Source: Candidatus Saccharimonadales bacterium
GTDB taxonomy: Bacteria > Patescibacteriota > Saccharimonadia > Saccharimonadales > 2-12-FULL-41-12
Reading direction: 5' to 3'
DNA: 64,000 nt
Assembly: GCA_025451045.1 (NCBI GenBank)
Contig: JANWLD010000001.1
Location: 69,812-133,811 of the forward strand
Shown here: piece by piece, positions 1-64,000 of the stretch
Layout: each line of letters begins with the position of its first letter
Numbering within the stretch: position 1 is the stretch's first letter
Notes under the pieces: generated by a model
Databases searched by the model: none
Told to the model about the DNA's origin: nothing
Seen by the model: only the letters and a program-made list of their open reading frames with translations
Program-made: the position numbers and the translations under genes

Positions 1-712
1 CAAACAAGCCTCTGGAAATACTTGCATATACCGGGTTTTTTTGAACCTTTGAAAAGCTCATTTCTTTGGTAGTCAGGTTTTTGTCTATCTTGAAACCCTC
101 TATGCCAAATCCAGCGGCAGAGCCTAAAGGATTTTGGTCAATCAACTTTAAGGCGGCGTCAAGCAGCGGCAATATGTCGTTAAAGGCGTCCTGGTATGCC
201 CCAAGCCAAATGCCGACGGTTGTGGGCATGGCTTTTTGCATGTGGGTATAGCCGGGCATTGCGATATTTTTGGTCTGTTTTGATTTAGCTTGGTATTTTT
301 CAACCAGCAAAGTTAAAAGCTGCTTGGTTTCTTCAAGGCTTTGCTTCATATACAGTCTCATCATAGTCAAAGCCTGGTCGTTTCGGCTTCGGGCAGTGTG
401 TATCTTTTTGCCGACTTCGCCGTAATGAGCGGTTATATACTGCTCTATGGCTGTGTGGCAGTCCTCCTGCTCAAGTTTTACGGTAAACTTGCCTTCTTTG
501 TGCAAATTTTTTATTTCATGAAGAGCCGTTTTTATTTTTTTGTATTCGCCTGTGCTTATAACACTGATTTTCTCAAGCATCTTGGCATGAGCCAAGCTTG
601 CCTTAAGGTCATAAGGCAAAAGCTTGGTGTCATAAATGGTGTCATCGCCGACAGTATAAGCTTCTACTGCCGGGTTTAGCTTAGCCGATTGTTCCCAGAG
701 TTTATTTTTCAT
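1..712 (-). CDS. argH: Argininosuccinate lyase, N-terminal ~237 aa (partial; continues past the window start)
   Basis: Not in the ORF track because it runs off the window. A reverse-strand ATG at 710-712 overlaps the argG stop by 11 nt and opens an uninterrupted frame to position 1: MKNKLWEQSAKLNPAVEAY...GKKIHTARSRNDQALTMM...MPGYTHMQKAMPTTVGIW. SRNDQ and GYTHxQxAxP are fumarate-lyase/ArgH signatures. Confidence 0.85.
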   Translation of the reverse strand, partial: MKNKLWEQSAKLNPAVEAYTVGDDTIYDTKLLPYDLKASLAHAKMLEKISVISTGEYKKIKTALHEIKNLHKEGKFTVKLEQEDCHTAIEQYITAHYGEVGKKIHTARSRNDQALTMMRLYMKQSLEETKQLLTLLVEKYQAKSKQTKNIAMPGYTHMQKAMPTTVGIWLGAYQDAFNDILPLLDAALKLIDQNPLGSAAGFGIEGFKIDKNLTTKEMSFSKVQKNPVYASISRGLF

Positions 713-1952
713 AATCGTATGCTCCTTTCGCTGTCTTCTGCGGCAGGTTATATATTTCTATAAACCCCGCCGAAGCGTTTTGGTTAAAATTGTCATTTTT
801 TTCAAAGGTTGCTAATTCGGCATCAAAAAGTGAAAATGGCGAGCTTAATGACACTACGGTTGCCTGGCCTTTATAGAGTTTGACTGTAGCATAGCCGGAT
901 ACTTTCTGGTTTTGACTGTTTATATAGGTATTTATATGGGCCATTGTTGGCTCGAACCATTGGGCCGCATATGCCATATAGGCCCATTTAGTATCAATGA
1001 ATCGTTTCAGCTGGTTTTCTTCTCTTGTAGAAACCAGCTTTTCCAACTTTTTGTGGGCTTCTATCAGGATAGTCGCGCCTGGGTTTTCATAAACACCCCT
1101 GACTTTGAGACCCACCAGCCTATCTTCAATAAGCTGGGTCACGCCGACACCATGTTTAGCACCAAGCTCATTACAAACTTTAATTATTTGCTCTAATGGC
1201 ATTGGTTGGCCGTTAATTTTGTTCGGAACTCCCGTTTTGAAATTGATTGTTATTAATTCGGATTTGTTTGATGTTTTTTCTACCGGCTTACACCATTGCA
1301 GGATAGAATTTAATTTCGACTGTTTGGCCGGATCTTCAATATCACCGCCTTCAGCGGTATTACCCCACATATTCTCATCATAAGAATACGGCAAATCCTT
1401 GGTCTGTTTGATTGGAATCTTGTATTTTTTCGCAAAAGCTATCTCTTCTTGCCGACCCATGCCCCACTCCCTGACCGGAGCTATGGTTTTGAGCTTGGGA
1501 TTAAGCGTAGTTATATAGCTCTCAAACCTTACCTGATCGTTGCCTTTTCCCGTACAGCCATGGGCTATCACTTCGCAACCGTATTTTTCCGCCATCTTTA
1601 CTGCGATTTTAGATATTATTACCCTCCCCAGAGGCGTACTGAGCGCATAGCCGCCCTGGTAATCGGCATTGGCTTTTATCGCCATACTTAACAAAGTTCC
1701 GGCAAACTCTTTTTTTGCATCATGGACAATAGCCTCGATTGCTCCGAGTTTCAATGCTTTGTCTTTTATCGCTTGCAAATTATCAGCCGTCTGGCCGATA
1801 TCAACAGTCAGCGCTATTACTTCGCATTCATACTCCTGCTGAATCCATTTAAGCATTACCGAGGTGTCCAACCCGCCGGAATAAAGCAGTAGGCATTTTT
1901 TGAACTCCCCCTTTTTTGCTTCATGGCTGGCTATTTTTCTATAACTATTCAT
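702..1952 (-). CDS. argG: Argininosuccinate synthase
   Basis: 416 aa. N-terminal LLYSGGLDTSV ATP-PPase motif, AHGCTGKGNDQVRF and GRxxxS-type motifs. Translationally coupled to argH. Confidence 0.95.
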   Translation of the reverse strand: MNSYRKIASHEAKKGEFKKCLLLYSGGLDTSVMLKWIQQEYECEVIALTVDIGQTADNLQAIKDKALKLGAIEAIVHDAKKEFAGTLLSMAIKANADYQGGYALSTPLGRVIISKIAVKMAEKYGCEVIAHGCTGKGNDQVRFESYITTLNPKLKTIAPVREWGMGRQEEIAFAKKYKIPIKQTKDLPYSYDENMWGNTAEGGDIEDPAKQSKLNSILQWCKPVEKTSNKSELITINFKTGVPNKINGQPMPLEQIIKVCNELGAKHGVGVTQLIEDRLVGLKVRGVYENPGATILIEAHKKLEKLVSTREENQLKRFIDTKWAYMAYAAQWFEPTMAHINTYINSQNQKVSGYATVKLYKGQATVVSLSSPFSLFDAELATFEKNDNFNQNASAGFIEIYNLPQKTAKGAYDYEK

Positions 1953-1967
1953 CTTTTAGCTCCTTAA

Positions 1968-2486
1968 TTATTGATACTTTTTTCGTTTGTAATAATCCTT
2001 GTATTTTCTTATGGCTTCTTTTTCTGACTTTAGCGAGGAAGCCATCCTCGATACGCCGTAAGTCTGGTTTAAATACCAATAAGCACTTATTTCTCCAACG
2101 GCGGTTGCGCCCAGGCTTTCGAATTTCCTCTTACTAACCTCATTTACGACAGCTGTTACGATTTCAGCATCGGGAAAACAAAAAGGTATATCGCTAAGCA
2201 TCTGTTTTGCAAGAACAGTGCCTATGCCCTGCCTTCTAAATTCCGGATTTACAACCCAGCCGCCCATCTTTATCATCTGCGGCATAAACTCAGCCGTGAC
2301 CGCTACATAGCCGGCTAATTGCTGGCTATCTTCATCAAAAGCAATCAGTTTGTACGGATGGCTGTTTATACTTTGCTCGTTCAGCTCCAAAACTTCGCCT
2401 TCAACACCTGTCCATGCCGTAAGCTGGGGTATAGCCGCCGTATGTTTTGGGTTTTTGAAACTGAACGGCTCAATCTCAAGATTCAT
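1968..2486 (-). CDS. GNAT-family N-acetyltransferase
   Basis: 172 aa with the acetyl-CoA motif A-like segment VNPEFRRQGIGTVLAKQM. Same strand as argG, 15 nt upstream of it. Substrate unknown. Confidence 0.7.
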   Translation of the reverse strand: MNLEIEPFSFKNPKHTAAIPQLTAWTGVEGEVLELNEQSINSHPYKLIAFDEDSQQLAGYVAVTAEFMPQMIKMGGWVVNPEFRRQGIGTVLAKQMLSDIPFCFPDAEIVTAVVNEVSKRKFESLGATAVGEISAYWYLNQTYGVSRMASSLKSEKEAIRKYKDYYKRKKYQ

Positions 2487-2504
2487 TAAATTCCTTTCAC
2501 AATT

Positions 2505-2527
2505 AAAAAAGCTCCCTTTTCGGGAGC
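2505..2527 (-). terminator. Rho-independent terminator candidate after the DUF1361-like gene
   Basis: Plus strand reads aaaaaa-gctccc-ttttc-gggagc. On the minus strand this is a 6-bp GC-rich hairpin followed by a T6 run. Confidence 0.5.
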
Positions 2528-2669
2528 TGGCACGGAGCTTTATTTTCTAAAAATTAACAACTAAAAGCCCAACTCCCGTGTATACGTGAGCTACGGCGAG
2601 CCTCAAAATTATCTGTAAATTTGCTCATAGACAATAACTTTATCATTACTGCAAGTAAAAATCAAGTCA

Positions 2670-3353
2670 TTAGCGCTTTAGAAGTTTTGAAGCCGTGTAA
2701 ATCACCAGATAGGTACAAAACAGCACTAGAAATAGTGTAAAGGTAGCCAGATAAGTGTCGCTATGTTGAGAGGGGTTGACGAATCGGTCCGAAACGTCAA
2801 ACAGGAGACCGGCCGGCCGCAGGATTATATCCCAGCTGTTAAACCGGGTAAACCGACCCAGATATGCCGCGAAACTGGCCAGAAAGAATATGGCCGCTAC
2901 AATTGTCAGCGCATTGCGTTCAGCAAGTCTTCTTAGAAGCTGTTTATGCAAAAGGAAGATTGACGCAAGCCCTAGGATAATACCGTTGATTACAAAACTT
3001 GAGAGCAACACAACGTCAAAATACAGCCCCGCTTCATCTGTTTGGCGCAAGTGGACAAAATCGGTAATCAGATAAAAGGTATTGGGTAAAAAACCGATGA
3101 ACAGCAAAGTCAGAATCACCTGTTGCCATTTGAACCAGCTAAGTGTCTTGAGCCGTTCATATAACCACCAGGCCAGCATTAGCGGTATCACAGCCAGAAC
3201 CAAATTCCAGATTAAAAATACGTATCGCAAGCTGTCGGAGAACAATATCCGGCCAAACAACAAAACCAGACTTACCATACAGCTCAAGCCGATACTGGCA
3301 ATGAAATAATAGACATCCCGTTCGTGTCCGGTGTGTTTATTAACCGCCGGCAT
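2670..3353 (-). CDS. Polytopic membrane protein, DUF1361-like
   Basis: 227 aa with about 6 hydrophobic helices. The motifs FLIWNLVLAVIPL, PNTFYLITDFVHL and RFNSWDI resemble the DUF1361 family as I remember it. Confidence 0.6.
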   Translation of the reverse strand: MPAVNKHTGHERDVYYFIASIGLSCMVSLVLLFGRILFSDSLRYVFLIWNLVLAVIPLMLAWWLYERLKTLSWFKWQQVILTLLFIGFLPNTFYLITDFVHLRQTDEAGLYFDVVLLSSFVINGIILGLASIFLLHKQLLRRLAERNALTIVAAIFFLASFAAYLGRFTRFNSWDIILRPAGLLFDVSDRFVNPSQHSDTYLATFTLFLVLFCTYLVIYTASKLLKR

Positions 3354-3377
3354 GGTTTAATTATATCAATCCGTGAG

Positions 3378-4418
3378 CTATATGTTTTTCAGCTCTGTTT
3401 TGAGCTTCTCAATCAATTCCACCGGCGTCGGGTCAAGCCCGTTTAAAATCGCCAGATAAATACTGACGAAATCACCCAGTTGGATAGTCCAAAGCAGCTG
3501 TTTAATCAAGGTATCCCCTTCGGGAATAACTGTTTCGGGTGAAGGCCGTCTGCCGGAAAGCAGTTTTTCAGTAATTTCAAACCTAGGCCGGATCCTAGGG
3601 TGCTCAAGCGAACTGTTTATATCAACTATTTTGTAAGGCTTCTCAACCGGATGGCTCGCCCAACCCTGGAACTCGTTATGGCTGAATTCCGGAAAATAAT
3701 TACACCAAGCGATATTCTTCGCGTTTTCATTGATGTTTATCTTCCATTTGTAAGCCGCCGGAAAAAATTTCACGCCCGAATAAATGACCGGCGAATTACC
3801 TACTAGTTCCAATGCTATTCTTTTTGCCGGATTTTTATCAGTCGGTATTGTCGGCAAAAGCTCCTCTGCTTTTTCACCCAGCCAATTTGCTGCCTGGCGT
3901 AGTTCATCTAAACTGCCCTTTTGAGCGGTTCCCGCTTCTTCAAAAAGCTGGATAAGCGCTGTGAAATTATAAAAAACCGCCATTCGCGGCTGAAGACCGC
4001 TAGGAATAACGTAATGCATATAGCCTTTTTCTTTTGCTCGCTCAGCCAGCTTACCGCTCGAGCAGATAATGACTATCTGGGCGCCTAGTTCTTCCGCTTT
4101 GTTAAGAGCCGCCAATGTTTCCTCGGTATTACCGGAATAACTTGAAGCGATGAACAAGGTTTTTTCATCTACATATGCCGGCAGGTCATAGTTCCTTACT
4201 ATCTCAAAAGGCTTGTCTAGCCCCGGCCAGCTGGATACAATCATTGCCGCCAGCGCTGAACCGCCCATTCCGCCCACTATGATGTTGCTACAATTTGCAA
4301 TTTCCGGTTTTGTGCCCCCGGTTTCATATACATGTTTCAGCTGTTGCCATTGTTTGGCTGCTACTCCCAGCGCATCCTGTACGTCCCGCTCATGAATCAC
4401 CTTCAAATCATCCAGCAT
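3378..4418 (-). CDS. Bifunctional phosphoglucose/phosphomannose isomerase (SIS-domain type)
   Basis: 346 aa. SIS motifs GGMGGSALAA and SSYSGNTEETL. C-terminal half is typical of the archaeal/bacterial PGI/PMI family. Confidence 0.8.
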   Translation of the reverse strand: MLDDLKVIHERDVQDALGVAAKQWQQLKHVYETGGTKPEIANCSNIIVGGMGGSALAAMIVSSWPGLDKPFEIVRNYDLPAYVDEKTLFIASSYSGNTEETLAALNKAEELGAQIVIICSSGKLAERAKEKGYMHYVIPSGLQPRMAVFYNFTALIQLFEEAGTAQKGSLDELRQAANWLGEKAEELLPTIPTDKNPAKRIALELVGNSPVIYSGVKFFPAAYKWKININENAKNIAWCNYFPEFSHNEFQGWASHPVEKPYKIVDINSSLEHPRIRPRFEITEKLLSGRRPSPETVIPEGDTLIKQLLWTIQLGDFVSIYLAILNGLDPTPVELIEKLKTELKNI

Positions 4419-4496
4419 AATTCCCCTTTCAAGTTAATACGCTTTTGTTTATCGCCAGCCTTTGTTACTATTTTATTGTAAATTGAAAAGCTTAAA

Positions 4497-5000
4497 TTGG
4501 AAATTGCCGGACAAACCGGTGGAGGTGGGATGCAAGACGAAAATACAATTCAGCCTACGAAAGCCAGCGATAATACTGCGGATGATTCCGCGGACACTAG
4601 CGGACTAAAACTAAGCCTTGGGACTAATCCGACAGATCAGGTCCAAGATACTCCAGCCGACACGCCCGCAACTGACGTGAGCGAAGAAACAGAAGAAACG
4701 CCTGAAGAAACAACCGCCACACAGCCGTCTAGCGATAGTTCATCGGGCGACTTGGAATCTATCAAATCCTCAGCCCTGCAGGAGCTTATGCCAATAGTTA
4801 ACGAACTTGACCAAGAGCCGGAAGACCAATACCGTACATTGATGATGCTGATTCAGACTTCGGATAATCAAGCCCTTGTTAAGGATGCTTATGCGGCAGC
4901 GGGCAAAATAGAAGACAAAAAGGCCAAGGCCGAAGCTTTGTTAAATATCGTCAACGAGATAAATTACCTGACTGGTAAAGACAAAAAATCCGACAGTTAA
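4497..5000 (+). CDS. Hypothetical acidic protein (D/E/T/S-rich N-terminal half, helical C-terminal half)
   Basis: 167-aa ORF with no antisense competitor. No recognisable motif. The start is uncertain; an internal MQDENT is possible. Confidence 0.45.
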   Translation: MEIAGQTGGGGMQDENTIQPTKASDNTADDSADTSGLKLSLGTNPTDQVQDTPADTPATDVSEETEETPEETTATQPSSDSSSGDLESIKSSALQELMPIVNELDQEPEDQYRTLMMLIQTSDNQALVKDAYAAAGKIEDKKAKAEALLNIVNEINYLTGKDKKSDS

Positions 5001-5005
5001 AATAT

Positions 5006-5389
5006 TTACATGCCTGGATCGCCGGTTTTCGGCAGAGGCAAGTTATCGCCGGTTGAAGGCAAGTTATCGCCAGTCGACGGAGTCGATGAAGTTTGCTTAG
5101 ATTTCTGGTTTTTAGAATCTGAAGATTTAGAAGCTTCACTTTTAGTTGAGGCAGTAGTGTTTTTATTATCAGGTGTCGCCACGTTTTCAGTAGAATCGCC
5201 ATTAAGTGCGCGGTAAACTGCCCGGCCGCCAAAAAACAGGCCGGCCGCAATCAGCAAGGTGACTAATAGCGCGAAAAACCCGAATAGAAATGATGCAAAT
5301 CGGTTGGTTGAAGGTTCATCCTTGTAAATCGACAAATCTTCGGATTCTTCATCCCGATTTCGCCGAAAAACCTTATCAAACAAAGACAT
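5006..5389 (-). CDS. N-terminally anchored S/T-rich surface protein with C-terminal LPxTG-like tandem repeat
   Basis: 127 aa. One TM helix (FASFLFGFFALLVTLLIAAGLFFGG), then a Ser/Thr/Lys-rich tail ending TGDNLPSTGDNLPLPKTGDPGM. The DNA shows a 21-bp tandem duplication at about 5037-5078. Confidence 0.55.
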   Translation of the reverse strand: MSLFDKVFRRNRDEESEDLSIYKDEPSTNRFASFLFGFFALLVTLLIAAGLFFGGRAVYRALNGDSTENVATPDNKNTTASTKSEASKSSDSKNQKSKQTSSTPSTGDNLPSTGDNLPLPKTGDPGM

Positions 5390-5468
5390 GTGTCAAATCT
5401 CCCTTAAAGTAAAGCTAATTGTACACTTAACTAGCGTTTTTGGCAATGTTTGTGTCAAATAACGAACG

Positions 5469-6002
5469 TTGACTTTAACTAGGCCAGCCAACCATAATGA
5501 AACTAAAGGGATAAATGGTTTGAGAGAAGTATATTTCAGTTTGGGTTCAAATGTGGGCGACCGCCAGCAATATCTCCGCGGCGCCTTGGCTAAATTGCGC
5601 GCGCAAGTTAAAGATTTGCGTGTTTCATCGCTCTATCGGACCGAGCCTTGGGGCAAAGTGGATCAGCCTTGGTTTTTAAATTTATGCGCGGCAGGCCGGA
5701 CTTCCCTGCCTCCCTTAGAGTTATTAAGTTTTATTAAATCCATAGAGGCCGAATTGGGTCGAACCCACACTGAAAAATGGGGCCCGCGCGAAATCGATAT
5801 CGATATTCTTTTTTATGGCGGTAAAATTCTAAAATTACCAACTCTTAAGATACCCCACCCTCGCCTTGCCGAACGCGCCTTTGTGCTGATACCGCTAAGG
5901 GAAATCGCAGCGGATTTTGTCCATCCGGTGTTGAAAAAAACCGTGTTTGAACTAACTGAAAAAATCAGTCCCGAGGGCATAAAAAGGTTAAATAATGAAT
6001 AG
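5469..6002 (+). CDS. folK: 2-amino-4-hydroxy-6-hydroxymethyldihydropteridine pyrophosphokinase (HPPK)
   Basis: Motifs VYFSLGSNVGDR, YRTEPWG, REIDIDILFYG and IPHPRLAERAFVLIPL. The track start is a TTG, so the true start is uncertain. Overlaps folP by 8 nt. Confidence 0.85.
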   Translation: MTLTRPANHNETKGINGLREVYFSLGSNVGDRQQYLRGALAKLRAQVKDLRVSSLYRTEPWGKVDQPWFLNLCAAGRTSLPPLELLSFIKSIEAELGRTHTEKWGPREIDIDILFYGGKILKLPTLKIPHPRLAERAFVLIPLREIAADFVHPVLKKTVFELTEKISPEGIKRLNNE

Positions 6003-6831
6003 CTTCTCCCTATATTTAGCCGGAGGCCAAGCAATCGAGGCCAAACGCACGCTGGTTATGGGGATATTGAATGCCACGCCCGACTCATTCAGCGACGGCG
6101 GCGAACTGGAAAATGAAGCCGTGATAAAAAAACGCGTACAAGAAATGATCCAATCCGGTGCTGATATTTTAGATGTGGGCGGCGAATCCACCCGTCCCGG
6201 CCATCAAAAAGTCAGTGAAAAAGAAGAGCTGGGACGTATTTTGCCGGTGATAGGGGTCATCCGAAATGTTTCAAAGACTATCCCTATCAGTGTTGATACC
6301 CAGAAAGCCTCAGTTGCAAAAGCGGCCCTACAAGCCGGCGCCAGTATGATAAATGACGTCAGCGCCCTTTCCGACCGCAAAATGGCAAATGTAATCAATG
6401 ATTTTGGTTGTTCAGTAATCTTGATGAGAAACAAACCGACCGGTCAAGATGTCATCAAAGGCTGTAAAGAACAGTTTGAAAAAATAGTAAAAAAAGCCGA
6501 AAAAGAAGGTGTTGGCAAAAACAAAATCTTGCTTGACCCGGGCCTAGGTTTCGGTGATTTAAAAAAAGCTGACTACAAAACCTCGCCAGGTTCCGACCCA
6601 GCTGCCAATATTCTGCTAATTCTCGGACTACAAAAATATTCGCTTGGTTTGCCGGTAGTTATCGGAGCTAGCCGCAAACGCTTCTTGGGCGATATTACAG
6701 GCGTAGAAAAAGCCAAGGACCGGCTGACCGGATCAATCGCCGCTGCCATTATGGCTCAGCAGGCTGGGGCGGCTATTGTCCGTGTCCATGACGTAGCCGA
6801 AACCATCCAAGCCTTCAAAAATCTATCATAA
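5995..6831 (+). CDS. folP: Dihydropteroate synthase
   Basis: 278 aa. GILNATPDSFSDGG, DVGGESTRPG and DPGLGFG pterin-binding motifs. Confidence 0.9.
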   Translation: MNSFSLYLAGGQAIEAKRTLVMGILNATPDSFSDGGELENEAVIKKRVQEMIQSGADILDVGGESTRPGHQKVSEKEELGRILPVIGVIRNVSKTIPISVDTQKASVAKAALQAGASMINDVSALSDRKMANVINDFGCSVILMRNKPTGQDVIKGCKEQFEKIVKKAEKEGVGKNKILLDPGLGFGDLKKADYKTSPGSDPAANILLILGLQKYSLGLPVVIGASRKRFLGDITGVEKAKDRLTGSIAAAIMAQQAGAAIVRVHDVAETIQAFKNLS

Positions 6832-6866
6832 ATTTTATCCCTCGGGTCCTGTCCCGATAGAATCCT

Positions 6867-6897
6867 CCCGCGAATTTCCACGATATTCATTCGCGGG
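6867..6897. terminator. Hairpin between convergent folP and trpA (possible bidirectional terminator)
   Basis: cccgcgaat (6867-6875) pairs with attcgcggg (6889-6897), a perfect 9-bp stem with a 13-nt loop. It is nested inside a second perfect 9-bp pair, ctcgggtcc (6841-6849) with ggacccgag (6928-6936). There is no clear U-tract. Confidence 0.4.
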
Positions 6898-6924
6898 TCC
6901 CTTCCATTCGGACCACCCGAAAAT

Positions 6925-7650
6925 TTAGGACCCGAGGTTTTTGACAAGTTTTAGGCCGGTTTTTACACCGGATTTTTCAACTTCACGGATAATGGCACTG
7001 CCTACGATTGCAATATCACCGATTCTTAGAGCTTCCTCCACGTCATGCCGGGATGAGATTCCAAAACCTATCATAATTTGGGCACTTGACCTGTGTTTAA
7101 TATAAGCCACTAATTGATGCAGTTCACGAGTGTTATTGTAGGAATTGCCGGTAATGCCACGTTGACTGGTAACGTAAACATAAAGTGGTGACTCCTCTAA
7201 TATAGTATTCAGTCGTTTCTCCTCCATGCCGGGGCTTAGCACCGGTATAAGTCTCAGGTTGAGACCTTGTGTGCGCTTAACTAACTCAGTGTATTCCGGA
7301 CTGTCGTATGGAAGATCGGGGATAATTAGACCTTTTGCGCCACAGGTTGAAGTTCGATCGCAAAATTTTTCGAAGCCGTAATGCCGCACTTTCTGAATGT
7401 AACTCATCAGGTAGACGTCGCAGTCCAGGTTGGCCTTTTGTATCAGTTCGAAACTAGCGGCCGTGGTCATGCCGCCCCCCAGTGCTATGTCATTGGCCTT
7501 CATAATCGTTTCGCCGTCAGCTATCGGGTCAGAAAACGGAATCTGCACCTCGATTATCCCGACGCCGAGCTTCTGCATCCCCAACATCAGCTCGATACAC
7601 TCATCAGCCGACGGATAGCCTGCCACCACATGAGTCATAATGTTTTTCAT
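6925..7650 (-). CDS. trpA: Tryptophan synthase alpha chain
   Basis: 241 aa. The EVQIPFSDPIADG motif and a GFGIS phosphate-binding loop. Confidence 0.9.
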   Translation of the reverse strand: MKNIMTHVVAGYPSADECIELMLGMQKLGVGIIEVQIPFSDPIADGETIMKANDIALGGGMTTAASFELIQKANLDCDVYLMSYIQKVRHYGFEKFCDRTSTCGAKGLIIPDLPYDSPEYTELVKRTQGLNLRLIPVLSPGMEEKRLNTILEESPLYVYVTSQRGITGNSYNNTRELHQLVAYIKHRSSAQIMIGFGISSRHDVEEALRIGDIAIVGSAIIREVEKSGVKTGLKLVKNLGS

Positions 7651-7818
7651 TTTTTCACTCCTAAAACAACAGTCTTTTGGATTGGGATGCCTGCAAACGC
7701 CCCGGCAAAGTGAGTTATTTTAACTTGAAAGAGTCTGCTAGCGCTTCCCTTGAATTTCCTGCCATAAGCAAGAAATTCATAGGCGAAAAAGCGCTCTTGA
7801 AAGTAAAATAACGAACGC

Positions 7819-9309
7819 CTATTCATAGGTTTTAAGCTCCTGGTTTAAAAACTTCTTAAAATCATCTCTGGCAAAGTGCTTCGCGAGCGTAAACAAATCC
7901 TTGTCACCGCGGCCGGAAATGTTGATAACTATTTTTTTATCCTGTTTCATGTCCTTGGCCAGCTTGATGCCTTCACTAACCGCATGGGCTGATTCTAAAG
8001 CCGGGATGATACCTTCTTTTTTGGCCAAAAGTTCTACCGCGGCAAGCGCCTGCTTGTCACTGGCCCGGACAAATTCCACCCGTCCCGTATCGGCCAATTC
8101 AGCCAATTCCGGCCCGATACCGATATAATCCAACCCCGCCGCTACACTGTGGGTCGCCGCGCTGTTGCCGTCTTTATCTTGCAAAAAATATGACTTATAG
8201 CCTTCCATGATACCCAGTTCCGCGCCCGGAAATCGAGCGGCGTGTTGGCCCGATTTATTTGACTTGCCGCCAGCTTCAACACCGACTAATCTCACATTTT
8301 TATCATTTAAAAAGCCATGAAACGCTCCAAGTGCGTTACTTCCGCCGCCTACGCAGGCGACTATCGCATCAGGACTGCTGCCGAGCTGGTGTCTTATTTC
8401 CCGGCTAATGACAGATTGGAAATCACGGTTCATCCTCGGATACGGATCCGGTCCAAGGCAAGAGCCAATAACATAATGGGTATCGTCGCTGGTAGCCAAC
8501 CAGTCGCGGATAGCGCCGCTGACCGCGTCTTTGAGTGTTTTTGAGCCGTATTTTATCGGTATTACCTCAGCGCCAAGCAGTTCCATGAGCACCACGTTCG
8601 GCCGTTGGCGGTCAATATCGACTTGCCCCATATAAATCGTGCAGGCAAAGCCGAGTTTGGCGGCCACTGTCGCCGTTGCCACGCCATGCTGGCCGGCGCC
8701 GGTTTCAGCAATCAGCCGTTTTTTGCCCATTTTTTTGGCTACCAAGGCTTGCCCTAAGCAATGGTTTATTTTGTGCGCGCCGGTGTGATTCATACCTTCG
8801 TTTTTCAGATAAATCCGCGCGCCGCCGACATGCTCGCTGAGATTTTTGGCATATGTCAGCGGAGTCGGCCGGTTATTGTAATGTTTTTGTAGATCTTCTA
8901 ACTCTGCCAAAAAAGCCCGACTATTTTTTAGCGAATCATAAGTTCTGGCTAGTTTTTCCAGTTCGCCCTGCAACATTTCCGGCACATAACGGCCGCCGTA
9001 TTTCCCAAAGTAGCCGGATTTGCTAGCTTCTGGCTTTGGCTTGGGCATTTCCGGTTCTTTTAATACTTTAAAATAATCTTTAGCAACCAGTTTTGAGCCT
9101 TTTGTCACCGTTGCCACGCCCACGCCCAAATCTTCAGCTATCATATGGTGGTTCTCGCCGCTTAGCAGTTTTTTGACAATTTCAACCCGCTTTGGCAGGT
9201 TCTCTTTGTCTTTATCGGATGTAATTCCGTCCATAAAATCAAAGAAATCTTCAAAACCACGGATGGAATAAACAAACTCAACAAAATCCTTAAAGCTTTT
9301 GCCTTTCAT
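7819..9309 (-). CDS. trpB: Tryptophan synthase beta chain with N-terminal TrpR/YerC-like HTH domain (fusion)
   Basis: 496 aa. Residues from about 100 to the end are canonical TrpB (LKNEGMNHTGAHKINH with the PLP lysine, and GGGSNALG). The first ~95 aa (FFDFMDGITSDKDKENLPKRVEIVKKLLSGENHHMIAEDLGVGVATVTKGSKLV) match the TrpR-related YerC/YecD HTH pattern. Confidence 0.9.
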   Translation of the reverse strand: MKGKSFKDFVEFVYSIRGFEDFFDFMDGITSDKDKENLPKRVEIVKKLLSGENHHMIAEDLGVGVATVTKGSKLVAKDYFKVLKEPEMPKPKPEASKSGYFGKYGGRYVPEMLQGELEKLARTYDSLKNSRAFLAELEDLQKHYNNRPTPLTYAKNLSEHVGGARIYLKNEGMNHTGAHKINHCLGQALVAKKMGKKRLIAETGAGQHGVATATVAAKLGFACTIYMGQVDIDRQRPNVVLMELLGAEVIPIKYGSKTLKDAVSGAIRDWLATSDDTHYVIGSCLGPDPYPRMNRDFQSVISREIRHQLGSSPDAIVACVGGGSNALGAFHGFLNDKNVRLVGVEAGGKSNKSGQHAARFPGAELGIMEGYKSYFLQDKDGNSAATHSVAAGLDYIGIGPELAELADTGRVEFVRASDKQALAAVELLAKKEGIIPALESAHAVSEGIKLAKDMKQDKKIVINISGRGDKDLFTLAKHFARDDFKKFLNQELKTYE

Positions 9310-9314
9310 ATCTT

Positions 9315-9334
9315 CATACTAGCATACTAGTATG
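9315..9334 (-). promoter_or_regulatory. Candidate trp-operator-like site upstream of the trpB fusion
   Basis: catACTAGcatACTAGtatg, 6-25 nt upstream of the trpB ATG. It has two CTAG cores exactly 8 bp apart (9319 and 9327). 9323-9334 (catactagtatg) is a perfect 12-bp palindrome. Confidence 0.35.
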
Positions 9335-9371
9335 CAATATAAAAGTCTCTTTTCGTTTCGGCTCTGATAAA

Positions 9372-10397
9372 TTAAGCAGCCATTGGTAGATTGCCTGCCC
9401 TGGTCAAAGCTATCTCAACGTCCTGTTTCATTTCAGCGGCTGATTTATACCTATCTTTAGAATCTTTTTTCGTCGCCCTTTCTACAATGGATACTATGTC
9501 ACTCGGAATCCCTCTCTCCAGTAATAAATCGAGGTCAATCGGTTCTTCTTTGTGCCTTCTAGCAATTTCTTTCGCACTTATTCTCTTTTTGGCTTCTTCT
9601 TGCGATATATTTTCATCAAAAATACTGTGTCCCGGTTCGGCATACTCCATTACTATCAAGTCTTTCATCTCTTCTTCTGTTACTTCATAAGGCAAGCGCC
9701 CGGCTAACATTTGATAGTAAGAAATACCTAAACTGTATATATCGCTGCTAATATCGACCCGTCCATTGCCAAGCTGTTCGGGAGACATATAATCAATAGT
9801 GCCGATAGAGGCACTTTTAGTCACCATCATTCCAAATCTCTGATAATGTTCCCAGGCTTTTATATGTTCTTTGGAATTTTCCTCAATTTCCCCGGACTTA
9901 ACCCGCTCGCTATATGGCCTAGGGGTGGCAGCTCCGAAATCGGTTAAAACTGCTCTTAGGGGAGCTTGGATGATATAGTTATCCGGCTTTAAATCGCGAA
10001 AAACAAAGTCATTCTCGTGCACTTCCACTACGGAAGCCAGCATGGAGTATAGCAACCTGCTAGCCGTTTCCGGCATACAAAAATTAGCAAAATTTGGTAT
10101 ATTTCTCCTGCCCAGTACAGGTTCCATGACTATATGGGGCGTAAAATGATCCGAATTATCTTCACGGATTTTTGTTACTTGTGGGTGGTCGATCAAGTTT
10201 TGTATCTGTGCTTCAGCCAGCAGGCTGGCTTTAGCTATTTCGTCAGCATCTTCCGGTAATTGTTTAATTACTACCAGTTCGCCAGTTTGTTTTTCTTCAG
10301 CATAAAATACCCTAGACATTCTAGATGCTTGGATAGGAAAAACTTCCCGATAGCCGGGTATCGCCTCAAGATCTGAGGCAGTAGGTGAATTTGGCAT
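9372..10397 (-). CDS. Ser/Thr protein kinase (Hanks type)
   Basis: 341 aa. VIKQL (VAIK-like), FRDLKPDNYI catalytic loop, TDFG and DYMSPEQ activation segment. Confidence 0.85.
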   Translation of the reverse strand: MPNSPTASDLEAIPGYREVFPIQASRMSRVFYAEEKQTGELVVIKQLPEDADEIAKASLLAEAQIQNLIDHPQVTKIREDNSDHFTPHIVMEPVLGRRNIPNFANFCMPETASRLLYSMLASVVEVHENDFVFRDLKPDNYIIQAPLRAVLTDFGAATPRPYSERVKSGEIEENSKEHIKAWEHYQRFGMMVTKSASIGTIDYMSPEQLGNGRVDISSDIYSLGISYYQMLAGRLPYEVTEEEMKDLIVMEYAEPGHSIFDENISQEEAKKRISAKEIARRHKEEPIDLDLLLERGIPSDIVSIVERATKKDSKDRYKSAAEMKQDVEIALTRAGNLPMAA

Positions 10398-10455
10398 TTA
10401 TTTATTTTACAATGTTTGTAAAAAATTGTATAGAATTAAAATCCAAATGAACGCG

Positions 10456-12099
10456 TTACATCATGCCCATGCCGCCCATGTCAGGCGCGGCAGAAGCCGG
10501 TGAGGATTTTTCAGGCACTTCAGCGACTAGAGCGCCCATGGTGATTGCCGTACCAGCAATTGATACCGCATTTTGGACCGCTTCTTTGGTAACGCGAGTT
10601 GGGTCGACTATTCCGACTGTCTTCAAGTCAACTAACTTGTCAGGTTTGTTTACATCAACACCCTGTCCTGGTTTTGCCGATTTTACTTTTGGCAACCATT
10701 CGTCGGCATTAAGTCCGGAATTCGATAACAGTATCCGAAACGGTTGTTCAAGAGCAGATTTAAGCAGGTTAGCGCCGGCAACTTCCGAATCATTGCCAGA
10801 AACCGCAACGGCAGTGGTGACGTTAACTAAGGTTACGCCACCGCCGGCTAGAATACCTTCATCAAGAGCCGCTTTTACGGCAGCTACGGCGTCGTCAACC
10901 CGATACTTCTTCTCTTCAATCTCTGTCTCGGTCGCGCCGCCGACTTTAATGACAGCAACTTTGCCTTGCAATGCTGCCCGGCGTTTCTCCAGATTTTCTT
11001 TGTCATAATCACTTGTAGAAGCTTTGGCTTGGGTGCTTATCTGGTCGATTCGCGCCTTTACTTCGGCCTGCGAGCCGCCGCCCTCGATAATCGTAGTGTT
11101 GTCTTTGTCGACGATTACTTTGCGCGCATTGCCGATAACATCAAGTCCAACATTTTCGAATGTCATGCCGCGGTCTTCGGTGATTACATCCGCGCCAGTC
11201 AGGATAGCTATATCTTGCAATATATCTTTTCGACGGTCACCAAATGCCGGAGCTTTCACACAAACAGCGTTCAACACGCCTTTCAGTTTGTTTAAAATCA
11301 AGGTTCCGAGTATCTCCCCTTCGACTTCCTCGGCGATAATTATCAAATCTTTTTTGCCAGCCTGGGCCAGTTTTTCCAAAATTGGCAAAAATTCCTGCGC
11401 GCTTGATATTTTCTTATCCGTTATGAGGATTGCCGGCTTATCCACGACGGCTTCCATCCGCGCCGTGTCAGTCACCATATAAGGGCTGACGAAGCCGCGG
11501 TCAAAAGTGAAGCCTTCCACCACTTCGCTTTCCAGCTCCAGGCTCTGTCCTTCTTCGACGGTAACTACGCCGTCTTTGCCGACTTTGTCGATTACATCGG
11601 CAATTAAATCGCCGATTTCCGAATCACCGGCTGAAATAGTAGCTACTTCGGCTACACGCTTCTTATTCGCCTTGATGTCCTCGCTTATCTTGGATAGTTG
11701 CTTTATGACATCTTGTGATGCTGCTTCGAGACCCTTGCGCAGCTGCATCGGGTCATGGCCTGCGGCAATCAGCTTGTTGGCTTCATTCAATATATGGTAA
11801 GTAAGCACGGTCACAGTAGTTGTGCCATCGCCAGCTACGTCGTTCATCTTGTTAGCAGCTTGCTTAATAAGCTCGGCGCCGACTTTGTAGCCCAGCGTTT
11901 CGTCGTCTACATCTTCCAGCTCTACGCCTTTAGCGACCGTAACGCCGTCATGGGTAACTGTCGGAGCGCCATAGCTTTTGCTAATGACCGCATTTCGGCC
12001 TTTTGGCCCCATTGTAGTCTTAACCGCATTGTATAGGATCTCCGCCCCGCCAAGCACCCTTCTGCGGGCATCATCATCATAAAAAACTTTTTTAGCCAT
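10456..12099 (-). CDS. groL: Chaperonin GroEL (60 kDa)
   Basis: 547 aa. AGDGTTTVTVL motif and the C-terminal GGMGMM tail. Confidence 0.97.
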   Translation of the reverse strand: MAKKVFYDDDARRRVLGGAEILYNAVKTTMGPKGRNAVISKSYGAPTVTHDGVTVAKGVELEDVDDETLGYKVGAELIKQAANKMNDVAGDGTTTVTVLTYHILNEANKLIAAGHDPMQLRKGLEAASQDVIKQLSKISEDIKANKKRVAEVATISAGDSEIGDLIADVIDKVGKDGVVTVEEGQSLELESEVVEGFTFDRGFVSPYMVTDTARMEAVVDKPAILITDKKISSAQEFLPILEKLAQAGKKDLIIIAEEVEGEILGTLILNKLKGVLNAVCVKAPAFGDRRKDILQDIAILTGADVITEDRGMTFENVGLDVIGNARKVIVDKDNTTIIEGGGSQAEVKARIDQISTQAKASTSDYDKENLEKRRAALQGKVAVIKVGGATETEIEEKKYRVDDAVAAVKAALDEGILAGGGVTLVNVTTAVAVSGNDSEVAGANLLKSALEQPFRILLSNSGLNADEWLPKVKSAKPGQGVDVNKPDKLVDLKTVGIVDPTRVTKEAVQNAVSIAGTAITMGALVAEVPEKSSPASAAPDMGGMGMM

Positions 12100-12111
12100 T
12101 CAAAACTCCTC

Positions 12112-12378
12112 TTATTTTACAGTCGCTAGGACGTCTTCTTCTTTAACCAATATGTATTCTTTGCCGTCGACTTTCACATCGTTGGTGCTATAGCCTTTAT
12201 AGAGGATTTTGTCACCGACTTTTAGGTCTTTGACCTGCTTGCCTACGGCTTTTACCGTAGCGATTTTTGGCTTCTCGGCCGCACTGTCCGGCAGATACAG
12301 GCCGCTGGCGGTTTTAGTTTGTGCTGCCTCTGCTTCACAGGCGACATAGTCGGCCAAGGGACTAATAGGAATACTCAC
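12112..12378 (-). CDS. groS: Co-chaperonin GroES
   Basis: 88 aa with a typical GroES fold sequence (SGLYLPDSAAEKP mobile loop). GTG start preceded by AAAGAGGAGG. Confidence 0.95.
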   Translation of the reverse strand: MSIPISPLADYVACEAEAAQTKTASGLYLPDSAAEKPKIATVKAVGKQVKDLKVGDKILYKGYSTNDVKVDGKEYILVKEEDVLATVK

Positions 12379-12441
12379 TGATTAAACCTCCTCTTTAGTT
12401 TCAATAAGGTTGATGAACCCTCGCAAAGAGCACCAACCTTT

Positions 12442-12468
12442 CTAGCACTCACTATAGCGGAGTGCTAA
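12442..12468 (-). promoter_or_regulatory. CIRCE element (HrcA operator)
   Basis: CTAGCACTC-N9-GAGTGCTAA against the consensus TTAGCACTC-N9-GAGTGCTAA. One mismatch, perfect 9-bp arms, located in the groES leader. Confidence 0.85.
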
Positions 12469-12480
12469 TTACCCTGTCAA
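12451..12480 (-). promoter_or_regulatory. Sigma-70-type promoter of groES-groEL overlapping CIRCE
   Basis: The minus strand reads TTGACA (12480-12475), an 18-nt spacer, then TATAGT (12456-12451). The -10 hexamer sits inside the CIRCE spacer and the -35 overlaps the last codons of the Mur ligase gene. Confidence 0.5.
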
Positions 12481-13763
12481 GAGATTTTGCGTAAGATTTC
12501 AGCAGCGATTCTTTGGTCGCTCCACGGTACCAGCTTGCCCGCTATATTGCGGCTATTCTCGTGCCCAAGACCAGTGATAAGCACCGCGTCATCTTTTTTG
12601 GCTTCTTTCAAAGCTCGGGTTATCGCTTCTTTCCTATCATCTACTACACTGGTTTTGTTGCCGCCCTTAGCCTCTTTAATGCCGGCTAGTACGTCATTTC
12701 TGATTTTTTCGGGATTCTCCGTATATGTTTCGTCATCTGTTAAATAAATAAAGTCCGCGTGTTTTGCGGCCGCCTTGCCCATAATCGGCCGTTTGCCTTT
12801 ATCTCTATCGCCAGTAGCGCCAAAGACTATCCTGACTTTGCCTTTAGTTGTTGCCTGAAGCGCGATAAGAGCTTTTTCCAATGCGTCGGGCGTGATGGCA
12901 AAATCTATTAAGACCCGAAAATTCTGCCCTTCATCAATCTCTTCCATACGGCCAGTTAATTCTGTCAAATTAGCTATCCCTTGCTCTATTTTTTTAGTCT
13001 CAATGCCCAAAATCAGCCCTGTTGCCGCCGCGGCGGCGGCGTTATAAACATTAAATTCACCAAGGATTTTGGGATTGATTTTCAGTCTTTTATCCTTAGT
13101 TTTCAGCTCGGCAGATGACTCGTTTCTTTGCAGTTTTATTTCGGAAATTACCATCGTTGAAGCCTTGTCTTTGCCAAAAGAAAAAACTTCGTCTATCGCC
13201 CTTTTTTCAAAGAAGTTGTACCACTTATCGTCACGGTTTAATACTGCGTATTTGGCGCCAAAACTTCGGAGCAATCGCGCCTTGGCGCTAGCGTAATTTT
13301 CGATGGTGCCATGATAGTCCAGATGATCTTGGGTCAAGTTAGTAACGACTGCGACTTCCACCGGTATACCGATTATCCTATCTTGGTCTAGGGCATGCGA
13401 CGTAACTTCCAAAACCACGAAATCAACATCGGCTCTTTTAGCTCGGGCAAAAAATGATTGCACGATTGACTGTTTATCAATAGTAAAATGGGTGTCATTT
13501 TGCACTCTCTTGCCTGCTACTTCATAAAATACGGTGTTGAGCACCGCTGTTTTGTATCCAGCGGCCTTTAAAATTTCATTTATGTACGCTGTTGTCGTGC
13601 TCTTGCCGTTGGTCCCTGTTACGGCAATAACCCGCATGCCGCGCGCCGGAAAGCCGTAGCGAGCCTGCCAAAGCACCCCCCTGCCCTTTCTGTAGCCCTT
13701 CTCAACCTGTTTTAACGCCGAATCCGGAATTATCTGCCGGGCCAGTTTTTTTAGCTTTTTCAC
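12477..13763 (-). CDS. Mur ligase family protein (MurE-like; short form lacking the N-terminal domain)
   Basis: 428 aa. The AVTGTNGKSTT P-loop, a Mur ligase middle domain, and a C-terminal TDDETYTENP segment resembling the MurE DNPR region. Confidence 0.75.
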   Translation of the reverse strand: MKKLKKLARQIIPDSALKQVEKGYRKGRGVLWQARYGFPARGMRVIAVTGTNGKSTTTAYINEILKAAGYKTAVLNTVFYEVAGKRVQNDTHFTIDKQSIVQSFFARAKRADVDFVVLEVTSHALDQDRIIGIPVEVAVVTNLTQDHLDYHGTIENYASAKARLLRSFGAKYAVLNRDDKWYNFFEKRAIDEVFSFGKDKASTMVISEIKLQRNESSAELKTKDKRLKINPKILGEFNVYNAAAAAATGLILGIETKKIEQGIANLTELTGRMEEIDEGQNFRVLIDFAITPDALEKALIALQATTKGKVRIVFGATGDRDKGKRPIMGKAAAKHADFIYLTDDETYTENPEKIRNDVLAGIKEAKGGNKTSVVDDRKEAITRALKEAKKDDAVLITGLGHENSRNIAGKLVPWSDQRIAAEILRKIS

Positions 13764-13798
13764 CCTTTAATACTAACAAATACTACGGCTAAGCCGGA

Positions 13799-16060
13799 TT
13801 AACGGTTACGCCTGCGAAGTTTGGCAGCGGCAACGGCCGTCTTTCTAGCCGCTCTTTTAGCTATGGCTTTAGGACGGTTTTGTTCGGCTTGGTCCCTTTG
13901 CCAATTGATATAATCTTTGATTGCTGCTTCTTTTGTACTGTTCGGTGGCTGGCTAAGTAATTCATCGAGGTTGCCATCCCAGTTTTCTTTGAACTCCTCG
14001 GCTTTAACGGCAGCTTCGTCCATCTTATTTCGGACGGCGGCGTCGACCTGCATATTCCCTTGATGTACGCGGTCTAAGCCTCTGCTAAATGCACGCTTTG
14101 CCTGTGCGCTAACAGTATGTTCAGCCTGCCATTTTCTGTAATCGGCAAGCGCCCTGAAAGCTATGTCATTTGCCGTAACAAATGCCGGCACTTCAAGCTC
14201 TTCTTCCCTGCCCGGCTGAGTGGAAGCCCACTCGCTCGCCAAATCGGGTTCATTTTGCCAATCATAGACTCCTGATTCCAGCTCTTCGGTAGGTTGTTCA
14301 TGATATCCCGGGCCGTCCTTGGCAAAAATCCAATCAGGCTCATAGCCTGAAGACGTAGCTCCCTGCTGTTCCAAACGGCCTACAAGGTCATCCATGTGCC
14401 TGAAAGGATCGAACGCCAAACTATTATCCGAAAGCCTCTCTAGGTCGTGGCGAGCCGCCTCTATTCTTTTTTTATTTTCTTCGTTATCTTCTCTTTGTTG
14501 GGCGGCAATGTATCTTTTTAATCTGGTTTCCGCCGTTTCTCGTTGATGTTGAAGGGTTTGAAGCGAAGTAGTCTTTCTAAATTCCGGCCTGCTAGAATCC
14601 AAGTGTAATTTCCTTCTGCCTTTGGCATCAAACATCATGCGCGCACTTACCGGTACGTTCCCGTCATGCTGCTGTCCGGAAATATGAAAATCCTCGGCAG
14701 TGTTGATTTCCACGCTTTTAAGCTTCATGCCGCCGCCAATATCCTGGCCAATTATTAGATCTTTTAGCTTTTCATCCGGTTCCAATTCCCTAACGCCTAT
14801 AAGTTTGGGTTCAGGGGTTGCCGTGCTGGTCTTGCTGGAACGGCTCATGTCTATCTCGTAAATCTTGTTGCCTTTTATATAGCGCACGACGTGTCCGCCT
14901 TGGCCGTCTTTAGCATGCATGATTATCTGGCGGCCATCGCGCATAGCTTCAGGGTTATCGGCCCAGCGCATTACGTCGCCTTCGGTAGTATAAAGCTGTT
15001 CTACCTTTGCTTTTCCGCCCTTGAAACTGCCATCCGGTTGTTTCATCATATCCCGGCCGTATTCCAAATAAGTAGGATGAGTGAAAGACTCAGCTTCCTC
15101 TGGAGTCTGTGCACCCTCTTGGTCCTCCGTTGTCGGTGGCTCAGTATCCGAATCAAGGTTGTCCAGCGGATCTTGATTCTTTTCTTCCGGGCTTGGTTGC
15201 CATTGTGCCAACTCGCTGGCCAATACCCATTTTTCGGTACCTTTTTCACCTTCATTGGCCGGTGGTTTTATAACGCGGACTATAAGTCCTTTCTCCGGAT
15301 CTTGTTCATACCCACCTACTTGCCAGCCGCTTTCTATTTCACCCGAGGAGCGCTTTACGCTGACTGGTGCATTGCGTAAAAGGCCCCCCTGTTCAGATGT
15401 TTCAGCTATTGGAGCACCTTCTGTAATAGGTGTAAAAATAGGATGGGAAAGGGCTGAAAGTCCAGGGGGGTTTAGGCCGACAGCCTCTAGTTGCTGTAAT
15501 TGCTCTTCCGGCCGTTTTCCCCAACCGACAAATTTATCCAGAGAGTCTGACTTCAGAGTTCCTTCTTGATCCCTGTAGCTCATCACATGCTGCGGAATGG
15601 TGGTAAGGGTAGCATACTGTTCACTCGGCTCGGAAGAAGTCCCCAAATAGTCCGTGATATCCACTTCCTCAGCCTTATCCGGATCTCCATCTGAACTTAA
15701 GTAAGCTTTGCCCTTTAGGGCATCGACTACTTCTTCGGTAAAGCGCGGATCTCGTTCAAGCAGTTTCTGAGTATCTGCCTCGGATACTGCAGACGTAGGC
15801 AAAGCCCCTATCCCCTCAGGAGGGACCGGGGGTTCAGGAGTCGGGGGCAGTTCAAGATGTTCGGTTGGTACTTCCGATGCCTCGGCAGAAAGATCTCCGG
15901 CAACCAAAAGACCGCTATCTTGCTTCTTCACATTGTAGCCTGCGAAAGAATCGGATGGCGGTTGGTTGTTACCGGGGAATTTTTCATCCATAAAAATTTT
16001 TTGATTTTTTTGTTTTTGTTGAAACTCTAATACTCTAGCAAATTTTTCCCGTTTTGTCAA
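13799..16060 (-). CDS. Large acidic hypothetical protein with Arg/Lys-rich C-terminal tail
   Basis: 753-aa uninterrupted ORF. No TM segment, signal peptide or motif that I recognise. C-terminus is KAIAKRAARKTAVAAAKLRRRNR. Confidence 0.6.
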   Translation of the reverse strand: MTKREKFARVLEFQQKQKNQKIFMDEKFPGNNQPPSDSFAGYNVKKQDSGLLVAGDLSAEASEVPTEHLELPPTPEPPVPPEGIGALPTSAVSEADTQKLLERDPRFTEEVVDALKGKAYLSSDGDPDKAEEVDITDYLGTSSEPSEQYATLTTIPQHVMSYRDQEGTLKSDSLDKFVGWGKRPEEQLQQLEAVGLNPPGLSALSHPIFTPITEGAPIAETSEQGGLLRNAPVSVKRSSGEIESGWQVGGYEQDPEKGLIVRVIKPPANEGEKGTEKWVLASELAQWQPSPEEKNQDPLDNLDSDTEPPTTEDQEGAQTPEEAESFTHPTYLEYGRDMMKQPDGSFKGGKAKVEQLYTTEGDVMRWADNPEAMRDGRQIIMHAKDGQGGHVVRYIKGNKIYEIDMSRSSKTSTATPEPKLIGVRELEPDEKLKDLIIGQDIGGGMKLKSVEINTAEDFHISGQQHDGNVPVSARMMFDAKGRRKLHLDSSRPEFRKTTSLQTLQHQRETAETRLKRYIAAQQREDNEENKKRIEAARHDLERLSDNSLAFDPFRHMDDLVGRLEQQGATSSGYEPDWIFAKDGPGYHEQPTEELESGVYDWQNEPDLASEWASTQPGREEELEVPAFVTANDIAFRALADYRKWQAEHTVSAQAKRAFSRGLDRVHQGNMQVDAAVRNKMDEAAVKAEEFKENWDGNLDELLSQPPNSTKEAAIKDYINWQRDQAEQNRPKAIAKRAARKTAVAAAKLRRRNR

Positions 16061-16262
16061 GGGTAGCGCCCCTTGCGTGCTATTATTTGACCATGCTTTT
16101 AGCCCAGACCTTCATGCTTGGATGGAAAATTAAACTTCTTGATGAGAAACGGACAGAGCCGTACAAGAGGTACGGTGAGAGGAGTATCGCAAACAAAAGT
16201 TTAATTTGCCGCCGAGAGCGCCGCGGTGCAACCAGCTTTACTGGTTGGCAGGCAGGTGCGGC

Positions 16263-17297
16263 ATGAAGGTTTTGGGGATTGAGACCAGTTGTGATGAAAC
16301 AGCAGCCGCGGTTGTTGAAGACGGCCACAAACTCCTTTCAAATGTAGTGGCCAGCTCGGTTGATCTGCACATGGCCTATGGCGGCGTGGTGCCGGAAATT
16401 GCCGCCAGAAGCCATATTGAAGCAATAAATCCGGTTATCCGCCAAGCATTAAAGGAAGCCAGCTGCAACTGGAGTAACATAGACGCCGTAGCCGTAACCT
16501 ACGGACCGGGTTTAGGCGGTAGTCTGCTGGTAGGTGTTTTAACTGCCCGGACGCTGGCGATAATTCATCAAAAACCCTTGTATGCCGTTAATCACGTACA
16601 GGCTCATGCCTACGCCGCTTTTGTAACTGAGGTTGACGAGCAGCCGGAATTCCCCCTGCTCGCTCTGATTGTCAGCGGTGGGCACACCCAGCTGGTACTG
16701 TTTAAAGACCATTTTAACTACCAGGTCTTGGGCCGTACTTCTGATGATGCGGCCGGCGAAGCATTTGACAAGGTAGCGAAAATGCTCGGTTTGCCCTACC
16801 CTGGCGGGCCAAGCGTGGAGAAACTGGCAGAAAAAGGCAATCCCAATAAGCATAAATTCCCAAAGGCCAAGATGTCAGATAAATACGGATTTAGTTATTC
16901 CGGGCTTAAAACAGCCGTGTTGCGGGCCGCCCAATCCGCCATCGGCGAAGATTACAACTTCCCTTCCCATAAACTAGCTGACAAGCTCACAAACGCGCAG
17001 AAAGCTGATATCGCGGCCAGTTTCTCGCGAGTCGCGATAGAGATGCTGGTAGACAAAACTGTTTTGGCACATGAACAGTTTGCGCCAAAAAGCGTGGTGG
17101 TAGCCGGCGGAGTATCGGCCAGCCCCGAACTACGGCAGCAAATGGATGCCAAGTTGCCGATAAAAGCTTATTTTCCAGACATTAAACTCTGTACCGACAA
17201 CGGTGCAATGATAGCGGTAACGGGCTATTTTCTAGCCCGCAAGGGTCAAAAAGTAAATCCCAAGAAACTTGACACTGTGCCAAGTTTGTCGATGTAA
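16263..17297 (+). CDS. tsaD: tRNA N6-adenosine threonylcarbamoyltransferase
   Basis: MKVLGIETSCDETAAAVV from the ATG at 16263, so the track start at 16206 is probably an upstream extension. Also HIEAH-type metal motif and GGVSAN-like GGVSAS. Confidence 0.9.
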   Translation: MKVLGIETSCDETAAAVVEDGHKLLSNVVASSVDLHMAYGGVVPEIAARSHIEAINPVIRQALKEASCNWSNIDAVAVTYGPGLGGSLLVGVLTARTLAIIHQKPLYAVNHVQAHAYAAFVTEVDEQPEFPLLALIVSGGHTQLVLFKDHFNYQVLGRTSDDAAGEAFDKVAKMLGLPYPGGPSVEKLAEKGNPNKHKFPKAKMSDKYGFSYSGLKTAVLRAAQSAIGEDYNFPSHKLADKLTNAQKADIAASFSRVAIEMLVDKTVLAHEQFAPKSVVVAGGVSASPELRQQMDAKLPIKAYFPDIKLCTDNGAMIAVTGYFLARKGQKVNPKKLDTVPSLSM

Positions 17298-17422
17298 AAC
17301 TTATATCGTCAGGTTTTTTGGTTCACGTGAAGATTATGGTGTAGTAATTAACAAATTATTAAAAATGAAGAGCAGGATTATGGCTTTATACGTTTTTACA
17401 GAGGTGATATACTAGCTTGTTG

Positions 17423-20023
17423 ATGAAACTGTCAAAAGTTTATGAGCCCAGCCAGTACGAATCCGACATCTACTGTATGTGGGAAGAAAGCGGCGCGTTC
17501 ATTGCCCATCCGCATAGTGATAAGCCGAAGTTTTCGGTTTCTATGCCTCCGCCGAATGAAACCGGTACGCTGAGTATCGGCCATGCCCTGTTTTTAACCC
17601 TTCAGGACATCATGGTTCGGCATGCCCGGCAGAAGGGCAAAGACGCGTTGTGGCTGCCCGGAACAGATCATGCGGCATTACCAGTCAACGCCATTATAGA
17701 GAAACAACTATCAGAGGAGGGGACTGATAAACACGATATCGGTCGGGAAGAGTTCTTGAAACGCACCAAGAAGTTCGTAGGAAATAGCAGGGAAGTAATG
17801 GCCAAACAAATGCGAGCGATGGGCGCCAGCTGCGACTGGTCGCGCTTCCGTTATACCTTGGACGACTCGCTCAACCGCGCAGTTAATGAAGTCTTCGTAC
17901 GGATGTATCAAGACGGGCTAATTTACAGGGGTAACCGTATCGTTAACTGGGATCCGAACCTGCAAACGACCATCTCTGACGATGAAATAGTTTATCGGGA
18001 AGAAACGGCCAAATTTTATACCCTTCAGTACGGCCCGTTCAAGATCGGTACCGCCCGGCCGGAAACCAAGTTCGGCGACAAGTATGTCGTCATGCATCCG
18101 GACGACAAGCGTTACGCTGATTATAAACACGGTGATACTTTTAAAGCCGAGTGGATAAACGGTCCGATAACGGCAACTGTCGTCAAGGACAAGGCTGTTG
18201 ACCCGGAGTTTGGAACAGGGGTGATGACGATTACGCCGTGGCATGACCACACCGACTTTGAAATTGCCGAGCGGCACAATCTGGACAAGCAACAGATTAT
18301 TGATTTTGACGGCAAATTAACGGATGTTGCCGGGGAATTTGCCGGTATGGAAATAGTCGAAGCCCGGCCAAAAATCATCGAAAAGTTGGATAAAAAAGGC
18401 CTGTTGGTAAGTGTTGATAATGACTATGTCCACAACATTGCCTTAAACGACCGCGGCAAGGGGGTTATTGAGCCGCAAATAAAGTTGCAGTGGTTTGTTG
18501 ACGTCAACAAACCGGCCGTGGATTGGAAAGGCCAAAAATGCAGCTTGAAAGAGGTTATGCAGTCAACTGTCCGCGAAGGCGATATTAAAATTGTGCCGAA
18601 ACACTTTGAAAAAATGTATTTCCACTGGATAGACAACCTGCGTGACTGGTGCATCAGCCGCCAGATATGGTGGGGGCATCAAATACCGGTCTGGTATAAA
18701 AAGCACGAAACTTACGTCGGGGTAAAACCGCCGGAAGGCAAGGGCTGGAAACGCGATGAGGATACACTGGATACCTGGTTTAGCTCGGCCCTTTGGACCT
18801 GGAGTACGCTTATCGATCCGAAGCTGGCTAAGAATGACTCTTTGGGGTTAAACCAACTGTTAGAGCAAAGCAAAGACTTTCAGGCATATCATCCGACTAC
18901 AGTCATGGAAACCGGTTGGGACATCATTTTTTTCTGGGTAGCCCGGATGATCTTGTCCACTACTTACGCAACAGGGCAGGTACCGTTTAAGACAGTTTAT
19001 CTGCATGGCATGGTGCGCGCCGAAGACGGCAAGAAGATGAGCAAGAGCCGGCCGGAGTCGATAATCGATCCTCTTCACGTGATACCAAAATACGGAACCG
19101 ACGCTTTAAGGTTAGCGCTGGTGATGGGTGTTTCCCCTGGAAATGACCAAAATTGGGGTACAGCCAAAGCGGAAACTAACCGCAATTTCTGCAACAAACT
19201 TTGGAATATTGCCAGATACATCGAAAGCCAGACAGATAAGCTACAGCCCGACGCCGAACCCAAACCGCAAACTCCAGCCGACCATTGGGTGCTCTCCAAG
19301 CTGGATAAGGCCATAAAGCAGATAGACGAGAGTATTGAGAACTTCAATTTCAGCGGAGCTTACTTCGACCTGTATCACCTCATCTGGGACGATGTAGCCG
19401 ACTGGTATATCGAAGCGGCCAAGCACAATCCTGACCCGGCGATGCTATCTTATGTACTTTCAACGATGCTTAAGCTGGCCCATCCGTTCGCACCGTTTGT
19501 GAGCGAAACGATTTGGCAAACACTGAAGCCAGATAGTAATTCGATGTTGATAGGCGAGCCGTGGCCTAATCATGTGAAATATAATGCCGAAACGGCCGTT
19601 GAGTTTGAACAGATAAAATCGATAGTCGCGGAAGTGCGGCAAATTAAGACTCTGTTGGAGCTCAAAGGCGGGGAACTGCGCTTTAAAGAATCCAAAATCA
19701 TCTTTGACAATGCCGAAATTATCAAACGTTTGAGCAGGCTTGATGCGGTTTCGTCGGTCGGCGGCGGCAGAGGGCTGATGCTAACCCAAACCAGCGAGCA
19801 GTCCTGGCTGGACATCGACAAAAAGATGGCGGTCAAATTAAGCGATACTCTCAAAGACCGGGAAAAACAATTACAAAAATCCATAAATCACTTAAATGAC
19901 AGGCTAGGGAACCCTTCCTACGCCGAAAAAGCCCCTCAATCGCTGGTAGATGAAACCCGCGCGCAACTGGCAAAGGCCGAAGAAGAACAGCTAAAAGTCA
20001 AAAACCTCCTCGCCCGCCTATAG
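17423..20023 (+). CDS. valS: Valyl-tRNA synthetase
   Basis: PPPNETGTLSIGHA (HIGH), KMSKSRPES (KMSKS) and a C-terminal coiled coil. ATG at 17423; the track begins at a TTG at 17417. Confidence 0.95.
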   Translation: MKLSKVYEPSQYESDIYCMWEESGAFIAHPHSDKPKFSVSMPPPNETGTLSIGHALFLTLQDIMVRHARQKGKDALWLPGTDHAALPVNAIIEKQLSEEGTDKHDIGREEFLKRTKKFVGNSREVMAKQMRAMGASCDWSRFRYTLDDSLNRAVNEVFVRMYQDGLIYRGNRIVNWDPNLQTTISDDEIVYREETAKFYTLQYGPFKIGTARPETKFGDKYVVMHPDDKRYADYKHGDTFKAEWINGPITATVVKDKAVDPEFGTGVMTITPWHDHTDFEIAERHNLDKQQIIDFDGKLTDVAGEFAGMEIVEARPKIIEKLDKKGLLVSVDNDYVHNIALNDRGKGVIEPQIKLQWFVDVNKPAVDWKGQKCSLKEVMQSTVREGDIKIVPKHFEKMYFHWIDNLRDWCISRQIWWGHQIPVWYKKHETYVGVKPPEGKGWKRDEDTLDTWFSSALWTWSTLIDPKLAKNDSLGLNQLLEQSKDFQAYHPTTVMETGWDIIFFWVARMILSTTYATGQVPFKTVYLHGMVRAEDGKKMSKSRPESIIDPLHVIPKYGTDALRLALVMGVSPGNDQNWGTAKAETNRNFCNKLWNIARYIESQTDKLQPDAEPKPQTPADHWVLSKLDKAIKQIDESIENFNFSGAYFDLYHLIWDDVADWYIEAAKHNPDPAMLSYVLSTMLKLAHPFAPFVSETIWQTLKPDSNSMLIGEPWPNHVKYNAETAVEFEQIKSIVAEVRQIKTLLELKGGELRFKESKIIFDNAEIIKRLSRLDAVSSVGGGRGLMLTQTSEQSWLDIDKKMAVKLSDTLKDREKQLQKSINHLNDRLGNPSYAEKAPQSLVDETRAQLAKAEEEQLKVKNLLARL

Positions 20024-20171
20024 CCAGAGGTTTAGTTTTTTGAATCGAAACAGTCCAATTACTAGCAATCATTTGTAGAATGTAGGCAGTCGCAAACGCC
20101 ACAGGCTTGAGCTATGCGAAACCTGTAAAGAGCTGCAGGAGTTCTATTAATGATTGCCTGTGGAGAAAAAA

Positions 20172-21044
20172 CTAAAACTCCAAAGCCTTCTTGACCCGCT
20201 CTACGGATTCGTCCGGATGATAATCGTCAAACCACAACACGTGCCAGCCCAGCCGGGCAGCAGCCATAAGGTTCGGGCGGGAATCATCAATTAACAGTAG
20301 GGAAGTCGGCTCAACGCCGGCTTCTTTGGCGGCCAGTTTATAGATTTCTGATTCCGGCTTAATGAATCCGGTCTGTGAAGAGTCAATTATCACGTCATAA
20401 GAAACATCCGGCAGCAGGTTTTGGGCAAACATGGCTTTTATCAGGCCGGGCATGTTGTTACTTAGCAGGCCGACGCGGTAATGTTCAGCCGCCCACTTGA
20501 TAAGTTCAACGGTTTCAGTGATTGGCTCTACCGCATTGAGATAAAACCGCGCCCAATCAACTCCTGGAACTGCGAATTTTTCGGCTAATAACTGGTTGAA
20601 GTCGGCCATTGAGATATCACCGCGGCAGACCAGATCGTTGTACTGCCAGAAGTTAGTTTCAACGACCTCCATCGGTATTCCTGATTCCTCGGCAATCAAA
20701 GCAAAGGTGCGATGAAAAAAGCGTACTATACTGCCGTTGATGTCGAAATAGATGAACTGGATGCCGCTTTTAGAGCGTTTTTTATCTGTTTGCAAGCGGG
20801 AGGGGGCTTCGCCGCCTAAAAGCTCCTCTATGGACGTATTGATGGCCTTTGCGATAGCCAAAATGGTAAAGACCGATGGAGCTTTGATGGCGCCGCGTTC
20901 AATCTTGGCTAGCGTGGAATAACTTATGCCCGATACTTGGCATAGCTTCTGCTGAGTATAGCCAGCTGCTTTTCTCGCCTGTTGAATACTAAGGCCCAAT
21001 CCCTTTTCCATTTTTTGCCCGCCCACTTTAGAAGATATAACCAT
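20172..21044 (-). CDS. XRE-family HTH domain fused to HAD-like hydrolase domain
   Basis: 290 aa. N-terminus SIQQARKAAGYTQQKLCQVSGISYSTLAKIERG is a Cro/C1 HTH. C-terminus has HAD-like motifs (FIYFDINGSIV, GLLSNN, LLIDDSRPNLMAAARLGW). Motif I reads D-I-N rather than DxD. The start is uncertain (M1 or M12). Confidence 0.7.
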   Translation of the reverse strand: MVISSKVGGQKMEKGLGLSIQQARKAAGYTQQKLCQVSGISYSTLAKIERGAIKAPSVFTILAIAKAINTSIEELLGGEAPSRLQTDKKRSKSGIQFIYFDINGSIVRFFHRTFALIAEESGIPMEVVETNFWQYNDLVCRGDISMADFNQLLAEKFAVPGVDWARFYLNAVEPITETVELIKWAAEHYRVGLLSNNMPGLIKAMFAQNLLPDVSYDVIIDSSQTGFIKPESEIYKLAAKEAGVEPTSLLLIDDSRPNLMAAARLGWHVLWFDDYHPDESVERVKKALEF

Positions 21045-21081
21045 ATATTACCAGTAAGCCACAGCTACTGCCAAGGGCGGT

Positions 21082-21267
21082 TTACTTGCTGAGGGCTGAG
21101 TCGATGAGACTAAGTATGCTGAGGAAGATGATAAAGACAATAACGGCGGTTGCGGCGGTAATCGTCAAAGAGTTGTTGGTGTTATTACCGGTGTGGCGCA
21201 TCACTTTGTTATAAACCCAGGCCGATACGCCAACGGCGGCAAAAAGCGATATCAGGATTGGAGACAT
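21082..21267 (-). CDS. Small two-helix membrane protein (hypothetical)
   Basis: 61 aa with two hydrophobic segments. It abuts the likely start of the divergent gene. Confidence 0.4.
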   Translation of the reverse strand: MSPILISLFAAVGVSAWVYNKVMRHTGNNTNNSLTITAATAVIVFIIFLSILSLIDSALSK

Positions 21268-22335
21268 ATGCTAATTATACATCGGGCCGGGCCGCGCTAT
21301 AATATAAGCGAAGTGAATATTGCTAAGTTTTTTCGGGGAATAGCGGTTTACCTGCTAGGGACAGCCTTGTTTTTTACGCTGTTTTTACTGGCATATTTCT
21401 TTGTCTTCAGCCGGGTAACAGCAAATCCGGATCAGGTGAAGTCGATACTGCGAAATAGCGGCGCGTATCATAAAATTCCAGAGGTCATCTATGATAACTC
21501 GGTGGATTCAAACTCAACCACCTCGGCCAGCATACCGCTGAAAAGCCCTCTCGTCCGCCAGGCGGCTCTTGACAGCTTCAACCCGGACTTTGTCCAGAAA
21601 AACATCGAAAATGTAATAGATGGCACTTACGATTGGCTAGGCGGTCAGAGTAATGAGCCAAAGTTTGAGGTCAATTTGAAGGAAGTTAAAGATAATTTCG
21701 CCAAATCCTTGAGTGAAAGCGCCAGCCGACGCCTGAAAGACCTGCCGGTCTGTAGCGCCAAACAGATGCAGAAAATTAAGGAAATTGATGCTTTTTCCAG
21801 CCCGTGTTTGCTACCCGGAACTGATGTCAACAAACTGAAAAAGCAGGTGCTGGCCGCCGCCAAAGGCAGTGATAACTTTCTTAAAGAAACAAAAATAAGC
21901 CCGTCTACCTTCAAAGATTCGGACGGGCAACCGGTATTTGATAATTATCCGGACATTCCGCAGGCTTACCAGCTAGGGGTTAAGATGCCGTATATTTTGG
22001 CTGTTTTGTGCATACTGATGATTGCCGGATTGGTTTTTATGCACGATAAGCGCGAAGAGGGCTTGACTCAAGCAGGCAAGTTATTGGCCGCCGCCGGTGT
22101 ATTGATAGCTTTCATACCATTTCTGATTAACCATTTAGCGAATGGTATCTTAAGGTCAGGGCCGGATGATAAAGTCGTAGCGGAACTAGCCATGCCGATA
22201 GTGCATGAGTTCGCTAAAACAGCCGGCAAATTTTACTTCATAGCGGCCGCGATTTATATTTTACTGGCAGCTGCCGCCTTTTACCTGGCCTGGAAAATAT
22301 CAGAAAATAAGACTGCTAAGAAGGGTAAAAACTAG
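21268..22335 (+). CDS. Membrane protein (hypothetical; N-terminal TM, central soluble domain, C-terminal multi-TM)
   Basis: I take the in-frame ATG at 21268 because the track start at 21193 overlaps the opposite small ORF. There are 4-5 hydrophobic helices and no recognisable motif. Confidence 0.6.
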   Translation: MLIIHRAGPRYNISEVNIAKFFRGIAVYLLGTALFFTLFLLAYFFVFSRVTANPDQVKSILRNSGAYHKIPEVIYDNSVDSNSTTSASIPLKSPLVRQAALDSFNPDFVQKNIENVIDGTYDWLGGQSNEPKFEVNLKEVKDNFAKSLSESASRRLKDLPVCSAKQMQKIKEIDAFSSPCLLPGTDVNKLKKQVLAAAKGSDNFLKETKISPSTFKDSDGQPVFDNYPDIPQAYQLGVKMPYILAVLCILMIAGLVFMHDKREEGLTQAGKLLAAAGVLIAFIPFLINHLANGILRSGPDDKVVAELAMPIVHEFAKTAGKFYFIAAAIYILLAAAAFYLAWKISENKTAKKGKN

Positions 22336-22336
22336 T

Positions 22337-23407
22337 ATGGACTACACGCTTAATAACCAGCCAAAGAGCAATAAAACTGAAGTAATCATCGGCGAAGACG
22401 CCTTAGAGCAACTGGGCCGGTTTTCAGGAAGTTACACCAAAACCGCAATCATAAGCGATGAAAGCGCGGCAAAGTATTGCTTGGGGCCGGTGCAAGACGC
22501 TTTGGGCAGAAAAGTTGAAAAAATCATTTTGCCGGACGGGGAAGCTAATAAAAACTTGAGGTTCGCCGAAGATATTTTGCGGCAACTGCGCGAAGCGGGC
22601 TTTGACAGAAAAAGTTTGATTATCGGACTCGGCGGCGGAGTAATAAACGACATTGTCGGATTTGCGGCCAGCATGTATATGCGCGGGGTTGATTGGCTGG
22701 TACTGCCAACGACATTGATAGCCCAGGCCGATGCTTCGATAGGTGGTAAAACAGGGGTAAATTTGGGCGGTTACAAGAACATGGTCGGCAGTTTTTGGCC
22801 GCCAAAAGCTGTGCTTATTAATCCAAAGTTTTTAAAAACCCTGCCACTGCGACAGATAAGGAACGGCTTGGCAGAAATTATCAAAATGGGGTTTATCGCC
22901 GATGCGGAAATACTTGATGAGGTGCAAAAAATTGAGCCGGAAAAAATCCTCGGCGTTCATTTAAATAAAGCCTCCGAGTTGGCCGCCAAAGCCAAAATTG
23001 AAATTGTTAACAGCGATATGTATGAATCGGGCGGGCGAAAACTGCTTAATTTTGGCCACACTATCGGCCATGCTTTGGAGTCAATTTCCTTGGAAACGGA
23101 CGAGCCGTTACTACACGGCGAAGCAATCTCTATCGGCATGGCAGCTGAAGCAAAGCTGGCGGAGCTGGAAGACGTTTGCAAGCCGGAACTAGTTGAAAAT
23201 ATCAAAGAAACTTTAACGCGCTTCGGTCTGCCAACTTCTTATAAACACGCTGTTATAGGCGATATTTTGGAGCGCATTCTGGCCGACAAGAAAAATGTCG
23301 GCAAGGATATTAATTGGACCCTGCCCAAAGCCGCCGGAGAAGGTCTTTACAACCACCTGGCTGATGATATTAATATCAAAGAAGCTATAAAATCCGTTAT
23401 TATTTAA
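22337..23407 (+). CDS. aroB: 3-dehydroquinate synthase
   Basis: 356 aa. GGGVINDIVGFAAS, LNFGHTIGHALE and HGEAISIGM metal/NAD motifs. Confidence 0.9.
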   Translation: MDYTLNNQPKSNKTEVIIGEDALEQLGRFSGSYTKTAIISDESAAKYCLGPVQDALGRKVEKIILPDGEANKNLRFAEDILRQLREAGFDRKSLIIGLGGGVINDIVGFAASMYMRGVDWLVLPTTLIAQADASIGGKTGVNLGGYKNMVGSFWPPKAVLINPKFLKTLPLRQIRNGLAEIIKMGFIADAEILDEVQKIEPEKILGVHLNKASELAAKAKIEIVNSDMYESGGRKLLNFGHTIGHALESISLETDEPLLHGEAISIGMAAEAKLAELEDVCKPELVENIKETLTRFGLPTSYKHAVIGDILERILADKKNVGKDINWTLPKAAGEGLYNHLADDINIKEAIKSVII

Positions 23408-23418
23408 GGGAAAGTGTT

Positions 23419-24027
23419 TTGAAAGAACAAGAAAGCTACGAAGAAGCCAGGATAAAGAAAATTTATCTCAAAATTTTAGAGGGTAAGCTTCTTTTTATTA
23501 TCGGTATCCCTCTTCTGGCCATCTTGATAACTGTTTTTGTTTTTCATTTTTACAGGGTTGACGGCTCGTCGATGGAGCATACTTTCCAAGACCGGAATCT
23601 GTTAATGGTTGAAAAAACGGGTAAAAGTTTCTCCAAGCTATTTCATAAAACCTACGTGCCAAAACGCTATGAAATAATAGTTTTTAAACAACCGTCGTAT
23701 GATCCAAGCCTTGAAATAGTTAAAAGGGTAATCGGGCTTCCGGGTGAGCGGGTAGTGGTTAAGGACGATAAGGTGACAGTTTATAACAACCAGCATCCCG
23801 AAGGCTTCATGCCGGATGATAACCTACCCCCGCAAACACAGGTAGTAAAAGATGTTTACGATCATGACAATGTTGACGTGCGCCTGAAGCCCGGTGAAGT
23901 TTTCGTTATGGGCGACAACCGGCCCGGCTCGGATGATTCGCGTTATTTCGGCCCGGTTAAGACTGACAATATTATCGGCAAAGTCACCCTTAGAATACTG
24001 CCGCTGAACGAGTTTTGGATTTTATAA
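23419..24027 (+). CDS. lepB: Signal peptidase I
   Basis: 202 aa. N-terminal TM, VDGSSMEHTF (catalytic Ser), VKRVIGLPGERV (Lys box) and GDNRPGSDDSRYFGPV. Confidence 0.9.
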   Translation: MKEQESYEEARIKKIYLKILEGKLLFIIGIPLLAILITVFVFHFYRVDGSSMEHTFQDRNLLMVEKTGKSFSKLFHKTYVPKRYEIIVFKQPSYDPSLEIVKRVIGLPGERVVVKDDKVTVYNNQHPEGFMPDDNLPPQTQVVKDVYDHDNVDVRLKPGEVFVMGDNRPGSDDSRYFGPVKTDNIIGKVTLRILPLNEFWIL

Positions 24028-24031
24028 ACCC

Positions 24032-24052
24032 TGGCGGAGAGGGTGGGATTCG
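24032..24052 (-). repeat. Orphan copy of a tRNA-Ser 3' end (21 nt)
   Basis: tggcggagagggtgggattcg is identical to 24156-24176, the 3' end of tRNA-Ser(CGA) in the same orientation, 124 bp away. There is no matching 5' acceptor strand, so this is not a tRNA. Confidence 0.7.
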
Positions 24053-24155
24053 CTTTTCTCGATGAATCTCCAAAAGTGCCTGGGAAGTCCACCGGACTTC
24101 CCGTTCGAATCCTATCAACATTGAAAATACCAGGCATAAAACCCGGTTTTTTCAA

Positions 24156-24245
24156 TGGCGGAGAGGGTGGGATTCGAACCCACGAAAGTATTGCTACTTT
24201 ACCGCTTTTCGAGAGCGGCCAGTTCAACCACTCCTGCACCTCTCC
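24156..24245 (-). tRNA. tRNA-Ser (anticodon CGA), CCA encoded
   Basis: Reverse complement GGAGAGGTGCAGGAGTGGTTGAACTGGCCGCTCTCGAAAAGCGGTAAAGTAGCAATACTTTCGTGGGTTCGAATCCCACCCTCTCCGCCA. It has a 7-bp acceptor stem, anticodon stem CCGCT/AGCGG with loop CTCGAAA, a long variable arm and a GTTCGAATC T-loop. Confidence 0.9.
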
Positions 24246-24281
24246 GTTAATTCCATTATACTTGTTATAATCTTAGCCTGA

Positions 24282-24371
24282 GGAGAGGTGTCCGAGCGGT
24301 TTAAGGAAACGGTCTTGAAAACCGTCAGGCCGGAAACGGTCTCGTGGGTTCGAATCCCACCCTCTCCGCCA
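24282..24371 (+). tRNA. tRNA-Ser (anticodon UGA), CCA encoded
   Basis: GGAGAGGTGTCCGAGCGGTTTAAGGAAACGGTCTTGAAAACCGTCAGGCCGGAAACGGTCTCGTGGGTTCGAATCCCACCCTCTCCGCCA. Anticodon stem ACGGT/ACCGT with loop CTTGAAA, and a long variable arm. Confidence 0.9.
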
Positions 24372-24475
24372 AGCCTTGTGGGACAAGCTTCGAACCACTT
24401 AACAGAGATAGGTAGTTAAGTTCGAATCCCACCTATTATTGCTTATAACACTAAGCTAATTGTAACAATTTAGAT

Positions 24476-25408
24476 TTATTTCTTTTTCAAACCCGGTTTG
24501 GCTAGAGCCTGTTTGTTGGCGTCTTTTGCTATCAGGTAAATAGAACCGGTTAGGACTATCGCGCCGATGCCCTGTGTCAGCGTCAAGCCCTGGTCAAGCC
24601 AGATATAACCGACGATTACGGCTGAAAGCGGCCAAGTCAGTTCAATCAGCGCGGCACGCGAGGCCAAAATCCGCTTCAGACCGAAATAGTAGATTAACAG
24701 CGCCACCATGCCGGTTGAGAAAGTTATAGCTACTAAGTATTTGAACTCGCTCAAAGTAATTGAGCCAAGCGCGCCGGCGCTGCCCGACAACCAGACAAAA
24801 ACCAGCGCGAAAAACGGAGTTATGCCGAAGCGTGCCGTGGTGATATGCAGGGTCGAAGTGTCCTTGAGCGCGTATTTGGAAAATGCCGTGGAAGTACCCC
24901 ATGCCGCTGCCGCACCCACCGCATACAGGGCCGCTACTGCCGTGCCAGAGCCTGTCGAAAAATTCACTGTCAGGGCAGGGAAAGTCACGACATAAGCCGC
25001 GGCTAGAGCAACGGCTGCAAGGCCAACAAAACGCCGCGTAAGCGGTTCGCGCAGTAAAATAGCCGAGGCCGTAATAGCAAAAATCGGATTAAGCTGCTGC
25101 AGCAGAACTACCACCGAAAAGTCTATGAACTGTACCCGGCCAAGAGCTGCCGTATAAAGAATGGTGCCGACCGCGCCCGACAGAAATGCTACACCAGTAA
25201 TCGCATACCACTGTTTGCGGGTTAGCTTTTTAAAGGCTTTAAATGACGCAATCGCGAACGGCGCCAAGATTATCAGGCCGAACAAGTGCTCATAAAACAC
25301 AATCACCGATGGCGGCAGCGTATAAAGATGCCTCCTTAGCAGCCCGTCCACGCTAAAAAGCAAAGCCGCTAAAAGCAAGGCGGCAACGCCATATTTACTA
25401 TATTTCAT
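24476..25408 (-). CDS. EamA/DMT-family transporter (10 TM)
   Basis: 310 aa with ~10 hydrophobic helices in a duplicated 5+5 arrangement typical of the drug/metabolite transporter superfamily. Confidence 0.8.
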   Translation of the reverse strand: MKYSKYGVAALLLAALLFSVDGLLRRHLYTLPPSVIVFYEHLFGLIILAPFAIASFKAFKKLTRKQWYAITGVAFLSGAVGTILYTAALGRVQFIDFSVVVLLQQLNPIFAITASAILLREPLTRRFVGLAAVALAAAYVVTFPALTVNFSTGSGTAVAALYAVGAAAAWGTSTAFSKYALKDTSTLHITTARFGITPFFALVFVWLSGSAGALGSITLSEFKYLVAITFSTGMVALLIYYFGLKRILASRAALIELTWPLSAVIVGYIWLDQGLTLTQGIGAIVLTGSIYLIAKDANKQALAKPGLKKK

Positions 25409-25617
25409 TGTTTTACCCTTTCTGTTGCCCCTCTTGACAACATCCGCCTAGGCGAATCCCGACTATACGGTCGGCCCATGATTTTCACACGGTCATCCAC
25501 TGCTTTTAGAACAATGGTCGACGGCTATAACGTCCGATTGGCGAATTTCACGCCACCCACAGGAAATTAAATTTTGATGCAAATACAATATTACACTTTT
25601 TACATGTTTTTATGCAA
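25409..25617 (-). promoter_or_regulatory. Promoter plus structured ~170-nt leader of the DMT transporter (candidate cis-regulatory RNA)
   Basis: The minus strand reads TTGCAT (25617-25612), an 18-nt spacer, then TAATAT (25593-25588). The leader that follows has several hairpins (ggcg-tgaaatt-cgcc; gacg-ttatagc-cgtc; ccgac-cgtata-gtcgg; palindrome cgcctaggcg) and a repeated attcgcc element. Confidence 0.35.
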
Positions 25618-25621
25618 GGAT

Positions 25622-25984
25622 TTACCAAATACCGACAAGATGGGTAACTACTAAGGCCAAAGCGACGATTATGATGCCCCCTGTCTGGATGAAAGGCTCA
25701 TGGCCCAGAGTTGGCAGTTTGCCGCGCCGGATTGCTTTGTCTGCCGCCTGGAAGCGTACATAGCCAATAGTCGCCATGAAGGCGCCAAGCAAGACCACGA
25801 CAGTGCCGATGATATTTTGAGTCGCGCTGTCCTCGTTGGACAGCTGGATTAGGGCTATGCCGCCGGCCAAAATGGCCAGAGCAGTACGGATCCAAGCTAG
25901 CAAAGTCCGTTCGTTTGCCAACAAAAAGCGTACGTCCGGATCCAAATTTTTAGTTTTTGGATTCTTTTTAGTATTTTTAACCAT
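25622..25984 (-). CDS. DUF202/YidH-like small membrane protein
   Basis: 120 aa. The LANERTLLAWIRTALAILAGGIAL signature followed by two more TM helices. Confidence 0.75.
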   Translation of the reverse strand: MVKNTKKNPKTKNLDPDVRFLLANERTLLAWIRTALAILAGGIALIQLSNEDSATQNIIGTVVVLLGAFMATIGYVRFQAADKAIRRGKLPTLGHEPFIQTGGIIIVALALVVTHLVGIW

Positions 25985-26084
25985 TTAGCACTTACAGATT
26001 AAAATATTTTGCCGGCGATGGCAAATTGCACTAGAGGTACGCCAGAGATTAGACTAATCCATATAAATATATTATGGTTGGTTA

Positions 26085-26867
26085 ATGGCATCGACTGCAG
26101 AGGTGGCTGAAATGATTACAGAATCCAAAAATACGGTAGCACTAACCGGTGCCGGTATTAGTGTTGCCTCCGGAATGCCTACGTTCCGCGATGAGAATGG
26201 AGACCGTCATGACGCCGAATCAAGCCGATGGGCTTACCGCAAGTTTTTTGATGAAGACCCAGCCGCTTGGTACGAGAACTTCTGGCAGTTTTACGACCAA
26301 ATCCGGGACTTGGCACCCTCGGCCGGGCACTTGGCGCTCAAAGATATGGTTGAAGCTTCTGCCATAGATATTGTGATTACGCAGAACGTCGATAGTCTGG
26401 ATCTTTTAGCCGGTACTCCTGAGCCCAAACTCATAGAAGTTCATGGGAATAATCGCGACTTGAGCTGTGCAAATCTGCAAGAGCAGGGGTGCGATTATCA
26501 AATAGTCATGGAGGGCTGGCTGGCAGAAAACGATCAGGAGACATTGCCCGCTTGCCCCGAGGACGGCAATCCGCTGAAACCGGATATGATGCTTGTTAAC
26601 GACACCCACGTGCCTCCTTACGTCAGCAAAGCTTATCATCAGGAAGCTCCGGAAGCCTTGCAGGCAGCAGATACGCTGATGGTGGTCGGAACCTCGTTTT
26701 ATATTCGGACATGGTTTAACGCGGCCCTCTGGTTTGCCGCTCGAGATGAAAGGTCTTTGATTATCGTAAATCCTCAGCCCGGCCCGTTTGACGAATACGC
26801 GCAAGCTGTAATTCACGAACCGGCTGAAGAAGCTTTGCCGGAAATCCGCGACTTGGTAATTAATTAG
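26085..26867 (+). CDS. cobB: NAD-dependent protein deacylase (Sir2 family)
   Basis: 260 aa. LTGAGISVASGMPTFRD, ITQNVDSLD, the EVHGN catalytic His, and a Cys-containing zinc module (CANLQEQGC...CPEDG). Confidence 0.8.
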   Translation: MASTAEVAEMITESKNTVALTGAGISVASGMPTFRDENGDRHDAESSRWAYRKFFDEDPAAWYENFWQFYDQIRDLAPSAGHLALKDMVEASAIDIVITQNVDSLDLLAGTPEPKLIEVHGNNRDLSCANLQEQGCDYQIVMEGWLAENDQETLPACPEDGNPLKPDMMLVNDTHVPPYVSKAYHQEAPEALQAADTLMVVGTSFYIRTWFNAALWFAARDERSLIIVNPQPGPFDEYAQAVIHEPAEEALPEIRDLVIN

Positions 26868-26922
26868 GCTTATGCTTGCATTACGGGCATTAAACCCTCA
26901 GTATTGAAGTAAAGGGATATTT

Positions 26923-27774
26923 ATGGCTCTTGCAGATGTCTTCGGCGGTTTTAAAAGGGGTGTGGTTATACCGGCTATTATTGCCGGTTTTCTTTTGGTA
27001 GTCGCAAATTCGGCAATCTGGGTCAACAGGAACGTTTTTGATACCGCGCGTTTTACCTCTACGGCAGTTGGATCGCTTACATCCGAGTCCAGCCGCCAGG
27101 CTATTGCTTCTGAGATTGTCGACAAAAGCCTAGCTGATTATCCCCGTCTCAAAAGCGTGGTAGACGACAAGGCGACAAATTTTATCAGCGGGCTGCTTGG
27201 CACGGAGCAGGTTGAAAAACTGCTGACGGAGCTTACCACGCGGGCTCAGGTATATGTAACTTCAAGCCATCAGGAATCTATTGTTTTAGATACGCAGGGG
27301 CTAAAAGACAATGTTACGAAACTTATAGACATTACGAACCGGGAAGACAAGACTAGGGTAGATGTCAATAAAATTCCGGATCAAATCGTTTTGGTTGATG
27401 CCGATAAAGTGCCCAGTTTTTATAAATACGGAGTTATAGTTTCCTGGCTGGGTCCTCTTGTGTTACTGGCGGCGATTTTCTGTATTGCCTGGCCTTATTT
27501 CAAACCGGCAAACAGCAAGATAGGCAATTTGTTCGCCCAAGGCTTTATTATTTCACTGATTGCCGGATTCGCCCTGCTGGTTGGCCCGCTGTTCAAACCG
27601 CCGCTTCTTGCCAACATATTGAGCGTAAATAACCGCACGGTCGTGGGAAATATCTATGACGCGTTTATAGCTACATTTAACCAACAAACTTGGGTAATTA
27701 TTATCCTGGGGCTGTTGGCTATGCTTACTGCGGCCGCTTACACGGTTTACCAGGCCGTTCGTAAAAAATCTTAG
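26923..27774 (+). CDS. Hypothetical membrane protein (N-terminal TM, soluble domain, 3-4 C-terminal TMs)
   Basis: 283-aa ORF with clear hydrophobic segments and no recognisable motif. Confidence 0.55.
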   Translation: MALADVFGGFKRGVVIPAIIAGFLLVVANSAIWVNRNVFDTARFTSTAVGSLTSESSRQAIASEIVDKSLADYPRLKSVVDDKATNFISGLLGTEQVEKLLTELTTRAQVYVTSSHQESIVLDTQGLKDNVTKLIDITNREDKTRVDVNKIPDQIVLVDADKVPSFYKYGVIVSWLGPLVLLAAIFCIAWPYFKPANSKIGNLFAQGFIISLIAGFALLVGPLFKPPLLANILSVNNRTVVGNIYDAFIATFNQQTWVIIILGLLAMLTAAAYTVYQAVRKKS

Positions 27775-27894
27775 ACAGAGCATAGTTTTAATAAAGCCGG
27801 AAACCCGTTATAAAGCTTCGTCTTCAGTAAATATCCAAATTGACTTTCATAACTTAGGGTGAAAGACTGGATTTAAGCATTAAAGAGATAAGTT

Positions 27895-28515
27895 ATGGCT
27901 AAGATAAAAACAATATTCGCTTATATACGATGGCTCATCCCGGATTCAGTCGATGTAGTAGTTTATCTAACAATAATTCTTATAAGTTTTTCTCTCAGTA
28001 ATGTTTCCAGCGTTCAGAATGCTTTGTTTTATTCGGACTTGAACATCAAAAGTTCCGTATTGAACTTTATCAGTAGTAATCTGGATAGGTTCTTGCCTGA
28101 AAACATAGCGGCCAATTTAGCAGTTGCTATATTTTGGTTTAGTATAGGCGTTATTACATATTCGCTAATCATTTTCGTTGCTAATATTACCTCTGAAGTC
28201 AGTGATGATCTGGCGATAGATAAATATGTATATCCCGTAGGATCCGACAAATATGGCCGTATCAAGCATTTCTTGGCGTTGAACTCTGAAAGAATTGTTG
28301 GAACGTTTCTGTTGATTATGCTCTTAAGGTTTTTATTTAACGACCTTCTCCCAAAATGGTCAGAAATCTACCGTGACGTAGTTGTGCAGTGGCCGCCCAG
28401 CCAAGAATTAATTATCAAATTGCTTGGAACCGTTGTTGCTGAGTTTTTGACCTTGCACTTAATAGTAGTCCTTTTGCGATTAATCATACTGAGGCGAAGA
28501 GCATTCGGACTTTAA
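27895..28515 (+). CDS. Hypothetical membrane protein, AT-rich gene
   Basis: 206 aa with 4 hydrophobic helices. Hand count of 120 nt (27901-28020) gives about 33% G+C, against about 50% in typical neighbouring genes. Confidence 0.5.
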   Translation: MAKIKTIFAYIRWLIPDSVDVVVYLTIILISFSLSNVSSVQNALFYSDLNIKSSVLNFISSNLDRFLPENIAANLAVAIFWFSIGVITYSLIIFVANITSEVSDDLAIDKYVYPVGSDKYGRIKHFLALNSERIVGTFLLIMLLRFLFNDLLPKWSEIYRDVVVQWPPSQELIIKLLGTVVAEFLTLHLIVVLLRLIILRRRAFGL

Positions 28516-30059
28516 AGAGGGGCGACCTTGGATAAGGGCTGTAGGTTGCCAAAGCTGCCTGGCGCATAATACGCGGAGCTTATGGCGGCTTTGAACGCGT
28601 CTTGGGAGGCTTGGCTGGATTCTATAGGCCACTGCTGATTCACTCCATTCTCATAGATAGGCCAGTTGAACCATACGAAGGCTTTAACTTTAGGGAAGTT
28701 TACCGGTAACTGGCTGCTAAGGGTATCGCTTACCCAAGCTGATTTGGTTCCGCCGCCTTCATTTGACGCTGTTTCGCCAATCATTATCGGTTTGGTCGAG
28801 GCAATGCTAAGTAGCTCATTATATGTAGGCTGGATCACTGTTGAGAAACTGCGCCAAGAATCTGCCTTACCTCCGCTAGTCCCGCTGTTATAGCCGTCAA
28901 CGCATGTCCAGTCAACATAACTTCCGCCCGGGTAGAGTTGGCTAAGCGGAGTACTGCCTGTGAATGTCGTATTCGGGCACCATACCCAAGTGACGTTAGT
29001 GGCTCCTTGGGCATTAACCACATCGTGAATATGCTTCCATGCCGCTACATATGTGCTCGGGCTCTGTTTTGCTTGAGCACCCCAAGAAAACCAAGTTCCG
29101 TTCATTTCCCAGTTCCAACGGAAAAAGAAAGGCTTACCCCAAGCTTTGACGGATTGAGCCCAGCTCGTGATAGACGAATCGTATTTACCAGCCGCTATGT
29201 CGGCCAATGGTACTGATTTTGAGCTCATGTCCATCATTGGAATAGCTCCGCGGCCGGTAATAATGTTAGCCGGACCGCTTGCGAATTGTTGCTCCCACAT
29301 CGGGGGCTGGCCGTAGTGGAGTATCGATACTTTCTTACCTGCGTGACTTTCAAACAAGTTCCATGTAGTCGTATCCCATGGAGCATCTCCCCTGCCGCTA
29401 CTACTGCCTCCGTAAGAATCGCCGTCTATCCAAGAACCCCAATATATTGAATTTGCAATGGGCGTCGTTGATGTAGTTGGAGTTGGTTCAGTTGGAGTTG
29501 GTGTTGGAGTCGGTTGAGTCGTTGCGACCTGGGCATATATGGTGACCACATCCAGATATAACGGCCGGCAGCTACTCATATTGCTAAAACTGAAGCTTAG
29601 ATTATGAGTTCCAGAAGTTATGCCGCCAGAGATGTATTGTTTCCAGCTACTAGAGGATACGCTAGTCGTAGACAATATTGTGGTAGCGTCTGATTTTATG
29701 TTTACTCCAGGCCATCTACCCTTGCATTTGGTGCCTTTTGCCTTTAGTTGCAAAGACGAGGCATTAGCACTAAGGCTGATGTTTGCCGTAGCCGTACCAT
29801 TAGCTGTAACTTTGACTACTTTACCTCCGCTAGCAGTAGCGTCGGTAATGATGCTGGATCCTGCCGGCAATTGCATCTGTTCTGACTCTAAAACAGCAAG
29901 CACGGGCGTCGAAGCCACGCTTTTGTATATCAGATAAGTGCCAAATATGGAGAATAAAACAGCAAATATGACGAGCTGTTTTATTGAAAATTTAAAGTTT
30001 CTTCTAAAGGCTTTGATTTTAACTTGTTTTTTTGATTTTACCATTTGAATATATTTCAT
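28512..30059 (-). CDS. Secreted glycoside hydrolase, GH26-like (mannanase family), with N-terminal carbohydrate-binding-like domain and TP-rich linker
   Basis: 515 aa. N-terminal anchor or signal sequence, linker TTQPTPTPTPTEPTPTTSTTP, and a catalytic region with FFFRWNWEMNGTWFSWG (compare the GH26 HEMNGxWFWWG acid/base region) and MIGETAS (candidate nucleophile Glu). Confidence 0.65.
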   Translation of the reverse strand: MKYIQMVKSKKQVKIKAFRRNFKFSIKQLVIFAVLFSIFGTYLIYKSVASTPVLAVLESEQMQLPAGSSIITDATASGGKVVKVTANGTATANISLSANASSLQLKAKGTKCKGRWPGVNIKSDATTILSTTSVSSSSWKQYISGGITSGTHNLSFSFSNMSSCRPLYLDVVTIYAQVATTQPTPTPTPTEPTPTTSTTPIANSIYWGSWIDGDSYGGSSSGRGDAPWDTTTWNLFESHAGKKVSILHYGQPPMWEQQFASGPANIITGRGAIPMMDMSSKSVPLADIAAGKYDSSITSWAQSVKAWGKPFFFRWNWEMNGTWFSWGAQAKQSPSTYVAAWKHIHDVVNAQGATNVTWVWCPNTTFTGSTPLSQLYPGGSYVDWTCVDGYNSGTSGGKADSWRSFSTVIQPTYNELLSIASTKPIMIGETASNEGGGTKSAWVSDTLSSQLPVNFPKVKAFVWFNWPIYENGVNQQWPIESSQASQDAFKAAISSAYYAPGSFGNLQPLSKVAPL

Positions 30060-30167
30060 TTTAAGTTTTGCTTACGCTTATTTTCGGTCAAAGCGTTTTA
30101 TCTGTCAAGTCGCAGAACCGAAGGTATGGTTACCATGCTAAGCCCAACCTAAAGATTGGAATTGGCA

Positions 30168-30244
30168 TGGTACACCCGACAGGATTCGAACCTGTGACCT
30201 CCGGCTCCGCAAGCCGACGTTCTATCCAGCTGAACTACGGGTGC
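30168..30244 (-). tRNA. tRNA-Arg (anticodon GCG), CCA encoded
   Basis: Reverse complement GCACCCGTAGTTCAGCTGGATAGAACGTCGGCTTGCGGAGCCGAGGTCACAGGTTCGAATCCTGTCGGGTGTACCA. Anticodon stem TCGGC/GCCGA with loop TTGCGGA, and a G1-U72 wobble. Confidence 0.85.
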
Positions 30245-30324
30245 TTATTAACGGGGGTTATTCTAGCATCAAAGTATGAAAAACTAAAGTAACAACAATT
30301 TATTTTTGCTATAATGGCAACTCA

Positions 30325-31278
30325 ATGAAAAAGATAGATGTAGAACTAAGAGGGAGTACCGGTTATGTCGGCGAAGAACTTCTGGGAGTGCTGGAAAGCC
30401 ATCCGGGGGTAGGCCGGATTGATTGCGTGCAGGCTGAAGATGAACCCAGCGAAAGAGCCGAAACTTCTTTTTTAGCATTGCCGCCCGGTTTGTCCGGTGA
30501 GGTAGCAGGGCATTTGGTAAAAGCCGGTAAGATGGTTATTGATTTATCGGGAGATTTGCGTTTTGAGGATCCCAAGCAATATGAGAAATGGTATCAAAAG
30601 CCGCATCCGGCACCGAATTTATTGCCGGTTGTCTATGGCCTGCCTGAAATGAATAGGGACGAGATACGCGGCAGCTGGATTGTATCAGTCCCGGGTTGCT
30701 ACCCAACAGCAACTCTGCTGGGACTTTTACCATTGATAGAAAATGGCCTTTTGGAACCTGATAAAAGCCTGATTGTTACGGCCTTTTCCGGATATTCGGG
30801 TGCCGGCAAAAAGGGTCCGGGCGGGGAAACGGATGACCAAGTTTTATACAGCATGGGCAGGGATCACAGGCATGTTGGTGAAATGGAACAATTTACAGGC
30901 AACAATAATATTAATTTTATGGCTACGAGGTCCGATAACATTTTCCGGGGGTTACTTTCAACTATTGGCGCCGTATTACGAAATGGGGTTGAAGCCGGAG
31001 ACGTCAGGGAAGCCTTTGTACAAAAGTATGCAGACGAGCCTTTTGTAAAAATGCTTGAAGATGGTGAAAAGCTAAGCCAAACATACGCCGCCGATACGGA
31101 CTTGTGTGCCATCCTTCAAAAAATAACTGTTGGCAGGGATACTGACATCACGGCCTTGCTTGCCAGCAACATTGACAACTTGCGCAAAGGCTCAGCGACC
31201 CAAGCTATCCAATGCTTTAACCTAATGCATGCTTTTGACGAAACAACCGGTTTGACGCCTAAAAGCGCAGCTTCTTAG
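30325..31278 (+). CDS. argC: N-acetyl-gamma-glutamyl-phosphate reductase
   Basis: 317 aa. GSTGYVG NAD(P) loop, YGLPEMNRDEI, and SVPGCYPTA with the active-site Cys. Confidence 0.9.
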   Translation: MKKIDVELRGSTGYVGEELLGVLESHPGVGRIDCVQAEDEPSERAETSFLALPPGLSGEVAGHLVKAGKMVIDLSGDLRFEDPKQYEKWYQKPHPAPNLLPVVYGLPEMNRDEIRGSWIVSVPGCYPTATLLGLLPLIENGLLEPDKSLIVTAFSGYSGAGKKGPGGETDDQVLYSMGRDHRHVGEMEQFTGNNNINFMATRSDNIFRGLLSTIGAVLRNGVEAGDVREAFVQKYADEPFVKMLEDGEKLSQTYAADTDLCAILQKITVGRDTDITALLASNIDNLRKGSATQAIQCFNLMHAFDETTGLTPKSAAS

Positions 31279-31831
31279 CCAGCCTGTCGATAGATTTCTC
31301 AATATGCTCATCATGGGGCAAATGCGCTGATAGGAAATCAACTATCGCGGTTTCCTGTTCCGGCGGAAAGTATAACGAAATATCTGGCATTAGCCGTTTA
31401 AGCGGCATCAGGTTGATGCTCTTTATGCCGCCCTCCTGCATCAGGTCAAAAGATTTGAACATTCCATAATCATAAAACCTTTCGCCAATCTGGATGCCTT
31501 GATTGTTTATTTCATACGGCAGTTGCCGGGGTTTTCTGTTGATGGTCAGGGCAAAGATAATACCAGCAATAATAATCACCGCGGAAGAAATGTAATCTTT
31601 GGTAAGGAAGTAGGCCAAACCGCCCAAAGCGGCCAGGCCGGCAAAGAAAAGTACATGCCAGCCGGCGCCTTTATGGGTATCAATGAATTCCGAAGCAGTC
31701 CAAGTTATTGGCTCCTGCGGTTTTTTTTGTTCAGCCGAAGGATTTTCGGCCGGTTCAATAGAAGCCGCAACGTTTTCATCAGGTTTGTACGCCCAGTTGG
31801 AATCATTGTCCGTACTGTCATTATCAGGCAT
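31259..31831 (-). CDS. Hypothetical membrane protein (two TM helices followed by a soluble domain)
   Basis: 190 aa with a TM pair (WHVLFFAGLAALGGLAYFL / AVIIIAGIIFALTI). Convergently overlaps the argC 3' end by 20 nt. Confidence 0.55.
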   Translation of the reverse strand: MPDNDSTDNDSNWAYKPDENVAASIEPAENPSAEQKKPQEPITWTASEFIDTHKGAGWHVLFFAGLAALGGLAYFLTKDYISSAVIIIAGIIFALTINRKPRQLPYEINNQGIQIGERFYDYGMFKSFDLMQEGGIKSINLMPLKRLMPDISLYFPPEQETAIVDFLSAHLPHDEHIEKSIDRLAKKLRF

Positions 31832-31832
31832 A

Positions 31833-32046
31833 CCTAGTAGTAGACTTTCTGTCGATTTAAATTTTTCATCTCAATCATCTGTTTCCTTAACATCCTTTTT
31901 AACGCTTGGTCTCCTGCTGTGGTCTTTAAATACTTCTCGCGTCTTTTGGCATCATCTTTATTTCTGTGCGCTTCGTAGTATATCAATTCCCAGGGGCGAT
32001 AAGGTTTGGTAGAAAAATTTAAATCGACAGAAAGTCTACTACTAGG
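31833..32046. repeat. Perfect 35-bp inverted repeat pair separated by 144 bp
   Basis: 31833-31867 (cctagtagtagactttctgtcgatttaaatttttc) is the exact reverse complement of 32012-32046. The pair brackets the GIY-YIG remnant and starts 2 nt from the start codon of the 31259-31831 gene. Confidence 0.9.
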
Positions 32047-32055
32047 CATAAGCAT
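31834..32055 (-). pseudogene. Truncated GIY-YIG (UPF0213-like) nuclease gene remnant
   Basis: The 73-aa ORF retains only the C-terminal half of the small GIY-YIG family (RPWELIYYEAHRNKDDAKRREKYLKTTAGDQALKRML). The N-terminal GIY and YIG motifs are absent. Both ends of the ORF are formed by the 35-bp inverted repeat. Confidence 0.5.
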
Positions 32056-32315
32056 ATTGTAGCCAATGGAGCGCAGATTAACCAGTACTGATAAAGCTAT
32101 CTGATTATAGATTGGCGGGGAAGATAGCGCACATTTTTGGCTACGCCAAAAACACTTTTCCGCTTGCTTGAAAAGAAAATATCCGCCGTTAATGGATGCT
32201 TTCTTTTCTACGCTTCGCTACACCGAACTCCCCGTTCCCCGCCATTGGCGGGTCACTCATTTGAGCTCTAATCCCCCAACATGAAAAACGCCAGACACAA
32301 GTCTGCCGATTTTCA

Positions 32316-32408
32316 TGGCGGAGAGGGGGAGATTCGAACTCCCGCGGGGGATTTCTCCCCCCTAACGATTTAGCAAACCGTCCCCTTCAGCCACTTGGGT
32401 ACCTCTCC
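32316..32408 (-). tRNA. tRNA-Ser (anticodon GCU), CCA encoded
   Basis: Reverse complement GGAGAGGTACCCAAGTGGCTGAAGGGGACGGTTTGCTAAATCGTTAGGGGGGAGAAATCCCCCGCGGGAGTTCGAATCTCCCCCTCTCCGCCA. Anticodon loop TTGCTAA and a long variable arm. Confidence 0.9.
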
Positions 32409-32488
32409 TCATCGCAATCCAGCAGCTTTATTGGCAAACCAAGACGTTACTTTGGCTTGCCAGGCATGCTTGCTAATTGCTCCTCTCA

Positions 32489-32530
32489 GTTTTGCATACA
32501 CTGAGTTCGCATGCAAAACTGGCTATTTTT
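32489..32530 (+). terminator. Terminator-like hairpin with no obvious upstream plus-strand gene
   Basis: gttttgcat (32489-32497) pairs with atgcaaaac (32511-32519), a perfect 9-bp stem, followed by tggctattttt. Confidence 0.35.
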
Positions 32531-32605
32531 AAAATAACAGATGTAAAGTATAGCAATATTAGCCCATAATGTCACTTTAAGCCACTAAGGATATATAATT
32601 GAATC

Positions 32606-32881
32606 ATGAGCTCAGAAGCTAATGGACCGCAACAGGATTTTCCGAGCAGCCTTTATGGCGAGCCGGCTCCTCCAGCAGACAATGGTGCAATTGCAGAGGC
32701 ACGAGAAGAGGCCGAAGCCGAGCAACTGGCAGTGCCAATTGCTGAAGAGGTTATCGACGAAACTGAAGGCCAAGCACTCCGGGGTATACAAAACAAGGAA
32801 ACAAAGCTTGGTGACGAAGCGGCCAAAGAGCTTTATCCTGGTAATGACGAGCAGCCGCCCTCTGTTGACAGCGTTCAATAA
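32606..32881 (+). CDS. Hypothetical small acidic protein
   Basis: 91-aa ORF (E/A/P-rich) with no motif or convincing RBS. It competes with overlapping ORFs in other frames. Confidence 0.35.
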   Translation: MSSEANGPQQDFPSSLYGEPAPPADNGAIAEAREEAEAEQLAVPIAEEVIDETEGQALRGIQNKETKLGDEAAKELYPGNDEQPPSVDSVQ

Positions 32882-32906
32882 ATCATACTCATGCCAAGCC
32901 AAGAAA

Positions 32907-33584
32907 CTAATTGACCGGCTGGGCAAAGACAGCGACGTCGACGGTTTTTGCTCCGGTATCTTTGAGCACTTTGGCCGCGGCTTCAATGGTCGCGCCGGTG
33001 GTAGTTATGTCATCCACCAAAAGTACGTGTCTGCCGGCTACTTTGGCGTTTCGGCTCAGATGCAAGGCTTTTTCAAGGTGTGCGAACCGTTCCTTGCGGC
33101 CCGAGCCTACCTGCCGGGATTTGCCGGTCCTAACAAGCAACGGCTGATATTGCCAGCCTCTTAATCTGCACAGGTTCTCGGCTATAAGTTTTGACTGGTC
33201 ATAGCCCCGCTTTCTGACCCGGCTGTTGGCGGTCGGTACGTGGCTAACTATTATTTCCGCGGGAAGTTGCGGAAGAGTATCCGCTATTATCTCGGCGATG
33301 GTTAAGCTGCCGGCTTTGGCCCGGCCGAATTTAAGTTTGTAAATGAGTTTCTTGGCCGCGTCTTTGTATTCCACGGCTATCCAGGTATGGCTGATCTTTG
33401 TACTGCTTTTGCAACTAACACAAACCCGGCTTTGAGCAGTCAATGCGTGACAGCGATAACAGCGGGCAGGCGGCGGTAGCAAAGAAGTGCTCTGACAGGC
33501 TGTACAAAGCAGTTCGCCAGTAAATCCGCAAATAATACAACGATGCGGCGCTACTAAAGAAACAGTCTTTTCCAAAATATTCAT
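32907..33584 (-). CDS. comFC: ComF-family phosphoribosyltransferase-domain protein (competence protein ComFC-like)
   Basis: 225 aa. N-terminal double CxxC zinc finger (CIICG...CTAC...CYRC...CVSC) and a C-terminal PRTase motif VLLVDDITTTGATI. Confidence 0.8.
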   Translation of the reverse strand: MNILEKTVSLVAPHRCIICGFTGELLCTACQSTSLLPPPARCYRCHALTAQSRVCVSCKSSTKISHTWIAVEYKDAAKKLIYKLKFGRAKAGSLTIAEIIADTLPQLPAEIIVSHVPTANSRVRKRGYDQSKLIAENLCRLRGWQYQPLLVRTGKSRQVGSGRKERFAHLEKALHLSRNAKVAGRHVLLVDDITTTGATIEAAAKVLKDTGAKTVDVAVFAQPVN

Positions 33585-33661
33585 ATCTGTTAATTTACCT
33601 TCGACTTAGCCAAAATGGCCCCAGTTGTAATTTTTGTGTTGTAAATAAGTATATAGGACGG

Positions 33662-33689
33662 TTGCTTACGGTAAAATGTACTTTATACT
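33662..33689 (+). promoter_or_regulatory. Candidate sigma-70 promoter of hsp20
   Basis: TTGCTT (33662-33667), a 16-nt spacer, then TATACT (33684-33689), about 70 nt upstream of the ATG. Flanked by the 7-bp inverted repeat aggacgg/ccgtcct. Confidence 0.3.
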
Positions 33690-33761
33690 AATAAGTAACA
33701 TAAAAATCCGTCCTTACAAAGAAAACAATCTAACCAAAGATAAACCTCGGAGGGTAAAATT

Positions 33762-34235
33762 ATGGCGCGTAAAAGCCGCGATCAAGATTTATTGATGGAA
33801 GACGAATTGACGGCTGCATTTCTTGGAGATGACGAAGTTGCTTCTTCAGCTTCCACCACGGACGAACCGCAAGATGTAGCGGAAGAAGAATGGGACGAAG
33901 AGGACGCGGTTCCCGGCCAATTGGCTGTTGACGTCTATGAAACCAAAGAAAAACTAATTGTCAAAGCCCGCACAGCCGGAGTCAACAAACAGGATTTGGA
34001 TGTCAGCCTATCTGATAATACTTTGAGTATCCGCGGCACATTGAGCGCCGGCGGGGAGCATGAAGTAGAAAACTACTTCGTCCAAGAGTGTTACTGGGGC
34101 GAATTCAGCCGTAGCATCGCGCTTCCAGTGCCAGTTAAAGAGGATGAAGTCGAAGCAGTTCTTAAAGATGGAGTTTTGACCATAACTTTTGTTAAGGTCA
34201 ACCAAGAAACCGTTAAGAAAATACAAATTCAATAA
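33762..34235 (+). CDS. Hsp20/alpha-crystallin small heat-shock protein
   Basis: 157 aa. Acidic N-terminus followed by an ACD (LAVDVYETKEKLIVKARTAGVNKQDLDVSLSDNTLSIRG...ALPVPVKEDEVEAVLKDGVLTITF). Confidence 0.9.
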   Translation: MARKSRDQDLLMEDELTAAFLGDDEVASSASTTDEPQDVAEEEWDEEDAVPGQLAVDVYETKEKLIVKARTAGVNKQDLDVSLSDNTLSIRGTLSAGGEHEVENYFVQECYWGEFSRSIALPVPVKEDEVEAVLKDGVLTITFVKVNQETVKKIQIQ

Positions 34236-34256
34236 AGCGTTAGCCCTTTGGACTTT

Positions 34257-34284
34257 AAACTCCCCGTTTACCGGGGAGTTTTTA
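34257..34284. terminator. Bidirectional rho-independent terminator shared by hsp20 and the pilin operon
   Basis: aaactccccg-tttac-cggggagttt, a 10-bp stem flanked by A-rich and T-rich runs on both sides. It overlaps the stop codon of the last pilin gene. Confidence 0.65.
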
Positions 34285-34743
34285 AGCTAGAACCTTATTT
34301 ATTACAAATTTAACTATTATTTGAGCAAAGGCGACTATTAGAAGGCCGGCCAGTGCATAAAGTATCGCGTTTCTGCCGGTTTTGGTAGCTTCTGGATTAC
34401 CGGAAGAAGTCAAGAACTTGAAACCGCCGTAGATTATCATAAAGACAGCAGCAATCCCGGCGATTATTGAAACTACGTTTATCACATCGTTTATGAGTTT
34501 GGTTACGCGATTTTCGGCTGTTTGCGTCCCACTTTTGCCGGTATCAACGAAGTTGCCGTGCGAGTCTTTGGTTTTGCCGCAACCGGCTCCCTGTTGCTGG
34601 ATTGACAAGTTGGCTCCGGTACACAGATCATGCTCGCTATTTAAGTCTGCCGCGCGCGCAGCCGGCGATAAAAGAAAAACAGCCGCGCAGATTGCGGCTA
34701 ATAGTAGCGTGAATTTTCTTAGGGAAAGAGTCCTGCCCAACAT
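34282..34743 (-). CDS. VirB2/TrbC-like T4SS pilin paralog (array position 9, most distal)
   Basis: 153 aa. Signal peptide ending ARA, a 2-Cys variable region (CTGANLSIQQQGAGC), then a conserved two-helix hairpin VVSIIAGIAAVFMIIYGGFKFLTSSGNPEATKTGRNAILYALAGLLIVAFAQIIVKFV. Confidence 0.7.
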   Translation of the reverse strand: MLGRTLSLRKFTLLLAAICAAVFLLSPAARAADLNSEHDLCTGANLSIQQQGAGCGKTKDSHGNFVDTGKSGTQTAENRVTKLINDVINVVSIIAGIAAVFMIIYGGFKFLTSSGNPEATKTGRNAILYALAGLLIVAFAQIIVKFVINKVLA

Positions 34744-34754
34744 ATCGCTACAGC

Positions 34755-35171
34755 TTAAGTTATCTTACTCAACACAAACTTAACGATGATTTGCGCTAAC
34801 GCGACGATTACCAAACCGATAAGAGCGTAGAGGATGATATTGCGGGCCGTTTTGGTATTTTCCGGGTTGCCTGCGGAGGTGATATAGCGGAAACCGCCGT
34901 AGATTATCATGATGACCGCCAGTATACCGACTACTACAGAGATGAAGTTAACGACATCCGCTATTAATTGATCGGCTTTGCTTTCAGCGCTTTTGCCATT
35001 AACCTGGCAATCGCCGCTGCCGTTTAAGCTCAAGTCCGCGCCTTGGCATAGCTGGCTTTTTCTGACTTGGGCCGAAGCAGTTGGAACAACCGGCGCTATC
35101 AGCATTAACAGCAGGAATAAACCTGAAAACAGCCAGGCAAGTCTTTTGCTGAAAGTATATTGGGCGTACAT
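34755..35171 (-). CDS. VirB2/TrbC-like T4SS pilin paralog (position 8)
   Basis: 138 aa. Signal peptide ending ASA, the Cys pair CQGADLSLNGSGDC, and the hairpin ISVVVGILAVIMIIYGGFRYITSAGNPENTKTARNIILYALIGLVIVALAQIIVKFV. Confidence 0.7.
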   Translation of the reverse strand: MYAQYTFSKRLAWLFSGLFLLLMLIAPVVPTASAQVRKSQLCQGADLSLNGSGDCQVNGKSAESKADQLIADVVNFISVVVGILAVIMIIYGGFRYITSAGNPENTKTARNIILYALIGLVIVALAQIIVKFVLSKIT

Positions 35172-35190
35172 TTTATAAATATTTCAGTTT

Positions 35191-35622
35191 TTATGTAGTG
35201 CCAGTGGCTTTGGCAAGGACGAATTTAACGATGAATTGCGCTAACGCGACGATTACCAAACCGATGATAGCATAGAGAATGGTGTTTTTGGCAGTAGTTA
35301 TGTTGGATGATTCGCCGCCAGAGGTAATGTAGCGAAACCCGCCGTAGATTATCATGATGACTGAAACCACGCCGACTACTACTGAAAACAGGTTGATGAC
35401 TGTAGCTACCGTGTTATTGGCTTGTTCGCCTGAATTTTTAGTTACGGTGTTACAAGTTTGGGCATTAACTGGAGTGTCTAAGTCCAGGCTTGCCCCTTTA
35501 CAGGTTGCGTTTTGAATATCCGCATCCTTGTTTTGGGCCATAACAACCGCCGATGTCCCGGCAAATGTTAACAGCAAAGCTGCGCTGGTAGCGGCGATTA
35601 GTCTTTTTATTTTACCTATCAT
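35191..35622 (-). CDS. VirB2/TrbC-like T4SS pilin paralog (position 7)
   Basis: 143 aa. Signal peptide ending VMA, the Cys pair CKGASLDLDTPVNAQTC, and a conserved hairpin. Its C-terminus AQFIVKFVLAKATGTT is near-identical to the next paralog. Confidence 0.7.
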   Translation of the reverse strand: MIGKIKRLIAATSAALLLTFAGTSAVVMAQNKDADIQNATCKGASLDLDTPVNAQTCNTVTKNSGEQANNTVATVINLFSVVVGVVSVIMIIYGGFRYITSGGESSNITTAKNTILYAIIGLVIVALAQFIVKFVLAKATGTT

Positions 35623-35662
35623 TTTTATTCCTTTCGCTTGATAGCTCGTTCTCTATCCTTAT

Positions 35663-36115
35663 TTATCCTGTACCGGTGGCTTTGGCAAGGACGAATTTAA
35701 CGATGAATTGCGCTAACGCTACAATTACTAATCCTACAATAGCATATAATATGGTGTTTTTGGCAGTCGAGACGTTGCCGGAATCACCGCCGGAGGTGAT
35801 GTAGCGGAAACCGCCGACGATAATCATCAATACCGCTACTACGCCGACGATTACCGAAAACAGATTAACAACGGTTGCGACCAGCTGATTTATTTTTTCT
35901 TCCGGTTTGTTGCCGGAAAAGGCGCAGGCATCTTCATTTACCGGCCCCGGCGGGAAAGTCAATTCGGCACCCTGACAGGTCGAAGCCTGGATATTGGCAG
36001 TCTTGTCAGCTTCCGCCGAAGCCGGCCGGCCGGAAATTGCAAAGATGGCTAGTATTATAATACTAGCCATAAGCGTTACAATAACCTTCAGTTTTAGTCC
36101 TTGTGTTACTCCCAT
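35663..36115 (-). CDS. VirB2/TrbC-like T4SS pilin paralog (position 6)
   Basis: 150 aa. Signal peptide ending ASA, the Cys pair CQGAELTFPPGPVNEDAC, a conserved hairpin and the C-terminus AQFIVKFVLAKATGTG. Confidence 0.7.
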   Translation of the reverse strand: MGVTQGLKLKVIVTLMASIIILAIFAISGRPASAEADKTANIQASTCQGAELTFPPGPVNEDACAFSGNKPEEKINQLVATVVNLFSVIVGVVAVLMIIVGGFRYITSGGDSGNVSTAKNTILYAIVGLVIVALAQFIVKFVLAKATGTG

Positions 36116-36129
36116 GTAACTACCCCGTG

Positions 36130-36549
36130 TTAGCCTATCCTCTCTAGGATTAATTTTACGATAGCTTGGGCGAAACCGACTATAATCAACCCGACCAGTG
36201 CGTATATCAAAGTATTCTTGGCCGATGTTATGCTGTTGCTGTCGCCATTGGCAGTTACAAAACGAATGCCGCTGATCATCAACATAACGACGGTCAGTAT
36301 GCCGACTATCATAGTAAGTAAGTTAAGTAGGGTGGTAAGTGTTTTGGTAAGGCTATTTTCACCTTCTTTTAGCTTGCTTTGGTCACAATGTCCGCTTCCA
36401 TTATCAGCCTCCACGGCCACGCAGGCTTCTCCTTTGGCGCCGCTGAACAAACTGGCGCTGGCTGTCGCCGTAAACATCGGAACCATCAGGCCAAGTGATA
36501 TTGCCAAGGTAAGGGCGGTCTTTTTAATCCAAGAGTTGAGAGCTTGCAT
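36130..36549 (-). CDS. VirB2/TrbC-like T4SS pilin paralog (position 5)
   Basis: 139 aa. Signal peptide ending ASA, the Cys pair CVAVEADNGSGHC, and the hairpin LTMIVGILTVVMLMISGIRFVTANGDSNSITSAKNTLIYALVGLIIVGFAQAIVKLI. Confidence 0.7.
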   Translation of the reverse strand: MQALNSWIKKTALTLAISLGLMVPMFTATASASLFSGAKGEACVAVEADNGSGHCDQSKLKEGENSLTKTLTTLLNLLTMIVGILTVVMLMISGIRFVTANGDSNSITSAKNTLIYALVGLIIVGFAQAIVKLILERIG

Positions 36550-36576
36550 GATGATTATCCTTGGTTCATATTATCA

Positions 36577-36972
36577 CTAATTTACCGTGATTCTCGATAA
36601 TATCAGCCTTACCATTGCCTGCGTCAGTGCCGCTACGACTAAGGCAATGAGGGCATATTGGATATATTCGCGGGCTTTGGTAACTTCTTCCGGGTTATTC
36701 CCCGAGCTGACAAACTTCGCCCCGGCCAAAATGATACTGATTACCGCCGCGATGCCGACCATGATACTGATTATATTGACTATCTTGGTAATAAACCCGT
36801 CCGGCCCGTAAATCGGGTTTTGGCCGCCCAGGTTTTTATCCTCGCAGGCGGAAGACTGCTGGTTGTTCCTTTGGCATATATCGCCGAAAACGTCGACATC
36901 AGCGGCAATAGCTGAAGCCGGCAAAGATATAATGCCGAGGCAAAACAGGCTTACTAATATTTTTCTTATCAT
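36577..36972 (-). CDS. VirB2/TrbC-like T4SS pilin paralog (position 4)
   Basis: 131 aa. Signal peptide ending AIA, the Cys pair CQRNNQQSSAC, and the hairpin ISIMVGIAAVISIILAGAKFVSSGNNPEEVTKAREYIQYALIALVVAALTQAMVRLI. Overlaps the upstream gene by 4 nt. Confidence 0.65.
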   Translation of the reverse strand: MIRKILVSLFCLGIISLPASAIAADVDVFGDICQRNNQQSSACEDKNLGGQNPIYGPDGFITKIVNIISIMVGIAAVISIILAGAKFVSSGNNPEEVTKAREYIQYALIALVVAALTQAMVRLILSRITVN

Positions 36973-37478
36973 AATTTTCCTATTACTGTAGTTACGATTG
37001 CTTCGGCCAACAGTGCAATGGCCAGTCCGAGAAGGGCAAAAACAATGGCTTTTTTGGAACGGGATATTTTTTCGGCGTCGGTAGCGGCTGTCGCGAAATT
37101 AAAAGCCGCGATGCCCAGAGAAATCATCGCCACGCCAGCGGCGACTCCGAAAACAATTTGCAAGCCTTTTTTGACAGTACTGGTGTCCGCGACAACTTTG
37201 GGCAGGGTAGTAAGACATTGTTTATCCGGGTTAAATACTTTGCCGCTGCCGCAATTACCGCTTTCGGTAACCTTGGTACAAGTTAGGGTATCATGGCCGC
37301 TTTTCAACAAGGCGGCCGAACAGTCGTCAAAAGCGGCGGCTCCAGCCCCGGAGTGCTGTGGGGTTTTCTGCTTGTTATTCGCGGCTGATACATGCGCCGG
37401 CTGGGCTAAGCTTAAGATTGTCATGGCCGGCAAGAGCAGCAGAATAATTTTTGTTATAGGTATAGTTTTAAAAATCAT
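36969..37478 (-). CDS. Divergent VirB2/TrbC-like pilin paralog (position 3)
   Basis: 169 aa. Signal peptide ending VSA, a larger Cys-containing region with 4 Cys, and a C-terminal two-helix hairpin FGVAAGVAMISLGIAAFNFATAATDAEKISRSKKAIVFALLGLAIALLAEAIV. It has 4-nt overlaps with both neighbouring genes. Confidence 0.6.
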   Translation of the reverse strand: MIFKTIPITKIILLLLPAMTILSLAQPAHVSAANNKQKTPQHSGAGAAAFDDCSAALLKSGHDTLTCTKVTESGNCGSGKVFNPDKQCLTTLPKVVADTSTVKKGLQIVFGVAAGVAMISLGIAAFNFATAATDAEKISRSKKAIVFALLGLAIALLAEAIVTTVIGKL

Positions 37479-37834
37479 TGCAGGCTCTTTCCTACGAAAC
37501 TTACGGCCGCCGTTGCCACAATAGCTATTATCAAACCGGTCAGTGCATCTATCAAGGTACTTTTGGCATTATTAACCTTATCAGCATTACCACGCGAGGC
37601 GCTATATTTGATACCGGCGTAAACTACGAAACCAATGGCCGCGTAGACGGCCACGCGAGTCAGTATTTCTATCAATGCCAACCCGATAAGCCATATATCG
37701 CTGATGCTATGTAGCTGCGGGGCGCACTGGTTGGCTACCTGTACATCCAAGTATTCATACCATGGGGGCATACCCAAAAAACCTTTAAGACATGGATTTA
37801 CTGCCGCAAAAAGATCTAAAAAGACTAATACCAT
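37475..37834 (-). CDS. Divergent pilin-like membrane protein without a classical signal peptide (position 2)
   Basis: 119 aa with three hydrophobic segments. The C-terminal part (AAIGFVVYAGIKYSASRGNADKVNNAKSTLIDALTGLIIAIVATAAV) keeps the pilin hairpin pattern. Confidence 0.55.
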   Translation of the reverse strand: MVLVFLDLFAAVNPCLKGFLGMPPWYEYLDVQVANQCAPQLHSISDIWLIGLALIEILTRVAVYAAIGFVVYAGIKYSASRGNADKVNNAKSTLIDALTGLIIAIVATAAVSFVGKSLQ

Positions 37835-37847
37835 AATTTATATCCGC

Positions 37848-38495
37848 TCATGTGTTAAACAACCCTCCCGGGATTAAGAATTGGAGCAATGACCAGGAAA
37901 AGATATAAATAGCCAAGCCGATAAGCGCTTGCTGGGCGCGCAGTTTTGCTTTTTGCGACGATTCCGGGTTGCCTTCGGCCGTAGTGTATTGGATACCGGC
38001 AATAATTAATGAAAGGGTAACAGCGATACCAACCCCGACTGAAAAGAATCTGATTAACGCGAATACTAAGTCCTGTATCGGGCCCATCCCGGCAGGTGCT
38101 TTGGAACCTAAACAGCCGAAGTTTATCTTGGTCCTGACGTTATCATTGTCATCAGGCAAGTTTCCGCATTGGTAGCCATCTTTTGTTTTCGCCGCGGATT
38201 TTTTCTTGCCGCTAATCTGTTTAGCACTCCCTATTTGTGGCAATGACTGAGCCAAGGCATTGCCTATAGCATTCGCGCGGCATCTTTTAATTTTGTCGCT
38301 GGAGCCGTTCCCGCAATTGTCATAGTCTTTTTTACAAGCGGCGGGGTTTTTCGCATTATTACACTGGTCCCTGGATGGGCTTAGAAGACCGGGAGAAATA
38401 GGAAAAGTTTCAGCCTTAACAGTTTGCGGAACAACTAAAAAAACAAATAATAGCAAGGGGGTAGCTAAGAATATTTTTGCTTTTAAAGTTAACAT
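37848..38495 (-). CDS. Enlarged Cys-rich pilin-like protein (position 1, promoter-proximal)
   Basis: 215 aa. Signal peptide ending VKA, a ~110-aa Cys/Lys-rich domain with 7 Cys, then the hairpin FSVGVGIAVTLSLIIAGIQYTTAEGNPESSQKAKLRAQQALIGLAIYIFSWSLLQFL. Confidence 0.6.
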   Translation of the reverse strand: MLTLKAKIFLATPLLLFVFLVVPQTVKAETFPISPGLLSPSRDQCNNAKNPAACKKDYDNCGNGSSDKIKRCRANAIGNALAQSLPQIGSAKQISGKKKSAAKTKDGYQCGNLPDDNDNVRTKINFGCLGSKAPAGMGPIQDLVFALIRFFSVGVGIAVTLSLIIAGIQYTTAEGNPESSQKAKLRAQQALIGLAIYIFSWSLLQFLIPGGLFNT

Positions 38496-38665
38496 AGGCT
38501 ATTTGTTTTATGCTTAACAAGTTTAAGTATGCCCTTATTTAAGACGTTTAGCAAGTAACCGTTAGCCTCCATGCTTTAAGGGTTGTCGACTTTTATACAT
38601 AAGTGTTTTATTATTAATTAAAGAAGAGTAATGCTCTTTCGAGTTTTTATATCCAAACAAAAGAA

Positions 38666-39586
38666 ATGCTCAAAAAAATAACAAAAAAACCGTTCTTGTT
38701 TCTTTCAATACTGGTAATCTTTGCCTCATTTATATTGGCTGCCTTTCCACAGCAGAAGATCCAGGCCGCAACAACTAACAATATTTTAAAGCAGGTCGGG
38801 CTTTATTGTCATGACCTAGAAGATACTGTTGATGTAGTCGGTCCCAAAAATGCTGAGATAACTTGTTCTTCTGCAGAAAATGACCTACAAGGTGCTCTTG
38901 ACTGTCCCGACTTGTTTTATACCCATGCGTTCCCGGATGACCCCCATGACAGTAGCATAACTAAGACTCTGTGGTTCACTAAGGAAGGCGCGTATAAAAC
39001 TTGCTACAACAATGCCTTGGCCCAATACAATGCCTTGGCCGGAACAAAATGTAAACAGATGAGACGCGATCGGGACAACTGGAATGAGTGTGAAGACATT
39101 CAGAGCAACCTGTACTTTTCCCTGGGCTGTAACGATCATATGTTCAAAGACTTGAACAATGGCTATTGGGGATACGACGATACGAAACTCAATGACTGTA
39201 AAAGAAGACTTGACGACGTCGGCAATATCCACATTATGATAATTGTTAACAACCAAGTTGTTAAAAGCCCTAACGCCATCAAAAATGGTGCCGTTCAGTC
39301 CGAAGAAGATGCCAATGCTGCTGGTGACAGTGAAGGGACAAGCAGCTGTGGTGGCGGAATTAATCTGGGGTGGATTATCTGTGGTATAACTGAAGTGGTT
39401 CAGAACTTCGGCGAATGGGTTTTTCAAGATTATATACAGCCGATGATGGAAAATAATCCGGTCAGCGCAAAACCCGGCGATCCTTTCTATCAAGCTTGGC
39501 AGGGCTTTAGATTTTTGGCTAATATTCTGCTTATCGGTTCACTATTGGCTATTGTTTACTCTCAGACCAGGGGAGGGGGCAGTTAG
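38666..39586 (+). CDS. Cys-rich exported protein with N-terminal signal/anchor and C-terminal TM (T4SS-locus component, function unknown)
   Basis: 306 aa, first gene of the plus-strand operon. N-terminal hydrophobic segment with AAFPQQKIQA|A, 10 Cys in the central domain, and a C-terminal helix FRFLANILLIGSLLAIVY. Its stop is directly adjacent to the next ATG. Confidence 0.6.
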   Translation: MLKKITKKPFLFLSILVIFASFILAAFPQQKIQAATTNNILKQVGLYCHDLEDTVDVVGPKNAEITCSSAENDLQGALDCPDLFYTHAFPDDPHDSSITKTLWFTKEGAYKTCYNNALAQYNALAGTKCKQMRRDRDNWNECEDIQSNLYFSLGCNDHMFKDLNNGYWGYDDTKLNDCKRRLDDVGNIHIMIIVNNQVVKSPNAIKNGAVQSEEDANAAGDSEGTSSCGGGINLGWIICGITEVVQNFGEWVFQDYIQPMMENNPVSAKPGDPFYQAWQGFRFLANILLIGSLLAIVYSQTRGGGS

Positions 39587-41614
39587 ATGAACCTTGATGC
39601 CTATATGATTCGCAAAATCGCCCCGCGGCTGTTTTTTGCCGTAATCGGCATTAATCTGTCGATTTATCTTTGCGTCGGAGCCATAGACATAACTACAGTG
39701 GCTGGACACGGTATTGGACAACTTATCCGCGGGCCGTTTGATGCCGCTGGCGTGTTGAACGCTCAACCTGATGCCGGCGGTAGTAATATCGGCGGAGGGG
39801 CTTTGTTAGTCTTGGGTGCATTGTTCGGGGTACCGGCATTCGCTGGAGGCCAAGCTTTGTCAACTATGTTCTTCCTGCTTTTGCCAGTCTTTGTATTGAT
39901 TCTAACTACTTTACTTACCGTTGCTCTTAGGCAAGCTTTGTTAGTTCTTTTGACCATGGTAGCGCCGGCTGCCATTGTGCTATCCGTTCTGCCGGGAACT
40001 GAGAAATATTTCAAACAGTGGTGGGACTTGTTCCTAAAAACGCTGATGGTCTACCCGATGATTGCCGCAATTTTTGCTGTGTCAGATGTCCTGACAGCAA
40101 TTAATTATAACAACTCGCATGCTGGTAATGACCCGAATGCTGCAGTGCAAGTTATAAACGGGTTGATATTTGCTTTTTTGCCCTTAGCTCTTATTCCGTT
40201 CGTTTTCCGGTTCGCCGGCGGGGCACTGGGCGCATTTTCCAATGCATCACGCCAAGCTCAAAGTATGGCTAACCGCCTGAGCGGACAACGCTTGCAAGGT
40301 AATTACAGTCAGGGGCTTGAGCATGTAAGAGCTAGTGGGCTTATTGGGAATTACGACAGAGATCCGGAAACCGGGGCTGGAAGGGGTTTGCGACACCGTA
40401 TAAACCGGGGTGCCGCTAAGATAGCCAACTTAAACCAAATGAGGCTTACCCGCCCAAGACAAAGCCTAAACGATGCCGTGGACAGGGCTACCGCCCAAGC
40501 CGCTACTGAGCAAGTGGGCAAAAGCCCTGAAGCGATGGCGTTGGACGGTTTTGACGATGAACACAAGGCTAATGCGCTTTCTAATGGTACGGCAGCTGAT
40601 ATTGACCGTAAGCTCATTCAAGTAGCAGGTCAGCGATTTAATGACCAGGCGCCGGATTTGAGTAGCGCGGAAAGAGCGGAGCGGCGTAAGAACCGGATTG
40701 GAGCCCGCAACCGAATAATGGACCTGAACAAAGTCCGCGGGGCTGACGCCGGACGAGCATTCTCGGCAATGACCTTGCCAAGTATATCCACTGCTTTTGA
40801 TGAACAGGTTTACAAATATAAGACCAATAGTTCAGGCGGGTTAATACCCGATGGAAGGGGTGGTTATGCCCTTTCCGATGAAATCTGGCAAGACGGGGAT
40901 GGAGACCATCTTAAAAGCGATACCGTGGCTAAATCATCTCATGATCAGATGCAAGAAATGATCCACAAGGTCTCCGGCGGCAGGAGGGGACTTGGCAACG
41001 CTATACTTGTCAAAGGCATACAAGGGGCCAAGCAAGCCGGGCGTTTTGATTTGGCCGCCAGTGCTTCGGCCAACTTGCTGTACCAGGAAGCATTGCGCAG
41101 TGGCGATAAAAATGCTATCGAAGACTCTAAGAAGCGTTACGAAGAAATGATACGAGAGCGTATCACACCGGGCCAAGCCGCACAGGGACACCCCCGAGCC
41201 GCCAGAGAAGTTGCCAGAGCCTGGAAAAACGAAATCAACGCGCTTATGGGAGCCGGAGCTACGGCAGATAAATCGCAATGGGACCCGAAGAAGGATAGTG
41301 TTCAGCAAATGGAAAACAATAAGAAACTTATCAGGCTTCTGGCTGACACTGCCGGATTTCAGGAAGTATTGGGCAGTGCCGGATCAGAGGCTGTAGATGC
41401 ATTCCAGGATAATATGCTCGGCTATAAACCTGAGGGAGCTAATGTGACTATCGGGCAAATGATGGAACATGCCCGTAAGACCGCCGATTTCGCCGAACGG
41501 CGGCGCGAATGGGGCACTGAAGCCGAAGGACACGAGGCTTCGGAACGAGCCGCACAGATCGCAAAGATGCAAGAAGAAGCTCAAAAAGCTCAACAATCAG
41601 GACAAGGTCAATAA
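39587..41614 (+). CDS. VirB6/TrbL-like polytopic T4SS membrane protein with long hydrophilic C-terminal domain
   Basis: 675 aa. The N-terminal ~230 aa hold 5-6 TM helices (for example MFFLLLPVFVLILTTLLTVALRQALLVLLTMVAPAAIVLSVLPG), an arrangement typical of VirB6/TrbL/PrgH-class proteins. The remaining ~440 aa are hydrophilic and charged. Assignment rests on topology and context. Confidence 0.6.
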   Translation: MNLDAYMIRKIAPRLFFAVIGINLSIYLCVGAIDITTVAGHGIGQLIRGPFDAAGVLNAQPDAGGSNIGGGALLVLGALFGVPAFAGGQALSTMFFLLLPVFVLILTTLLTVALRQALLVLLTMVAPAAIVLSVLPGTEKYFKQWWDLFLKTLMVYPMIAAIFAVSDVLTAINYNNSHAGNDPNAAVQVINGLIFAFLPLALIPFVFRFAGGALGAFSNASRQAQSMANRLSGQRLQGNYSQGLEHVRASGLIGNYDRDPETGAGRGLRHRINRGAAKIANLNQMRLTRPRQSLNDAVDRATAQAATEQVGKSPEAMALDGFDDEHKANALSNGTAADIDRKLIQVAGQRFNDQAPDLSSAERAERRKNRIGARNRIMDLNKVRGADAGRAFSAMTLPSISTAFDEQVYKYKTNSSGGLIPDGRGGYALSDEIWQDGDGDHLKSDTVAKSSHDQMQEMIHKVSGGRRGLGNAILVKGIQGAKQAGRFDLAASASANLLYQEALRSGDKNAIEDSKKRYEEMIRERITPGQAAQGHPRAAREVARAWKNEINALMGAGATADKSQWDPKKDSVQQMENNKKLIRLLADTAGFQEVLGSAGSEAVDAFQDNMLGYKPEGANVTIGQMMEHARKTADFAERRREWGTEAEGHEASERAAQIAKMQEEAQKAQQSGQGQ

Positions 41615-41628
41615 ATTAAAGTAATGAT

Positions 41629-42624
41629 ATGGCAAGTTATAAAGTAATCCAAGACATTGAAGCGGAAGACAAATTTGTCGGGCCGCTGTCACTAAAACAG
41701 TTTGTTTTTGCGATGGTCGGCGCGCTTTTTGCTTATTTGTCATTTTTTGTCATCACTAAAGGGTTAATGTTGGGACTGGCAGTGACTTTACCCCCGATGT
41801 TTTTCGGCTTTTTTATGGCATTCCCTTGGAGCAGTGAACAGCCAACCGATATCTGGGTACTGGCCAAGATAAGATTTCGGATAAAGCCAAAGAGGCGCAT
41901 CTGGGACCAAGCCGGACGGCAGGAACTGGTAACTATAACTGCGCCAAAAAAAGAAGAAAAGCCTCGTGGTAACGGATTATCTGGCACGGAGGTAAAAAGC
42001 CGGCTCAAGGCTTTAGCTGAAACACTTGATAGCCGTGGGTGGGTTATTAAAAACGCCACTTTGCCCAACTACAACAGCAAGCCGGCTGACAGCAGTCGTT
42101 TGGTTGAGTTATCCCAATCAATTTCGGACTCCGCTAGTTTTACGGCCGCCATCCCAGATATGATGGAAGAAGGCCGCAACCTGGACGAAATGATCCAAAA
42201 AAGTGATGATGCCCGTACATTTGAAATCATTGATAAAATGGACAGGGCAAGAGCCGGCGAGCCGCTGGAATCTATTAGCCAACCTGAGCCGGTTGTAGCC
42301 CCTCCTGTTGAAAACATTACGAGCGAGAACACGCTTAGCGAAATGTTGCGAAATCAAAAGCGTGCTGGAGATATAGGCCGAAGCAACCTGCGCACTATTC
42401 CTGCCGCTCCATCCCCCGCTGTTCCGACTGATACCAGTCTTGATGATAGACAAAACGAACCAACAACAGAGGTAAAAAAAGCACAAGCGTCTGTGACAGA
42501 ACAGACTAGCCCTGATATACTTGAACTAGCCCATAATAATGCTTTGAAAGTGGCTACCATTGCGAGGCGAGCGAACAGCGACACCGATGATGAAAGCAAA
42601 GAAGTCGTAATTTCGCTTCATTAA
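41629..42624 (+). CDS. PrgI/VirB3-like small-TM T4SS protein with extended C-terminal region
   Basis: 331 aa. The N-terminus YKVIQDIEAEDKFVGPLSLKQFVFAMVGALFAYLSFFV plus a second TM helix matches the PrgI/TcpE (VirB3 analogue) pattern that precedes VirB4 in Gram-positive systems. The C-terminal ~200 aa look disordered. Confidence 0.6.
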   Translation: MASYKVIQDIEAEDKFVGPLSLKQFVFAMVGALFAYLSFFVITKGLMLGLAVTLPPMFFGFFMAFPWSSEQPTDIWVLAKIRFRIKPKRRIWDQAGRQELVTITAPKKEEKPRGNGLSGTEVKSRLKALAETLDSRGWVIKNATLPNYNSKPADSSRLVELSQSISDSASFTAAIPDMMEEGRNLDEMIQKSDDARTFEIIDKMDRARAGEPLESISQPEPVVAPPVENITSENTLSEMLRNQKRAGDIGRSNLRTIPAAPSPAVPTDTSLDDRQNEPTTEVKKAQASVTEQTSPDILELAHNNALKVATIARRANSDTDDESKEVVISLH

Positions 42625-42662
42625 AGCCCATCAAACATCAAAAGAAAAAGGGTGGCAAAGAC

Positions 42663-43535
42663 ATGAATCCTTCTCAGCCAGATAACGTACAGCCGAACAT
42701 AAACCTGCTGAAGCCTAAAAGGGTGGCTCCGGTCACACAGCCTCAGCAAGCTCCTGTTCAAGATGCTCCAAAGAAAAAACCGGACGCACAACCAAAGCCG
42801 CATGTAAACGCCAACAGTACCCAGAACACCCTGCATATTGCCGAAATTCGCGACGGCATAGTGATTATGAATGATGGTTCGTTCCGTTCGGTTGTGATGT
42901 TCAAGTCCATCAACTTTGACCTGATGAGTCCGGCCGAACAGGAGTCAGTGGAGTCTGCATACCAAAGTTTTCTAAATTCTCTTTATTTTCCTATCCAGAT
43001 ATTTATCCGCTCCGAAATGGTCGACATGCAACCCTATATTGAAAAATTGCAAAAAATCCAGACTGAACAGGACAATATGTTGCTGGCCATATTGATGGAT
43101 GATTATTTGGACTATATCAGCCAGTTGGCAGAACAGACCAATATCATGGATAAGCATTTTTACGTAGTAATCCCGTTTTTGCCCGCTGAAGCCAAGCAAA
43201 AACCGCTGACCTCCAGCAAAAATATTCTTGACGGGCTAGTCGGTCTTTTTAGCAAGAACCAGACGCATGTGGTCATCAATGAGGCTAAACTGGAAGATGC
43301 CAAGACAGAACTGCGTACACGGGTGCACTCAGTGCTTGACGGCTTGAGCCAATGCGGCGTGAAAGGAATCCCGCTGGATACCCAAGAGCTTATCGAACTT
43401 TATTATGACGCTTACAACCCAGACACGGCGACCCGTCAGGAACTGGTTGATTTCAATGGCCTTACTACACCGGTGGTAACCAAGGGCGAAGGACAGGCCC
43501 CCCAGCCGGCTTTGGACAAGGAGCTTGAAACCTGA
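42663..43535 (+). CDS. Soluble T4SS-locus protein resembling a VirB4 N-terminal domain
   Basis: 290 aa. Pro/Gln-rich N-terminus, then IAEIRDGIVIMNDGSFRSVVMFKSINFDLMSPAEQESVESAYQSFLNSLYFPIQIFIRS. This recalls the N-terminal domain pattern of Gram-positive VirB4/ConE-type ATPases. There is no P-loop. Its stop overlaps the virB4 start (TGATG). Confidence 0.5.
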   Translation: MNPSQPDNVQPNINLLKPKRVAPVTQPQQAPVQDAPKKKPDAQPKPHVNANSTQNTLHIAEIRDGIVIMNDGSFRSVVMFKSINFDLMSPAEQESVESAYQSFLNSLYFPIQIFIRSEMVDMQPYIEKLQKIQTEQDNMLLAILMDDYLDYISQLAEQTNIMDKHFYVVIPFLPAEAKQKPLTSSKNILDGLVGLFSKNQTHVVINEAKLEDAKTELRTRVHSVLDGLSQCGVKGIPLDTQELIELYYDAYNPDTATRQELVDFNGLTTPVVTKGEGQAPQPALDKELET

Positions 43536-45442
43536 TGGCGTTCGGTAAGAAAAAACAGCCAGTTGACCCGGCGGCTGTCGCCCAGGCCCAGCAGCAACGT
43601 GAAGAGCTGGAAGTATCGGCGGCTTTCCAAAAAGGTATCACCGCCCTTCGTGATTTTGTCGCGCCGAGTTCGATTGAATACAGCGGTACACATTTTCAAA
43701 TCGGCACCCGGTATGCAAGAACTTATTATGTTTTCGGCTATCCACGGCAACTATCGACAGGTTGGCTGAGCAGTATGGTAAACCTGGACGAAGTCATTGA
43801 TCTTTCACTCTATATCTATCCTGTTGAAAGCCAGGTTGTATTGGAAAACCTGCGCAAAAAAGTCGCGCAACTGGAAGCCGGCATCCAAATAGATACCGAA
43901 AAGGGCCGCGTCCGCGATCCTGCCAAACAAAGTGCCATTATGGACGCCGAAGAAATGCGAGATAAACTTCAGGTTGGTGAAGAGCGGTTCTTCCGCCTTG
44001 GTATGTACTTTACTGTGTATGGCTCCTCTATGGATGAGCTTGATTTTATCAGCCACAAGATAGAATCAATCCTTGGCCAGCAACTGGTTTATTCCAAGGC
44101 GGCTAGTTCCCAGCAGGAACAAGCGTTCAATAGCGTAGTCCCGCAGTTTCTTGACCAATTGCAGATTAGGCGCAACATGAATACCGGCGCGATTTCTACC
44201 AGTTTTCCATTCACCAGCGCTGATTTAAGCCAGGAAACCGGCATACTTTATGGAATTAATATGCACAATTCCGGGCTGGTTATCTTTGACCGTTTCTCCT
44301 TAGAAAATGGCAACGCGGTAGTTTTTGCAAAGTCCGGTTCGGGTAAAAGTTTTGCGGTTAAACTTGAGGCGCTCAGGAGCTTGATGTTCGGTACCGAGAT
44401 ATTTATCGTCGACCCGGAGAATGAATATCAGCGGATGTGCGAAGCGGTTGGCGGAGCTTATGTCCGACTAAGTTTGAACTCTTCCACCCGAATTAACCCC
44501 TTTGATTTACCGCAAGTTATTGATACCGAAGAAGCCGATAACGCCCTTCGGAGCAACCTGATAACTCTGCATGGATTGTTACGGCTAATGATGGGCGGAG
44601 CCGCGGCTCAAGCCAGCGGGGGAGCGGTAGAAGCGTCGCTAAATGCCTCCGAAGAAGCCGATCTGGACGCGGCGCTGATAGAGACTTACGCCAAAGCCGG
44701 CATCACTAACGACCCGTTGACCCACAAATCGCCGCCGCCGACTATCAATGACCTTTATGACACGTTGCTTCATATGGGCGGCAGCGGGCCGGATTTAGCC
44801 CAGCGCCTGCGCAAATACACATCCGGAACTTTTGCCGGGATTTTTTCCCAGCAGAGCAACATGAATATCAACAATCCAATGGTGGTATTCAATATTAGAG
44901 ATCTGGAAGACGAACTTCGACCGGTTGCCATGTATATAGTCCTTAATTTCATTTGGAACAGGACCAAGTCCGATCAAAAACGCCGGCTGCTTATAATTGA
45001 CGAGGCCTGGCAGTTAATGAAATACCAAGACAGCGCTAGTTTTATGTTTAGTTTGGCTAAAAGAGCCCGCAAATATAATCTGGGCATTACGACGATATCT
45101 CAGGATGTTGAAGACTTTATGGGTTCCAGCTTAGGCCGAGCGATTGTCGCTAACTCATCGATGCAGCTGTTGCTTAAACAGTCGCCTTCGGCAGTAGACG
45201 TATTAGCGGACGTTTTCAAGCTGACCAGCGAAGAGCGCAAGCGTTTGAGCAGTTTCCCGGTTGGCCAAGGGCTGTTTTTTGCCGGGCAAAATCACGTACA
45301 CCTGAACATAATCGCCAGCGAAACCGAACAGAACCTGATTACGACCAACCCCGAGGAAGTAAAGCAGATTGAAGAAGCCGGGGAAATGGCCGAGGCCGGA
45401 GGGACAATAGATTTGGAGAACCGTCTGATGCCCGGAGTTTAA
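43535..45442 (+). CDS. virB4: VirB4-family type IV secretion ATPase
   Basis: 635 aa. N-domain FVAPSSIEYSGTHFQIGTRYARTYYVFGYPRQLSTGWLSSMVNLDEVIDLSLYIYPV, Walker A FAKSGSGKSFAVK, DPENEYQ, Walker B RRLLIIDEAWQLM and ARKYNLGITTISQDVEDF. Confidence 0.9.
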   Translation: MAFGKKKQPVDPAAVAQAQQQREELEVSAAFQKGITALRDFVAPSSIEYSGTHFQIGTRYARTYYVFGYPRQLSTGWLSSMVNLDEVIDLSLYIYPVESQVVLENLRKKVAQLEAGIQIDTEKGRVRDPAKQSAIMDAEEMRDKLQVGEERFFRLGMYFTVYGSSMDELDFISHKIESILGQQLVYSKAASSQQEQAFNSVVPQFLDQLQIRRNMNTGAISTSFPFTSADLSQETGILYGINMHNSGLVIFDRFSLENGNAVVFAKSGSGKSFAVKLEALRSLMFGTEIFIVDPENEYQRMCEAVGGAYVRLSLNSSTRINPFDLPQVIDTEEADNALRSNLITLHGLLRLMMGGAAAQASGGAVEASLNASEEADLDAALIETYAKAGITNDPLTHKSPPPTINDLYDTLLHMGGSGPDLAQRLRKYTSGTFAGIFSQQSNMNINNPMVVFNIRDLEDELRPVAMYIVLNFIWNRTKSDQKRRLLIIDEAWQLMKYQDSASFMFSLAKRARKYNLGITTISQDVEDFMGSSLGRAIVANSSMQLLLKQSPSAVDVLADVFKLTSEERKRLSSFPVGQGLFFAGQNHVHLNIIASETEQNLITTNPEEVKQIEEAGEMAEAGGTIDLENRLMPGV

Positions 45443-45485
45443 ACAGCGCGAAATAAGCTAAAGCTGGATAAAGATAAAAACTACC

Positions 45486-48419
45486 ATGAATGAAACCGAG
45501 CAAAGAGATAATACCCACGGCGAAGCGGAAAAAAAGGCGCGTTTTGGTCCGAGCAGTCCGGACTTTACTCCGTCAGGCGATTCTTCCGACCCGCGCGGCC
45601 CCGACAACATAGCCGCCGGAAAATCATCCGATCCGAGGGGCGAAGATTCTTTGCAGTCGCGGGAAGCAGCGGGAGGCGTGGGTTCAAGAGGAGCAGTTGG
45701 CGGTGCAGAGTCAGGTCTGGCCAATCAACTTGGTAAAGGCTTCACCGGTGTCGCCGGTGCAGCGGCTGGCGGGGGAGCTTTAGGATCGCTTCGCCCTTTT
45801 TTGAAATTTTTAACCAGAAATAAAAGAAAAACTGCCGCCGGAGGTTTTATTGGTGCTGTCGTTGGTATTATGATTTTCCTTGCCGGCATTGCTTCGGGCC
45901 CTTTTGAATTTGTACATTTTGCTCAATTACTACAACAGTTTCACCTGCGAAGCAATGAAGATTTCGGCAATGAGCGCGGCGCCAGAACCTTGCTTTATGC
46001 ACTGACCGGACAAGCCCAAAAATCCCGTCTTGGTTTTGTCGGCAATTATGCAGCTGACAAGTGGGAAGCCAAGCTTCTGAAAGAAACAGGCTTACGACCG
46101 GTTTATTCAGCCAAAACCAGGATAGTTGTGGGGTTTGAAATAGTAAATGACAAATATATAAACGGGCTATTAGATGCCGACGAAAAAACGTCGGCAAGAT
46201 TAGAGAGCGCCATGGGAAAAGGCGCAAAGGTAACTACGGCCGGCTCGGTTAAAGGCCAGGATGTTGTACGCGGGAACGGTGAAGTACTGCCCGGTAATAC
46301 GCACATTATGAGCGTGAAAGACATGGGCTGGAAGGAGCGCAGTAAATTTATAAGGACGATCGGCAAGCTTACTGGCACCAATAACATTACCAGCACCTTG
46401 GCCTCGCGTCTTTTAAAGAAAAGAGGCGGGGTTATTTTCCATCCATTTAGATATCTTACCCATAAAGCAGTAGATAAATTGGTAGATTGGCGTTATGAAC
46501 GCAGAAAAGAAGCTGCCAGACAAGATAAAGAAGGTACAAAAAACGGCGGGGTGAAACCTAAAGACACCAAGGATACAAATGACGATAAAAAGCCCGATGC
46601 TCCAGATGAAGCCGACAAGGTGGCGGCAGAGGGAGCAGAGGAGACCATAGATGAAGCCGCCAAAGAGCTTGCAAAGAATAATATCAAAATACTTGCTAAA
46701 AGAATTGGAACCGGCTCTATAGCCGTAGGTATTTTATGCGCCGCTAAGGGCTTTGGCGATGCGGTGCCGGACTATAAGTATACAAATAATGTCCTGCCGA
46801 TGATGCGAATGGGTTTTAGGGTGGTAAGCATGGGCAATGAGGTAATGAGCGGGCAAGGCCTAACCCTCGATGAAGTGGGAGCATTTAAAGATGCCCTCTA
46901 TGATAATCAAACCGGAACAAATTGGACAGAAGCCGGGACAATTCAGGGCGAACTCGGCCACAAACAAACGGGCTACAAAATGCCCCCAGAGGCTAGTTTG
47001 CAAAACGTTAATGACAAGCCATTATTTTTCGATATCTTAGACCAAGTACCTTTCCTTGACACTGCCTGCGACATATCGGGGATTGCTGGTTCTATCCCAA
47101 TCGTAAAAGACGTGTTGAATGTCGGTTCAGATGCCGTGTTGGCCGGACTTAATGTCGCAGCTGGAGCCGCCGGTACAAGCGTAGACGCAATAATGGAAGG
47201 CGCTTTGGCTTTAGTTTCCGGCAATTCGGTAGACACGCTGGCGTCAGGGGCTGATTATGGCAATCTGGCAAACACCGGGGCGTTTTTAGCTGCTAATGAT
47301 AATGCCGTATCCATGGGCGGCAGTCCTTTGAGCAACCAGCAAAGAGCGGAGCTTAGGCTTTATGAACAAAATAATCTTAGGAACGAAAACCAAACCAAAT
47401 CATTCGCGGAGCGCTATCTTGACCCCTATAGTTCTAACAGTTTAAGCGGCCAGCTTATAGACAATGCCCCCCATTCACTAAGCAGTTTCGCGGATATTTT
47501 TAATTCCTCATTAGGATTGCTTACCGGCAGGTTCGCAAGTATTCTGCCTCTTGGAAACAATTCTTTGGTCAGTGCGGCCGGAAATGTTGATTATGGAGTG
47601 CCCAAGTTCGGCTTCTCTTTAGCAGACCAAGAAAATCCTAAATTTGAAAATCCTTATAATAATGCTGAGAAGGTCGAGCCCCGTCTTAATGAATTGAATG
47701 ATGAATACGGCAAGCCGTGTTTCGGCATGAGCGTCCATACCGCTTCCGATGGCATATCCATAGAAACCGAGGCGATGGGCAGTGATGATTTAAACGTATT
47801 TAACGTCCTCGACAACGAAAAATGCGACCCGCAAAAAAATCATGATCCTTGGTTTAAGCGGTATCGTTTTTACCTAGCGGATGCGGTTTCTACAGTTAGC
47901 AACGCCTGCTTTCAGGCCGACGGCGACCCCAAAGGCGAGAAGTACTGCGAGATGCTCGGCTTTGATACAGAGGCCGCTCTATCTAGTAGTAGTTCGACAG
48001 GAAGCGTCATAAATGGTGATGCACAGCAATTAGCACAGCAACTTCTTGATAACCCAAATGTTACCTATCCATATGCCGACGAGGTTGACGGTACGACTGT
48101 TGAAGATGTGCTGAAAAGCGTTGTGCGAACGGGCGAAGGGATTGTTAATTCGCCTGATGTTAGCTTTAAAAGCGTCCCAGTAAGTACTGATTTGCTCCAA
48201 GCACTGGTTGAATATGCAGAAAATTACCCCATTGGCTTAAATGCGCTTACCAACGCCGATCATTCAAGTACCTCGAACCATTATAAGGGAATTGCTATAG
48301 ACATAGCCTGCTCTCCTGCTCTTAATGTGGCTGCTTTTAACAAAATTGCAACTAAGTATGGCGGGCACAACAATGGAGAGGTCTGTCCAGGGAACAAACA
48401 TTATCATTATGATTTCTAA
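45486..48419 (+). CDS. Giant single-pass membrane protein with C-terminal peptidase M15 (zinc D-Ala-D-Ala carboxypeptidase/VanY-like) domain
   Basis: 977 aa. Disordered Gly/Ser/Asp N-terminus, one TM helix (FIGAVVGIMIFLAGIASG), and ~750 aa of unassigned sequence. The C-terminus DHSSTSNHYKGIAIDIAC...GNKHYHYDF fits the M15 SxHxxGxAxD...H zinc motif. Confidence 0.65.
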   Translation: MNETEQRDNTHGEAEKKARFGPSSPDFTPSGDSSDPRGPDNIAAGKSSDPRGEDSLQSREAAGGVGSRGAVGGAESGLANQLGKGFTGVAGAAAGGGALGSLRPFLKFLTRNKRKTAAGGFIGAVVGIMIFLAGIASGPFEFVHFAQLLQQFHLRSNEDFGNERGARTLLYALTGQAQKSRLGFVGNYAADKWEAKLLKETGLRPVYSAKTRIVVGFEIVNDKYINGLLDADEKTSARLESAMGKGAKVTTAGSVKGQDVVRGNGEVLPGNTHIMSVKDMGWKERSKFIRTIGKLTGTNNITSTLASRLLKKRGGVIFHPFRYLTHKAVDKLVDWRYERRKEAARQDKEGTKNGGVKPKDTKDTNDDKKPDAPDEADKVAAEGAEETIDEAAKELAKNNIKILAKRIGTGSIAVGILCAAKGFGDAVPDYKYTNNVLPMMRMGFRVVSMGNEVMSGQGLTLDEVGAFKDALYDNQTGTNWTEAGTIQGELGHKQTGYKMPPEASLQNVNDKPLFFDILDQVPFLDTACDISGIAGSIPIVKDVLNVGSDAVLAGLNVAAGAAGTSVDAIMEGALALVSGNSVDTLASGADYGNLANTGAFLAANDNAVSMGGSPLSNQQRAELRLYEQNNLRNENQTKSFAERYLDPYSSNSLSGQLIDNAPHSLSSFADIFNSSLGLLTGRFASILPLGNNSLVSAAGNVDYGVPKFGFSLADQENPKFENPYNNAEKVEPRLNELNDEYGKPCFGMSVHTASDGISIETEAMGSDDLNVFNVLDNEKCDPQKNHDPWFKRYRFYLADAVSTVSNACFQADGDPKGEKYCEMLGFDTEAALSSSSSTGSVINGDAQQLAQQLLDNPNVTYPYADEVDGTTVEDVLKSVVRTGEGIVNSPDVSFKSVPVSTDLLQALVEYAENYPIGLNALTNADHSSTSNHYKGIAIDIACSPALNVAAFNKIATKYGGHNNGEVCPGNKHYHYDF

Positions 48420-50316
48420 AAAAATGTTGGTCGGTAAGCTGATTTCAAGGCCTGTTGAGCTTATATGCATAGGTGCTCTTTTGCTGATTACGGCCGTGCC
48501 TGCCAAGGTGCAAGGTTTATCGAGCGAACAGAAAGGATACTTCGCTAAAAGTATTAAGTATTTTGATGAGGGTCGTTGTTCTTCTTCGTCAGAAGTAACC
48601 AGTGGTTCCGGGGAGCCAGACGGTAGTGTTTTTCCAGATTTAGACCCAGAAGTTATGGCCGGAACCATAGATAAGTTCATCAAAAAAGAAAATCCGAACA
48701 GCAAACTAAATGGATTGGGCGAAACCATAGTAGCAGGAGCGAAAAACTCCAATATCAACCCGTTTTTGATAGTAGCCCAAGCTTATATGGAATCTGGCTT
48801 AGCAGATCCTGGGATAAGCGATATTTTCGATAGGGGCAACAATGCATTTGGGCGGTCGGCCTTGATCAGCCAGCCTCATATTGTTAGCCAAGGTGCTCCC
48901 GGTGCTCCCGGCATATGGTATAAGTGGTCGTCGGTCAAAGCTAGCGTAGACTACACCGCACATGAAAACAAAAATGCTGCAGGAGGCGGTGATATAGCGT
49001 CCTACTTGCGGGAGCAATACGGAAACATCTTGGATAAGGGAGATCTTGACGCATACATTGCAGAATACGCGCCAGACGGAAATGAAGATACTTATGTCAA
49101 GAACATAAGCGGCTGGGTCAAAGAGATGGCCAGGCTCGCAAGCGGCAGGGCTGCGCCAATCGGGGCTGAGCCAGAGGCCTCTGGCTCAGGGGGGTGTTGC
49201 TCAACCAGCGGAAGTGGAACCGGCGGGGATGAAAGCCTGGTGGGAGGCACTAATGGCGAAAAGGCCTTTCTCTATTTTGTCGGAAAAGGCCTGTCCGCTG
49301 AGGCCGCCGCAGGAATTATAGGGAATTTTATGGTTGAATCCGGCGGTTTAACTGAAAATCTGGATACACGCGCCAGCAATGGCACACATACAGGTATAGC
49401 CCAGTGGGATAATGGCGGACGCTGGGCTTCGCTAGTAGATTTTGCAAAAGGGAAGAGCCTTGACCCTTACAGCCTTTTTGCACAGCTAGAGTGGACCTGG
49501 CAAGAGTTAAGCGGAAGTTATAGCGGTACACTAAATAGCCTGAAGAAAGCCTCTTCGCCCGAGGATGCTGCTACCGAATTCGAAGCAACTTTTGAAATTT
49601 CAGGCGGATCCGCACTGGCGGATAGAGAAGCATCCGCCCGAAAAATATTCAATCAATATGGCGGGGGCGTAAGTGGTAGCGTAGCGTCGTCCGGTGAATG
49701 TTCTGGCACGCCTGCAGGTGACGCTAATCTGCAAAAAACTATTACGGTGAGCACAAAAGGTAAGTTTATTACCCTGCCAAGCAAATACTCTTGCCCCGGG
49801 CATACCACTAGAATAGATTCTAGGGTAGCGGCTGATCTGGCCTATCTGATCACCACATATAATATGTGCGCGGAAGACGGTCTGGCTAGCGGCCATAACA
49901 GCCACGGCGCAGGGATATCCGTAGACCTTATACCAAAAAGCGGAAACTCAAAAAATGATTGGGAAAATTCCACCGAAGCCGCGGCGCGCGCTATCGGATG
50001 GTTCGGCGATGGAGCAAATGATCCCATAGGCTCCAAGAAAGGTTGTGCCTTTTATAACGGCGATTACGGTCAGTGTATGCATATAGTCTATCCTGACAAA
50101 TTTCCAAAGTGGATGCGCTGGATAGGATATAACGGAGATTATTGCCATGGTGATCCCTGGCACTACCAGAATGCCTGTGAGGCCCACTTGCACATCAGCT
50201 GGGATTCCCCGAACGGCAATGACGCGACTTCTCCTACCGAGATTGCCGAGCCGATACCTGAAGTATATGTTTTCCCGACATCCATACCTAGTGATTTAGA
50301 AGGGCTGATAAATTAA
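48409..50316 (+). CDS. Secreted three-module peptidoglycan hydrolase (glucosaminidase-like + phage-tail-lysozyme-like + M15 peptidase-like)
   Basis: I prefer the ATG at 48409 (or 48424), giving MISKKMLVGKLISRPVELICIGALLLITAVPAKVQG as a signal sequence. Module 1: NINPFLIVAQAYMESGLADP...NNAFG. A GSGGCCSTSGSGTGG linker follows. Module 2: LSAEAAAGIIGNFMVESGG...HTGIAQW. Module 3: SGHNSHGAGISVDL...CEAHLHISW, which fits HxxGxSxD...H. Confidence 0.7.
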   Translation: MISKKMLVGKLISRPVELICIGALLLITAVPAKVQGLSSEQKGYFAKSIKYFDEGRCSSSSEVTSGSGEPDGSVFPDLDPEVMAGTIDKFIKKENPNSKLNGLGETIVAGAKNSNINPFLIVAQAYMESGLADPGISDIFDRGNNAFGRSALISQPHIVSQGAPGAPGIWYKWSSVKASVDYTAHENKNAAGGGDIASYLREQYGNILDKGDLDAYIAEYAPDGNEDTYVKNISGWVKEMARLASGRAAPIGAEPEASGSGGCCSTSGSGTGGDESLVGGTNGEKAFLYFVGKGLSAEAAAGIIGNFMVESGGLTENLDTRASNGTHTGIAQWDNGGRWASLVDFAKGKSLDPYSLFAQLEWTWQELSGSYSGTLNSLKKASSPEDAATEFEATFEISGGSALADREASARKIFNQYGGGVSGSVASSGECSGTPAGDANLQKTITVSTKGKFITLPSKYSCPGHTTRIDSRVAADLAYLITTYNMCAEDGLASGHNSHGAGISVDLIPKSGNSKNDWENSTEAAARAIGWFGDGANDPIGSKKGCAFYNGDYGQCMHIVYPDKFPKWMRWIGYNGDYCHGDPWHYQNACEAHLHISWDSPNGNDATSPTEIAEPIPEVYVFPTSIPSDLEGLIN

Positions 50317-50339
50317 CGTAATATTAGATAGGGCTGCTT

Positions 50340-51773
50340 ATGATAACCGAAGCGATTTTAAAATATAAAAAGCAACTGGTTTTGTTCGGGTTTTGCGTGC
50401 TTGTTATTGTGCTTGGGGGTTCTTTATGGAATTACCTTCGTTTCGGCTCGATATCGGTAGTTACAGATAACGGAAATACTATTACTATCAGCGAGCTGCC
50501 TGGTGGTAGCAAGAATGGCCAAAAATTATTTTCAAAAACAGCTAAAGAAAGATTGTCGGTGCGCGTGTCGCCCGGGAAATACATAGTCAGCGTAAGCAAC
50601 AAAGCCTCTTATATAAACAAAGCAGTTACCGTTAGGGCTGGCGAGGATAACGAGTATAATCTCAACCCCTCGAAGGAAACCGGCTTAGAACCGGTTATCG
50701 GGATGCTTGCAAATAGTATGTATCCCAGCAATCAGGGGTTGAGCTTTATTGAATCTGGCTCAGGAATTCTCTTCCGGATAACCGATGCAAATCGGCTGAT
50801 TCAAGTATCTAATATTGCTGGGTTCCAGCGGGCAGAATGGTCCGACTATGGAATAGGAGCTGCTGAGGACAGCAAGGGCAACATCTATAGGCTGGTAGGC
50901 GACGATGTTCGTAAGATTAGTTTGCCCGGTCCATTCACTGTTAATAAAACCTTCTGTGTATCTCCGGATGGGACAATATATATTATAAAAAAAGACGGTA
51001 TTTATGCGGCTGGGGCATCAGAGAAGCCGAGATATGTAGGAGGGTGGGAAGACTCCGCGTTACCTTTTATTGCAGCCTCGAACAAGCGTTTGGCAATCAT
51101 AGTGCCGCCGCCGAACGATTCTTCTGCCGACAAGCAGATGGAAGAACCTTTTGTAGAAATCATAGATAAAAGCGGCAACCTAAAAGCCAAGAAAAACCTC
51201 TCTGCTTTAGCCGGTTCTTGGTCCCCGGACGGTACTAAGCTTATCCTTACAGACTTTTATGGAAATACTGGTATATATAATGAGAGGCTGGAGCTCTTAA
51301 AGACGCTGCCTAACATACAGGTTCTTAAAGCTGCCTGGGCTAATAATGAAAAGGTTGTTTATACTACCGATAATAGGGTCTGGCTGTATAGCATTAAAGA
51401 TGGTCTGTCACGAGCTTTTTCCAGCCTACCGCTGGGACTCTCTGTCGTTTCAATCTCTATAAACAAAGGCAGCGGACAGGTTTATTTGTCTGGAGGGGGT
51501 GAAGAAAAAAGCGGCATTTACAGGTTTAGTCTGAGCGGCGAAGAAGATTCCGGTCTGGACAGTATAAAAAAGCTTGCTGTCTTCCTTCCTGTCGCCTTGG
51601 ATTCTTGTCGTATAAGCTATATAAACTTTTCTGAGAAACCATCGATCATTCTTCAGACTACCCCTAAAAACAAGTCTGTTTGCATATCCCAAACAGATAT
51701 AGAGCTAACTCAAGATGGCCTTAACAGGAAGGACTTCGATTTCCAGTTTGATTTGGCTTCTGACAATCTTTAG
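50340..51773 (+). CDS. N-terminally anchored protein with PD40/beta-propeller-like repeats (last gene of the T4SS-like operon)
   Basis: 477 aa. TM helix LVLFGFCVLVIVLGGSLW, with repeats such as VSPDGTIYIIKKDG and SWSPDGTKLILTDFYG that resemble TolB/PD40 blades. The stop overlaps the recF stop region by 4 nt (convergent). Confidence 0.5.
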   Translation: MITEAILKYKKQLVLFGFCVLVIVLGGSLWNYLRFGSISVVTDNGNTITISELPGGSKNGQKLFSKTAKERLSVRVSPGKYIVSVSNKASYINKAVTVRAGEDNEYNLNPSKETGLEPVIGMLANSMYPSNQGLSFIESGSGILFRITDANRLIQVSNIAGFQRAEWSDYGIGAAEDSKGNIYRLVGDDVRKISLPGPFTVNKTFCVSPDGTIYIIKKDGIYAAGASEKPRYVGGWEDSALPFIAASNKRLAIIVPPPNDSSADKQMEEPFVEIIDKSGNLKAKKNLSALAGSWSPDGTKLILTDFYGNTGIYNERLELLKTLPNIQVLKAAWANNEKVVYTTDNRVWLYSIKDGLSRAFSSLPLGLSVVSISINKGSGQVYLSGGGEEKSGIYRFSLSGEEDSGLDSIKKLAVFLPVALDSCRISYINFSEKPSIILQTTPKNKSVCISQTDIELTQDGLNRKDFDFQFDLASDNL

Positions 51774-52831
51774 TTCAGTATTATGGTCTGGCAGTTTTGA
51801 GAAAAGTTTTTCAAAACAACGTCAGCATCAGTAGTAGTGATGATGGTTTGATATTTTTTCAAGAAACGGGTTAGGGCCTTGCGCCTACTTCCGTCCAGTT
51901 CGCTGAATACATCATCTAGAAGCAATAGCGGTTTTTTGCCGGTTTTTTCTTCTAATATTTCGAGTTCAATTATCTTTAGTGCTAAAAGTAAGGTGCGTGT
52001 TTCTCCTCTTGATGCCGCAAGTTCAATGGGGGTTTTGTTTAATGTGATAAAAAAGTCTTCCCTATGCGGTCCGGCGCCGGTGAAGCCCCTCGCTCTATCC
52101 AGTTCTATTTGGGCTTCCAGTTTTTTCAGCAAAGCGGCTGAATAATTCCTAGTGTCCAAAGATGTTTTGTAGGCAGCCTTCAGCTCAGTATTTTTACCAG
52201 AAATTTTCGAATATGTTTGGCTAAGTTTAGCATTTATTAGCCCTATGGTTTCCATCCTTTGTTTTACTATGGTTCCGGCCAGCTCGCTTAAGCGTATATT
52301 CCATACGAACAGTTGGCTGTTGTCCAGGTGAGGATTTTTTAACAATGCGTTGCGTTGGGCAAGGGCACGCTTATAGCGTATTAGCGCGGTGTTGTAGGTA
52401 TCATTAATTTGGTTGGACAGGTTATCCAGATATTCCCGCCGGTTTTGCGGCTCGCCGTGCAATAACATTAGGTTGTTTGGTTCAAACAAAACAGCTGGTT
52501 GTTTCTGGCCGCTGGGAAGCCTAGTATAAGACTTTTCGTCAATGACGAATTCTGTTTGTTGCTTGTCTTTTTCTTGGTCGGAAGTAATCTTCAGTGTGCG
52601 GGTGGTGTTGTCTTTGGTATGCACATCGACTCTGGCCCAACTGCTCCCGTGCCGGATAATATTATCCCGGCCGCGGTAAGATATATTGTTTGCTGTCAAA
52701 AGCAGGGCTTCTATTAGGTTGGACTTGCCGGCGCCATTCGGCCCAACGACAATAGTTACGCCGCCCTCCAGCTCAAAAGAAGATTCTTTGTAAGACCTGT
52801 AGTTCTGCAGCCGAATGTCAGTGAACACCAT
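51770..52831 (-). CDS. recF: DNA replication and repair protein RecF
   Basis: 353 aa. The GPNGAGKSNLIEAL Walker A motif, and LLLLDDVFSELD combining the signature and Walker B motifs. Confidence 0.9.
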   Translation of the reverse strand: MVFTDIRLQNYRSYKESSFELEGGVTIVVGPNGAGKSNLIEALLLTANNISYRGRDNIIRHGSSWARVDVHTKDNTTRTLKITSDQEKDKQQTEFVIDEKSYTRLPSGQKQPAVLFEPNNLMLLHGEPQNRREYLDNLSNQINDTYNTALIRYKRALAQRNALLKNPHLDNSQLFVWNIRLSELAGTIVKQRMETIGLINAKLSQTYSKISGKNTELKAAYKTSLDTRNYSAALLKKLEAQIELDRARGFTGAGPHREDFFITLNKTPIELAASRGETRTLLLALKIIELEILEEKTGKKPLLLLDDVFSELDGSRRKALTRFLKKYQTIITTTDADVVLKNFSQNCQTIILN

Positions 52832-52853
52832 GGTGGTGTTATTATCCCACGGC

Positions 52854-53945
52854 CTAGCTTTTCAGGGGCATGATGATGTGCACGTAACTGTCGTCTTTTT
52901 GGTTTCGTAAGATAAAAGGTTCCAGTTTTTCGTTAAAGCCGACAAAAACGTCTTCGTTGGTTAATACGTTCAAAGCGTCCATTATATAGCGCGAGTTAAG
53001 CGTTATTTCCCCGTCTCCTGTGGTTTTAGCGCTGGTTTTGGCAGTGTTTTCGCCTAGCTGAGAGGCTATCGAGTCTATGCTTATCTGTTTTTCGTCGCTG
53101 TCTACGCTAACTTTGACACTACCGGCTGTTTCTCGGGCAAACAGACTCGAAACTTTGGCAATGTTCGACACCTCGCCTTTCGGAGCCGTGGCAGTGGTTT
53201 TGAACTTCTCTGGGATAAGCTTGCGATAGTCGGGGAATTTTCCGTCAATCAGGCGGGTCACTAGCTCCACGTCGCCCTTTTTAAATAGAATCTGTTGTTC
53301 GTCGCTGGTCACCTTTACTTCTTCGTCGCTATCGTCAAGTATCCTTAAAAGGTCCTGAATCGCGCTAGCCGGTACTAACACGTTTACTTCTTCTTTAAGC
53401 GGCATTAGTTTTTTCTCTGCCAAACGGTAGCTGTCGGTAGCGACAGCATACAGCACGTCGGCGGCGGTGTAGAAATTAACGCCTGTTAGTACCGGCCGGG
53501 CGTCATCGTTGCTGGCCGCGATAACAACCTGGTTAAGGGCGGTTTTCAGTTCCTTGGATGGCATTTTCCATTTTTTCCCTTCTTTTATTTTCGGCATTAC
53601 TGGGTAGTCGTCGGCTGGGGTGCCATTTATCACCGATTTGTGGTGGTCGGTGCTGATATGTAGTTTGGTGTCATCGAGTTTCATGTCAATCACTCCGCCA
53701 GGCAGACTGGAAATGAAGTCCTGCATCAGACGGGCTGGCACGGTAATCGAGCCACTGTCGGCTACTTTGGAGCCTATGTAGTTGGTCACGGCTATATTCA
53801 GGTCTGTTGCCGCTATACAAACCCTGTTGTCGACCGTCTTGATTAAGACATTTGCGAGAATCGGCAAGGTGTTTCGCGTGGTGGCTATCTTGGCTACGTT
53901 GTTTAGCGCCCGCCCTAAATTTTCCTGTGTGACTTGAAGCTTCAT
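52854..53945 (-). CDS. dnaN: DNA polymerase III beta sliding clamp
   Basis: 363 aa. N-terminal MKLQVTQENLGRALNNVAKIATTRNTLPILANVLI and three-domain length. Lies between dnaA and recF. Confidence 0.92.
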   Translation of the reverse strand: MKLQVTQENLGRALNNVAKIATTRNTLPILANVLIKTVDNRVCIAATDLNIAVTNYIGSKVADSGSITVPARLMQDFISSLPGGVIDMKLDDTKLHISTDHHKSVINGTPADDYPVMPKIKEGKKWKMPSKELKTALNQVVIAASNDDARPVLTGVNFYTAADVLYAVATDSYRLAEKKLMPLKEEVNVLVPASAIQDLLRILDDSDEEVKVTSDEQQILFKKGDVELVTRLIDGKFPDYRKLIPEKFKTTATAPKGEVSNIAKVSSLFARETAGSVKVSVDSDEKQISIDSIASQLGENTAKTSAKTTGDGEITLNSRYIMDALNVLTNEDVFVGFNEKLEPFILRNQKDDSYVHIIMPLKS

Positions 53946-54117
53946 ATAACTAATCCTTTATTTATTTGAAGTGTATTAATAGTAGAAAACCTTGTGAATA
54001 ATAGGGAAAAACAGCGATTTATTGAGAGAACTTCGACAAATATAACTTGCAAAAACCTGGGTACAACACACGGAAAAATACTGGAAAACCCAGGCTTATA
54101 CCCAGCTGTAAAAAATA

Positions 54118-54157
54118 CAAAAAAACTATTTGTGTAAAACCCGGCGTTTTTACACAA
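54118..54157 (-). terminator. Rho-independent terminator after dnaA
   Basis: ttgtgtaaaa (54130-54139) pairs with ttttacacaa (54148-54157), a perfect 10-bp stem. On the minus strand it is followed by atagttttttt. Confidence 0.55.
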
Positions 54158-54194
54158 TGAACCTAATCGCCCGCCCACAGCCAAAACACAGTCT

Positions 54195-55607
54195 TTAAAC
54201 ATGCAGTTTTTCCTTTATCGCACTGATTGCCGCACGCACATCCGGGTCATAAGACTGCTCTTTATCAATTTTTTCTACAGAATGGATAGCCGTAGTATGG
54301 TCTTTTCGGCCTAATTCCCTGGCAATCTTCGGAAAACTCAAGTGCAGTTCGCTGCGGATAATATACATAGCAATCTGGCGGGGCACCACGATCTCTTTGT
54401 CGCGTTTTGGTCCGACTAACTCTTCTACGGAAAGGGAAAAGTACCTGGCTGTACGCTCGACCACCTGTTTTGCTGTAAGGTGCCGCGGCCGGTTCTTCTG
54501 GCTGCCTAACAACGCAAGCGCAATTTCAAGAGTCGGCTCGAGCTGGCGCATCTCACAAAAAGCAACAAGCTGGTTCAATACGCCCTCCAGCTCCCGGATA
54601 TTGTTTTGAACCGAACCGGCCAAATGCTCAACAAGGTCATGCGACAAGTTCACGCCGTGTTGCTGAGCCTTAGATTGGATAATTACGCAGCGCGTTTCAA
54701 AATCCGGAGCCTGCATGTCTATTGCCATTCCCCACTCAAAACGTGAACGCAGTCGATCCGTCAGGGTGGGGATGTCCTTTGGCCGGGCGTCACTACTGAC
54801 AATAATCTGCTTATTGGCCTGGTGCAGGGCGTTGAAGGTATGAAAAAATTCCTCCTGAGTCTTTTCCTTGCCGGCAATGAACTGCACGTCATCGATAATC
54901 AAAACATCAGCACCGCGGTAATAACCGGCGAAATCAGTGTTTTTCTTGTATCTGATGGCGTCCAAAAACTCCTGGACAAACTGTTCAGTCGTTACATACA
55001 CCACCCTTGAAGCCTTTTTGTTTTCTATAAGTGCATTTCCTACGGCCTGGATAAGATGCGTCTTGCCAATACCCACTCCTCCATATAAAAACAACGGGTT
55101 GTATTTAGCCGCCGGGTTTTGGGCAATTGCTTGACAGGCGGCGTAAGCCAGCTCGTTGCCGGAGCCTACGATGAAGTTTTCGAAGGTGTATTTTTCGTTC
55201 AGCCCATGCCTATAAGAATGTGTCAGGCTGGAAGAAACCTCAGACGTGCTGCCGGTTGAACCTGAACTGCTTCTTCCGGATAAGATTACCGGACTATCTT
55301 CGACTTTTCGGTGCAATGAAGAGGCCGGCAGTATCTTATACTCCACAGTAACAGGATTTAGGCCATTGTTCTCTAGGCTTTGGACGATGATGTCATTGAA
55401 CTTGCTTTCCAGCTGCTGTTTTATAAATACGTTCGGCGCGCCCACCACCACGACCTCACCATCTATTCGAAGAAGACGTGTATTCTTGAACCATGTGGCG
55501 AAGTTTCCCTGTGATACTCCAAGCTCAATCTCACCCAATACAGTTTGCCACAAAGTGGTGGTGTCCAAGACTCTATTCATCCCCTCTTTTTCTTTTACTT
55601 GTTCCAA
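54195..55607 (-). CDS. dnaA: Chromosomal replication initiator DnaA
   Basis: 470 aa. LFLYGGVGIGKTHL Walker A, LIIDDVQF and a C-terminal DNA-binding domain (DHTTAIHSVEKI). The track start is a TTG; an ATG at 55580 (MNRVLDTTTLWQ) is an alternative. Confidence 0.95.
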   Translation of the reverse strand: MEQVKEKEGMNRVLDTTTLWQTVLGEIELGVSQGNFATWFKNTRLLRIDGEVVVVGAPNVFIKQQLESKFNDIIVQSLENNGLNPVTVEYKILPASSLHRKVEDSPVILSGRSSSGSTGSTSEVSSSLTHSYRHGLNEKYTFENFIVGSGNELAYAACQAIAQNPAAKYNPLFLYGGVGIGKTHLIQAVGNALIENKKASRVVYVTTEQFVQEFLDAIRYKKNTDFAGYYRGADVLIIDDVQFIAGKEKTQEEFFHTFNALHQANKQIIVSSDARPKDIPTLTDRLRSRFEWGMAIDMQAPDFETRCVIIQSKAQQHGVNLSHDLVEHLAGSVQNNIRELEGVLNQLVAFCEMRQLEPTLEIALALLGSQKNRPRHLTAKQVVERTARYFSLSVEELVGPKRDKEIVVPRQIAMYIIRSELHLSFPKIARELGRKDHTTAIHSVEKIDKEQSYDPDVRAAISAIKEKLHV

Positions 55608-55908
55608 TACTATAACGAACTGGAGGTTAGTTTTCCACAGTAATTTTCATAACATTTTATTTTTCATCAGAAAGCCGGCCAACAGATTAATATTTATACA
55701 CAGAAAAATACTCAATCAGTTAATTTGTGGATAAAAGTAGGGCAATGGTGGATAATTTAGCGGGAATGTTGGTAATAATATTGTCAAAAACACGGCGAAA
55801 GCCTAAATAAAAAACAAACGGGCTTGACACTATCCTCAGCTTGCTAAAAACTCGCTTATTAGCTAGTATTCGTAGACGTATTTTACAAAATAATCTCATA
55901 GGGAACAT
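55608..55908. other. Candidate oriC region (DnaA boxes, AT-rich) between dnaA and rpmH
   Basis: A perfect DnaA box, tgtggataa (55726-55734, complement of TTATCCACA). Three one-mismatch boxes: ggtggataa (55747-55755), ttttccaca (55631-55639) and ttatacaca (55694-55702). AT-rich stretches lie around 55640-55720. A possible rpmH promoter is TTGACA (55824-55829), a 17-nt spacer, then AAAACT. Confidence 0.65.
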
Positions 55909-56046
55909 ATGCCAAAAAGAACCTTCCAGCCGAAAAAACGCAAACGCTCGCGCCAACACGGATTTTTCAAACGCATGGCCAGCAAAGCCGGACAAAAGGT
56001 CATCAAGCGCCGCCGTTTAAAGGGGCGCGCTAAGCTAACCTCTTAG
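55909..56046 (+). CDS. rpmH: 50S ribosomal protein L34
   Basis: Not in the ORF track because it is under 60 aa. The ATG at 55909 gives [45 protein letters not shown] (45 aa), with a TAG stop at 56044-56046. Confidence 0.95.
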
Positions 56047-56065
56047 TCCTCTGTTATTCTTATAA

Positions 56066-56419
56066 TTGATGATTTCACGCAAGCACCGGTTTCGTGGCCG
56101 CCACTCGTTGGATTATATTTACCGTCGTGGCAAAGCCCATCGGGCTGGTCCATTAACGATGAAATACCTCCCGGCAAAAGGCGAAGACTTCCGTCTGGCG
56201 GTAGTTGTCAGCAAAAAAGTCAGCAAGTCCGCAGTTAAACGCAATCGTATCCGTCGCCGGGTTTTTGAACAATTCAGAGATATTCGCAGACTGCAGACTA
56301 AGCCGATAAAGTATGACATTATAGTCACCGCTTTTGATGAAAGTCTAGCTACTCTACCCGCAAAAGAAATGGCCAGCTTGTGCCAAAAACTTGCCTCGGC
56401 TCTAAAAACCCGCAACTAG
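56066..56419 (+). CDS. rnpA: Ribonuclease P protein component
   Basis: 117 aa and basic. Contains a VSKKVSKSAVKRNRIRRRV RNR motif and follows rpmH directly. Start is the TTG at 56066 or the ATG at 56069. Confidence 0.85.
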   Translation: MMISRKHRFRGRHSLDYIYRRGKAHRAGPLTMKYLPAKGEDFRLAVVVSKKVSKSAVKRNRIRRRVFEQFRDIRRLQTKPIKYDIIVTAFDESLATLPAKEMASLCQKLASALKTRN

Positions 56420-56542
56420 AGCTGTGTTAAAGTAGAAGGTATCGTTCTTGCCTTGGGATTAAAACGACCAATCAAGTGCCAAAAAACTTTTTGCACGACC
56501 TAACCTCAAGAGAAGAGCCTAAAATTAACAGGAGAATTAAAA

Positions 56543-57445
56543 ATGTTTCATACATTTATCGAACAGCCTGTCTTTAACTTGCTTATAACAATTTATGCCC
56601 TGATTCCCGGACATGATTTGGGCCTATCGATAATTATCTTCACTGCTATCATCCGCTTGGCGCTTTGGCCATTGGTTAAACGCCAGCTACATCAGGCCAA
56701 AGCGATGAAAAAGCTCCAGCCAAAAATAAAAGAGATAAAAAAGGCCTCAGGAGGTGACCGCCAAAAAGAAGCCCGCCTGCAGATGGAACTGTACAAAGAA
56801 CACGGCGTAAAGCCGTTTTCCACCATCGGCACGCTAATTATCCAGCTGCCGATATTCATTGCTTTATACCAATCGGTTCGAAAACTCATCGCAGACCCAA
56901 ACATCATTTTTACCGATGCTTACAGCTGGGTTGCAAACCTGCCTTTCATTCAGGATTTATCAAAAGATATTTCCCAGTTTGACCATACTCTTTTCGGGTT
57001 TGTAGACCTTTCCCGTAAGGCGATTGAGCCCGGCGGCCTCTATGTTCCAGCCCTGATTGTAGCCATAATTGCGGCCATCATGCAGTACTATCAAAGCAAA
57101 CTAATGATGCCGGATAGCAAGGATGCCCGAAAGCTTTCCGTGATATTAAAAGAAGCTGCCTCTGGCAACCAAGCCGACCAATCAGAAATCGGTGCGTCTA
57201 TCAGCCGAATGATGATGTACTTTTTGCCGTTCATGACCTTCATTTTTGCCATCAGCATCCCTTCGGCTCTGTCGCTTTATCTATTGACCAGTGCCGCCGT
57301 GGGCTATTTACAGCAGGCCTATGTACTTAGACAAGACGAAGAAGAAATGCATGAACTGGCTATTGAAGGCGAAGTAGTGAACAAGCCCAAAGCCCCAAAT
57401 AAAAAGAAGAAATCTTCCGGCAAGAAAAAGAGGAAGAAGAAATGA
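56543..57445 (+). CDS. yidC: Membrane protein insertase YidC (short, Gram-positive type)
   Basis: 300 aa with 5 TM helices. Motifs IIFTAIIRLALWPL and KLQPKIKEIK, plus a Lys-rich C-terminal tail. Confidence 0.9.
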   Translation: MFHTFIEQPVFNLLITIYALIPGHDLGLSIIIFTAIIRLALWPLVKRQLHQAKAMKKLQPKIKEIKKASGGDRQKEARLQMELYKEHGVKPFSTIGTLIIQLPIFIALYQSVRKLIADPNIIFTDAYSWVANLPFIQDLSKDISQFDHTLFGFVDLSRKAIEPGGLYVPALIVAIIAAIMQYYQSKLMMPDSKDARKLSVILKEAASGNQADQSEIGASISRMMMYFLPFMTFIFAISIPSALSLYLLTSAAVGYLQQAYVLRQDEEEMHELAIEGEVVNKPKAPNKKKKSSGKKKRKKK

Positions 57446-57948
57446 GCGACAAAAACAAACCAGACACCAAACCCGACAAAGAAGCCGTCGAGCAGTCAAT
57501 CCAATATGCCAAGAAGTATCTGGAGGATTTGCTATCGTTTTTTGGCCTTAACACTGAAGTTTATGCCAGCAATAGCGAGGACGAAGTAATCGAATTGCAA
57601 GTGCCTTCTAGCCACCTTAATGGATTTTTAATCGGCAATCGCGGCGAAACCATGCACGGGTTGCAGTTTCTGACCAGCAGCGCGCTCAAAAACGGCGGTT
57701 TCGCCATGAACCGGGTAAATGTTGATATTGCCGAATATAAAAAACAGCGAGCCGAACGCCTAAGCCACAAAGCCGAAGAATGGGTAAAAGAAGTAAAAGA
57801 CTCCAATCAACCAATGGACCTGCAGCCGATGAATGCCGCCGATAGACGAGTAATCCACAAACTAGCCGGAGAACACGGGCTTGAGAGCGAGTCGGTCGGC
57901 GAGGGCAGGGATCGGCACATAGTGCTAAAACCGACCCAAAAAGCTTAA
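57442..57948 (+). CDS. jag: Jag/KhpB-like RNA-binding protein (KH + R3H domains)
   Basis: 168 aa. R3H motif ADRRVIHKLAGEHGLESESVGEG. Overlaps the yidC stop by 4 nt. Confidence 0.85.
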   Translation: MSDKNKPDTKPDKEAVEQSIQYAKKYLEDLLSFFGLNTEVYASNSEDEVIELQVPSSHLNGFLIGNRGETMHGLQFLTSSALKNGGFAMNRVNVDIAEYKKQRAERLSHKAEEWVKEVKDSNQPMDLQPMNAADRRVIHKLAGEHGLESESVGEGRDRHIVLKPTQKA

Positions 57949-60857
57949 TCTGCTTGCTGTTTCTTGCCGCGCAACCGGAAAAATACCGCTAAGGCCAATA
58001 GGATAATAAGAATTATTAAAATAGGGCCGACTGGCAGACCGTTAGATTTTTGCAATGGCACGGGGGTTTGGGTTGGTTGAGTACTGGCAGCCTGTGAAGA
58101 TGTGCTCAAAACTTGGGACTGGTTTAACAATAACGCACTGCCGGTATCGCTGCCAAATAGTATAGCCTGTGTTCCGGTACCTTGGCTTTGGCTATTTAAG
58201 ACAGTTTCAGGTATGGTCGAAACCTGCGCCTGCGGTCCGATAGCACTCTGTTGCGGCTGAACACTTACTACATTTTGGTTTTGGCTATCCACTGAGTCAA
58301 TTATATCAGTACTTGTTGTGTCGTCTAAAGGCGGGGTAACCTCTATAGGATTTTCATCGTCGGCAGGGAACCCAGTCGGTATAGGAATGTTTTCCGAAGG
58401 CGGCGTAGGATCAGGGACTATGTTATCTGATGATTCATCTGTCGGAGTTTCGGCAATAGGCTCAGTAATTGTATTATCATCTTGAAACGTCTCCCCCTCA
58501 ACCGGTAAAACGGGCTGCGGTTCGCCGATTTCCCCATCGGAATCGGTTTCGTAATCGGCTACAAAAACTTCCTGCCGATACTCAATGTTTTCTCCGGCTA
58601 CGTTTTTCCCGGCAATATGCAGAGTATGATAGCCGACAGGCACGGAGTCCGGCAAAGTTAAAGTATCGCTGATTGCTCCATCGCTGTCCGAAGAAAATAC
58701 TCCTAATGAAATAGGATCCGAAGTAAGTTTTACTTCCACAGAACTGTTTGGAGCAAACCCTTCGGCGTTTAGACTTTGTTCCTGATTCTTTGTCCACCAA
58801 CTGTCAATGACATCTGATTTGTTAAAAAAGTTAATATCTAACGCATCGTATACATTACTGCCGATAAAATCTTTAGCATCAGCGATTGTCGGCAAAGGCA
58901 CGACCTTAGGAGCAGAGTTCCTAGCCGCGAAGTTATTTGTTTTTTCCAATATGGCTTTTTCAATCAGTTCATGCCCCAAGGCGTTAGGATGGTAGCTTTC
59001 ATTGCCTATAGGCCCGATATCAAAAACCTTATCATTGCCAAGAGTCAGGCCATTGACTGCAAACTCCGCGACACTGGATTCGCAAAGCCTGTGTCCATTT
59101 AATGCATCGGCTATATCCACGTAGTAGACCCCGGCATTATCAGCAGCTTTTTTAATAACCGAATTTATATAATCAGCTAAGTTGTTAAAAAATTTCAATT
59201 CATCTTTATTAGCCTGCACATTTGGCTCACACGGGCCATCCGGATTGACCATCCTCGGGTAACCGATGACATAAATATCACTACCGGGGGAGGATTCTTT
59301 AAGCTGGGCATACATTTTCACCAATTCCGGGAAACGGTCGTTAACAGTTTTAATTAACTCAGCTCTCTCGAGGGGCTTTGAGTAACAGGTATCCGGCCAG
59401 AAAACACAATTTCTTACAATATTGCCAAAACCCATATCGTTTCCTGATATGGAAAGGGTAATTTTATCCGGTTTATATTTGAAAACGAAGTCTTTTTGCA
59501 TCCGATAACCGGGTAGGAAATTATCTAAGATTTCGTTATTAAATCCAACGTCTGTCTTTTCAAAAGATTGCGGATCTTGCTCCTGGTATCTTGATAGATA
59601 TTGACCATTAATATCTTTAATTTTGGCCCCTGAACAGGCAATTGACTGAAAAAGATTCAGCCCTAGTTCTTCACCAATCAAATACGGATACGACTTAACC
59701 GAAATATGGCACTTGTTTTTGGGGTTTTTTACATCAGTGCCAGCTTTGTAATCACGGGCGCCTTCGCCGCTGGCAAAAGAATCACCGAGAGCCAGATAAG
59801 GAAATTCTACCGGCGCATGGCCCGTGGCAGTTAGCAACTGTACATATCTTGTCCTAACCCCATTCTTAAGCGTTGTTCCATATAATTTCAGATTGTAATT
59901 GTCTATAAAACTTATTTTTGTACCAATACCCAGATGATCGGGCATTATTGATTGTAAAATGGGCTTCAGGTCGCGAAACTGGCAAGTCGCCGGCTTGTTT
60001 AGCAGAGATGATTTTGCGCAGTTATCTAAATCATAAATCTTGAAGCTAAGAGACGCGGCGACTGCAGATACGGCTACATACCTTCCGTCATTACTGACAG
60101 CATATTCAAGTAACGGGTCTTGGCCGATACCGTAAGTGTAGCCGGGGGCGAAAATCGATATTCCGCCTGTGTCGACATTAAGCCTGACGAGCCCTATTCC
60201 TATAGCATCAAAAACCACCCACTTTCCATTTCCGGAAACTCCTCGGGCATCCAGCCTGCCAAAAAGTTTATTGGATAATTCGTCCTTAACAGTTTGCGAA
60301 GTTCCATTGGAAAGTATGTGTTTAATCTCACCAGTCAAACCATCAACTTGAGTAGTTAGTCGATGCCCAATACCCCTTTCAATATTTATATAGGCGCCCG
60401 ATGGAGCATTAAAATCTAAGGATAAAGCATCGTCACTATTTGGCAGGGGCGACAGCTTAACTTTAAAATTATTTGGATAATAAACCTCACCAGAAATATT
60501 AGTGCCCAGTCGCGTTAATCTATTTGTTTTTTCTATCGTTCCGAACAAAGTATCAACGCCGCAGGAATTGTAGCTTTGCTCGCTTTGAAGAATAATTTTT
60601 TTGGCAGGCCGGGTTATAAATTTTTTCTGGATTATGCATTCCTGGTTGCCATCAACGTATAAAGGCATTTCCTCAAAAGGAATATTTTCCTTCAAGTTTT
60701 TAACAGAGGGCGTTTCTGCCGCCAGCCAAGGGGAAGCCTCACCAGTCGCTGAAGCCATCGAAGATTTTTGCGAGCTGACAAACACAGAAAAAATCAACAG
60801 GCTCGCTACTGTAAATAAAAAAGGCTTCAGGCTAATTCTTATAGGCCAACCCACCAT
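57945..60857 (-). CDS. Giant surface protein with SGNH/GDSL hydrolase domain, Pro/Thr-rich stalk and C-terminal membrane anchor
   Basis: 970 aa. Signal peptide, a ~340-aa beta-rich N-terminal region, GDSL block I YLALGDSFASGEGA, block V-like ESYHPNALGH, an Ig-like segment, an acidic P/T/E-rich stalk, and a C-terminal LPVGPILIILIILLALAVFFRLRGKKQQAD. Confidence 0.7.
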   Translation of the reverse strand: MVGWPIRISLKPFLFTVASLLIFSVFVSSQKSSMASATGEASPWLAAETPSVKNLKENIPFEEMPLYVDGNQECIIQKKFITRPAKKIILQSEQSYNSCGVDTLFGTIEKTNRLTRLGTNISGEVYYPNNFKVKLSPLPNSDDALSLDFNAPSGAYINIERGIGHRLTTQVDGLTGEIKHILSNGTSQTVKDELSNKLFGRLDARGVSGNGKWVVFDAIGIGLVRLNVDTGGISIFAPGYTYGIGQDPLLEYAVSNDGRYVAVSAVAASLSFKIYDLDNCAKSSLLNKPATCQFRDLKPILQSIMPDHLGIGTKISFIDNYNLKLYGTTLKNGVRTRYVQLLTATGHAPVEFPYLALGDSFASGEGARDYKAGTDVKNPKNKCHISVKSYPYLIGEELGLNLFQSIACSGAKIKDINGQYLSRYQEQDPQSFEKTDVGFNNEILDNFLPGYRMQKDFVFKYKPDKITLSISGNDMGFGNIVRNCVFWPDTCYSKPLERAELIKTVNDRFPELVKMYAQLKESSPGSDIYVIGYPRMVNPDGPCEPNVQANKDELKFFNNLADYINSVIKKAADNAGVYYVDIADALNGHRLCESSVAEFAVNGLTLGNDKVFDIGPIGNESYHPNALGHELIEKAILEKTNNFAARNSAPKVVPLPTIADAKDFIGSNVYDALDINFFNKSDVIDSWWTKNQEQSLNAEGFAPNSSVEVKLTSDPISLGVFSSDSDGAISDTLTLPDSVPVGYHTLHIAGKNVAGENIEYRQEVFVADYETDSDGEIGEPQPVLPVEGETFQDDNTITEPIAETPTDESSDNIVPDPTPPSENIPIPTGFPADDENPIEVTPPLDDTTSTDIIDSVDSQNQNVVSVQPQQSAIGPQAQVSTIPETVLNSQSQGTGTQAILFGSDTGSALLLNQSQVLSTSSQAASTQPTQTPVPLQKSNGLPVGPILIILIILLALAVFFRLRGKKQQAD

Positions 60858-60902
60858 AAACTCCTATTAACTTCAGGAGTGATTATAGGCTTTAAATATT
60901 AA

Positions 60903-61490
60903 CTAATCTTTAACAGGAAAGTAAGAAAATCTTGATAGCCTACTACAGCCTACTAGGTTACTAAGTTTATACATTGTATTAGTTCCAGGCCTAAGAATAA
61001 AAGAGCATGATAAGTCTAAGTCTTTAAACTTAAAGCTATAGCTTATTTCATGAAACGTACTTTCGGAAGTAAAGTCGTCTTTAGCAAAATCTTTCTTTCC
61101 ATTTGTAGATAAAGATTGAGAATCTATTAAGTCATTACCCGTGAATTTACTTATCAATTTCTTTGCTTCAAAATTGGCGTCGACAATATTTTTAACATCT
61201 ACATTTAAACTCACATAGATACTACATCTTAAAGTACCTTTTCCATAAGGGACGCTTGAATAATTACATTGATGCGTTTTCAGGAAAGTTTTATTTTGCG
61301 GATTTATTGCAAGATTACTTGAAAGTTGATCAAGCTTTTTCTCAGCTTGGTAAAATTTATATCGTTCGACTCCAACTTGACCCAGCCAAACGAGGATCCA
61401 AGCGGCCAAAATTATTAGAATAGTACCGAGAATTTTATGTCTTAAATAAAATCGTTTTTCTGATTTTTTCTTTGGCATAATAAAAACCAT
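60903..61490 (-). CDS. Hypothetical N-terminally anchored protein, AT-rich gene
   Basis: 195 aa with one TM helix (ILGTILIILAAWILVWL) and no motif. Hand count of 120 nt (60901-61020) gives about 32-33% G+C. Confidence 0.5.
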   Translation of the reverse strand: MVFIMPKKKSEKRFYLRHKILGTILIILAAWILVWLGQVGVERYKFYQAEKKLDQLSSNLAINPQNKTFLKTHQCNYSSVPYGKGTLRCSIYVSLNVDVKNIVDANFEAKKLISKFTGNDLIDSQSLSTNGKKDFAKDDFTSESTFHEISYSFKFKDLDLSCSFILRPGTNTMYKLSNLVGCSRLSRFSYFPVKD

Positions 61491-61533
61491 TGTATACGCT
61501 TATGGTTTCTTACCCTATTTTCTTAATAAAAAC

Positions 61534-62433
61534 TTAATATAAATCTTCCATGATGGAAGTATCAATACCCGCGAGCTTCAGCCGAGCCTTATAAACTCGG
61601 TTATCCGCACCCTTCGGTGATATCCCGGTAATCTTCGCGATTTCGTCATAGCTGAAACCAAGTACTTTCAACGCGAGTGAAGTCCTTTGGCCCTCTGAGA
61701 AATGAAAGGAAACTTCAACCACTTGTTTGAGCAGATTCCTAATCATGACCATCCTAAAATTAGGGTCGTCCTCAGAATCAGGTGCCTCCATAAAGTCGTT
61801 GGGCTCAGCGTCCATCCCAGCCCAAGCGACCATAGCGTCATAAGAAGTAGCGGAAAGCGCCCGTTGCTTGTCTTCATCAGAAGCTTCCCCAAGGTGTGTA
61901 ATAGTTGAGAATTGAGACGCCGATTTGTAGATATGTTCCTGGAGCCTTCTCCAAGCCACTGACTTATAATAATGCAAAAAAGAGCCTCTGGACGGATCAA
62001 ACTGGGGGATAATTTCTTCGATAGTATGAGCTCGGACTATCTGCTCGAAGTCATCAAGGTTAATCCGTGAATTCTCCGAATATTTTCTAAATATCTTTTG
62101 TCTTGTAGGTGCCGTGGCTTCTTCCAGCCATTCGTACGCTTCCTCGAACCGATGCCTAGCGGGTTCCCCGGTGTCTATTACAAGACTATTTTGTAAATAC
62201 AATGCCGTTTGGTCCAGCAAGTGATTTTTTCTGGCTTTATCTTCAATTTCCACCGGTTTTGGATGCAGGCGAAGATTTATAAATAAGTGAACAGGATCGA
62301 CGATTGGTTGCTCAGCTGGCCTCTGTGGTATAGCCGCCGCCGCGTCTGTGCCTGTTTCCAGTAATTCTATTTCTAATGACGCCTCTTCCGTGGGAACATG
62401 GATTTCGCGTTCAATAAGTGTTTCCGGATTCAT
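61534..62433 (-). CDS. Sigma-70 family (ECF-like) RNA polymerase sigma factor with long N-terminal extension
   Basis: 299 aa. The C-terminal region-4 HTH is SEGQRTSLALKVLGFSYDEIAKITGISPKGADNRVYKARLKL. A region-2-like segment is GSFLHYYKSVAWRRLQEHIYK. Confidence 0.65.
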   Translation of the reverse strand: MNPETLIEREIHVPTEEASLEIELLETGTDAAAAIPQRPAEQPIVDPVHLFINLRLHPKPVEIEDKARKNHLLDQTALYLQNSLVIDTGEPARHRFEEAYEWLEEATAPTRQKIFRKYSENSRINLDDFEQIVRAHTIEEIIPQFDPSRGSFLHYYKSVAWRRLQEHIYKSASQFSTITHLGEASDEDKQRALSATSYDAMVAWAGMDAEPNDFMEAPDSEDDPNFRMVMIRNLLKQVVEVSFHFSEGQRTSLALKVLGFSYDEIAKITGISPKGADNRVYKARLKLAGIDTSIMEDLY

Positions 62434-62465
62434 CCCAACAAGTTTAACAGGCGGTAGTTAATTAC

Positions 62466-63593
62466 TCAATAATGTTTTTGATAGATGTCAAGAGTTTGTT
62501 GGGCCATTTTTGACCAAGAATATTTTTTGAGCCGGTTTTTGCCGTTTTCTTTGAGTTTTTCTTGCAGATTGGTGTCTAAAATAACTTTTTCTATGGCTTT
62601 TGCCATATCCTCCACGCTTTTTGGGTCAAAGTATTCGGCAGCATCGCCATAAATCTCGGGCAGACATGTGGCGTTACTCGAAACCAGCGGGCAGCTGTGG
62701 GCCATGGCTTCGAGCCCGGGCAGGCCGAAACCTTCGCTAAGTGACGGCAACACATAAGCAGACGCGTTTTCATACAGCCATTTGAGCTGGGCGTCGCTAA
62801 CAAAGCCCGGTGCGATTATCGAATCGCGCTCCGGGCTGGCGCTGACCCATCTGTCAAAGTCCTTTTTAAATTGGTCGCGCATCTTGCCCGGCAGTACCAG
62901 CTGAAGCCGGCTGTGGCGGCCTTTTACTATCTCGAAAGCTTTTATCAGCCGGTCAATGTTTTTGTGCGGGTATGGCGCGCCGACATGCAGTAAATAGCTT
63001 TGAGCTTTGAGCTTTGAGCTCTGAGCAAAGGCAGGCTCTTGGCTTTTAGTCTTCGTGGGCGGATCGGCGGCTTCGTATATCACAGCGGTCTTTTTCTTGG
63101 TGGATGCTTCGTGCTTAGCCAAATCGTCAGCTACAAACTGGCTTGGTACAATAATTTTCTTGGACTTCCTGTGTGAACACCAGAACAAAAACCTATAAAA
63201 AACCATGCCGATAGCATGCAGCCATGCCGGAAACCGGCTAGGCCGCGTATGCCGGAACATGGTTAAATCATGAGTCGTTGTGATTATATTGCCAAAATAA
63301 AATAGCGGCTGTTGAGTCATCGTAAAATGCACTAAATCCGGCCTTAACCTATAAAGCTGGCGCGCAAAACCGATTTGTTCAATGGGATTGAAAGAAAACT
63401 GTCGGAAACGACAGGGAACAGTCTTAAAATTTGGACTTTTCATCTGCCAATCGTCGTCTAGTTCTACCAAAACGGTATATTTGTTTGTTTTATCGATTTT
63501 CTGAAGGTTTTCAACCAACCGGTCAGTGTACCTGCCTGTGCTGGAACGTCTATTCCTACAGTCAATTACTATATGCTTCGGTTGGCCTGGCAT
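62466..63593 (-). CDS. Glycosyltransferase family 4 (GT-B fold)
   Basis: 375 aa. The PSLSEGFGLPGLEAMAHSCPLVSS EX7E-type motif. Confidence 0.85.
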   Translation of the reverse strand: MPGQPKHIVIDCRNRRSSTGRYTDRLVENLQKIDKTNKYTVLVELDDDWQMKSPNFKTVPCRFRQFSFNPIEQIGFARQLYRLRPDLVHFTMTQQPLFYFGNIITTTHDLTMFRHTRPSRFPAWLHAIGMVFYRFLFWCSHRKSKKIIVPSQFVADDLAKHEASTKKKTAVIYEAADPPTKTKSQEPAFAQSSKLKAQSYLLHVGAPYPHKNIDRLIKAFEIVKGRHSRLQLVLPGKMRDQFKKDFDRWVSASPERDSIIAPGFVSDAQLKWLYENASAYVLPSLSEGFGLPGLEAMAHSCPLVSSNATCLPEIYGDAAEYFDPKSVEDMAKAIEKVILDTNLQEKLKENGKNRLKKYSWSKMAQQTLDIYQKHY

Positions 63594-63610
63594 GCTTTAT
63601 AGTATAAGTC

Positions 63611-64000
63611 ATGGATAAAATCTGGCGGCTGCCATATTTGGCAACGGTATTTTTACTGGTTTATATGCCTTTCCATCTTTTCCTGAGCCAGTGGCTCAGC
63701 ACTTACACCGGGTATTTGGATTTTTGGAAAATAGCCAAGGATTTACTACTGTTTGCCGCGATTTTGCTGACCGCAGGGTTGGTTTATATAAGAAACAACT
63801 TCAAAGACCGCTTGTTTTGGCTGTTTTTTGCTTTTTCAACCCTATATTTCCTGCTTCACTTGTTGATTTGGCAAATGAACCCGGATACGGCAGATAAACC
63901 GGCGATACTGGCTACAGCCTACAATTGTCGGCTGCTGGGATACGCGATTTTGGGCTGGGGGACTAGCATAGTTGCTAAAAAGTACTTTACGCTTAAGCAA
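63611..64000 (+). CDS. Polytopic membrane protein, N-terminal 130 aa (partial; possibly O-antigen ligase/polymerase-like)
   Basis: Not in the track because there is no stop inside the window. The ATG at 63611 gives MDKIWRLPYLATVFLLVYMPFHLFLSQWLSTYTGYLDFWKIAKDLLLFAAILLTAGLVYI... with at least 4 hydrophobic helices. The functional guess rests only on topology and the divergent GT4 neighbour. Confidence 0.45.
   Translation, partial: MDKIWRLPYLATVFLLVYMPFHLFLSQWLSTYTGYLDFWKIAKDLLLFAAILLTAGLVYIRNNFKDRLFWLFFAFSTLYFLLHLLIWQMNPDTADKPAILATAYNCRLLGYAILGWGTSIVAKKYFTLKQ

Follow-up and report, generated by a model that had tools for sequence, protein, structure and literature searches.

The tryptophan repressor TrpR of E. 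coli is a free protein of 108 residues that acts at the operators of trpEDCBA, aroH and trpR, the last of which lies in the repressor's own promoter, so that its synthesis is autoregulated. These operators are built from ACTAG/CTAG units 8 bp apart and overlap the −10 region of the promoter. The same Pfam family, the same fold and the same operator design recur at a locus of a Saccharimonadales bacterium, which lies in a 64-kb stretch of DNA that was analyzed as a whole (the window). Here, however, the repressor makes up the N-terminal 85 residues of the tryptophan synthase subunit TrpB. The candidate operator is again placed in the repressor's own promoter, which would make the fusion autoregulated as well, and the equivalents of A80, T81, T83, R54 and G85 are kept. 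The differences concern the domain itself, which as modeled has no N-terminal arm and is missing most of helix F; the operator bases, where TATG takes the place of TTAA at the center and ATAC that of GTAC or GAAC at the outer positions; and the layout, as the operator is shifted, with respect to the −10 hexamer, 8 bp upstream of its E. coli position and the mRNA is probably leaderless.

A second close system is the trpRBA operon of Chlamydia trachomatis. It shares with the fusion locus the order trpR, trpB, trpA and a TrpR operator at the trpR promoter; its host has a reduced genome and only the last step of the pathway, as the host of the fusion seems to, which makes indole salvage likely (PMC6504234, PMC7755916). 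The 348-bp intergenic region of the chlamydial operon holds a second promoter, a YtgR operator and an attenuator (PMC6504234, PMC7755916). Whereas the TrpR of Chlamydia is a separate protein, the fusion is a single reading frame without any trpR–trpB intergenic region.

In regulators of the MocR/GabR type, a linker connects a winged GntR-type helix-turn-helix (HTH) with an aminotransferase-like domain of fold-type I, which in most cases no longer acts as an enzyme. They resemble the fusion in that an N-terminal HTH is linked to a dimeric domain of a PLP-dependent fold, but the partner in our case is TrpB, which is of fold-type II. In the trigger enzymes BirA, PutA, NadR and archaeal RbkR, as in the fusion, a DNA-binding domain and a pathway enzyme reside in one polypeptide, and such proteins are often autoregulated (PMC5397151). 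While their enzyme domain is the sensor, the DNA-binding domain of the fusion stems from a co-repressor-binding family and is free in close relatives. Lastly, HisR (YerC/YecD) belongs to the same Pfam family as the fused domain and is of the same size; its gene often comes first in the operon under its control, and the protein recognizes a 20-bp palindromic operator of the form TTTA-N6-TAAA and controls his genes (PMC9413887).

TrpR and tryptophan synthase are both textbook cases, and their natural covalent fusion on a recognizable operator would amount to a one-protein feedback loop. It would also extend the short list of enzyme–repressor hybrids, so far BirA, PutA, NadR and RbkR, to amino-acid biosynthesis. 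In the literature searched we found no paper that describes a TrpR–TrpB fusion, in agreement with the initial annotation of this DNA, which had considered it undescribed. The organisms that carry it are uncultivated; the protein and its operator can, however, be synthesized for work in E. coli.

A TrpR domain, a linker and a complete TrpB in one reading frame

The features of the locus are collected in Table 1.

Table 1. Features of the trpR::trpB–trpA locus, in coordinates of the window.
Feature	Position	Strand	Description	Basis
trpR::trpB fusion gene	7819..9309	-	496 aa; stop codon 7819-7821	ORF list, PF01371 + PF00291, TIGR00263
TrpR-family domain	9055..9309	-	residues 1-85	Pfam, profile versus PDB, AF2 model, Foldseek
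Flexible linker (predicted) EPEMPKPKPEASKS	9016..9054	-	residues 86-98	40 fusion sequences, pLDDT of the full-length model
Tryptophan synthase beta domain	7822..9015	-	residues 99-496; PLP-lysine motif NHTGAHK	TIGR00263, tblastn coordinates
Candidate TrpR-type operator ATACTAGTATGCTAGTAT (coding strand)	9316..9333	.	18-mer conserved across fused loci	comparison with E. coli trpO
Putative -10 hexamer TAGTAT	9316..9321	-	in the right operator half; 6 nt before ATG	
Weak -35-like hexamer TTTATA	9338..9343	-	16-nt spacer	alignment of fused and stand-alone loci
trpA, tryptophan synthase alpha	6925..7650	-	241 aa; second operon gene	PF00290, 198 bits
Structured trpB-trpA spacer	7651..7818	-	168 nt; part of transcript	

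The initial annotation had read the N-terminal extension of TrpB as an HTH domain of the TrpR family, followed by a linker and a complete TrpB, and all three parts are borne out. The Pfam family Trp_repressor (PF01371) matches residues 5–75 with 30.3 bits in the whole protein and with 33.7 bits when residues 1–100 are searched, both above the gathering score of 27 bits. The trpB profile TIGR00263 matches residues 99–478 with 555 bits, compared to an equivalog cut-off of 392.45. The fused gene thus scores as a full TrpB equivalog, and it is the sole trpB of its operon; among the aligned fusions HTGAHK and about 200 other columns of this domain are invariant. The linker is of a Lys/Pro/Glu type and is predicted to be disordered, with a pLDDT below 50 at residues 87–112 of the full-length model. 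Its sequence and length vary among the 40 fusions compared. An internal start that would yield free TrpB was considered and rejected, as the linkers of these 40 fusions contain no common Met or start codon.

To which branch of its family does the N-terminal domain belong? The label YerC/YecD given to it initially does not hold. The domain reaches 36.8 bits with the TrpR profile TIGR01321 and 22.4 bits with the YerC/YecD profile TIGR02531, and in contrast to HisR it sits behind a CTAG-type operator, not TTTA-N6-TAAA, with trpB and trpA as neighbors. Both scores stay below the respective cut-offs of 67.25 bits (NCBIfam equivalog) and 42.2 bits, and on this basis the domain does not qualify as an equivalog of the TrpR of gamma-proteobacteria. 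A profile of 25 N-terminal domains compared with PDB sequences, along the lines of the structural comparison proposed at the outset, found E. coli TrpR at 1e-10 and the YerC-like 3kor of S. aureus at 0.019.

The fold agrees with this. The AF2 model of the domain (pLDDT 88) has five helices at residues 3–15, 19–29, 32–49, 54–61 and 65–76, and its top 11 Foldseek matches are all E. coli TrpR (probability 1.0, TM 0.66–0.72, rmsd 2.1–3.2 Å), the best being the TrpR–operator complexes 1TRR and 1TRO. As a monomer it was modeled in an open conformation, like a TrpR chain extracted from its dimer. By sequence and fold the domain is a member of the TrpR family, and judged by the profiles it is TrpR-like rather than YerC/HisR-like.

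Separate, fused and TrpR-less states

The fusion is not confined to one genome. A search of related genomes, which the initial annotation had suggested, yielded at least 40 protein clusters from Saccharimonadales MAGs with the same combination of PF01371 and PF00291. They are 70–100% identical (P0004 is the identical protein) and derive from NCBI, JGI, ENA and Logan assemblies, and the fusion stands on the independent contigs L007–L010, L133 and L211–L214. Their database label reads only “tryptophan synthase subunit beta”. A further lineage, comprising six clusters, fuses TrpR to TrpC, so that at least 46 protein clusters are labeled only as TrpB or TrpC without any call of a regulator. Finding them depends on the search: in a word-indexed protein search the N-terminal query returned three short proteins and missed all fusions, and the full-length query was needed. 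In a library of representatives at 50% identity the fusions were hidden, presumably behind plain TrpBs, and the TrpR::TrpC protein P0132 was revealed.

Could two adjacent genes have been merged by a frameshift from sequencing or assembly, or through the loss of a stop codon? Locus L002 is full of frameshifts, L001 has an in-frame stop, and at L215 separate overlapping genes are one frameshift away from a fusion. Nevertheless, 40 distinct clusters from all of the above sources run uninterrupted through both domains, and their linkers differ in length and sequence. On this shared architecture we reject an artifact, whose probability we regard as negligible.

Many stand-alone trpR genes of the CPR head trpC-trpB-trpA, trpB or longer trp operons. 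At L215 trpR and trpB are separate genes with an ATGA overlap, preceded by the operator; this is a separate-gene version of the trpR-trpB-trpA order. Some relatives retain the synteny but have neither TrpR nor the operator, which implies that the TrpR domain is dispensable for catalysis, as a regulator should be. Separate, fused and TrpR-less states hence exist within one synteny and form a natural series on what the tether adds. They belong to a larger picture, in that TrpR-led and apparently leaderless trp operons are found widely among the Patescibacteria, a group in which gene regulation has hardly been studied.

A candidate operator within a putative promoter

Upstream of the fusion the + strand reads catACTAGcatACTAGtatg at 9315–9334, which is CATACTAGTATGCTAGTATG on the coding strand. 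The letters are exactly as initially claimed, including two CTAG cores with 8 bp between their centers and a perfect 12-bp palindrome, CATACTAGTATG, at 9323–9334. The 20-mer stops 5 nt short of the start codon, and the 18-mer ATACTAGTATGCTAGTAT ends 6 nt before it. This 18-mer is a near-palindrome whose arms match at 8 of 9 positions. The likeness to the E. coli trp operator that had been pointed out is evident from the E. coli core, ACTAGTTAACTAGTA, and from the published TrpR motif, TGTAcTnGTnnACnAgTACA, with its GNACT half-sites 8 bp apart (PMC9413887).

Taken by itself, the window gives the motif no significance in a chance test: a single CTAG-N4-CTAG is present where 0.37 are expected, and 31 of 100 shuffled versions contain at least one. 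The weight of the operator comes instead from the comparison with other loci. The search for co-conservation of the ACTAG repeat in related loci, another of the checks initially proposed, found the 18-mer unchanged in 11 of 12 fused loci, against an identity of about 25% in the flanks; in the most divergent fusion (L211, P0041) a single CTAG half-site is intact. Across 596 kb of related loci, 60 of the 69 CTAG-N4-CTAG sites lie no more than 80 nt ahead of the start of a trpR gene. The operator is present before most of the 83 trpR genes compared, the same design stands ahead of about 80 stand-alone trpR genes throughout the Patescibacteria, and another CPR group has this operator in front of trpBA and trpEG. 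Judged by this distribution, the site is the ancestral trpR operator of Patescibacteria and not special to the fusion. That trpR heads trp operons, and that the operator is found before trpBA and trpEG, supports a link to tryptophan. The 18-mer sequence by itself is not diagnostic of TrpR, because a metagenome operator scan detected it also before GntR-like regulators on unrelated high-GC contigs.

The operator overlies the spacer and the −10 hexamer of a candidate sigma70-like promoter, whose −35 position is occupied in relatives by TTTACA, TTGATA or TTGACA. A stricter consensus scan of the window did not call this promoter on account of its weak −35, and its assignment draws on the relatives. 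When at least 8 of 12 matches are taken to define a sigma70-like promoter, 69 of the 83 trpR loci have one with a −10 that ends 3–12 nt from the start, with a peak at 6–7 nt. An SD-like sequence occurs at a single locus among the 83, and no Shine-Dalgarno sequence precedes the ATG of the fusion. As the −10 hexamer stops 6–7 nt before the ATG and a Shine-Dalgarno sequence is missing, the mRNA of the fusion is probably leaderless.

Conservation of the putative DNA-binding surface

The HTH of the domain, IAEDLGVGVATVTKGSKL, is its best-conserved part, and I57, A58, L61–G64, A66, T67, T69, G71 and K73 are invariant in 38 fusions, which suggests selection on DNA binding. Among the equivalents of DNA contacts in E. 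coli TrpR, A80, T81 and T83 are identical, while I79 is replaced by Val, R84 by Lys and R69 by His. The Lys at the R84 position is found in all 11 distinct fused sequences, whereas all other TrpRs examined have Arg. The His at the R69 position is usual in stand-alone CPR TrpRs behind the same operator. We saw no covariation of this residue with the outer operator base, His being dominant with either A or G.

These exchanges at contact positions might be taken to mean that the fused domain has lost DNA binding and persists as a tryptophan-binding feedback module or as a dimer clamp, with a free TrpR serving the operator from elsewhere; the 64 kb seen of this genome would leave room for a second trpR. 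We consider this very improbable. The recognition helix is precisely the segment that is conserved best, the His is the norm in stand-alone repressors, the roughly 4 kb searched on either side of each fused locus contain no second trpR, and the joint disappearance of domain and operator ties the two to each other. From the conservation of both halves we infer that DNA binding and catalysis are probably both active.

Probable autorepression and the nature of the signal

The co-occurrence of the site with a TrpR domain and its overlap with the promoter make autorepression the natural reading of the locus, as the initial annotation had suggested. In our view the fusion probably acts as an enzyme-tethered repressor that controls its own synthesis in a tryptophan-dependent manner, as the first gene of a two-gene trpR::trpB–trpA operon. 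The N-terminal TrpR domains of two chains would pair as a TrpR-type dimer, a step that the dimerization of TrpB in the α2β2 complex should aid. Loaded with a co-repressor, most likely L-tryptophan, this dimer would bind the 18-bp operator and, as the operator covers spacer and −10, exclude RNA polymerase. A drop in tryptophan would release the domain from DNA and allow the operon to be expressed. With repressor and enzyme made in a 1:1 ratio the feedback would be tight, and re-repression should be fast. In evolutionary terms, a once-separate and autoregulated trpR would have been fused in frame to trpB. The order of events that we propose is a loss of trpC from an ancestral trpR-trpC-trpB-trpA operon, followed by a small frame-restoring change at the overlapping trpR stop and trpB start (ATGA).

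Is tryptophan the signal? The pocket positions, as named in the PDB entries among the Foldseek matches and read from the profile-versus-PDB alignment, are only partly those of E. coli TrpR: R54, T81 and G85 are unchanged, the exchanges T44S, M42I and R84K are conservative, and S88L, N87K and L41G differ. With several pocket residues changed (R84K, S88L, N87K, L41G), tryptophan is not assured as the co-repressor. The fusion could instead repress its own promoter in response to indole or an indole derivative, or without any small molecule. The TrpR family does include the histidine-sensing HisR (PMC9413887), and for an operon of trpB and trpA, with no trpC anywhere in the 64-kb window, indole salvage is possible and indole would be a sensible signal. 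Across Patescibacteria, however, the repressor is associated with complete or partial trp operons, for which the end product is the usual signal, and more of the pocket is kept than in HisR, where 2 of 9 residues are (PMC9413887). We therefore judge an effector other than L-tryptophan unlikely.

A further question is whether the enzyme takes part in sensing. The catalytic or conformational state of TrpB, or its assembly with TrpA, could control DNA binding by the TrpR domain, or tryptophan could be captured as it leaves the active site; the signal would then be the pathway flux and not the free tryptophan pool. The covalent link with its 1:1 ratio has persisted over 20–30% protein divergence, the Lys at the R84 equivalent is confined to the fused clade and hints at an altered ligand pocket, and the trigger enzymes BirA, PutA, NadR and RbkR sense through their enzyme domain (PMC5397151). 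Against this stand a linker that is variable in sequence and length and predicted to be disordered, which argues against a defined interdomain interface, the identical operator of stand-alone TrpRs, the fusion of the same domain with TrpC, another enzyme, in a separate lineage, and the loss of the TrpR domain from relatives that keep TrpB. Together these four observations fit a self-contained regulatory module. Enzyme-coupled sensing is accordingly quite unlikely in our estimate. For the original proposal that DNA binding is governed by whether the TrpB active site is occupied we find no support: the domain partly keeps a pocket of its own, the linker appears flexible, and stand-alone relatives share the operator.

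That the tether is functional in the sense that the TrpR domains read the local tryptophan output or the α2β2 state, and not the bulk pool, is likewise unlikely. If it were true, the tether would create a flux-sensing and self-repressing enzyme, with the Arg-to-Lys exchange of the fused clade at the R84 equivalent as part of the adaptation. The repeated fusion of TrpR to the first enzyme of the operon, TrpB here and TrpC elsewhere, would then reflect selection and not accident.

trpA and the spacer between the genes

The order of the fusion followed by trpA is also found in L007–L010 and L211–L214. The catalytic Glu and Asp of TrpA, in IEVQIPFSDPIADG, correspond to E49 and D60 of the Salmonella enzyme. 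An Rfam scan of positions 6800–9500 gave no match, and hence no known attenuator, T-box or riboswitch. The spacer between the two genes has a minimum free energy of −52 kcal/mol (z = −3.75); it is nearly identical in L007, and about half of the relatives have overlapping genes in its place.

Fusion of TrpR to TrpB

The first gene of the trp operon in the window encodes a TrpR-family domain joined by a linker to a complete TrpB. Pfam Trp_repressor matches residues 5–75 with 30.3 bits in the whole protein and 33.7 bits in residues 1–100 (gathering score 27), the TrpB equivalog TIGR00263 matches residues 99–478 at 555 bits (cut-off 392), and the TrpB part contains the PLP-lysine motif NHTGAHK. 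When the whole protein is modelled, residues 87–112, the linker, score a pLDDT below 50 and are flanked by two folded parts. A full-length search returned an identical protein, P0004, on a 538-kb NCBI contig and 39 more 90%-identity clusters (474–529 aa, 70–81% identity). Several stem from “Candidatus Saccharimonadales bacterium” MAGs, where the sole name is “tryptophan synthase subunit beta”. Their linkers vary in sequence and length, and those compared share no common Met. With PF01371 and PF00291 carried by all 40 clusters, the TrpR-type HTH–TrpB fusion proposed in the initial annotation is genuine.

An otherwise fused relative, L001, has an in-frame TAA (6328–6333) in place of the Glu codon of GGRYVP-E-MLQ, with an ATG directly after; possible explanations are a pseudogene, an error in the reads, or a fusion that has naturally split again.

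Features of the trp locus in the window
Feature	Position	Strand	Description
trpA	6925–7650	-	PF00290, 198 bits; separated from the fusion gene by the 168-nt spacer
Spacer between trpB and trpA	7651–7818	-	168 nt; counterpart in comparison locus L007 at 5488–5684
trpR::trpB fusion	7819–9309	-	496 aa; from ORF list
Operator	9316–9333		Two CTAG cores 8 bp apart
Ser/Thr protein kinase gene	9372–10397	-	PF00069; directly upstream of the trp promoter

Identity of the N-terminal domain

The domain had been described as TrpR/YerC-like, and only the first half of this label stands. A profile from 25 N-terminal domains matches chains of E. coli TrpR with E-values near 1e-10; the same profile gives far weaker matches to HisR/YerC-like structures (3g1c 2e-6, 3frw 9e-4, 3kor 0.019). 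NCBIfam gives the same order, TrpR (36.8 bits) before YerC/YecD (22.4 bits), with the domain under the equivalog cut-off of both models. An AlphaFold model of residues 1–98 has five helices (pLDDT 88), and its best Foldseek matches are the E. coli TrpR-operator complexes 1TRR and 1TRO (probability 1.0, TM 0.66–0.72). Since YerC is now HisR, a histidine repressor with the operator TTTA-N6-TAAA (PMC9413887), the YerC label is misleading here.

The HTH segment shows little or no variation among the 38 fusions compared. Residues were mapped by profile alignment with E. coli TrpR, in E. coli numbering anchored on Trp19. In this alignment the pocket positions R54, T81 and G85 are retained, T44S and M42I are conservative substitutions, and N87K, S88L and L41G are altered. 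E. coli TrpR contacts DNA through R69, I79, A80, T81, T83 and R84 (PMC9413887); the fusion retains A80, T81 and T83 and carries R69H, I79V and R84K. Lysine at the last position occurs in 11/11 distinct fused sequences and in no other TrpR examined, which hints, as the sole such sign, at an adaptation of the fused TrpR.

Operator and promoter

The promoter region, cttttatattgcATACTAGTATGCTAGTATgaagatATG on the coding strand, is only 62 nt long because the kinase gene ends at 9372. Re-reading the window confirmed the upstream string and coordinates of the initial annotation. The kinase neighbour also occurs in L001; other relatives of the same synteny have a different gene there.

In the window alone the operator does not exceed chance, as CTAG-N4-CTAG is present in 31 of 100 shuffles. 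The question is settled by cross-locus comparison: of 12 fused loci, 11 have exactly the same 18-mer, ATACTAGTATGCTAGTAT (the window, L001, L002, L007–L010, L133, L212–L214). Flanking identity is 25% at 19–30 nt upstream and 41% over 6 nt downstream. Only L211, whose fusion (P0041) is the most divergent, departs from this, with 14/18 positions conserved and one CTAG. Of the 69 CTAG-N4-CTAG sites in 596 kb of related loci, 60 are found upstream of a trpR gene, at most 80 nt from its start.

The likeness to the E. coli TrpR operator noted earlier is borne out by a shared core, ACTAGT-N3-CTAGTA; the E. coli promoter-operator TTGACAATTAATCATCGAACTAGTTAACTAGTACGCA lies upstream of trpL in 5421/5426 genomes. 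For TrpR of gamma-proteobacteria the published motif is TGTAcTnGTnnACnAgTACA, in which the GNACT half-sites are spaced by 8 bp (PMC9413887). One E. coli genome (Z1323HEC0477, L087) has an extra 8-bp unit in the operator upstream of trpL (ACTAGTTAACTAGTTAACTAGTA), hence three CTAG cores versus two. An identical 18-mer also occurs in promoters of GntR-like regulator genes on high-GC contigs of unrelated organisms (L096, L129, L152, L154, L163), so the 18-mer alone is not proof of TrpR.

In fused loci a TTTACA/TTGATA-like hexamer stands 17 nt upstream of TAGTAT, the final six bases of the operator, and the start codon follows 6–8 nt further on. In a survey of 83 distinct trpR loci, ACTAGT lies within 45 nt of the start in 76 and CTAG-N4-CTAG occurs in 56; in 69, a promoter matching at 8/12 positions or more has a -10 ending 3–12 nt before the start (6–7 nt in 44 of these 69). 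An SD-like sequence was found in only one of the 83. This layout, a start-proximal -10 and no SD, looks like a leaderless-mRNA signature. A repressor bound at the operator would cover the -10 and the spacer.

TrpR in other Patescibacteria

Stand-alone trpR genes with the same promoter-operator (79–107 aa, mostly 81–88) occur in Saccharibacteria and in Roizman-, Levy-, Dojka-, Woese- and Gottesmanbacteria. In Saccharibacteria they head trpR-trpC-trpB-trpA (L015–L018, L029), elsewhere trpB or longer trp operons. A second fusion, to TrpC (IGPS), is found in six Saccharibacteria clusters of 365–370 aa (P0132, encoded at L025 3992–5095, and P0239–P0243), with free trpB and trpA after the fusion gene in L025 and the five others.

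A metagenome scan with the 18-mer added further trpR loci, one additional fusion and a distinct Patescibacteria group ordered trpS, trpR, operator/promoter, leader and downstream genes (L092, L140, L143, L173, L187, L189, L191 and about 25 more loci). Here TrpR has 94–98 aa, the leader 200–450 nt, and the promoter TTGCTT-17-TAGCAT carries ATACTAGCATACTAGTAT; downstream lie trpBA, trpEG or an Asx-tRNA-synthetase-like or Asp/Glu-racemase-like gene. The group looks like a wider TrpR regulon.

At L003 6319–8062, and likewise in L004 and L005, the genes that come after a stand-alone trpR with a perfect operator are not trp genes: they encode a 352-aa protein without any Pfam match and a member of the Asp/Glu-racemase family. 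The TrpR query also matched P0129, P0136, P0152, P0174, P0204, P0207, P0220 and P0227 (267–763 aa), which carry 5–8 tandem helix-turn-helix repeats and look like HTH-module arrays.

Evolution and mechanism

The synteny groEL ... trpB-trpA-folP-folK comes in three forms. In L215, trpR (95 aa) is a gene of its own in ATGA overlap with trpB, with operator GTACTAGTATACTAGTAT; the window, L211 and L213 have the fusion; and in L208, L209 and L216 trpB stands by itself, TrpR and operator both being absent. Neighbour-joining trees, built without support values, group the TrpR domains from TrpB fusions in a single clade and those from TrpC fusions in a second, each lying among stand-alone Saccharibacteria TrpRs; unfused TrpBs nest within the fused-TrpB clade. 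The simplest history, put forward tentatively, is loss of trpC, fusion at the overlapping stop/start, and later joint losses of domain and operator. Being lost along with its operator and present on two different enzymes, the TrpR domain appears as a portable regulatory module.

The model with most support, which we consider probable, is that a TrpR domain tethered to TrpB exerts autorepression of the classical kind; the earlier proposal that DNA binding is under the control of the TrpB active site found no support and is considered unlikely. The components and logic are already known, namely the TrpR operator, the trpRBA order of Chlamydia (PMC6504234) and trigger enzymes (PMC5397151). In agreement with the initial annotation, which knew of no described TrpR-TrpB fusion, none appears in the full-text literature covered, a partial coverage that makes this absence of evidence only.

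The trpB-trpA spacer

The 168-nt spacer occurs once within the window and is nearly the same in L007, though the proteins there share only about 81% identity. Its fold (-52 kcal/mol, z = -3.75) includes a 13-bp hairpin, and Rfam gave no match. About half of the relatives have a trpB/trpA overlap of 5–11 nt instead. Possible readings of the spacer are a structured RNA and an inserted element.

Follow-up and report, generated by a model that had tools for sequence, protein, structure and literature searches.

Gene content and organisation

The window analysed here, a stretch of 64 kb from a Candidatus Saccharimonadales bacterium, contains 17 intact genes at positions 34282-51773 which form two divergent operons around an AT-rich spacer of 170 bp (Table 1). 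This arrangement had been proposed in a first-pass annotation and was confirmed by an ORF check that found all 17 genes at the coordinates listed. The G+C content of the locus (47.2%) resembles that of the whole window (46.3%), as noted before, and drops to 30.6% in the spacer. The junctions read earlier were all found, namely the adjacent stop and start of g10 and g11 at 39586/39587 (TAG/ATG, 39584-39589), the TGATG overlap of g13 and g14 at 43533-43537 and the ATGA overlaps of the pilin operon at 36969-36972 and 37475-37478. Upstream, the locus is flanked by hsp20-comF-tRNA-Ser. Downstream follow recF, dnaN and dnaA (51770-55607) and, beyond dnaA, a cluster of DnaA boxes (oriC, 55631-55755), in agreement with the earlier placement near dnaA/oriC.

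Table 1. Genes and intergenic region of the locus, with window positions and supporting evidence
Feature	Position	Strand	Assignment	Evidence
g1	34282..34743	-	VirB2-like T4SS pilin paralogue, promoter-distal, expanded type (g1-g4)	PF18895 7.2e-13; TrbC 3.6e-5; 46% identity to g2
g2	34755..35171	-	VirB2-like pilin paralogue, distal type	PF18895 2.1e-15; 46-51% identity to g1, g3, g4
g3	35191..35622	-	VirB2-like pilin paralogue, distal type	PF18895 2.3e-13; 57% identity to g4
g4	35663..36115	-	VirB2-like pilin paralogue, distal type	PF18895 5e-16; TrbC 2.5e-7, above cutoff; NCBIfam Mbov_0395 pilin-like 1.2e-8
g5	36130..36549	-	VirB2-like pilin	PF18895 3.4e-12; TrbC 4.5e-7
g6	36577..36972	-	VirB2-like pilin	PF18895 4.5e-9; commonest type at position 4 of related arrays
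g7	36969..37478	-	Divergent pilin-like protein, 4 Cys, ATGA overlap with g6	PF18895 1.4e-4, 22.3 bits vs 26.6 cutoff; topology as other pilins
g8	37475..37834	-	Divergent pilin-like protein	PF18895 9.4e-6, 26.1 bits vs 26.6 cutoff
g9	37848..38495	-	Long pilin-like protein, 215 aa, 6 Cys, promoter-adjacent	PF18895 4.5e-6, 27.1 bits, above cutoff
Spacer	38496..38665	.	AT-rich region between the divergent operons; presumed bidirectional promoter region	170 bp, G+C 30.6% vs 47% locus
g10	38666..39586	+	Exported Cys-rich ectodomain with C-terminal TM segment	10 Cys; N-terminal signal; hydrophobic segments 9-27, 280-298
g11	39587..41614	+	Polytopic VirB6/TrbL-like membrane protein, ~465-aa hydrophilic C-terminal domain	5 hydrophobic segments; weak TrbL/VirB6 matches
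g12	41629..42624	+	PrgI/VirB3-like protein, long low-complexity C-terminal tail	Pfam PrgI 1.3e-11, residues 5-91
g13	42663..43535	+	TrsD-like protein	NCBIfam TrsD 3.9e-9; overlaps g14 by TGATG
g14	43535..45442	+	VirB4 ATPase, short form	NCBIfam conju_CD1110 5.2e-109; Pfam TraG P-loop 5.7e-28
g15	45486..48419	+	Giant membrane-anchored protein, C-terminal M15/VanY-like peptidase module	M15 motif; orthologue profile
g16	48424..50316	+	Predicted exported multi-domain peptidoglycan hydrolase	Phage_lysozyme2 1.7e-28; glucosaminidase 1.4e-4
g17	50340..51773	+	Membrane-anchored beta-sandwich and beta-propeller protein, lineage-variable accessory gene	AF2 model, Foldseek

Of 42 related loci, 39 have a short, AT-rich spacer at this place (44-199 bp, G+C 21-47%), and in the remaining three it measures 546-590 bp. 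One sigma-70-like match was found in the spacer of the window (38586-38614); such matches were not enriched compared with shuffled sequences.

Pilins, ATPase and wall hydrolases

All nine minus-strand genes (34282-38495) match the T4SS_pilin family PF18895 (E 5e-16 to 1.4e-4), seven of them above the gathering cutoff and g7 and g8 slightly under it. The TrbC/VirB2 profile matches six (g1-g5 and g7, E <= 0.021), reaches E 0.047 in g8 and has no match in g6 or g9. The pilins also match the Mycoplasma ICE pilin-like family NF045849, and the earlier description of nine VirB2/TrbC-like pilins was borne out. All share an N-terminal hydrophobic signal, a variable region containing Cys, and two hydrophobic helices with a conserved loop between them; the ectodomain region varies while the membrane helices are conserved. 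Positional orthologues of g8 occupy array position 2 in all 34 complete related arrays, and the g9 type stands at position 1 in 32 of these 34. At the other end of the operon, g2, g3 and g4 have a DNA repeat family (D1) in common and g4 matches a Pontibacillus pilin-like gene in tblastn. The set of nine arose by expansion of the promoter-distal paralogue type (g1-g4).

On the plus strand, the PrgI/VirB3-like nature of g12 was upheld by its Pfam match, and the gene was found in 75 of 80 related loci. The ATPase g14, previously called a bona fide VirB4, carries both GSGKS and LIIDEAW, scores above the conju_CD1110 cutoff (365.6 bits, cutoff 325) and matches the C-terminal domain of VirB4 in PDB 4AG5 (3.6e-52). 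It spans positions 174-734 of the 752-position NCBIfam CD1110 VirB4 model, and residues 54-170 of g13 align with positions 2-119 of the same model. Accordingly, the reading of g13 as VirB4-N-domain-like could be refined: g13 is the separated N-terminal part of VirB4 of the CD1110 type, and g13 and g14 together make up a split VirB4. Moreover, g13 shows 58-77% identity and many invariant residues across 78 loci, and it has a homologue in a Pontibacillus locus (hmm E 3e-40).

A second split concerns g10 and g11, which lie in frame and are separated by a single TAG. Their equivalents are fused into one ORF in loci L021, L010, L008, L057, L066 and L011, and a separate short g10-like ORF (282-320 aa) with the same junction occurs in L006 and L014. 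In L002, L007 and L018 the g11 equivalent starts at the same junction and no g10-like ORF aligned upstream. These alignments indicate that g10 is the detached N-terminal module of a VirB6-like protein, with g10 and g11 as the split form of a single extended protein. The Cys-rich, exported character described for g10 was confirmed; it has no match in Pfam, NCBIfam or PHROG, and its AF2 model was unusable (pLDDT 55). The VirB6/TrbL-like assignment of g11 draws on weak profile matches (E 0.007 with Pfam TrbL over residues 9-197; E 5e-4 with the NCBIfam mobilome membrane protein CD3337/EF1877) together with its position and topology. TrbL was matched by 3 of 19 g11 orthologues, and the positional equivalents of g11 in Southlakia were named TrbL/VirB6-like from structure (PMC10633639 Table S2). 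None of the proteins of the locus was recognised as VirB8-like (NTF2-fold).

The claim of two huge wall-hydrolase proteins also held. In g15, a disordered N-terminus precedes a single TM segment (117-135), a Cys-containing conserved core (~140-830) and the C-terminal peptidase module, in which SNHYKGIAID is a perfect SxHxxGxAxD M15 motif followed by HYH. Its own sequence gave no direct match in Pfam or PDB, while the orthologue profile matches LdcB/VanY structures at positions 807-976 (1.2e-7 to 9e-5). Among 29 g15 orthologues the C-terminal module is alternatively VanY (8), Amidase_2 (6), CHAP (2), M23 (2), GDSL (2) or beta-lactamase-like (1); these giant hydrolases exchange and shuffle catalytic domains between species. 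In g16 the Phage_lysozyme2 match covers residues 310-445 (numbering of the long ORF), the glucosaminidase match is weak, and PHROG tail and endolysin families are matched as well. Its start is most likely 48424 and not 48325 as in the mechanical ORF, since comparison of orthologue N-termini supports this position. The conserved His/Asp-rich C-terminal domain of g16 (invariant HxSHGAGxxxD...HGDPxH...HxH) has no PDB sequence match and may be a LAS-type metallopeptidase. Besides, the essential Southlakia protein SEML1_0006 has the architecture of g16, and SEML1_0007, also essential, ends in a Hedgehog/DD-peptidase domain (PMC10633639).

The last gene, g17, had been described as PD40-like and anchored. 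Its AF2 model (pLDDT 73.6, pTM 0.62) provides the anchor, a TM helix at 10-34, followed by a beta-sandwich (36-107) and an all-beta region (117-397), and Foldseek against PDB returned WD40-type propellers and Ycf48 (~1e-8); Pfam PD40 itself was reached at E 0.087 only. Three homologues were found among 5.8 billion proteins, and 8 of 80 related loci gave a BLAST match.

Conservation and origin

The order comF-hsp20-[5-9 pilins]-(g10)g11-g12-g13-g14-(g15,g16,g17)-recF-dnaN-dnaA recurs in the related loci of 80 Saccharimonadales species. Across these GTDB species g14 is 79-89% identical, and its homologues are annotated as Saccharimonadales/Saccharibacteria, placing the organism in Saccharimonadales. 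The same dnaA-adjacent site and this VirB4 identity argue for vertical inheritance. In agreement with what had been reported from the sequence earlier, neither a T4CP nor a relaxase or integrase was found among the ORFs of the 64-kb window that were scanned with Pfam. Unannotated window ORFs contained no Walker A motif, and the window showed neither att-like repeats nor direct repeats flanking the locus.

The chromosomal T4SS of the Patescibacteria clade was first described in Southlakia epibionticum (SEML1_0006-0019), and the locus is its orthologue in Saccharimonadales, with an order that agrees gene for gene. In Southlakia, dnaA, dnaN and recF are followed by two exported proteins, a lysozyme protein, a DD-peptidase protein, VirB4, a hypothetical protein, PrgI, VirB6-like proteins, six PF18895 pilins, Hsp20, ComF and tRNA-Ser (PMC10633639 Tables S1, S2); the two exported proteins, PEGA and prealbumin-like, take the position of g17. 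Wang et al. (2023) reported that by Tn-seq all T4SS genes of Southlakia but one are essential (PMC10633639). In their survey of virB4-containing Patescibacteria genomes, Quinonero-Coronel et al. (2025) described a Patescibacteria VirB4 clade, pilin arrays of 2-11 genes, TrsD, PrgI and VirB6, as well as the lack of a relaxase and the location near dnaA (PMC12102498). Therefore, this kind of locus is already known, and the first-pass statement that its function and architecture were uncharacterised no longer stands. Added here are the splits of the VirB6-like protein (g10/g11) and VirB4 (g13/g14), the domain swaps of the hydrolases and the expansion of the distal pilins.

The view that a Gram-positive core had been combined with Gram-negative pilins absent from monoderms is likewise outdated. 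On a megaplasmid of Pontibacillus (Bacillota), genes for PF18895 pilins, TrsD-like protein and VirB4 of the CD1110 type stand in the order of our locus, the NF045849 family comes from Mycoplasma ICEs, and VirB2-like PrgF_B2 pili were described for most Gram-positive conjugative plasmids (2025 preprint 10.64898/2025.12.18.695078). We show that the locus is a vertically inherited derivative of monoderm conjugation machinery (MPF-FATA, TrsD/TrsE- or CD1110-type).

Possible role at the host contact site

Taken as a whole, the locus very probably encodes a Patescibacteria-clade T4SS acting as a host-contact machine. In the proposed mechanism, the split VirB4 would be held at the membrane by g12 and would drive an inner-membrane platform of VirB6-like g11 and the Cys-rich ectodomain g10. 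Sec-exported pilins (g1-g9) would be extracted from this platform and polymerised into a predicted short pilus or conduit, with g9 and g8 as conserved, specialised promoter-proximal subunits and the g1-g4 type as an expandable subunit with a variable surface. The giant modular hydrolases g15 and g16 would cut peptidoglycan, allowing the structure to cross the epibiont wall and probably to breach that of the host; they could also act on the epibiont's own wall only, like an ordinary VirB1. At the epibiont-host contact site the machine would move macromolecules and not conjugative DNA. Transport could mean effector export or uptake of host material, and a host-directed conduit for nutrient or macromolecule acquisition is slightly favoured. 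A possible pilus conduit has been discussed (PMC12857230), and a preprint describes tubular structures, possibly T4SS pili, at an interface between Patescibacteria and host, and also acquisition of host RNA (10.64898/2026.06.21.733656).

That the machine takes up DNA or other nucleic acids, like the Helicobacter ComB T4SS or archaeal Ced, with host nucleic acids as nucleotide source, is a tentative and rather unlikely reading, compatible with the host-contact machine as a sub-hypothesis on its substrate. Nucleotide synthesis is generally missing in the lineage, for which a T4SS was proposed as candidate uptake route on the precedent of ComB (PMC11665869), and the 2026 preprint ties possible T4SS pili to host-RNA acquisition. 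g14 weakly matches the DNA-import ATPases CedB and CedD (1.9e-13 and 9e-7), but these matches lie far under the respective cutoffs and stem from P-loop domains that the proteins share. Similarly, comF is a conserved neighbour but is part of ComEC competence, a separate pathway that is dispensable in Southlakia (PMC10633639). Profile searches recognised no nuclease or nucleic-acid-binding component in the locus.

We consider it improbable that the locus forms a pilus or adhesion organelle only, in which the VirB4 machine assembles VirB2-like filaments for host attachment and translocates no substrate. The nine pilin genes account for a quarter of the locus, their ectodomains vary, and the T4CP missing from the window is the usual substrate receptor; however, Ptl and Brucella VirB systems lack a T4CP and still secrete proteins (PMC12102498). 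Attachment and motility of Saccharibacteria are already served by type IV pili (PMC10633639, PMC11623550), and the elaborate hydrolase set suggests penetration over simple adhesion.

It is highly improbable that the locus is an ICE remnant or a functional conjugative element moving DNA with a coupling protein and relaxase encoded elsewhere in the genome: the search for these covers 64 kb of the genome, VirD4 homologues lie distant from virB4 in many Patescibacteria genomes (PMC12102498), and in an Embleya plasmid locus among the closest non-Patescibacteria VirB4 relatives, virB4 is immediately followed by genes for a T4CP and a replication-relaxation protein, but the conserved site beside dnaA, the composition fitting the surrounding genome and the negative window searches speak against it, as does a distant t4cp homologue in Southlakia that is non-essential while the T4SS genes are essential (PMC12102498, citing PMC10633639).

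Our data support a relaxase-less machine of T4SS-like type that includes a pilin set and is fixed in the chromosome of an epibiotic CPR bacterium close to the origin, in line with the initial idea of a domesticated, non-conjugative host-contact apparatus, and the locus is probably used in host interaction. It is real and biologically important, the same locus of a cultured relative being essential by transposon sequencing.

Organization and inheritance of the locus

In the ORF map, the locus comprised 17 genes in two divergent operons around an AT-rich spacer, as the first-pass annotation had proposed: the pilin genes g1-g9 on the minus strand and g10-g17 on the plus strand. The tight coupling it had described was also found, with a stop codon directly followed by a start codon, a TGATG overlap and, within the pilin operon, ATGA overlaps at two junctions. 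Its gene coordinates held as well, apart from the start of g16, which by orthologue comparison lies most likely at 48424. An AT-rich divergent spacer was a constant feature across related loci. A scan for promoters and terminators yielded 36 matches versus 27 +/- 5 in shuffled sequences, which was not clearly above background, and no promoter is claimed.

Positions of features in and around the locus
Feature	Position in window	Strand	Remark
trpA	6925-7650
PALP enzyme with Trp_repressor domain	7819-9309	minus
Acidic low-complexity protein	13799-16060	minus	753 aa
Two tRNA-Ser genes (CGA, TGA anticodons)	24156-24371	divergent	back to back, 36 bp apart
tRNA-Ser (GCT)	32316-32408
hsp20, ComF-like phosphoribosyltransferase, tRNA-Ser	upstream of locus
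Pilin operon (g1-g9)	34282-38495	minus	nine consecutive genes
Spacer between operons	38496-38665		170 bp, G+C 30.6%
Second operon (g10-g17)	38666-51773	plus	eight genes, 13 kb
TAG then ATG junction	39584-39589
TGATG overlap	43533-43537
recF, dnaN, dnaA	downstream of locus	minus
DnaA-box-like sites (n=4)	55631-55755		beyond dnaA
oriC, inferred	about 55.6-56.0 kb
rnpA, yidC, jag	after DnaA-box cluster
GDSL-domain protein	57945-60857	minus	970 aa, just past oriC

The proposed origin-proximal site was borne out by the adjacent recF, dnaN and dnaA genes, and the G+C content of the locus (47.2%) was, as had been suggested, like that of its surroundings (46.3% for the window). The position of oriC was inferred solely from dnaA and the DnaA-box cluster. 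GC skew across the window (1-64000) tracked the coding strand and not the replication direction, and the cumulative skew had its peak near dnaA, where a minimum would mark the origin; therefore, skew was unusable as an origin marker here. The plus-strand operon runs towards this presumed oriC and would thus be transcribed head-on to replication, with the pilin operon co-directional. The same arrangement is seen in the gene table of Southlakia epibionticum, in which genes 0004-0013 lie on the strand opposite dnaA.

The VirB4 protein g14 had a 100% identical NCBI protein, encoded on a contig of 538 kb, and thousands of close relatives, and those that were named all belonged to Saccharimonadales/Saccharibacteria. 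Its best homologues were 82-93% identical, by which g14 appears to belong to the Patescibacteria VirB4 lineage. When one genome was scanned for each GTDB species, 80 loci with a 79-89% identical VirB4 were obtained; ORFs were called in these loci and compared with the genes of the window. The synteny comparison envisaged in the first-pass annotation revealed the same order recurring among the loci of these 80 species: comF-hsp20-[pilins]-(g10)g11-g12-g13-g14-(g15, g16, g17)-recF-dnaN-dnaA. The fixed position, the native composition and the strong purifying selection on the ATPase mark the locus as a vertically inherited core machine and not an integrated element.

An integrative and conjugative element (ICE) was rejected accordingly. 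A linked T4CP, relaxase and integrase with flanking repeats were looked for in the window and not found, and synteny is fixed. Direct repeats comprised pilin paralogues and short chance matches, none of them att-like. The Pfam scan of the window ORFs upheld the earlier statement that the 64 kb hold no T4CP, relaxase or integrase: no coupling ATPase, relaxase, integrase, recombinase or transposase was detected, T4SS-DNA_transf, TraG-D_C and FtsK-like models gave no match, and unannotated ORFs lacked a Walker A motif. Of the parts of a diderm VirB/D4 (MPF-T) T4SS, neither an outer-membrane core complex (VirB7/VirB9/VirB10) nor VirB11 or VirB5 was matched by Pfam or NCBIfam in the 17 genes.

The remaining ORFs of the window encoded housekeeping or unknown proteins according to Pfam. 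Adjoining trpA, there is a tryptophan synthase beta-like PALP enzyme unusually fused to a Trp_repressor domain at its N-terminus (E 4.5e-7). ArgG, HPPK, DHPS and DHQ synthase are likewise encoded in the window, and these biosynthetic genes point to a genome less reduced than those of oral Saccharimonadales. Besides, a highly acidic low-complexity protein had no Pfam or PHROG match and no Walker A motif. Three tRNA-Ser genes are present, two as a divergent pair and the third (GCT) as the conserved comF neighbour, as in Southlakia.

Components of the secretion machine

The nine VirB2/TrbC-like pilins called on the minus strand were confirmed, since PF18895 (T4SS_pilin) matched all nine products, with scores that exceeded the gathering cutoff in seven and narrowly missed it in g7 and g8. 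TrbC/VirB2 was also matched by six of the nine (g1-g5, g7; E <= 0.021), and the window pilins matched the Mycoplasma ICE pilin-like family NF045849 as well. In the alignment of all nine, each pilin consists of an N-terminal hydrophobic signal, a variable Cys-containing segment and two hydrophobic helices joined by a conserved loop (G-G-F-R/K-Y-x-T-S-x-G), although pairwise identity is only 29% on average and 57% at most (g3 vs g4). Among 34 related arrays bounded on both sides, six pilins was the modal number (25 arrays); seven were found in six arrays, and five, eight and nine in one array each. The two promoter-proximal positions of these arrays were nearly always occupied by g9-like and g8-like pilins, and the distal positions by the g3/g4 type. 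The count of nine in the window is explained by tandem expansion of this distal type, as g1-g4 share 33-57% identity; g2-g4 form the DNA repeat family D1.

The assignment of g14 as a bona fide VirB4 was firmly supported. It matched the TraG P-loop model (5.7e-28) and the VirB4 C-terminal domain of PDB 4AG5 (3.6e-52), and it scored 365.6 bits against the CD1110 equivalog NF045971 of NCBIfam (cutoff 325), so that by homology it is a genuine VirB4. For g13, the earlier label "VirB4-N-domain-like" proved apt: the protein matched NCBIfam TrsD (3.9e-9) and aligned to positions 2-119 of the 752-position CD1110 VirB4 model, of which g14 covers positions 174-734. Judged by this model, VirB4 is split between g13 and g14 in the TrsD/TrsE pattern of the pGO1 subclass, and the TrsD-like g13 and the PrgI/VirB3-like g12 lie immediately upstream of virB4. 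An hhalign comparison of g13 orthologues with g14 orthologues detected no relationship, which is consistent with g13 being the piece missing from g14 and not a duplicate. The g13 profile retrieved nothing useful from PDB sequences. Across related loci, g13 was 58-77% identical and the pilins had a median identity of about 34-43%; g15, g16 and g17 were far more variable.

Of the other component profiles named in the first-pass annotation, PrgI/VirB3 was clearly matched by g12 (Pfam PrgI 1.3e-11). The VirB6 assignment of g11 is weakly supported by sequence: TrbL (E 0.007) and CD3337/EF1877 (E 5e-4) both remained under the cutoff, TrbL was matched by 3 of 19 g11 orthologues, and the g11 profile had no match among PDB sequences. 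The protein has five hydrophobic segments and its position is conserved. The genes g10 and g11 share one frame, with one TAG between them. Their equivalents are fused into an ORF of about 820-1040 aa in six related loci; L006 and L014 have g10 as a short ORF of its own that stops at this junction, just before a conserved LDAYT-RK-PR motif, and in L002, L007 and L018 the g11 equivalent starts at this motif. We therefore regard g10, fused or split across loci, as an N-terminal ectodomain that can be detached from an extended VirB6-like protein, and on this comparative evidence g10 and g11 are taken as one functional unit. The AF2 model of g10 reached a pLDDT of 55. Two VirB6-like orthologues of related Saccharimonadales (L050:3806-7081 and L044:3155-6862) end in Peptidase_S74 (E 5.7e-8 and 5e-4, respectively), a domain that serves endosialidases and phage tail fibres as intramolecular chaperone. 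This ending hints that the large C-terminal domain of these two proteins may be extracellular and fibre-like.

The two huge wall-hydrolase proteins were also substantiated. The window copy of g15 carries a perfect SxHxxGxAxD M15 motif, and the profile of its orthologues matched LdcB/VanY structures at 1e-7; the g15 sequence itself gave nothing useful against PDB. Its core is conserved, with five invariant cysteines, and the C-terminal catalytic module varies among 29 orthologues (VanY in eight, Amidase_2 in six, CHAP, M23 and GDSL in two each and a beta-lactamase-like module in one). The 970-aa protein encoded just past oriC has a GDSL lipase/acylhydrolase domain, the type used as C-terminal module in two g15 orthologues. 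Phage_lysozyme2 (phage-tail-lysozyme) was matched by g16 at 1.7e-28, together with a weak glucosaminidase domain. Its C-terminal domain displays an invariant His/Asp pattern suggestive of a candidate LAS-type metallopeptidase; g16 and its C-terminal profile found nothing useful among PDB sequences. In other species, the C-terminal modules of g15 and g16 turn up in either protein. Thus, predicted peptidoglycan-cleaving domains are encoded within the T4SS operon, as in VirB1-like hydrolases. Whereas PrgK/TraG contain lytic-transglycosylase or CHAP domains, g15 and g16 of the window have different domain types. The last gene, g17, is predicted to encode a membrane-anchored beta-sandwich and beta-propeller protein (AF2 pLDDT 73.6; Foldseek matches to WD40-type propellers); it is lineage-restricted, with three homologues and presence in 8 of 80 related loci. 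A PHROG search of the locus proteins returned generic matches alone.

Published counterparts and monoderm relatives

The locus is of a known kind and closely matches a published, experimentally tested one. Wang et al. described "an apparent T4SS (SEML1_0006-0019)" in Southlakia epibionticum ML1, closest to Gram-positive conjugative systems, in which a set of pilin genes is essential and neither coupling nor relaxase proteins could be recognised (Cell 2023, PMC10633639). According to their Tables S1 and S2, dnaA, dnaN, recF and two exported proteins are followed by a glucosaminidase and phage-tail-lysozyme protein, a giant protein that ends in a Hedgehog/DD-peptidase fold, VirB4 and a hypothetical gene of 882 bp; PrgI, VirB6-like proteins, six PF18895 pilins, Hsp20, ComF and tRNA-Ser come next. 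All but one of the T4SS genes were classed essential by Tn-seq. In a comparison of the gene lists with these tables, the window matches this order gene for gene and in orientation. Both clusters lack a coupling protein and a relaxase, and both encode a protein of roughly 290 aa between PrgI and VirB4. However, the window has nine pilins and Southlakia six, and the VirB6-like unit split into g10/g11 contrasts with two large proteins (0011, 0013) and the NTF2-like 0012. Moreover, where g16 has a C-terminal domain rich in His and Asp, SEML1_0006 shows a cysteine-proteinase fold, and the terminal accessory protein carries a TM segment and a beta-propeller where Southlakia has PEGA and prealbumin-like proteins. 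Essentiality is known from the literature for the Southlakia orthologues.

Similar loci were surveyed by Quinonero-Coronel et al. (2025, PMC12102498), who covered 2,474 virB4 genes in Patescibacteria and reported a distinct VirB4 clade related to MPF-FATA. In their survey, virB4 is adjoined by TrsD, PrgI/VirB3 and VirB6, VirB2 arrays comprise 2-11 genes with about 25% mean and 54% maximum identity, and relaxases are generally absent; dnaA and dnaN lie nearby, for which gene dosage was suggested. The window shows no essential difference from this clade; its array (29% mean and 57% maximum identity) is at the upper end of array size. In a 2025 FEMS review, it is portrayed as a recent addition to the T4SS superfamily (PMC12857230). 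As the Southlakia and Patescibacteria papers cover every element, the interpretation of the first-pass annotation is fully in print, and its statement that function and architecture are uncharacterised is superseded by the Tn-seq study and the survey. What our comparison adds to the survey is the positional conservation of g9- and g8-type pilins, the fusion or split of g10/g11 and the domain swapping of the hydrolases.

With the conjugative T4SS of monoderm MPF-FATA type (pGO1 TrsD/TrsE; C. difficile CTn CD1110; pCF10 PrgF/PrgH/PrgI/PrgJ/PrgK) the window locus shares a TrsD-like protein upstream of a short VirB4, PrgI/VirB3, a polytopic VirB6-like protein, a wall hydrolase of large size with several domains, and membrane proteins that are small and VirB2-like; its own VirB4 exceeds the CD1110 equivalog cutoff. 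Unlike these systems, the window locus has no T4CP, relaxase or surface adhesin, and no VirB8-like protein was recognised in it. It resides on the chromosome, is inherited vertically and is essential in a related organism, and amplification of its pilin gene has given nine divergent copies, which lie on the opposite strand.

A tblastn search with a window pilin found homologues on Bacillota megaplasmids. The locus of Pontibacillus sp. ALD_SL1 (NZ_CP062975.1, 351.8-361.4 kb) opens with two PF18895 pilins; these are followed, in this order, by a TrbL/VirB6-like protein bearing an N-terminal ectodomain, a PrgI/TraL-like protein, a homologue of g13 (hmm E 3e-40), a short VirB4 (38% identical to that of the window, E 1e-146) and a 1050-aa NlpC/P60 and M23 hydrolase. 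The annotation shows neither a T4CP nor a relaxase within 12 kb, and the plasmid is typed as non-mobilizable. This locus may be a second T4SS of the relaxase-less type, outside CPR. In contrast to the window, with nine pilins and two strands on a chromosome, all Pontibacillus genes are on one strand, with two pilins, on a megaplasmid of a free-living Bacillota. Its VirB6-like protein and its hydrolase have diverged too far to be picked up by profiles: the g15, g11 and g17 profiles did not detect their positional counterparts. A related locus on an Embleya plasmid has retained a T4CP and a replication-relaxation protein immediately behind virB4, in the slot taken by g15 in the window. A December 2025 preprint reported functional VirB2-like PrgF_B2 pili in pCF10 and most Gram-positive conjugative plasmids (10.64898/2025.12.18.695078). 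The proposal of a Gram-positive core mixed with Gram-negative pilins is outdated in view of the Pontibacillus locus, NF045849 and the PrgF_B2 pili; most simply, the pilins are part of the monoderm module and not a diderm graft. A Bacillota megaplasmid with the full module, pilins included, argues against a chimeric pilin origin.

Proposed mechanism and role in the epibiotic lifestyle

In T4SSs, VirB3 anchors VirB4, VirB2 pilins are taken from the membrane by VirB4 onto the VirB6 platform, and the wall is opened by VirB1-like hydrolases. We infer the mechanism proposed here from this established biology, in addition to the parts list, the vertical inheritance, the absence of conjugation-specific genes nearby and the essentiality of the Southlakia orthologues found in the literature. 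The split VirB4 would be seated on PrgI, with the VirB6-like g10/g11 unit as assembly platform. The pilins would assemble into a short pilus or conduit that exposes their variable N-terminal segment and in which g9 and g8 may be specialised subunits. The hydrolases g15 and g16 would cut through the wall of the epibiont and probably that of the host too. Effector export and import of host macromolecules are both candidates for the transport. A 2026 preprint reported tubular structures, possibly T4SS pili, at the Patescibacteria-host interface together with host RNA acquisition (10.64898/2026.06.21.733656), and on this account an acquisition conduit is slightly favoured. A possible functional analogue is the T4SS-derived Helicobacter pylori ComB or archaeal Ced, which import without a relaxase or T4CP. 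However, ComB is a diderm VirB2-4/6-10 system, unlike the window locus, and Ced ATPases matched g14 weakly, under the cutoff; no DNA-handling component was recognised in the window locus.

A pilus array serving purely in adhesion is possible but less likely than transport, because type IV pili already fill that role. Conjugation is highly improbable for this locus, with no relaxase or T4CP in the window.

With regard to host choice, it is a tentative and rather doubtful suggestion that host range is determined by the hydrolases together with the distal pilins that can expand, and that these are not housekeeping assembly factors. The g15 core would then be a constant membrane-anchored scaffold for a species-specific catalytic domain, and the distal pilin type, duplicated from the modal six in total to nine here, would carry a variable Cys-bracketed segment predicted to face outward. 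If true, the T4SS would be matched, host by host, to wall chemistry and surface.

Few machines are known on which the epibiotic lifestyle of CPR bacteria depends as essential, and the saccharibacterial T4SS is among them. The window provides another species' copy of the published locus and no new kind of system. Nevertheless, the comparative details could guide experiments, namely the positionally conserved versus expandable pilins, the detachable Cys-rich ectodomain, the VirB4 split in the manner of TrsD/TrsE, the swapped hydrolase modules and the full module in Bacillota.
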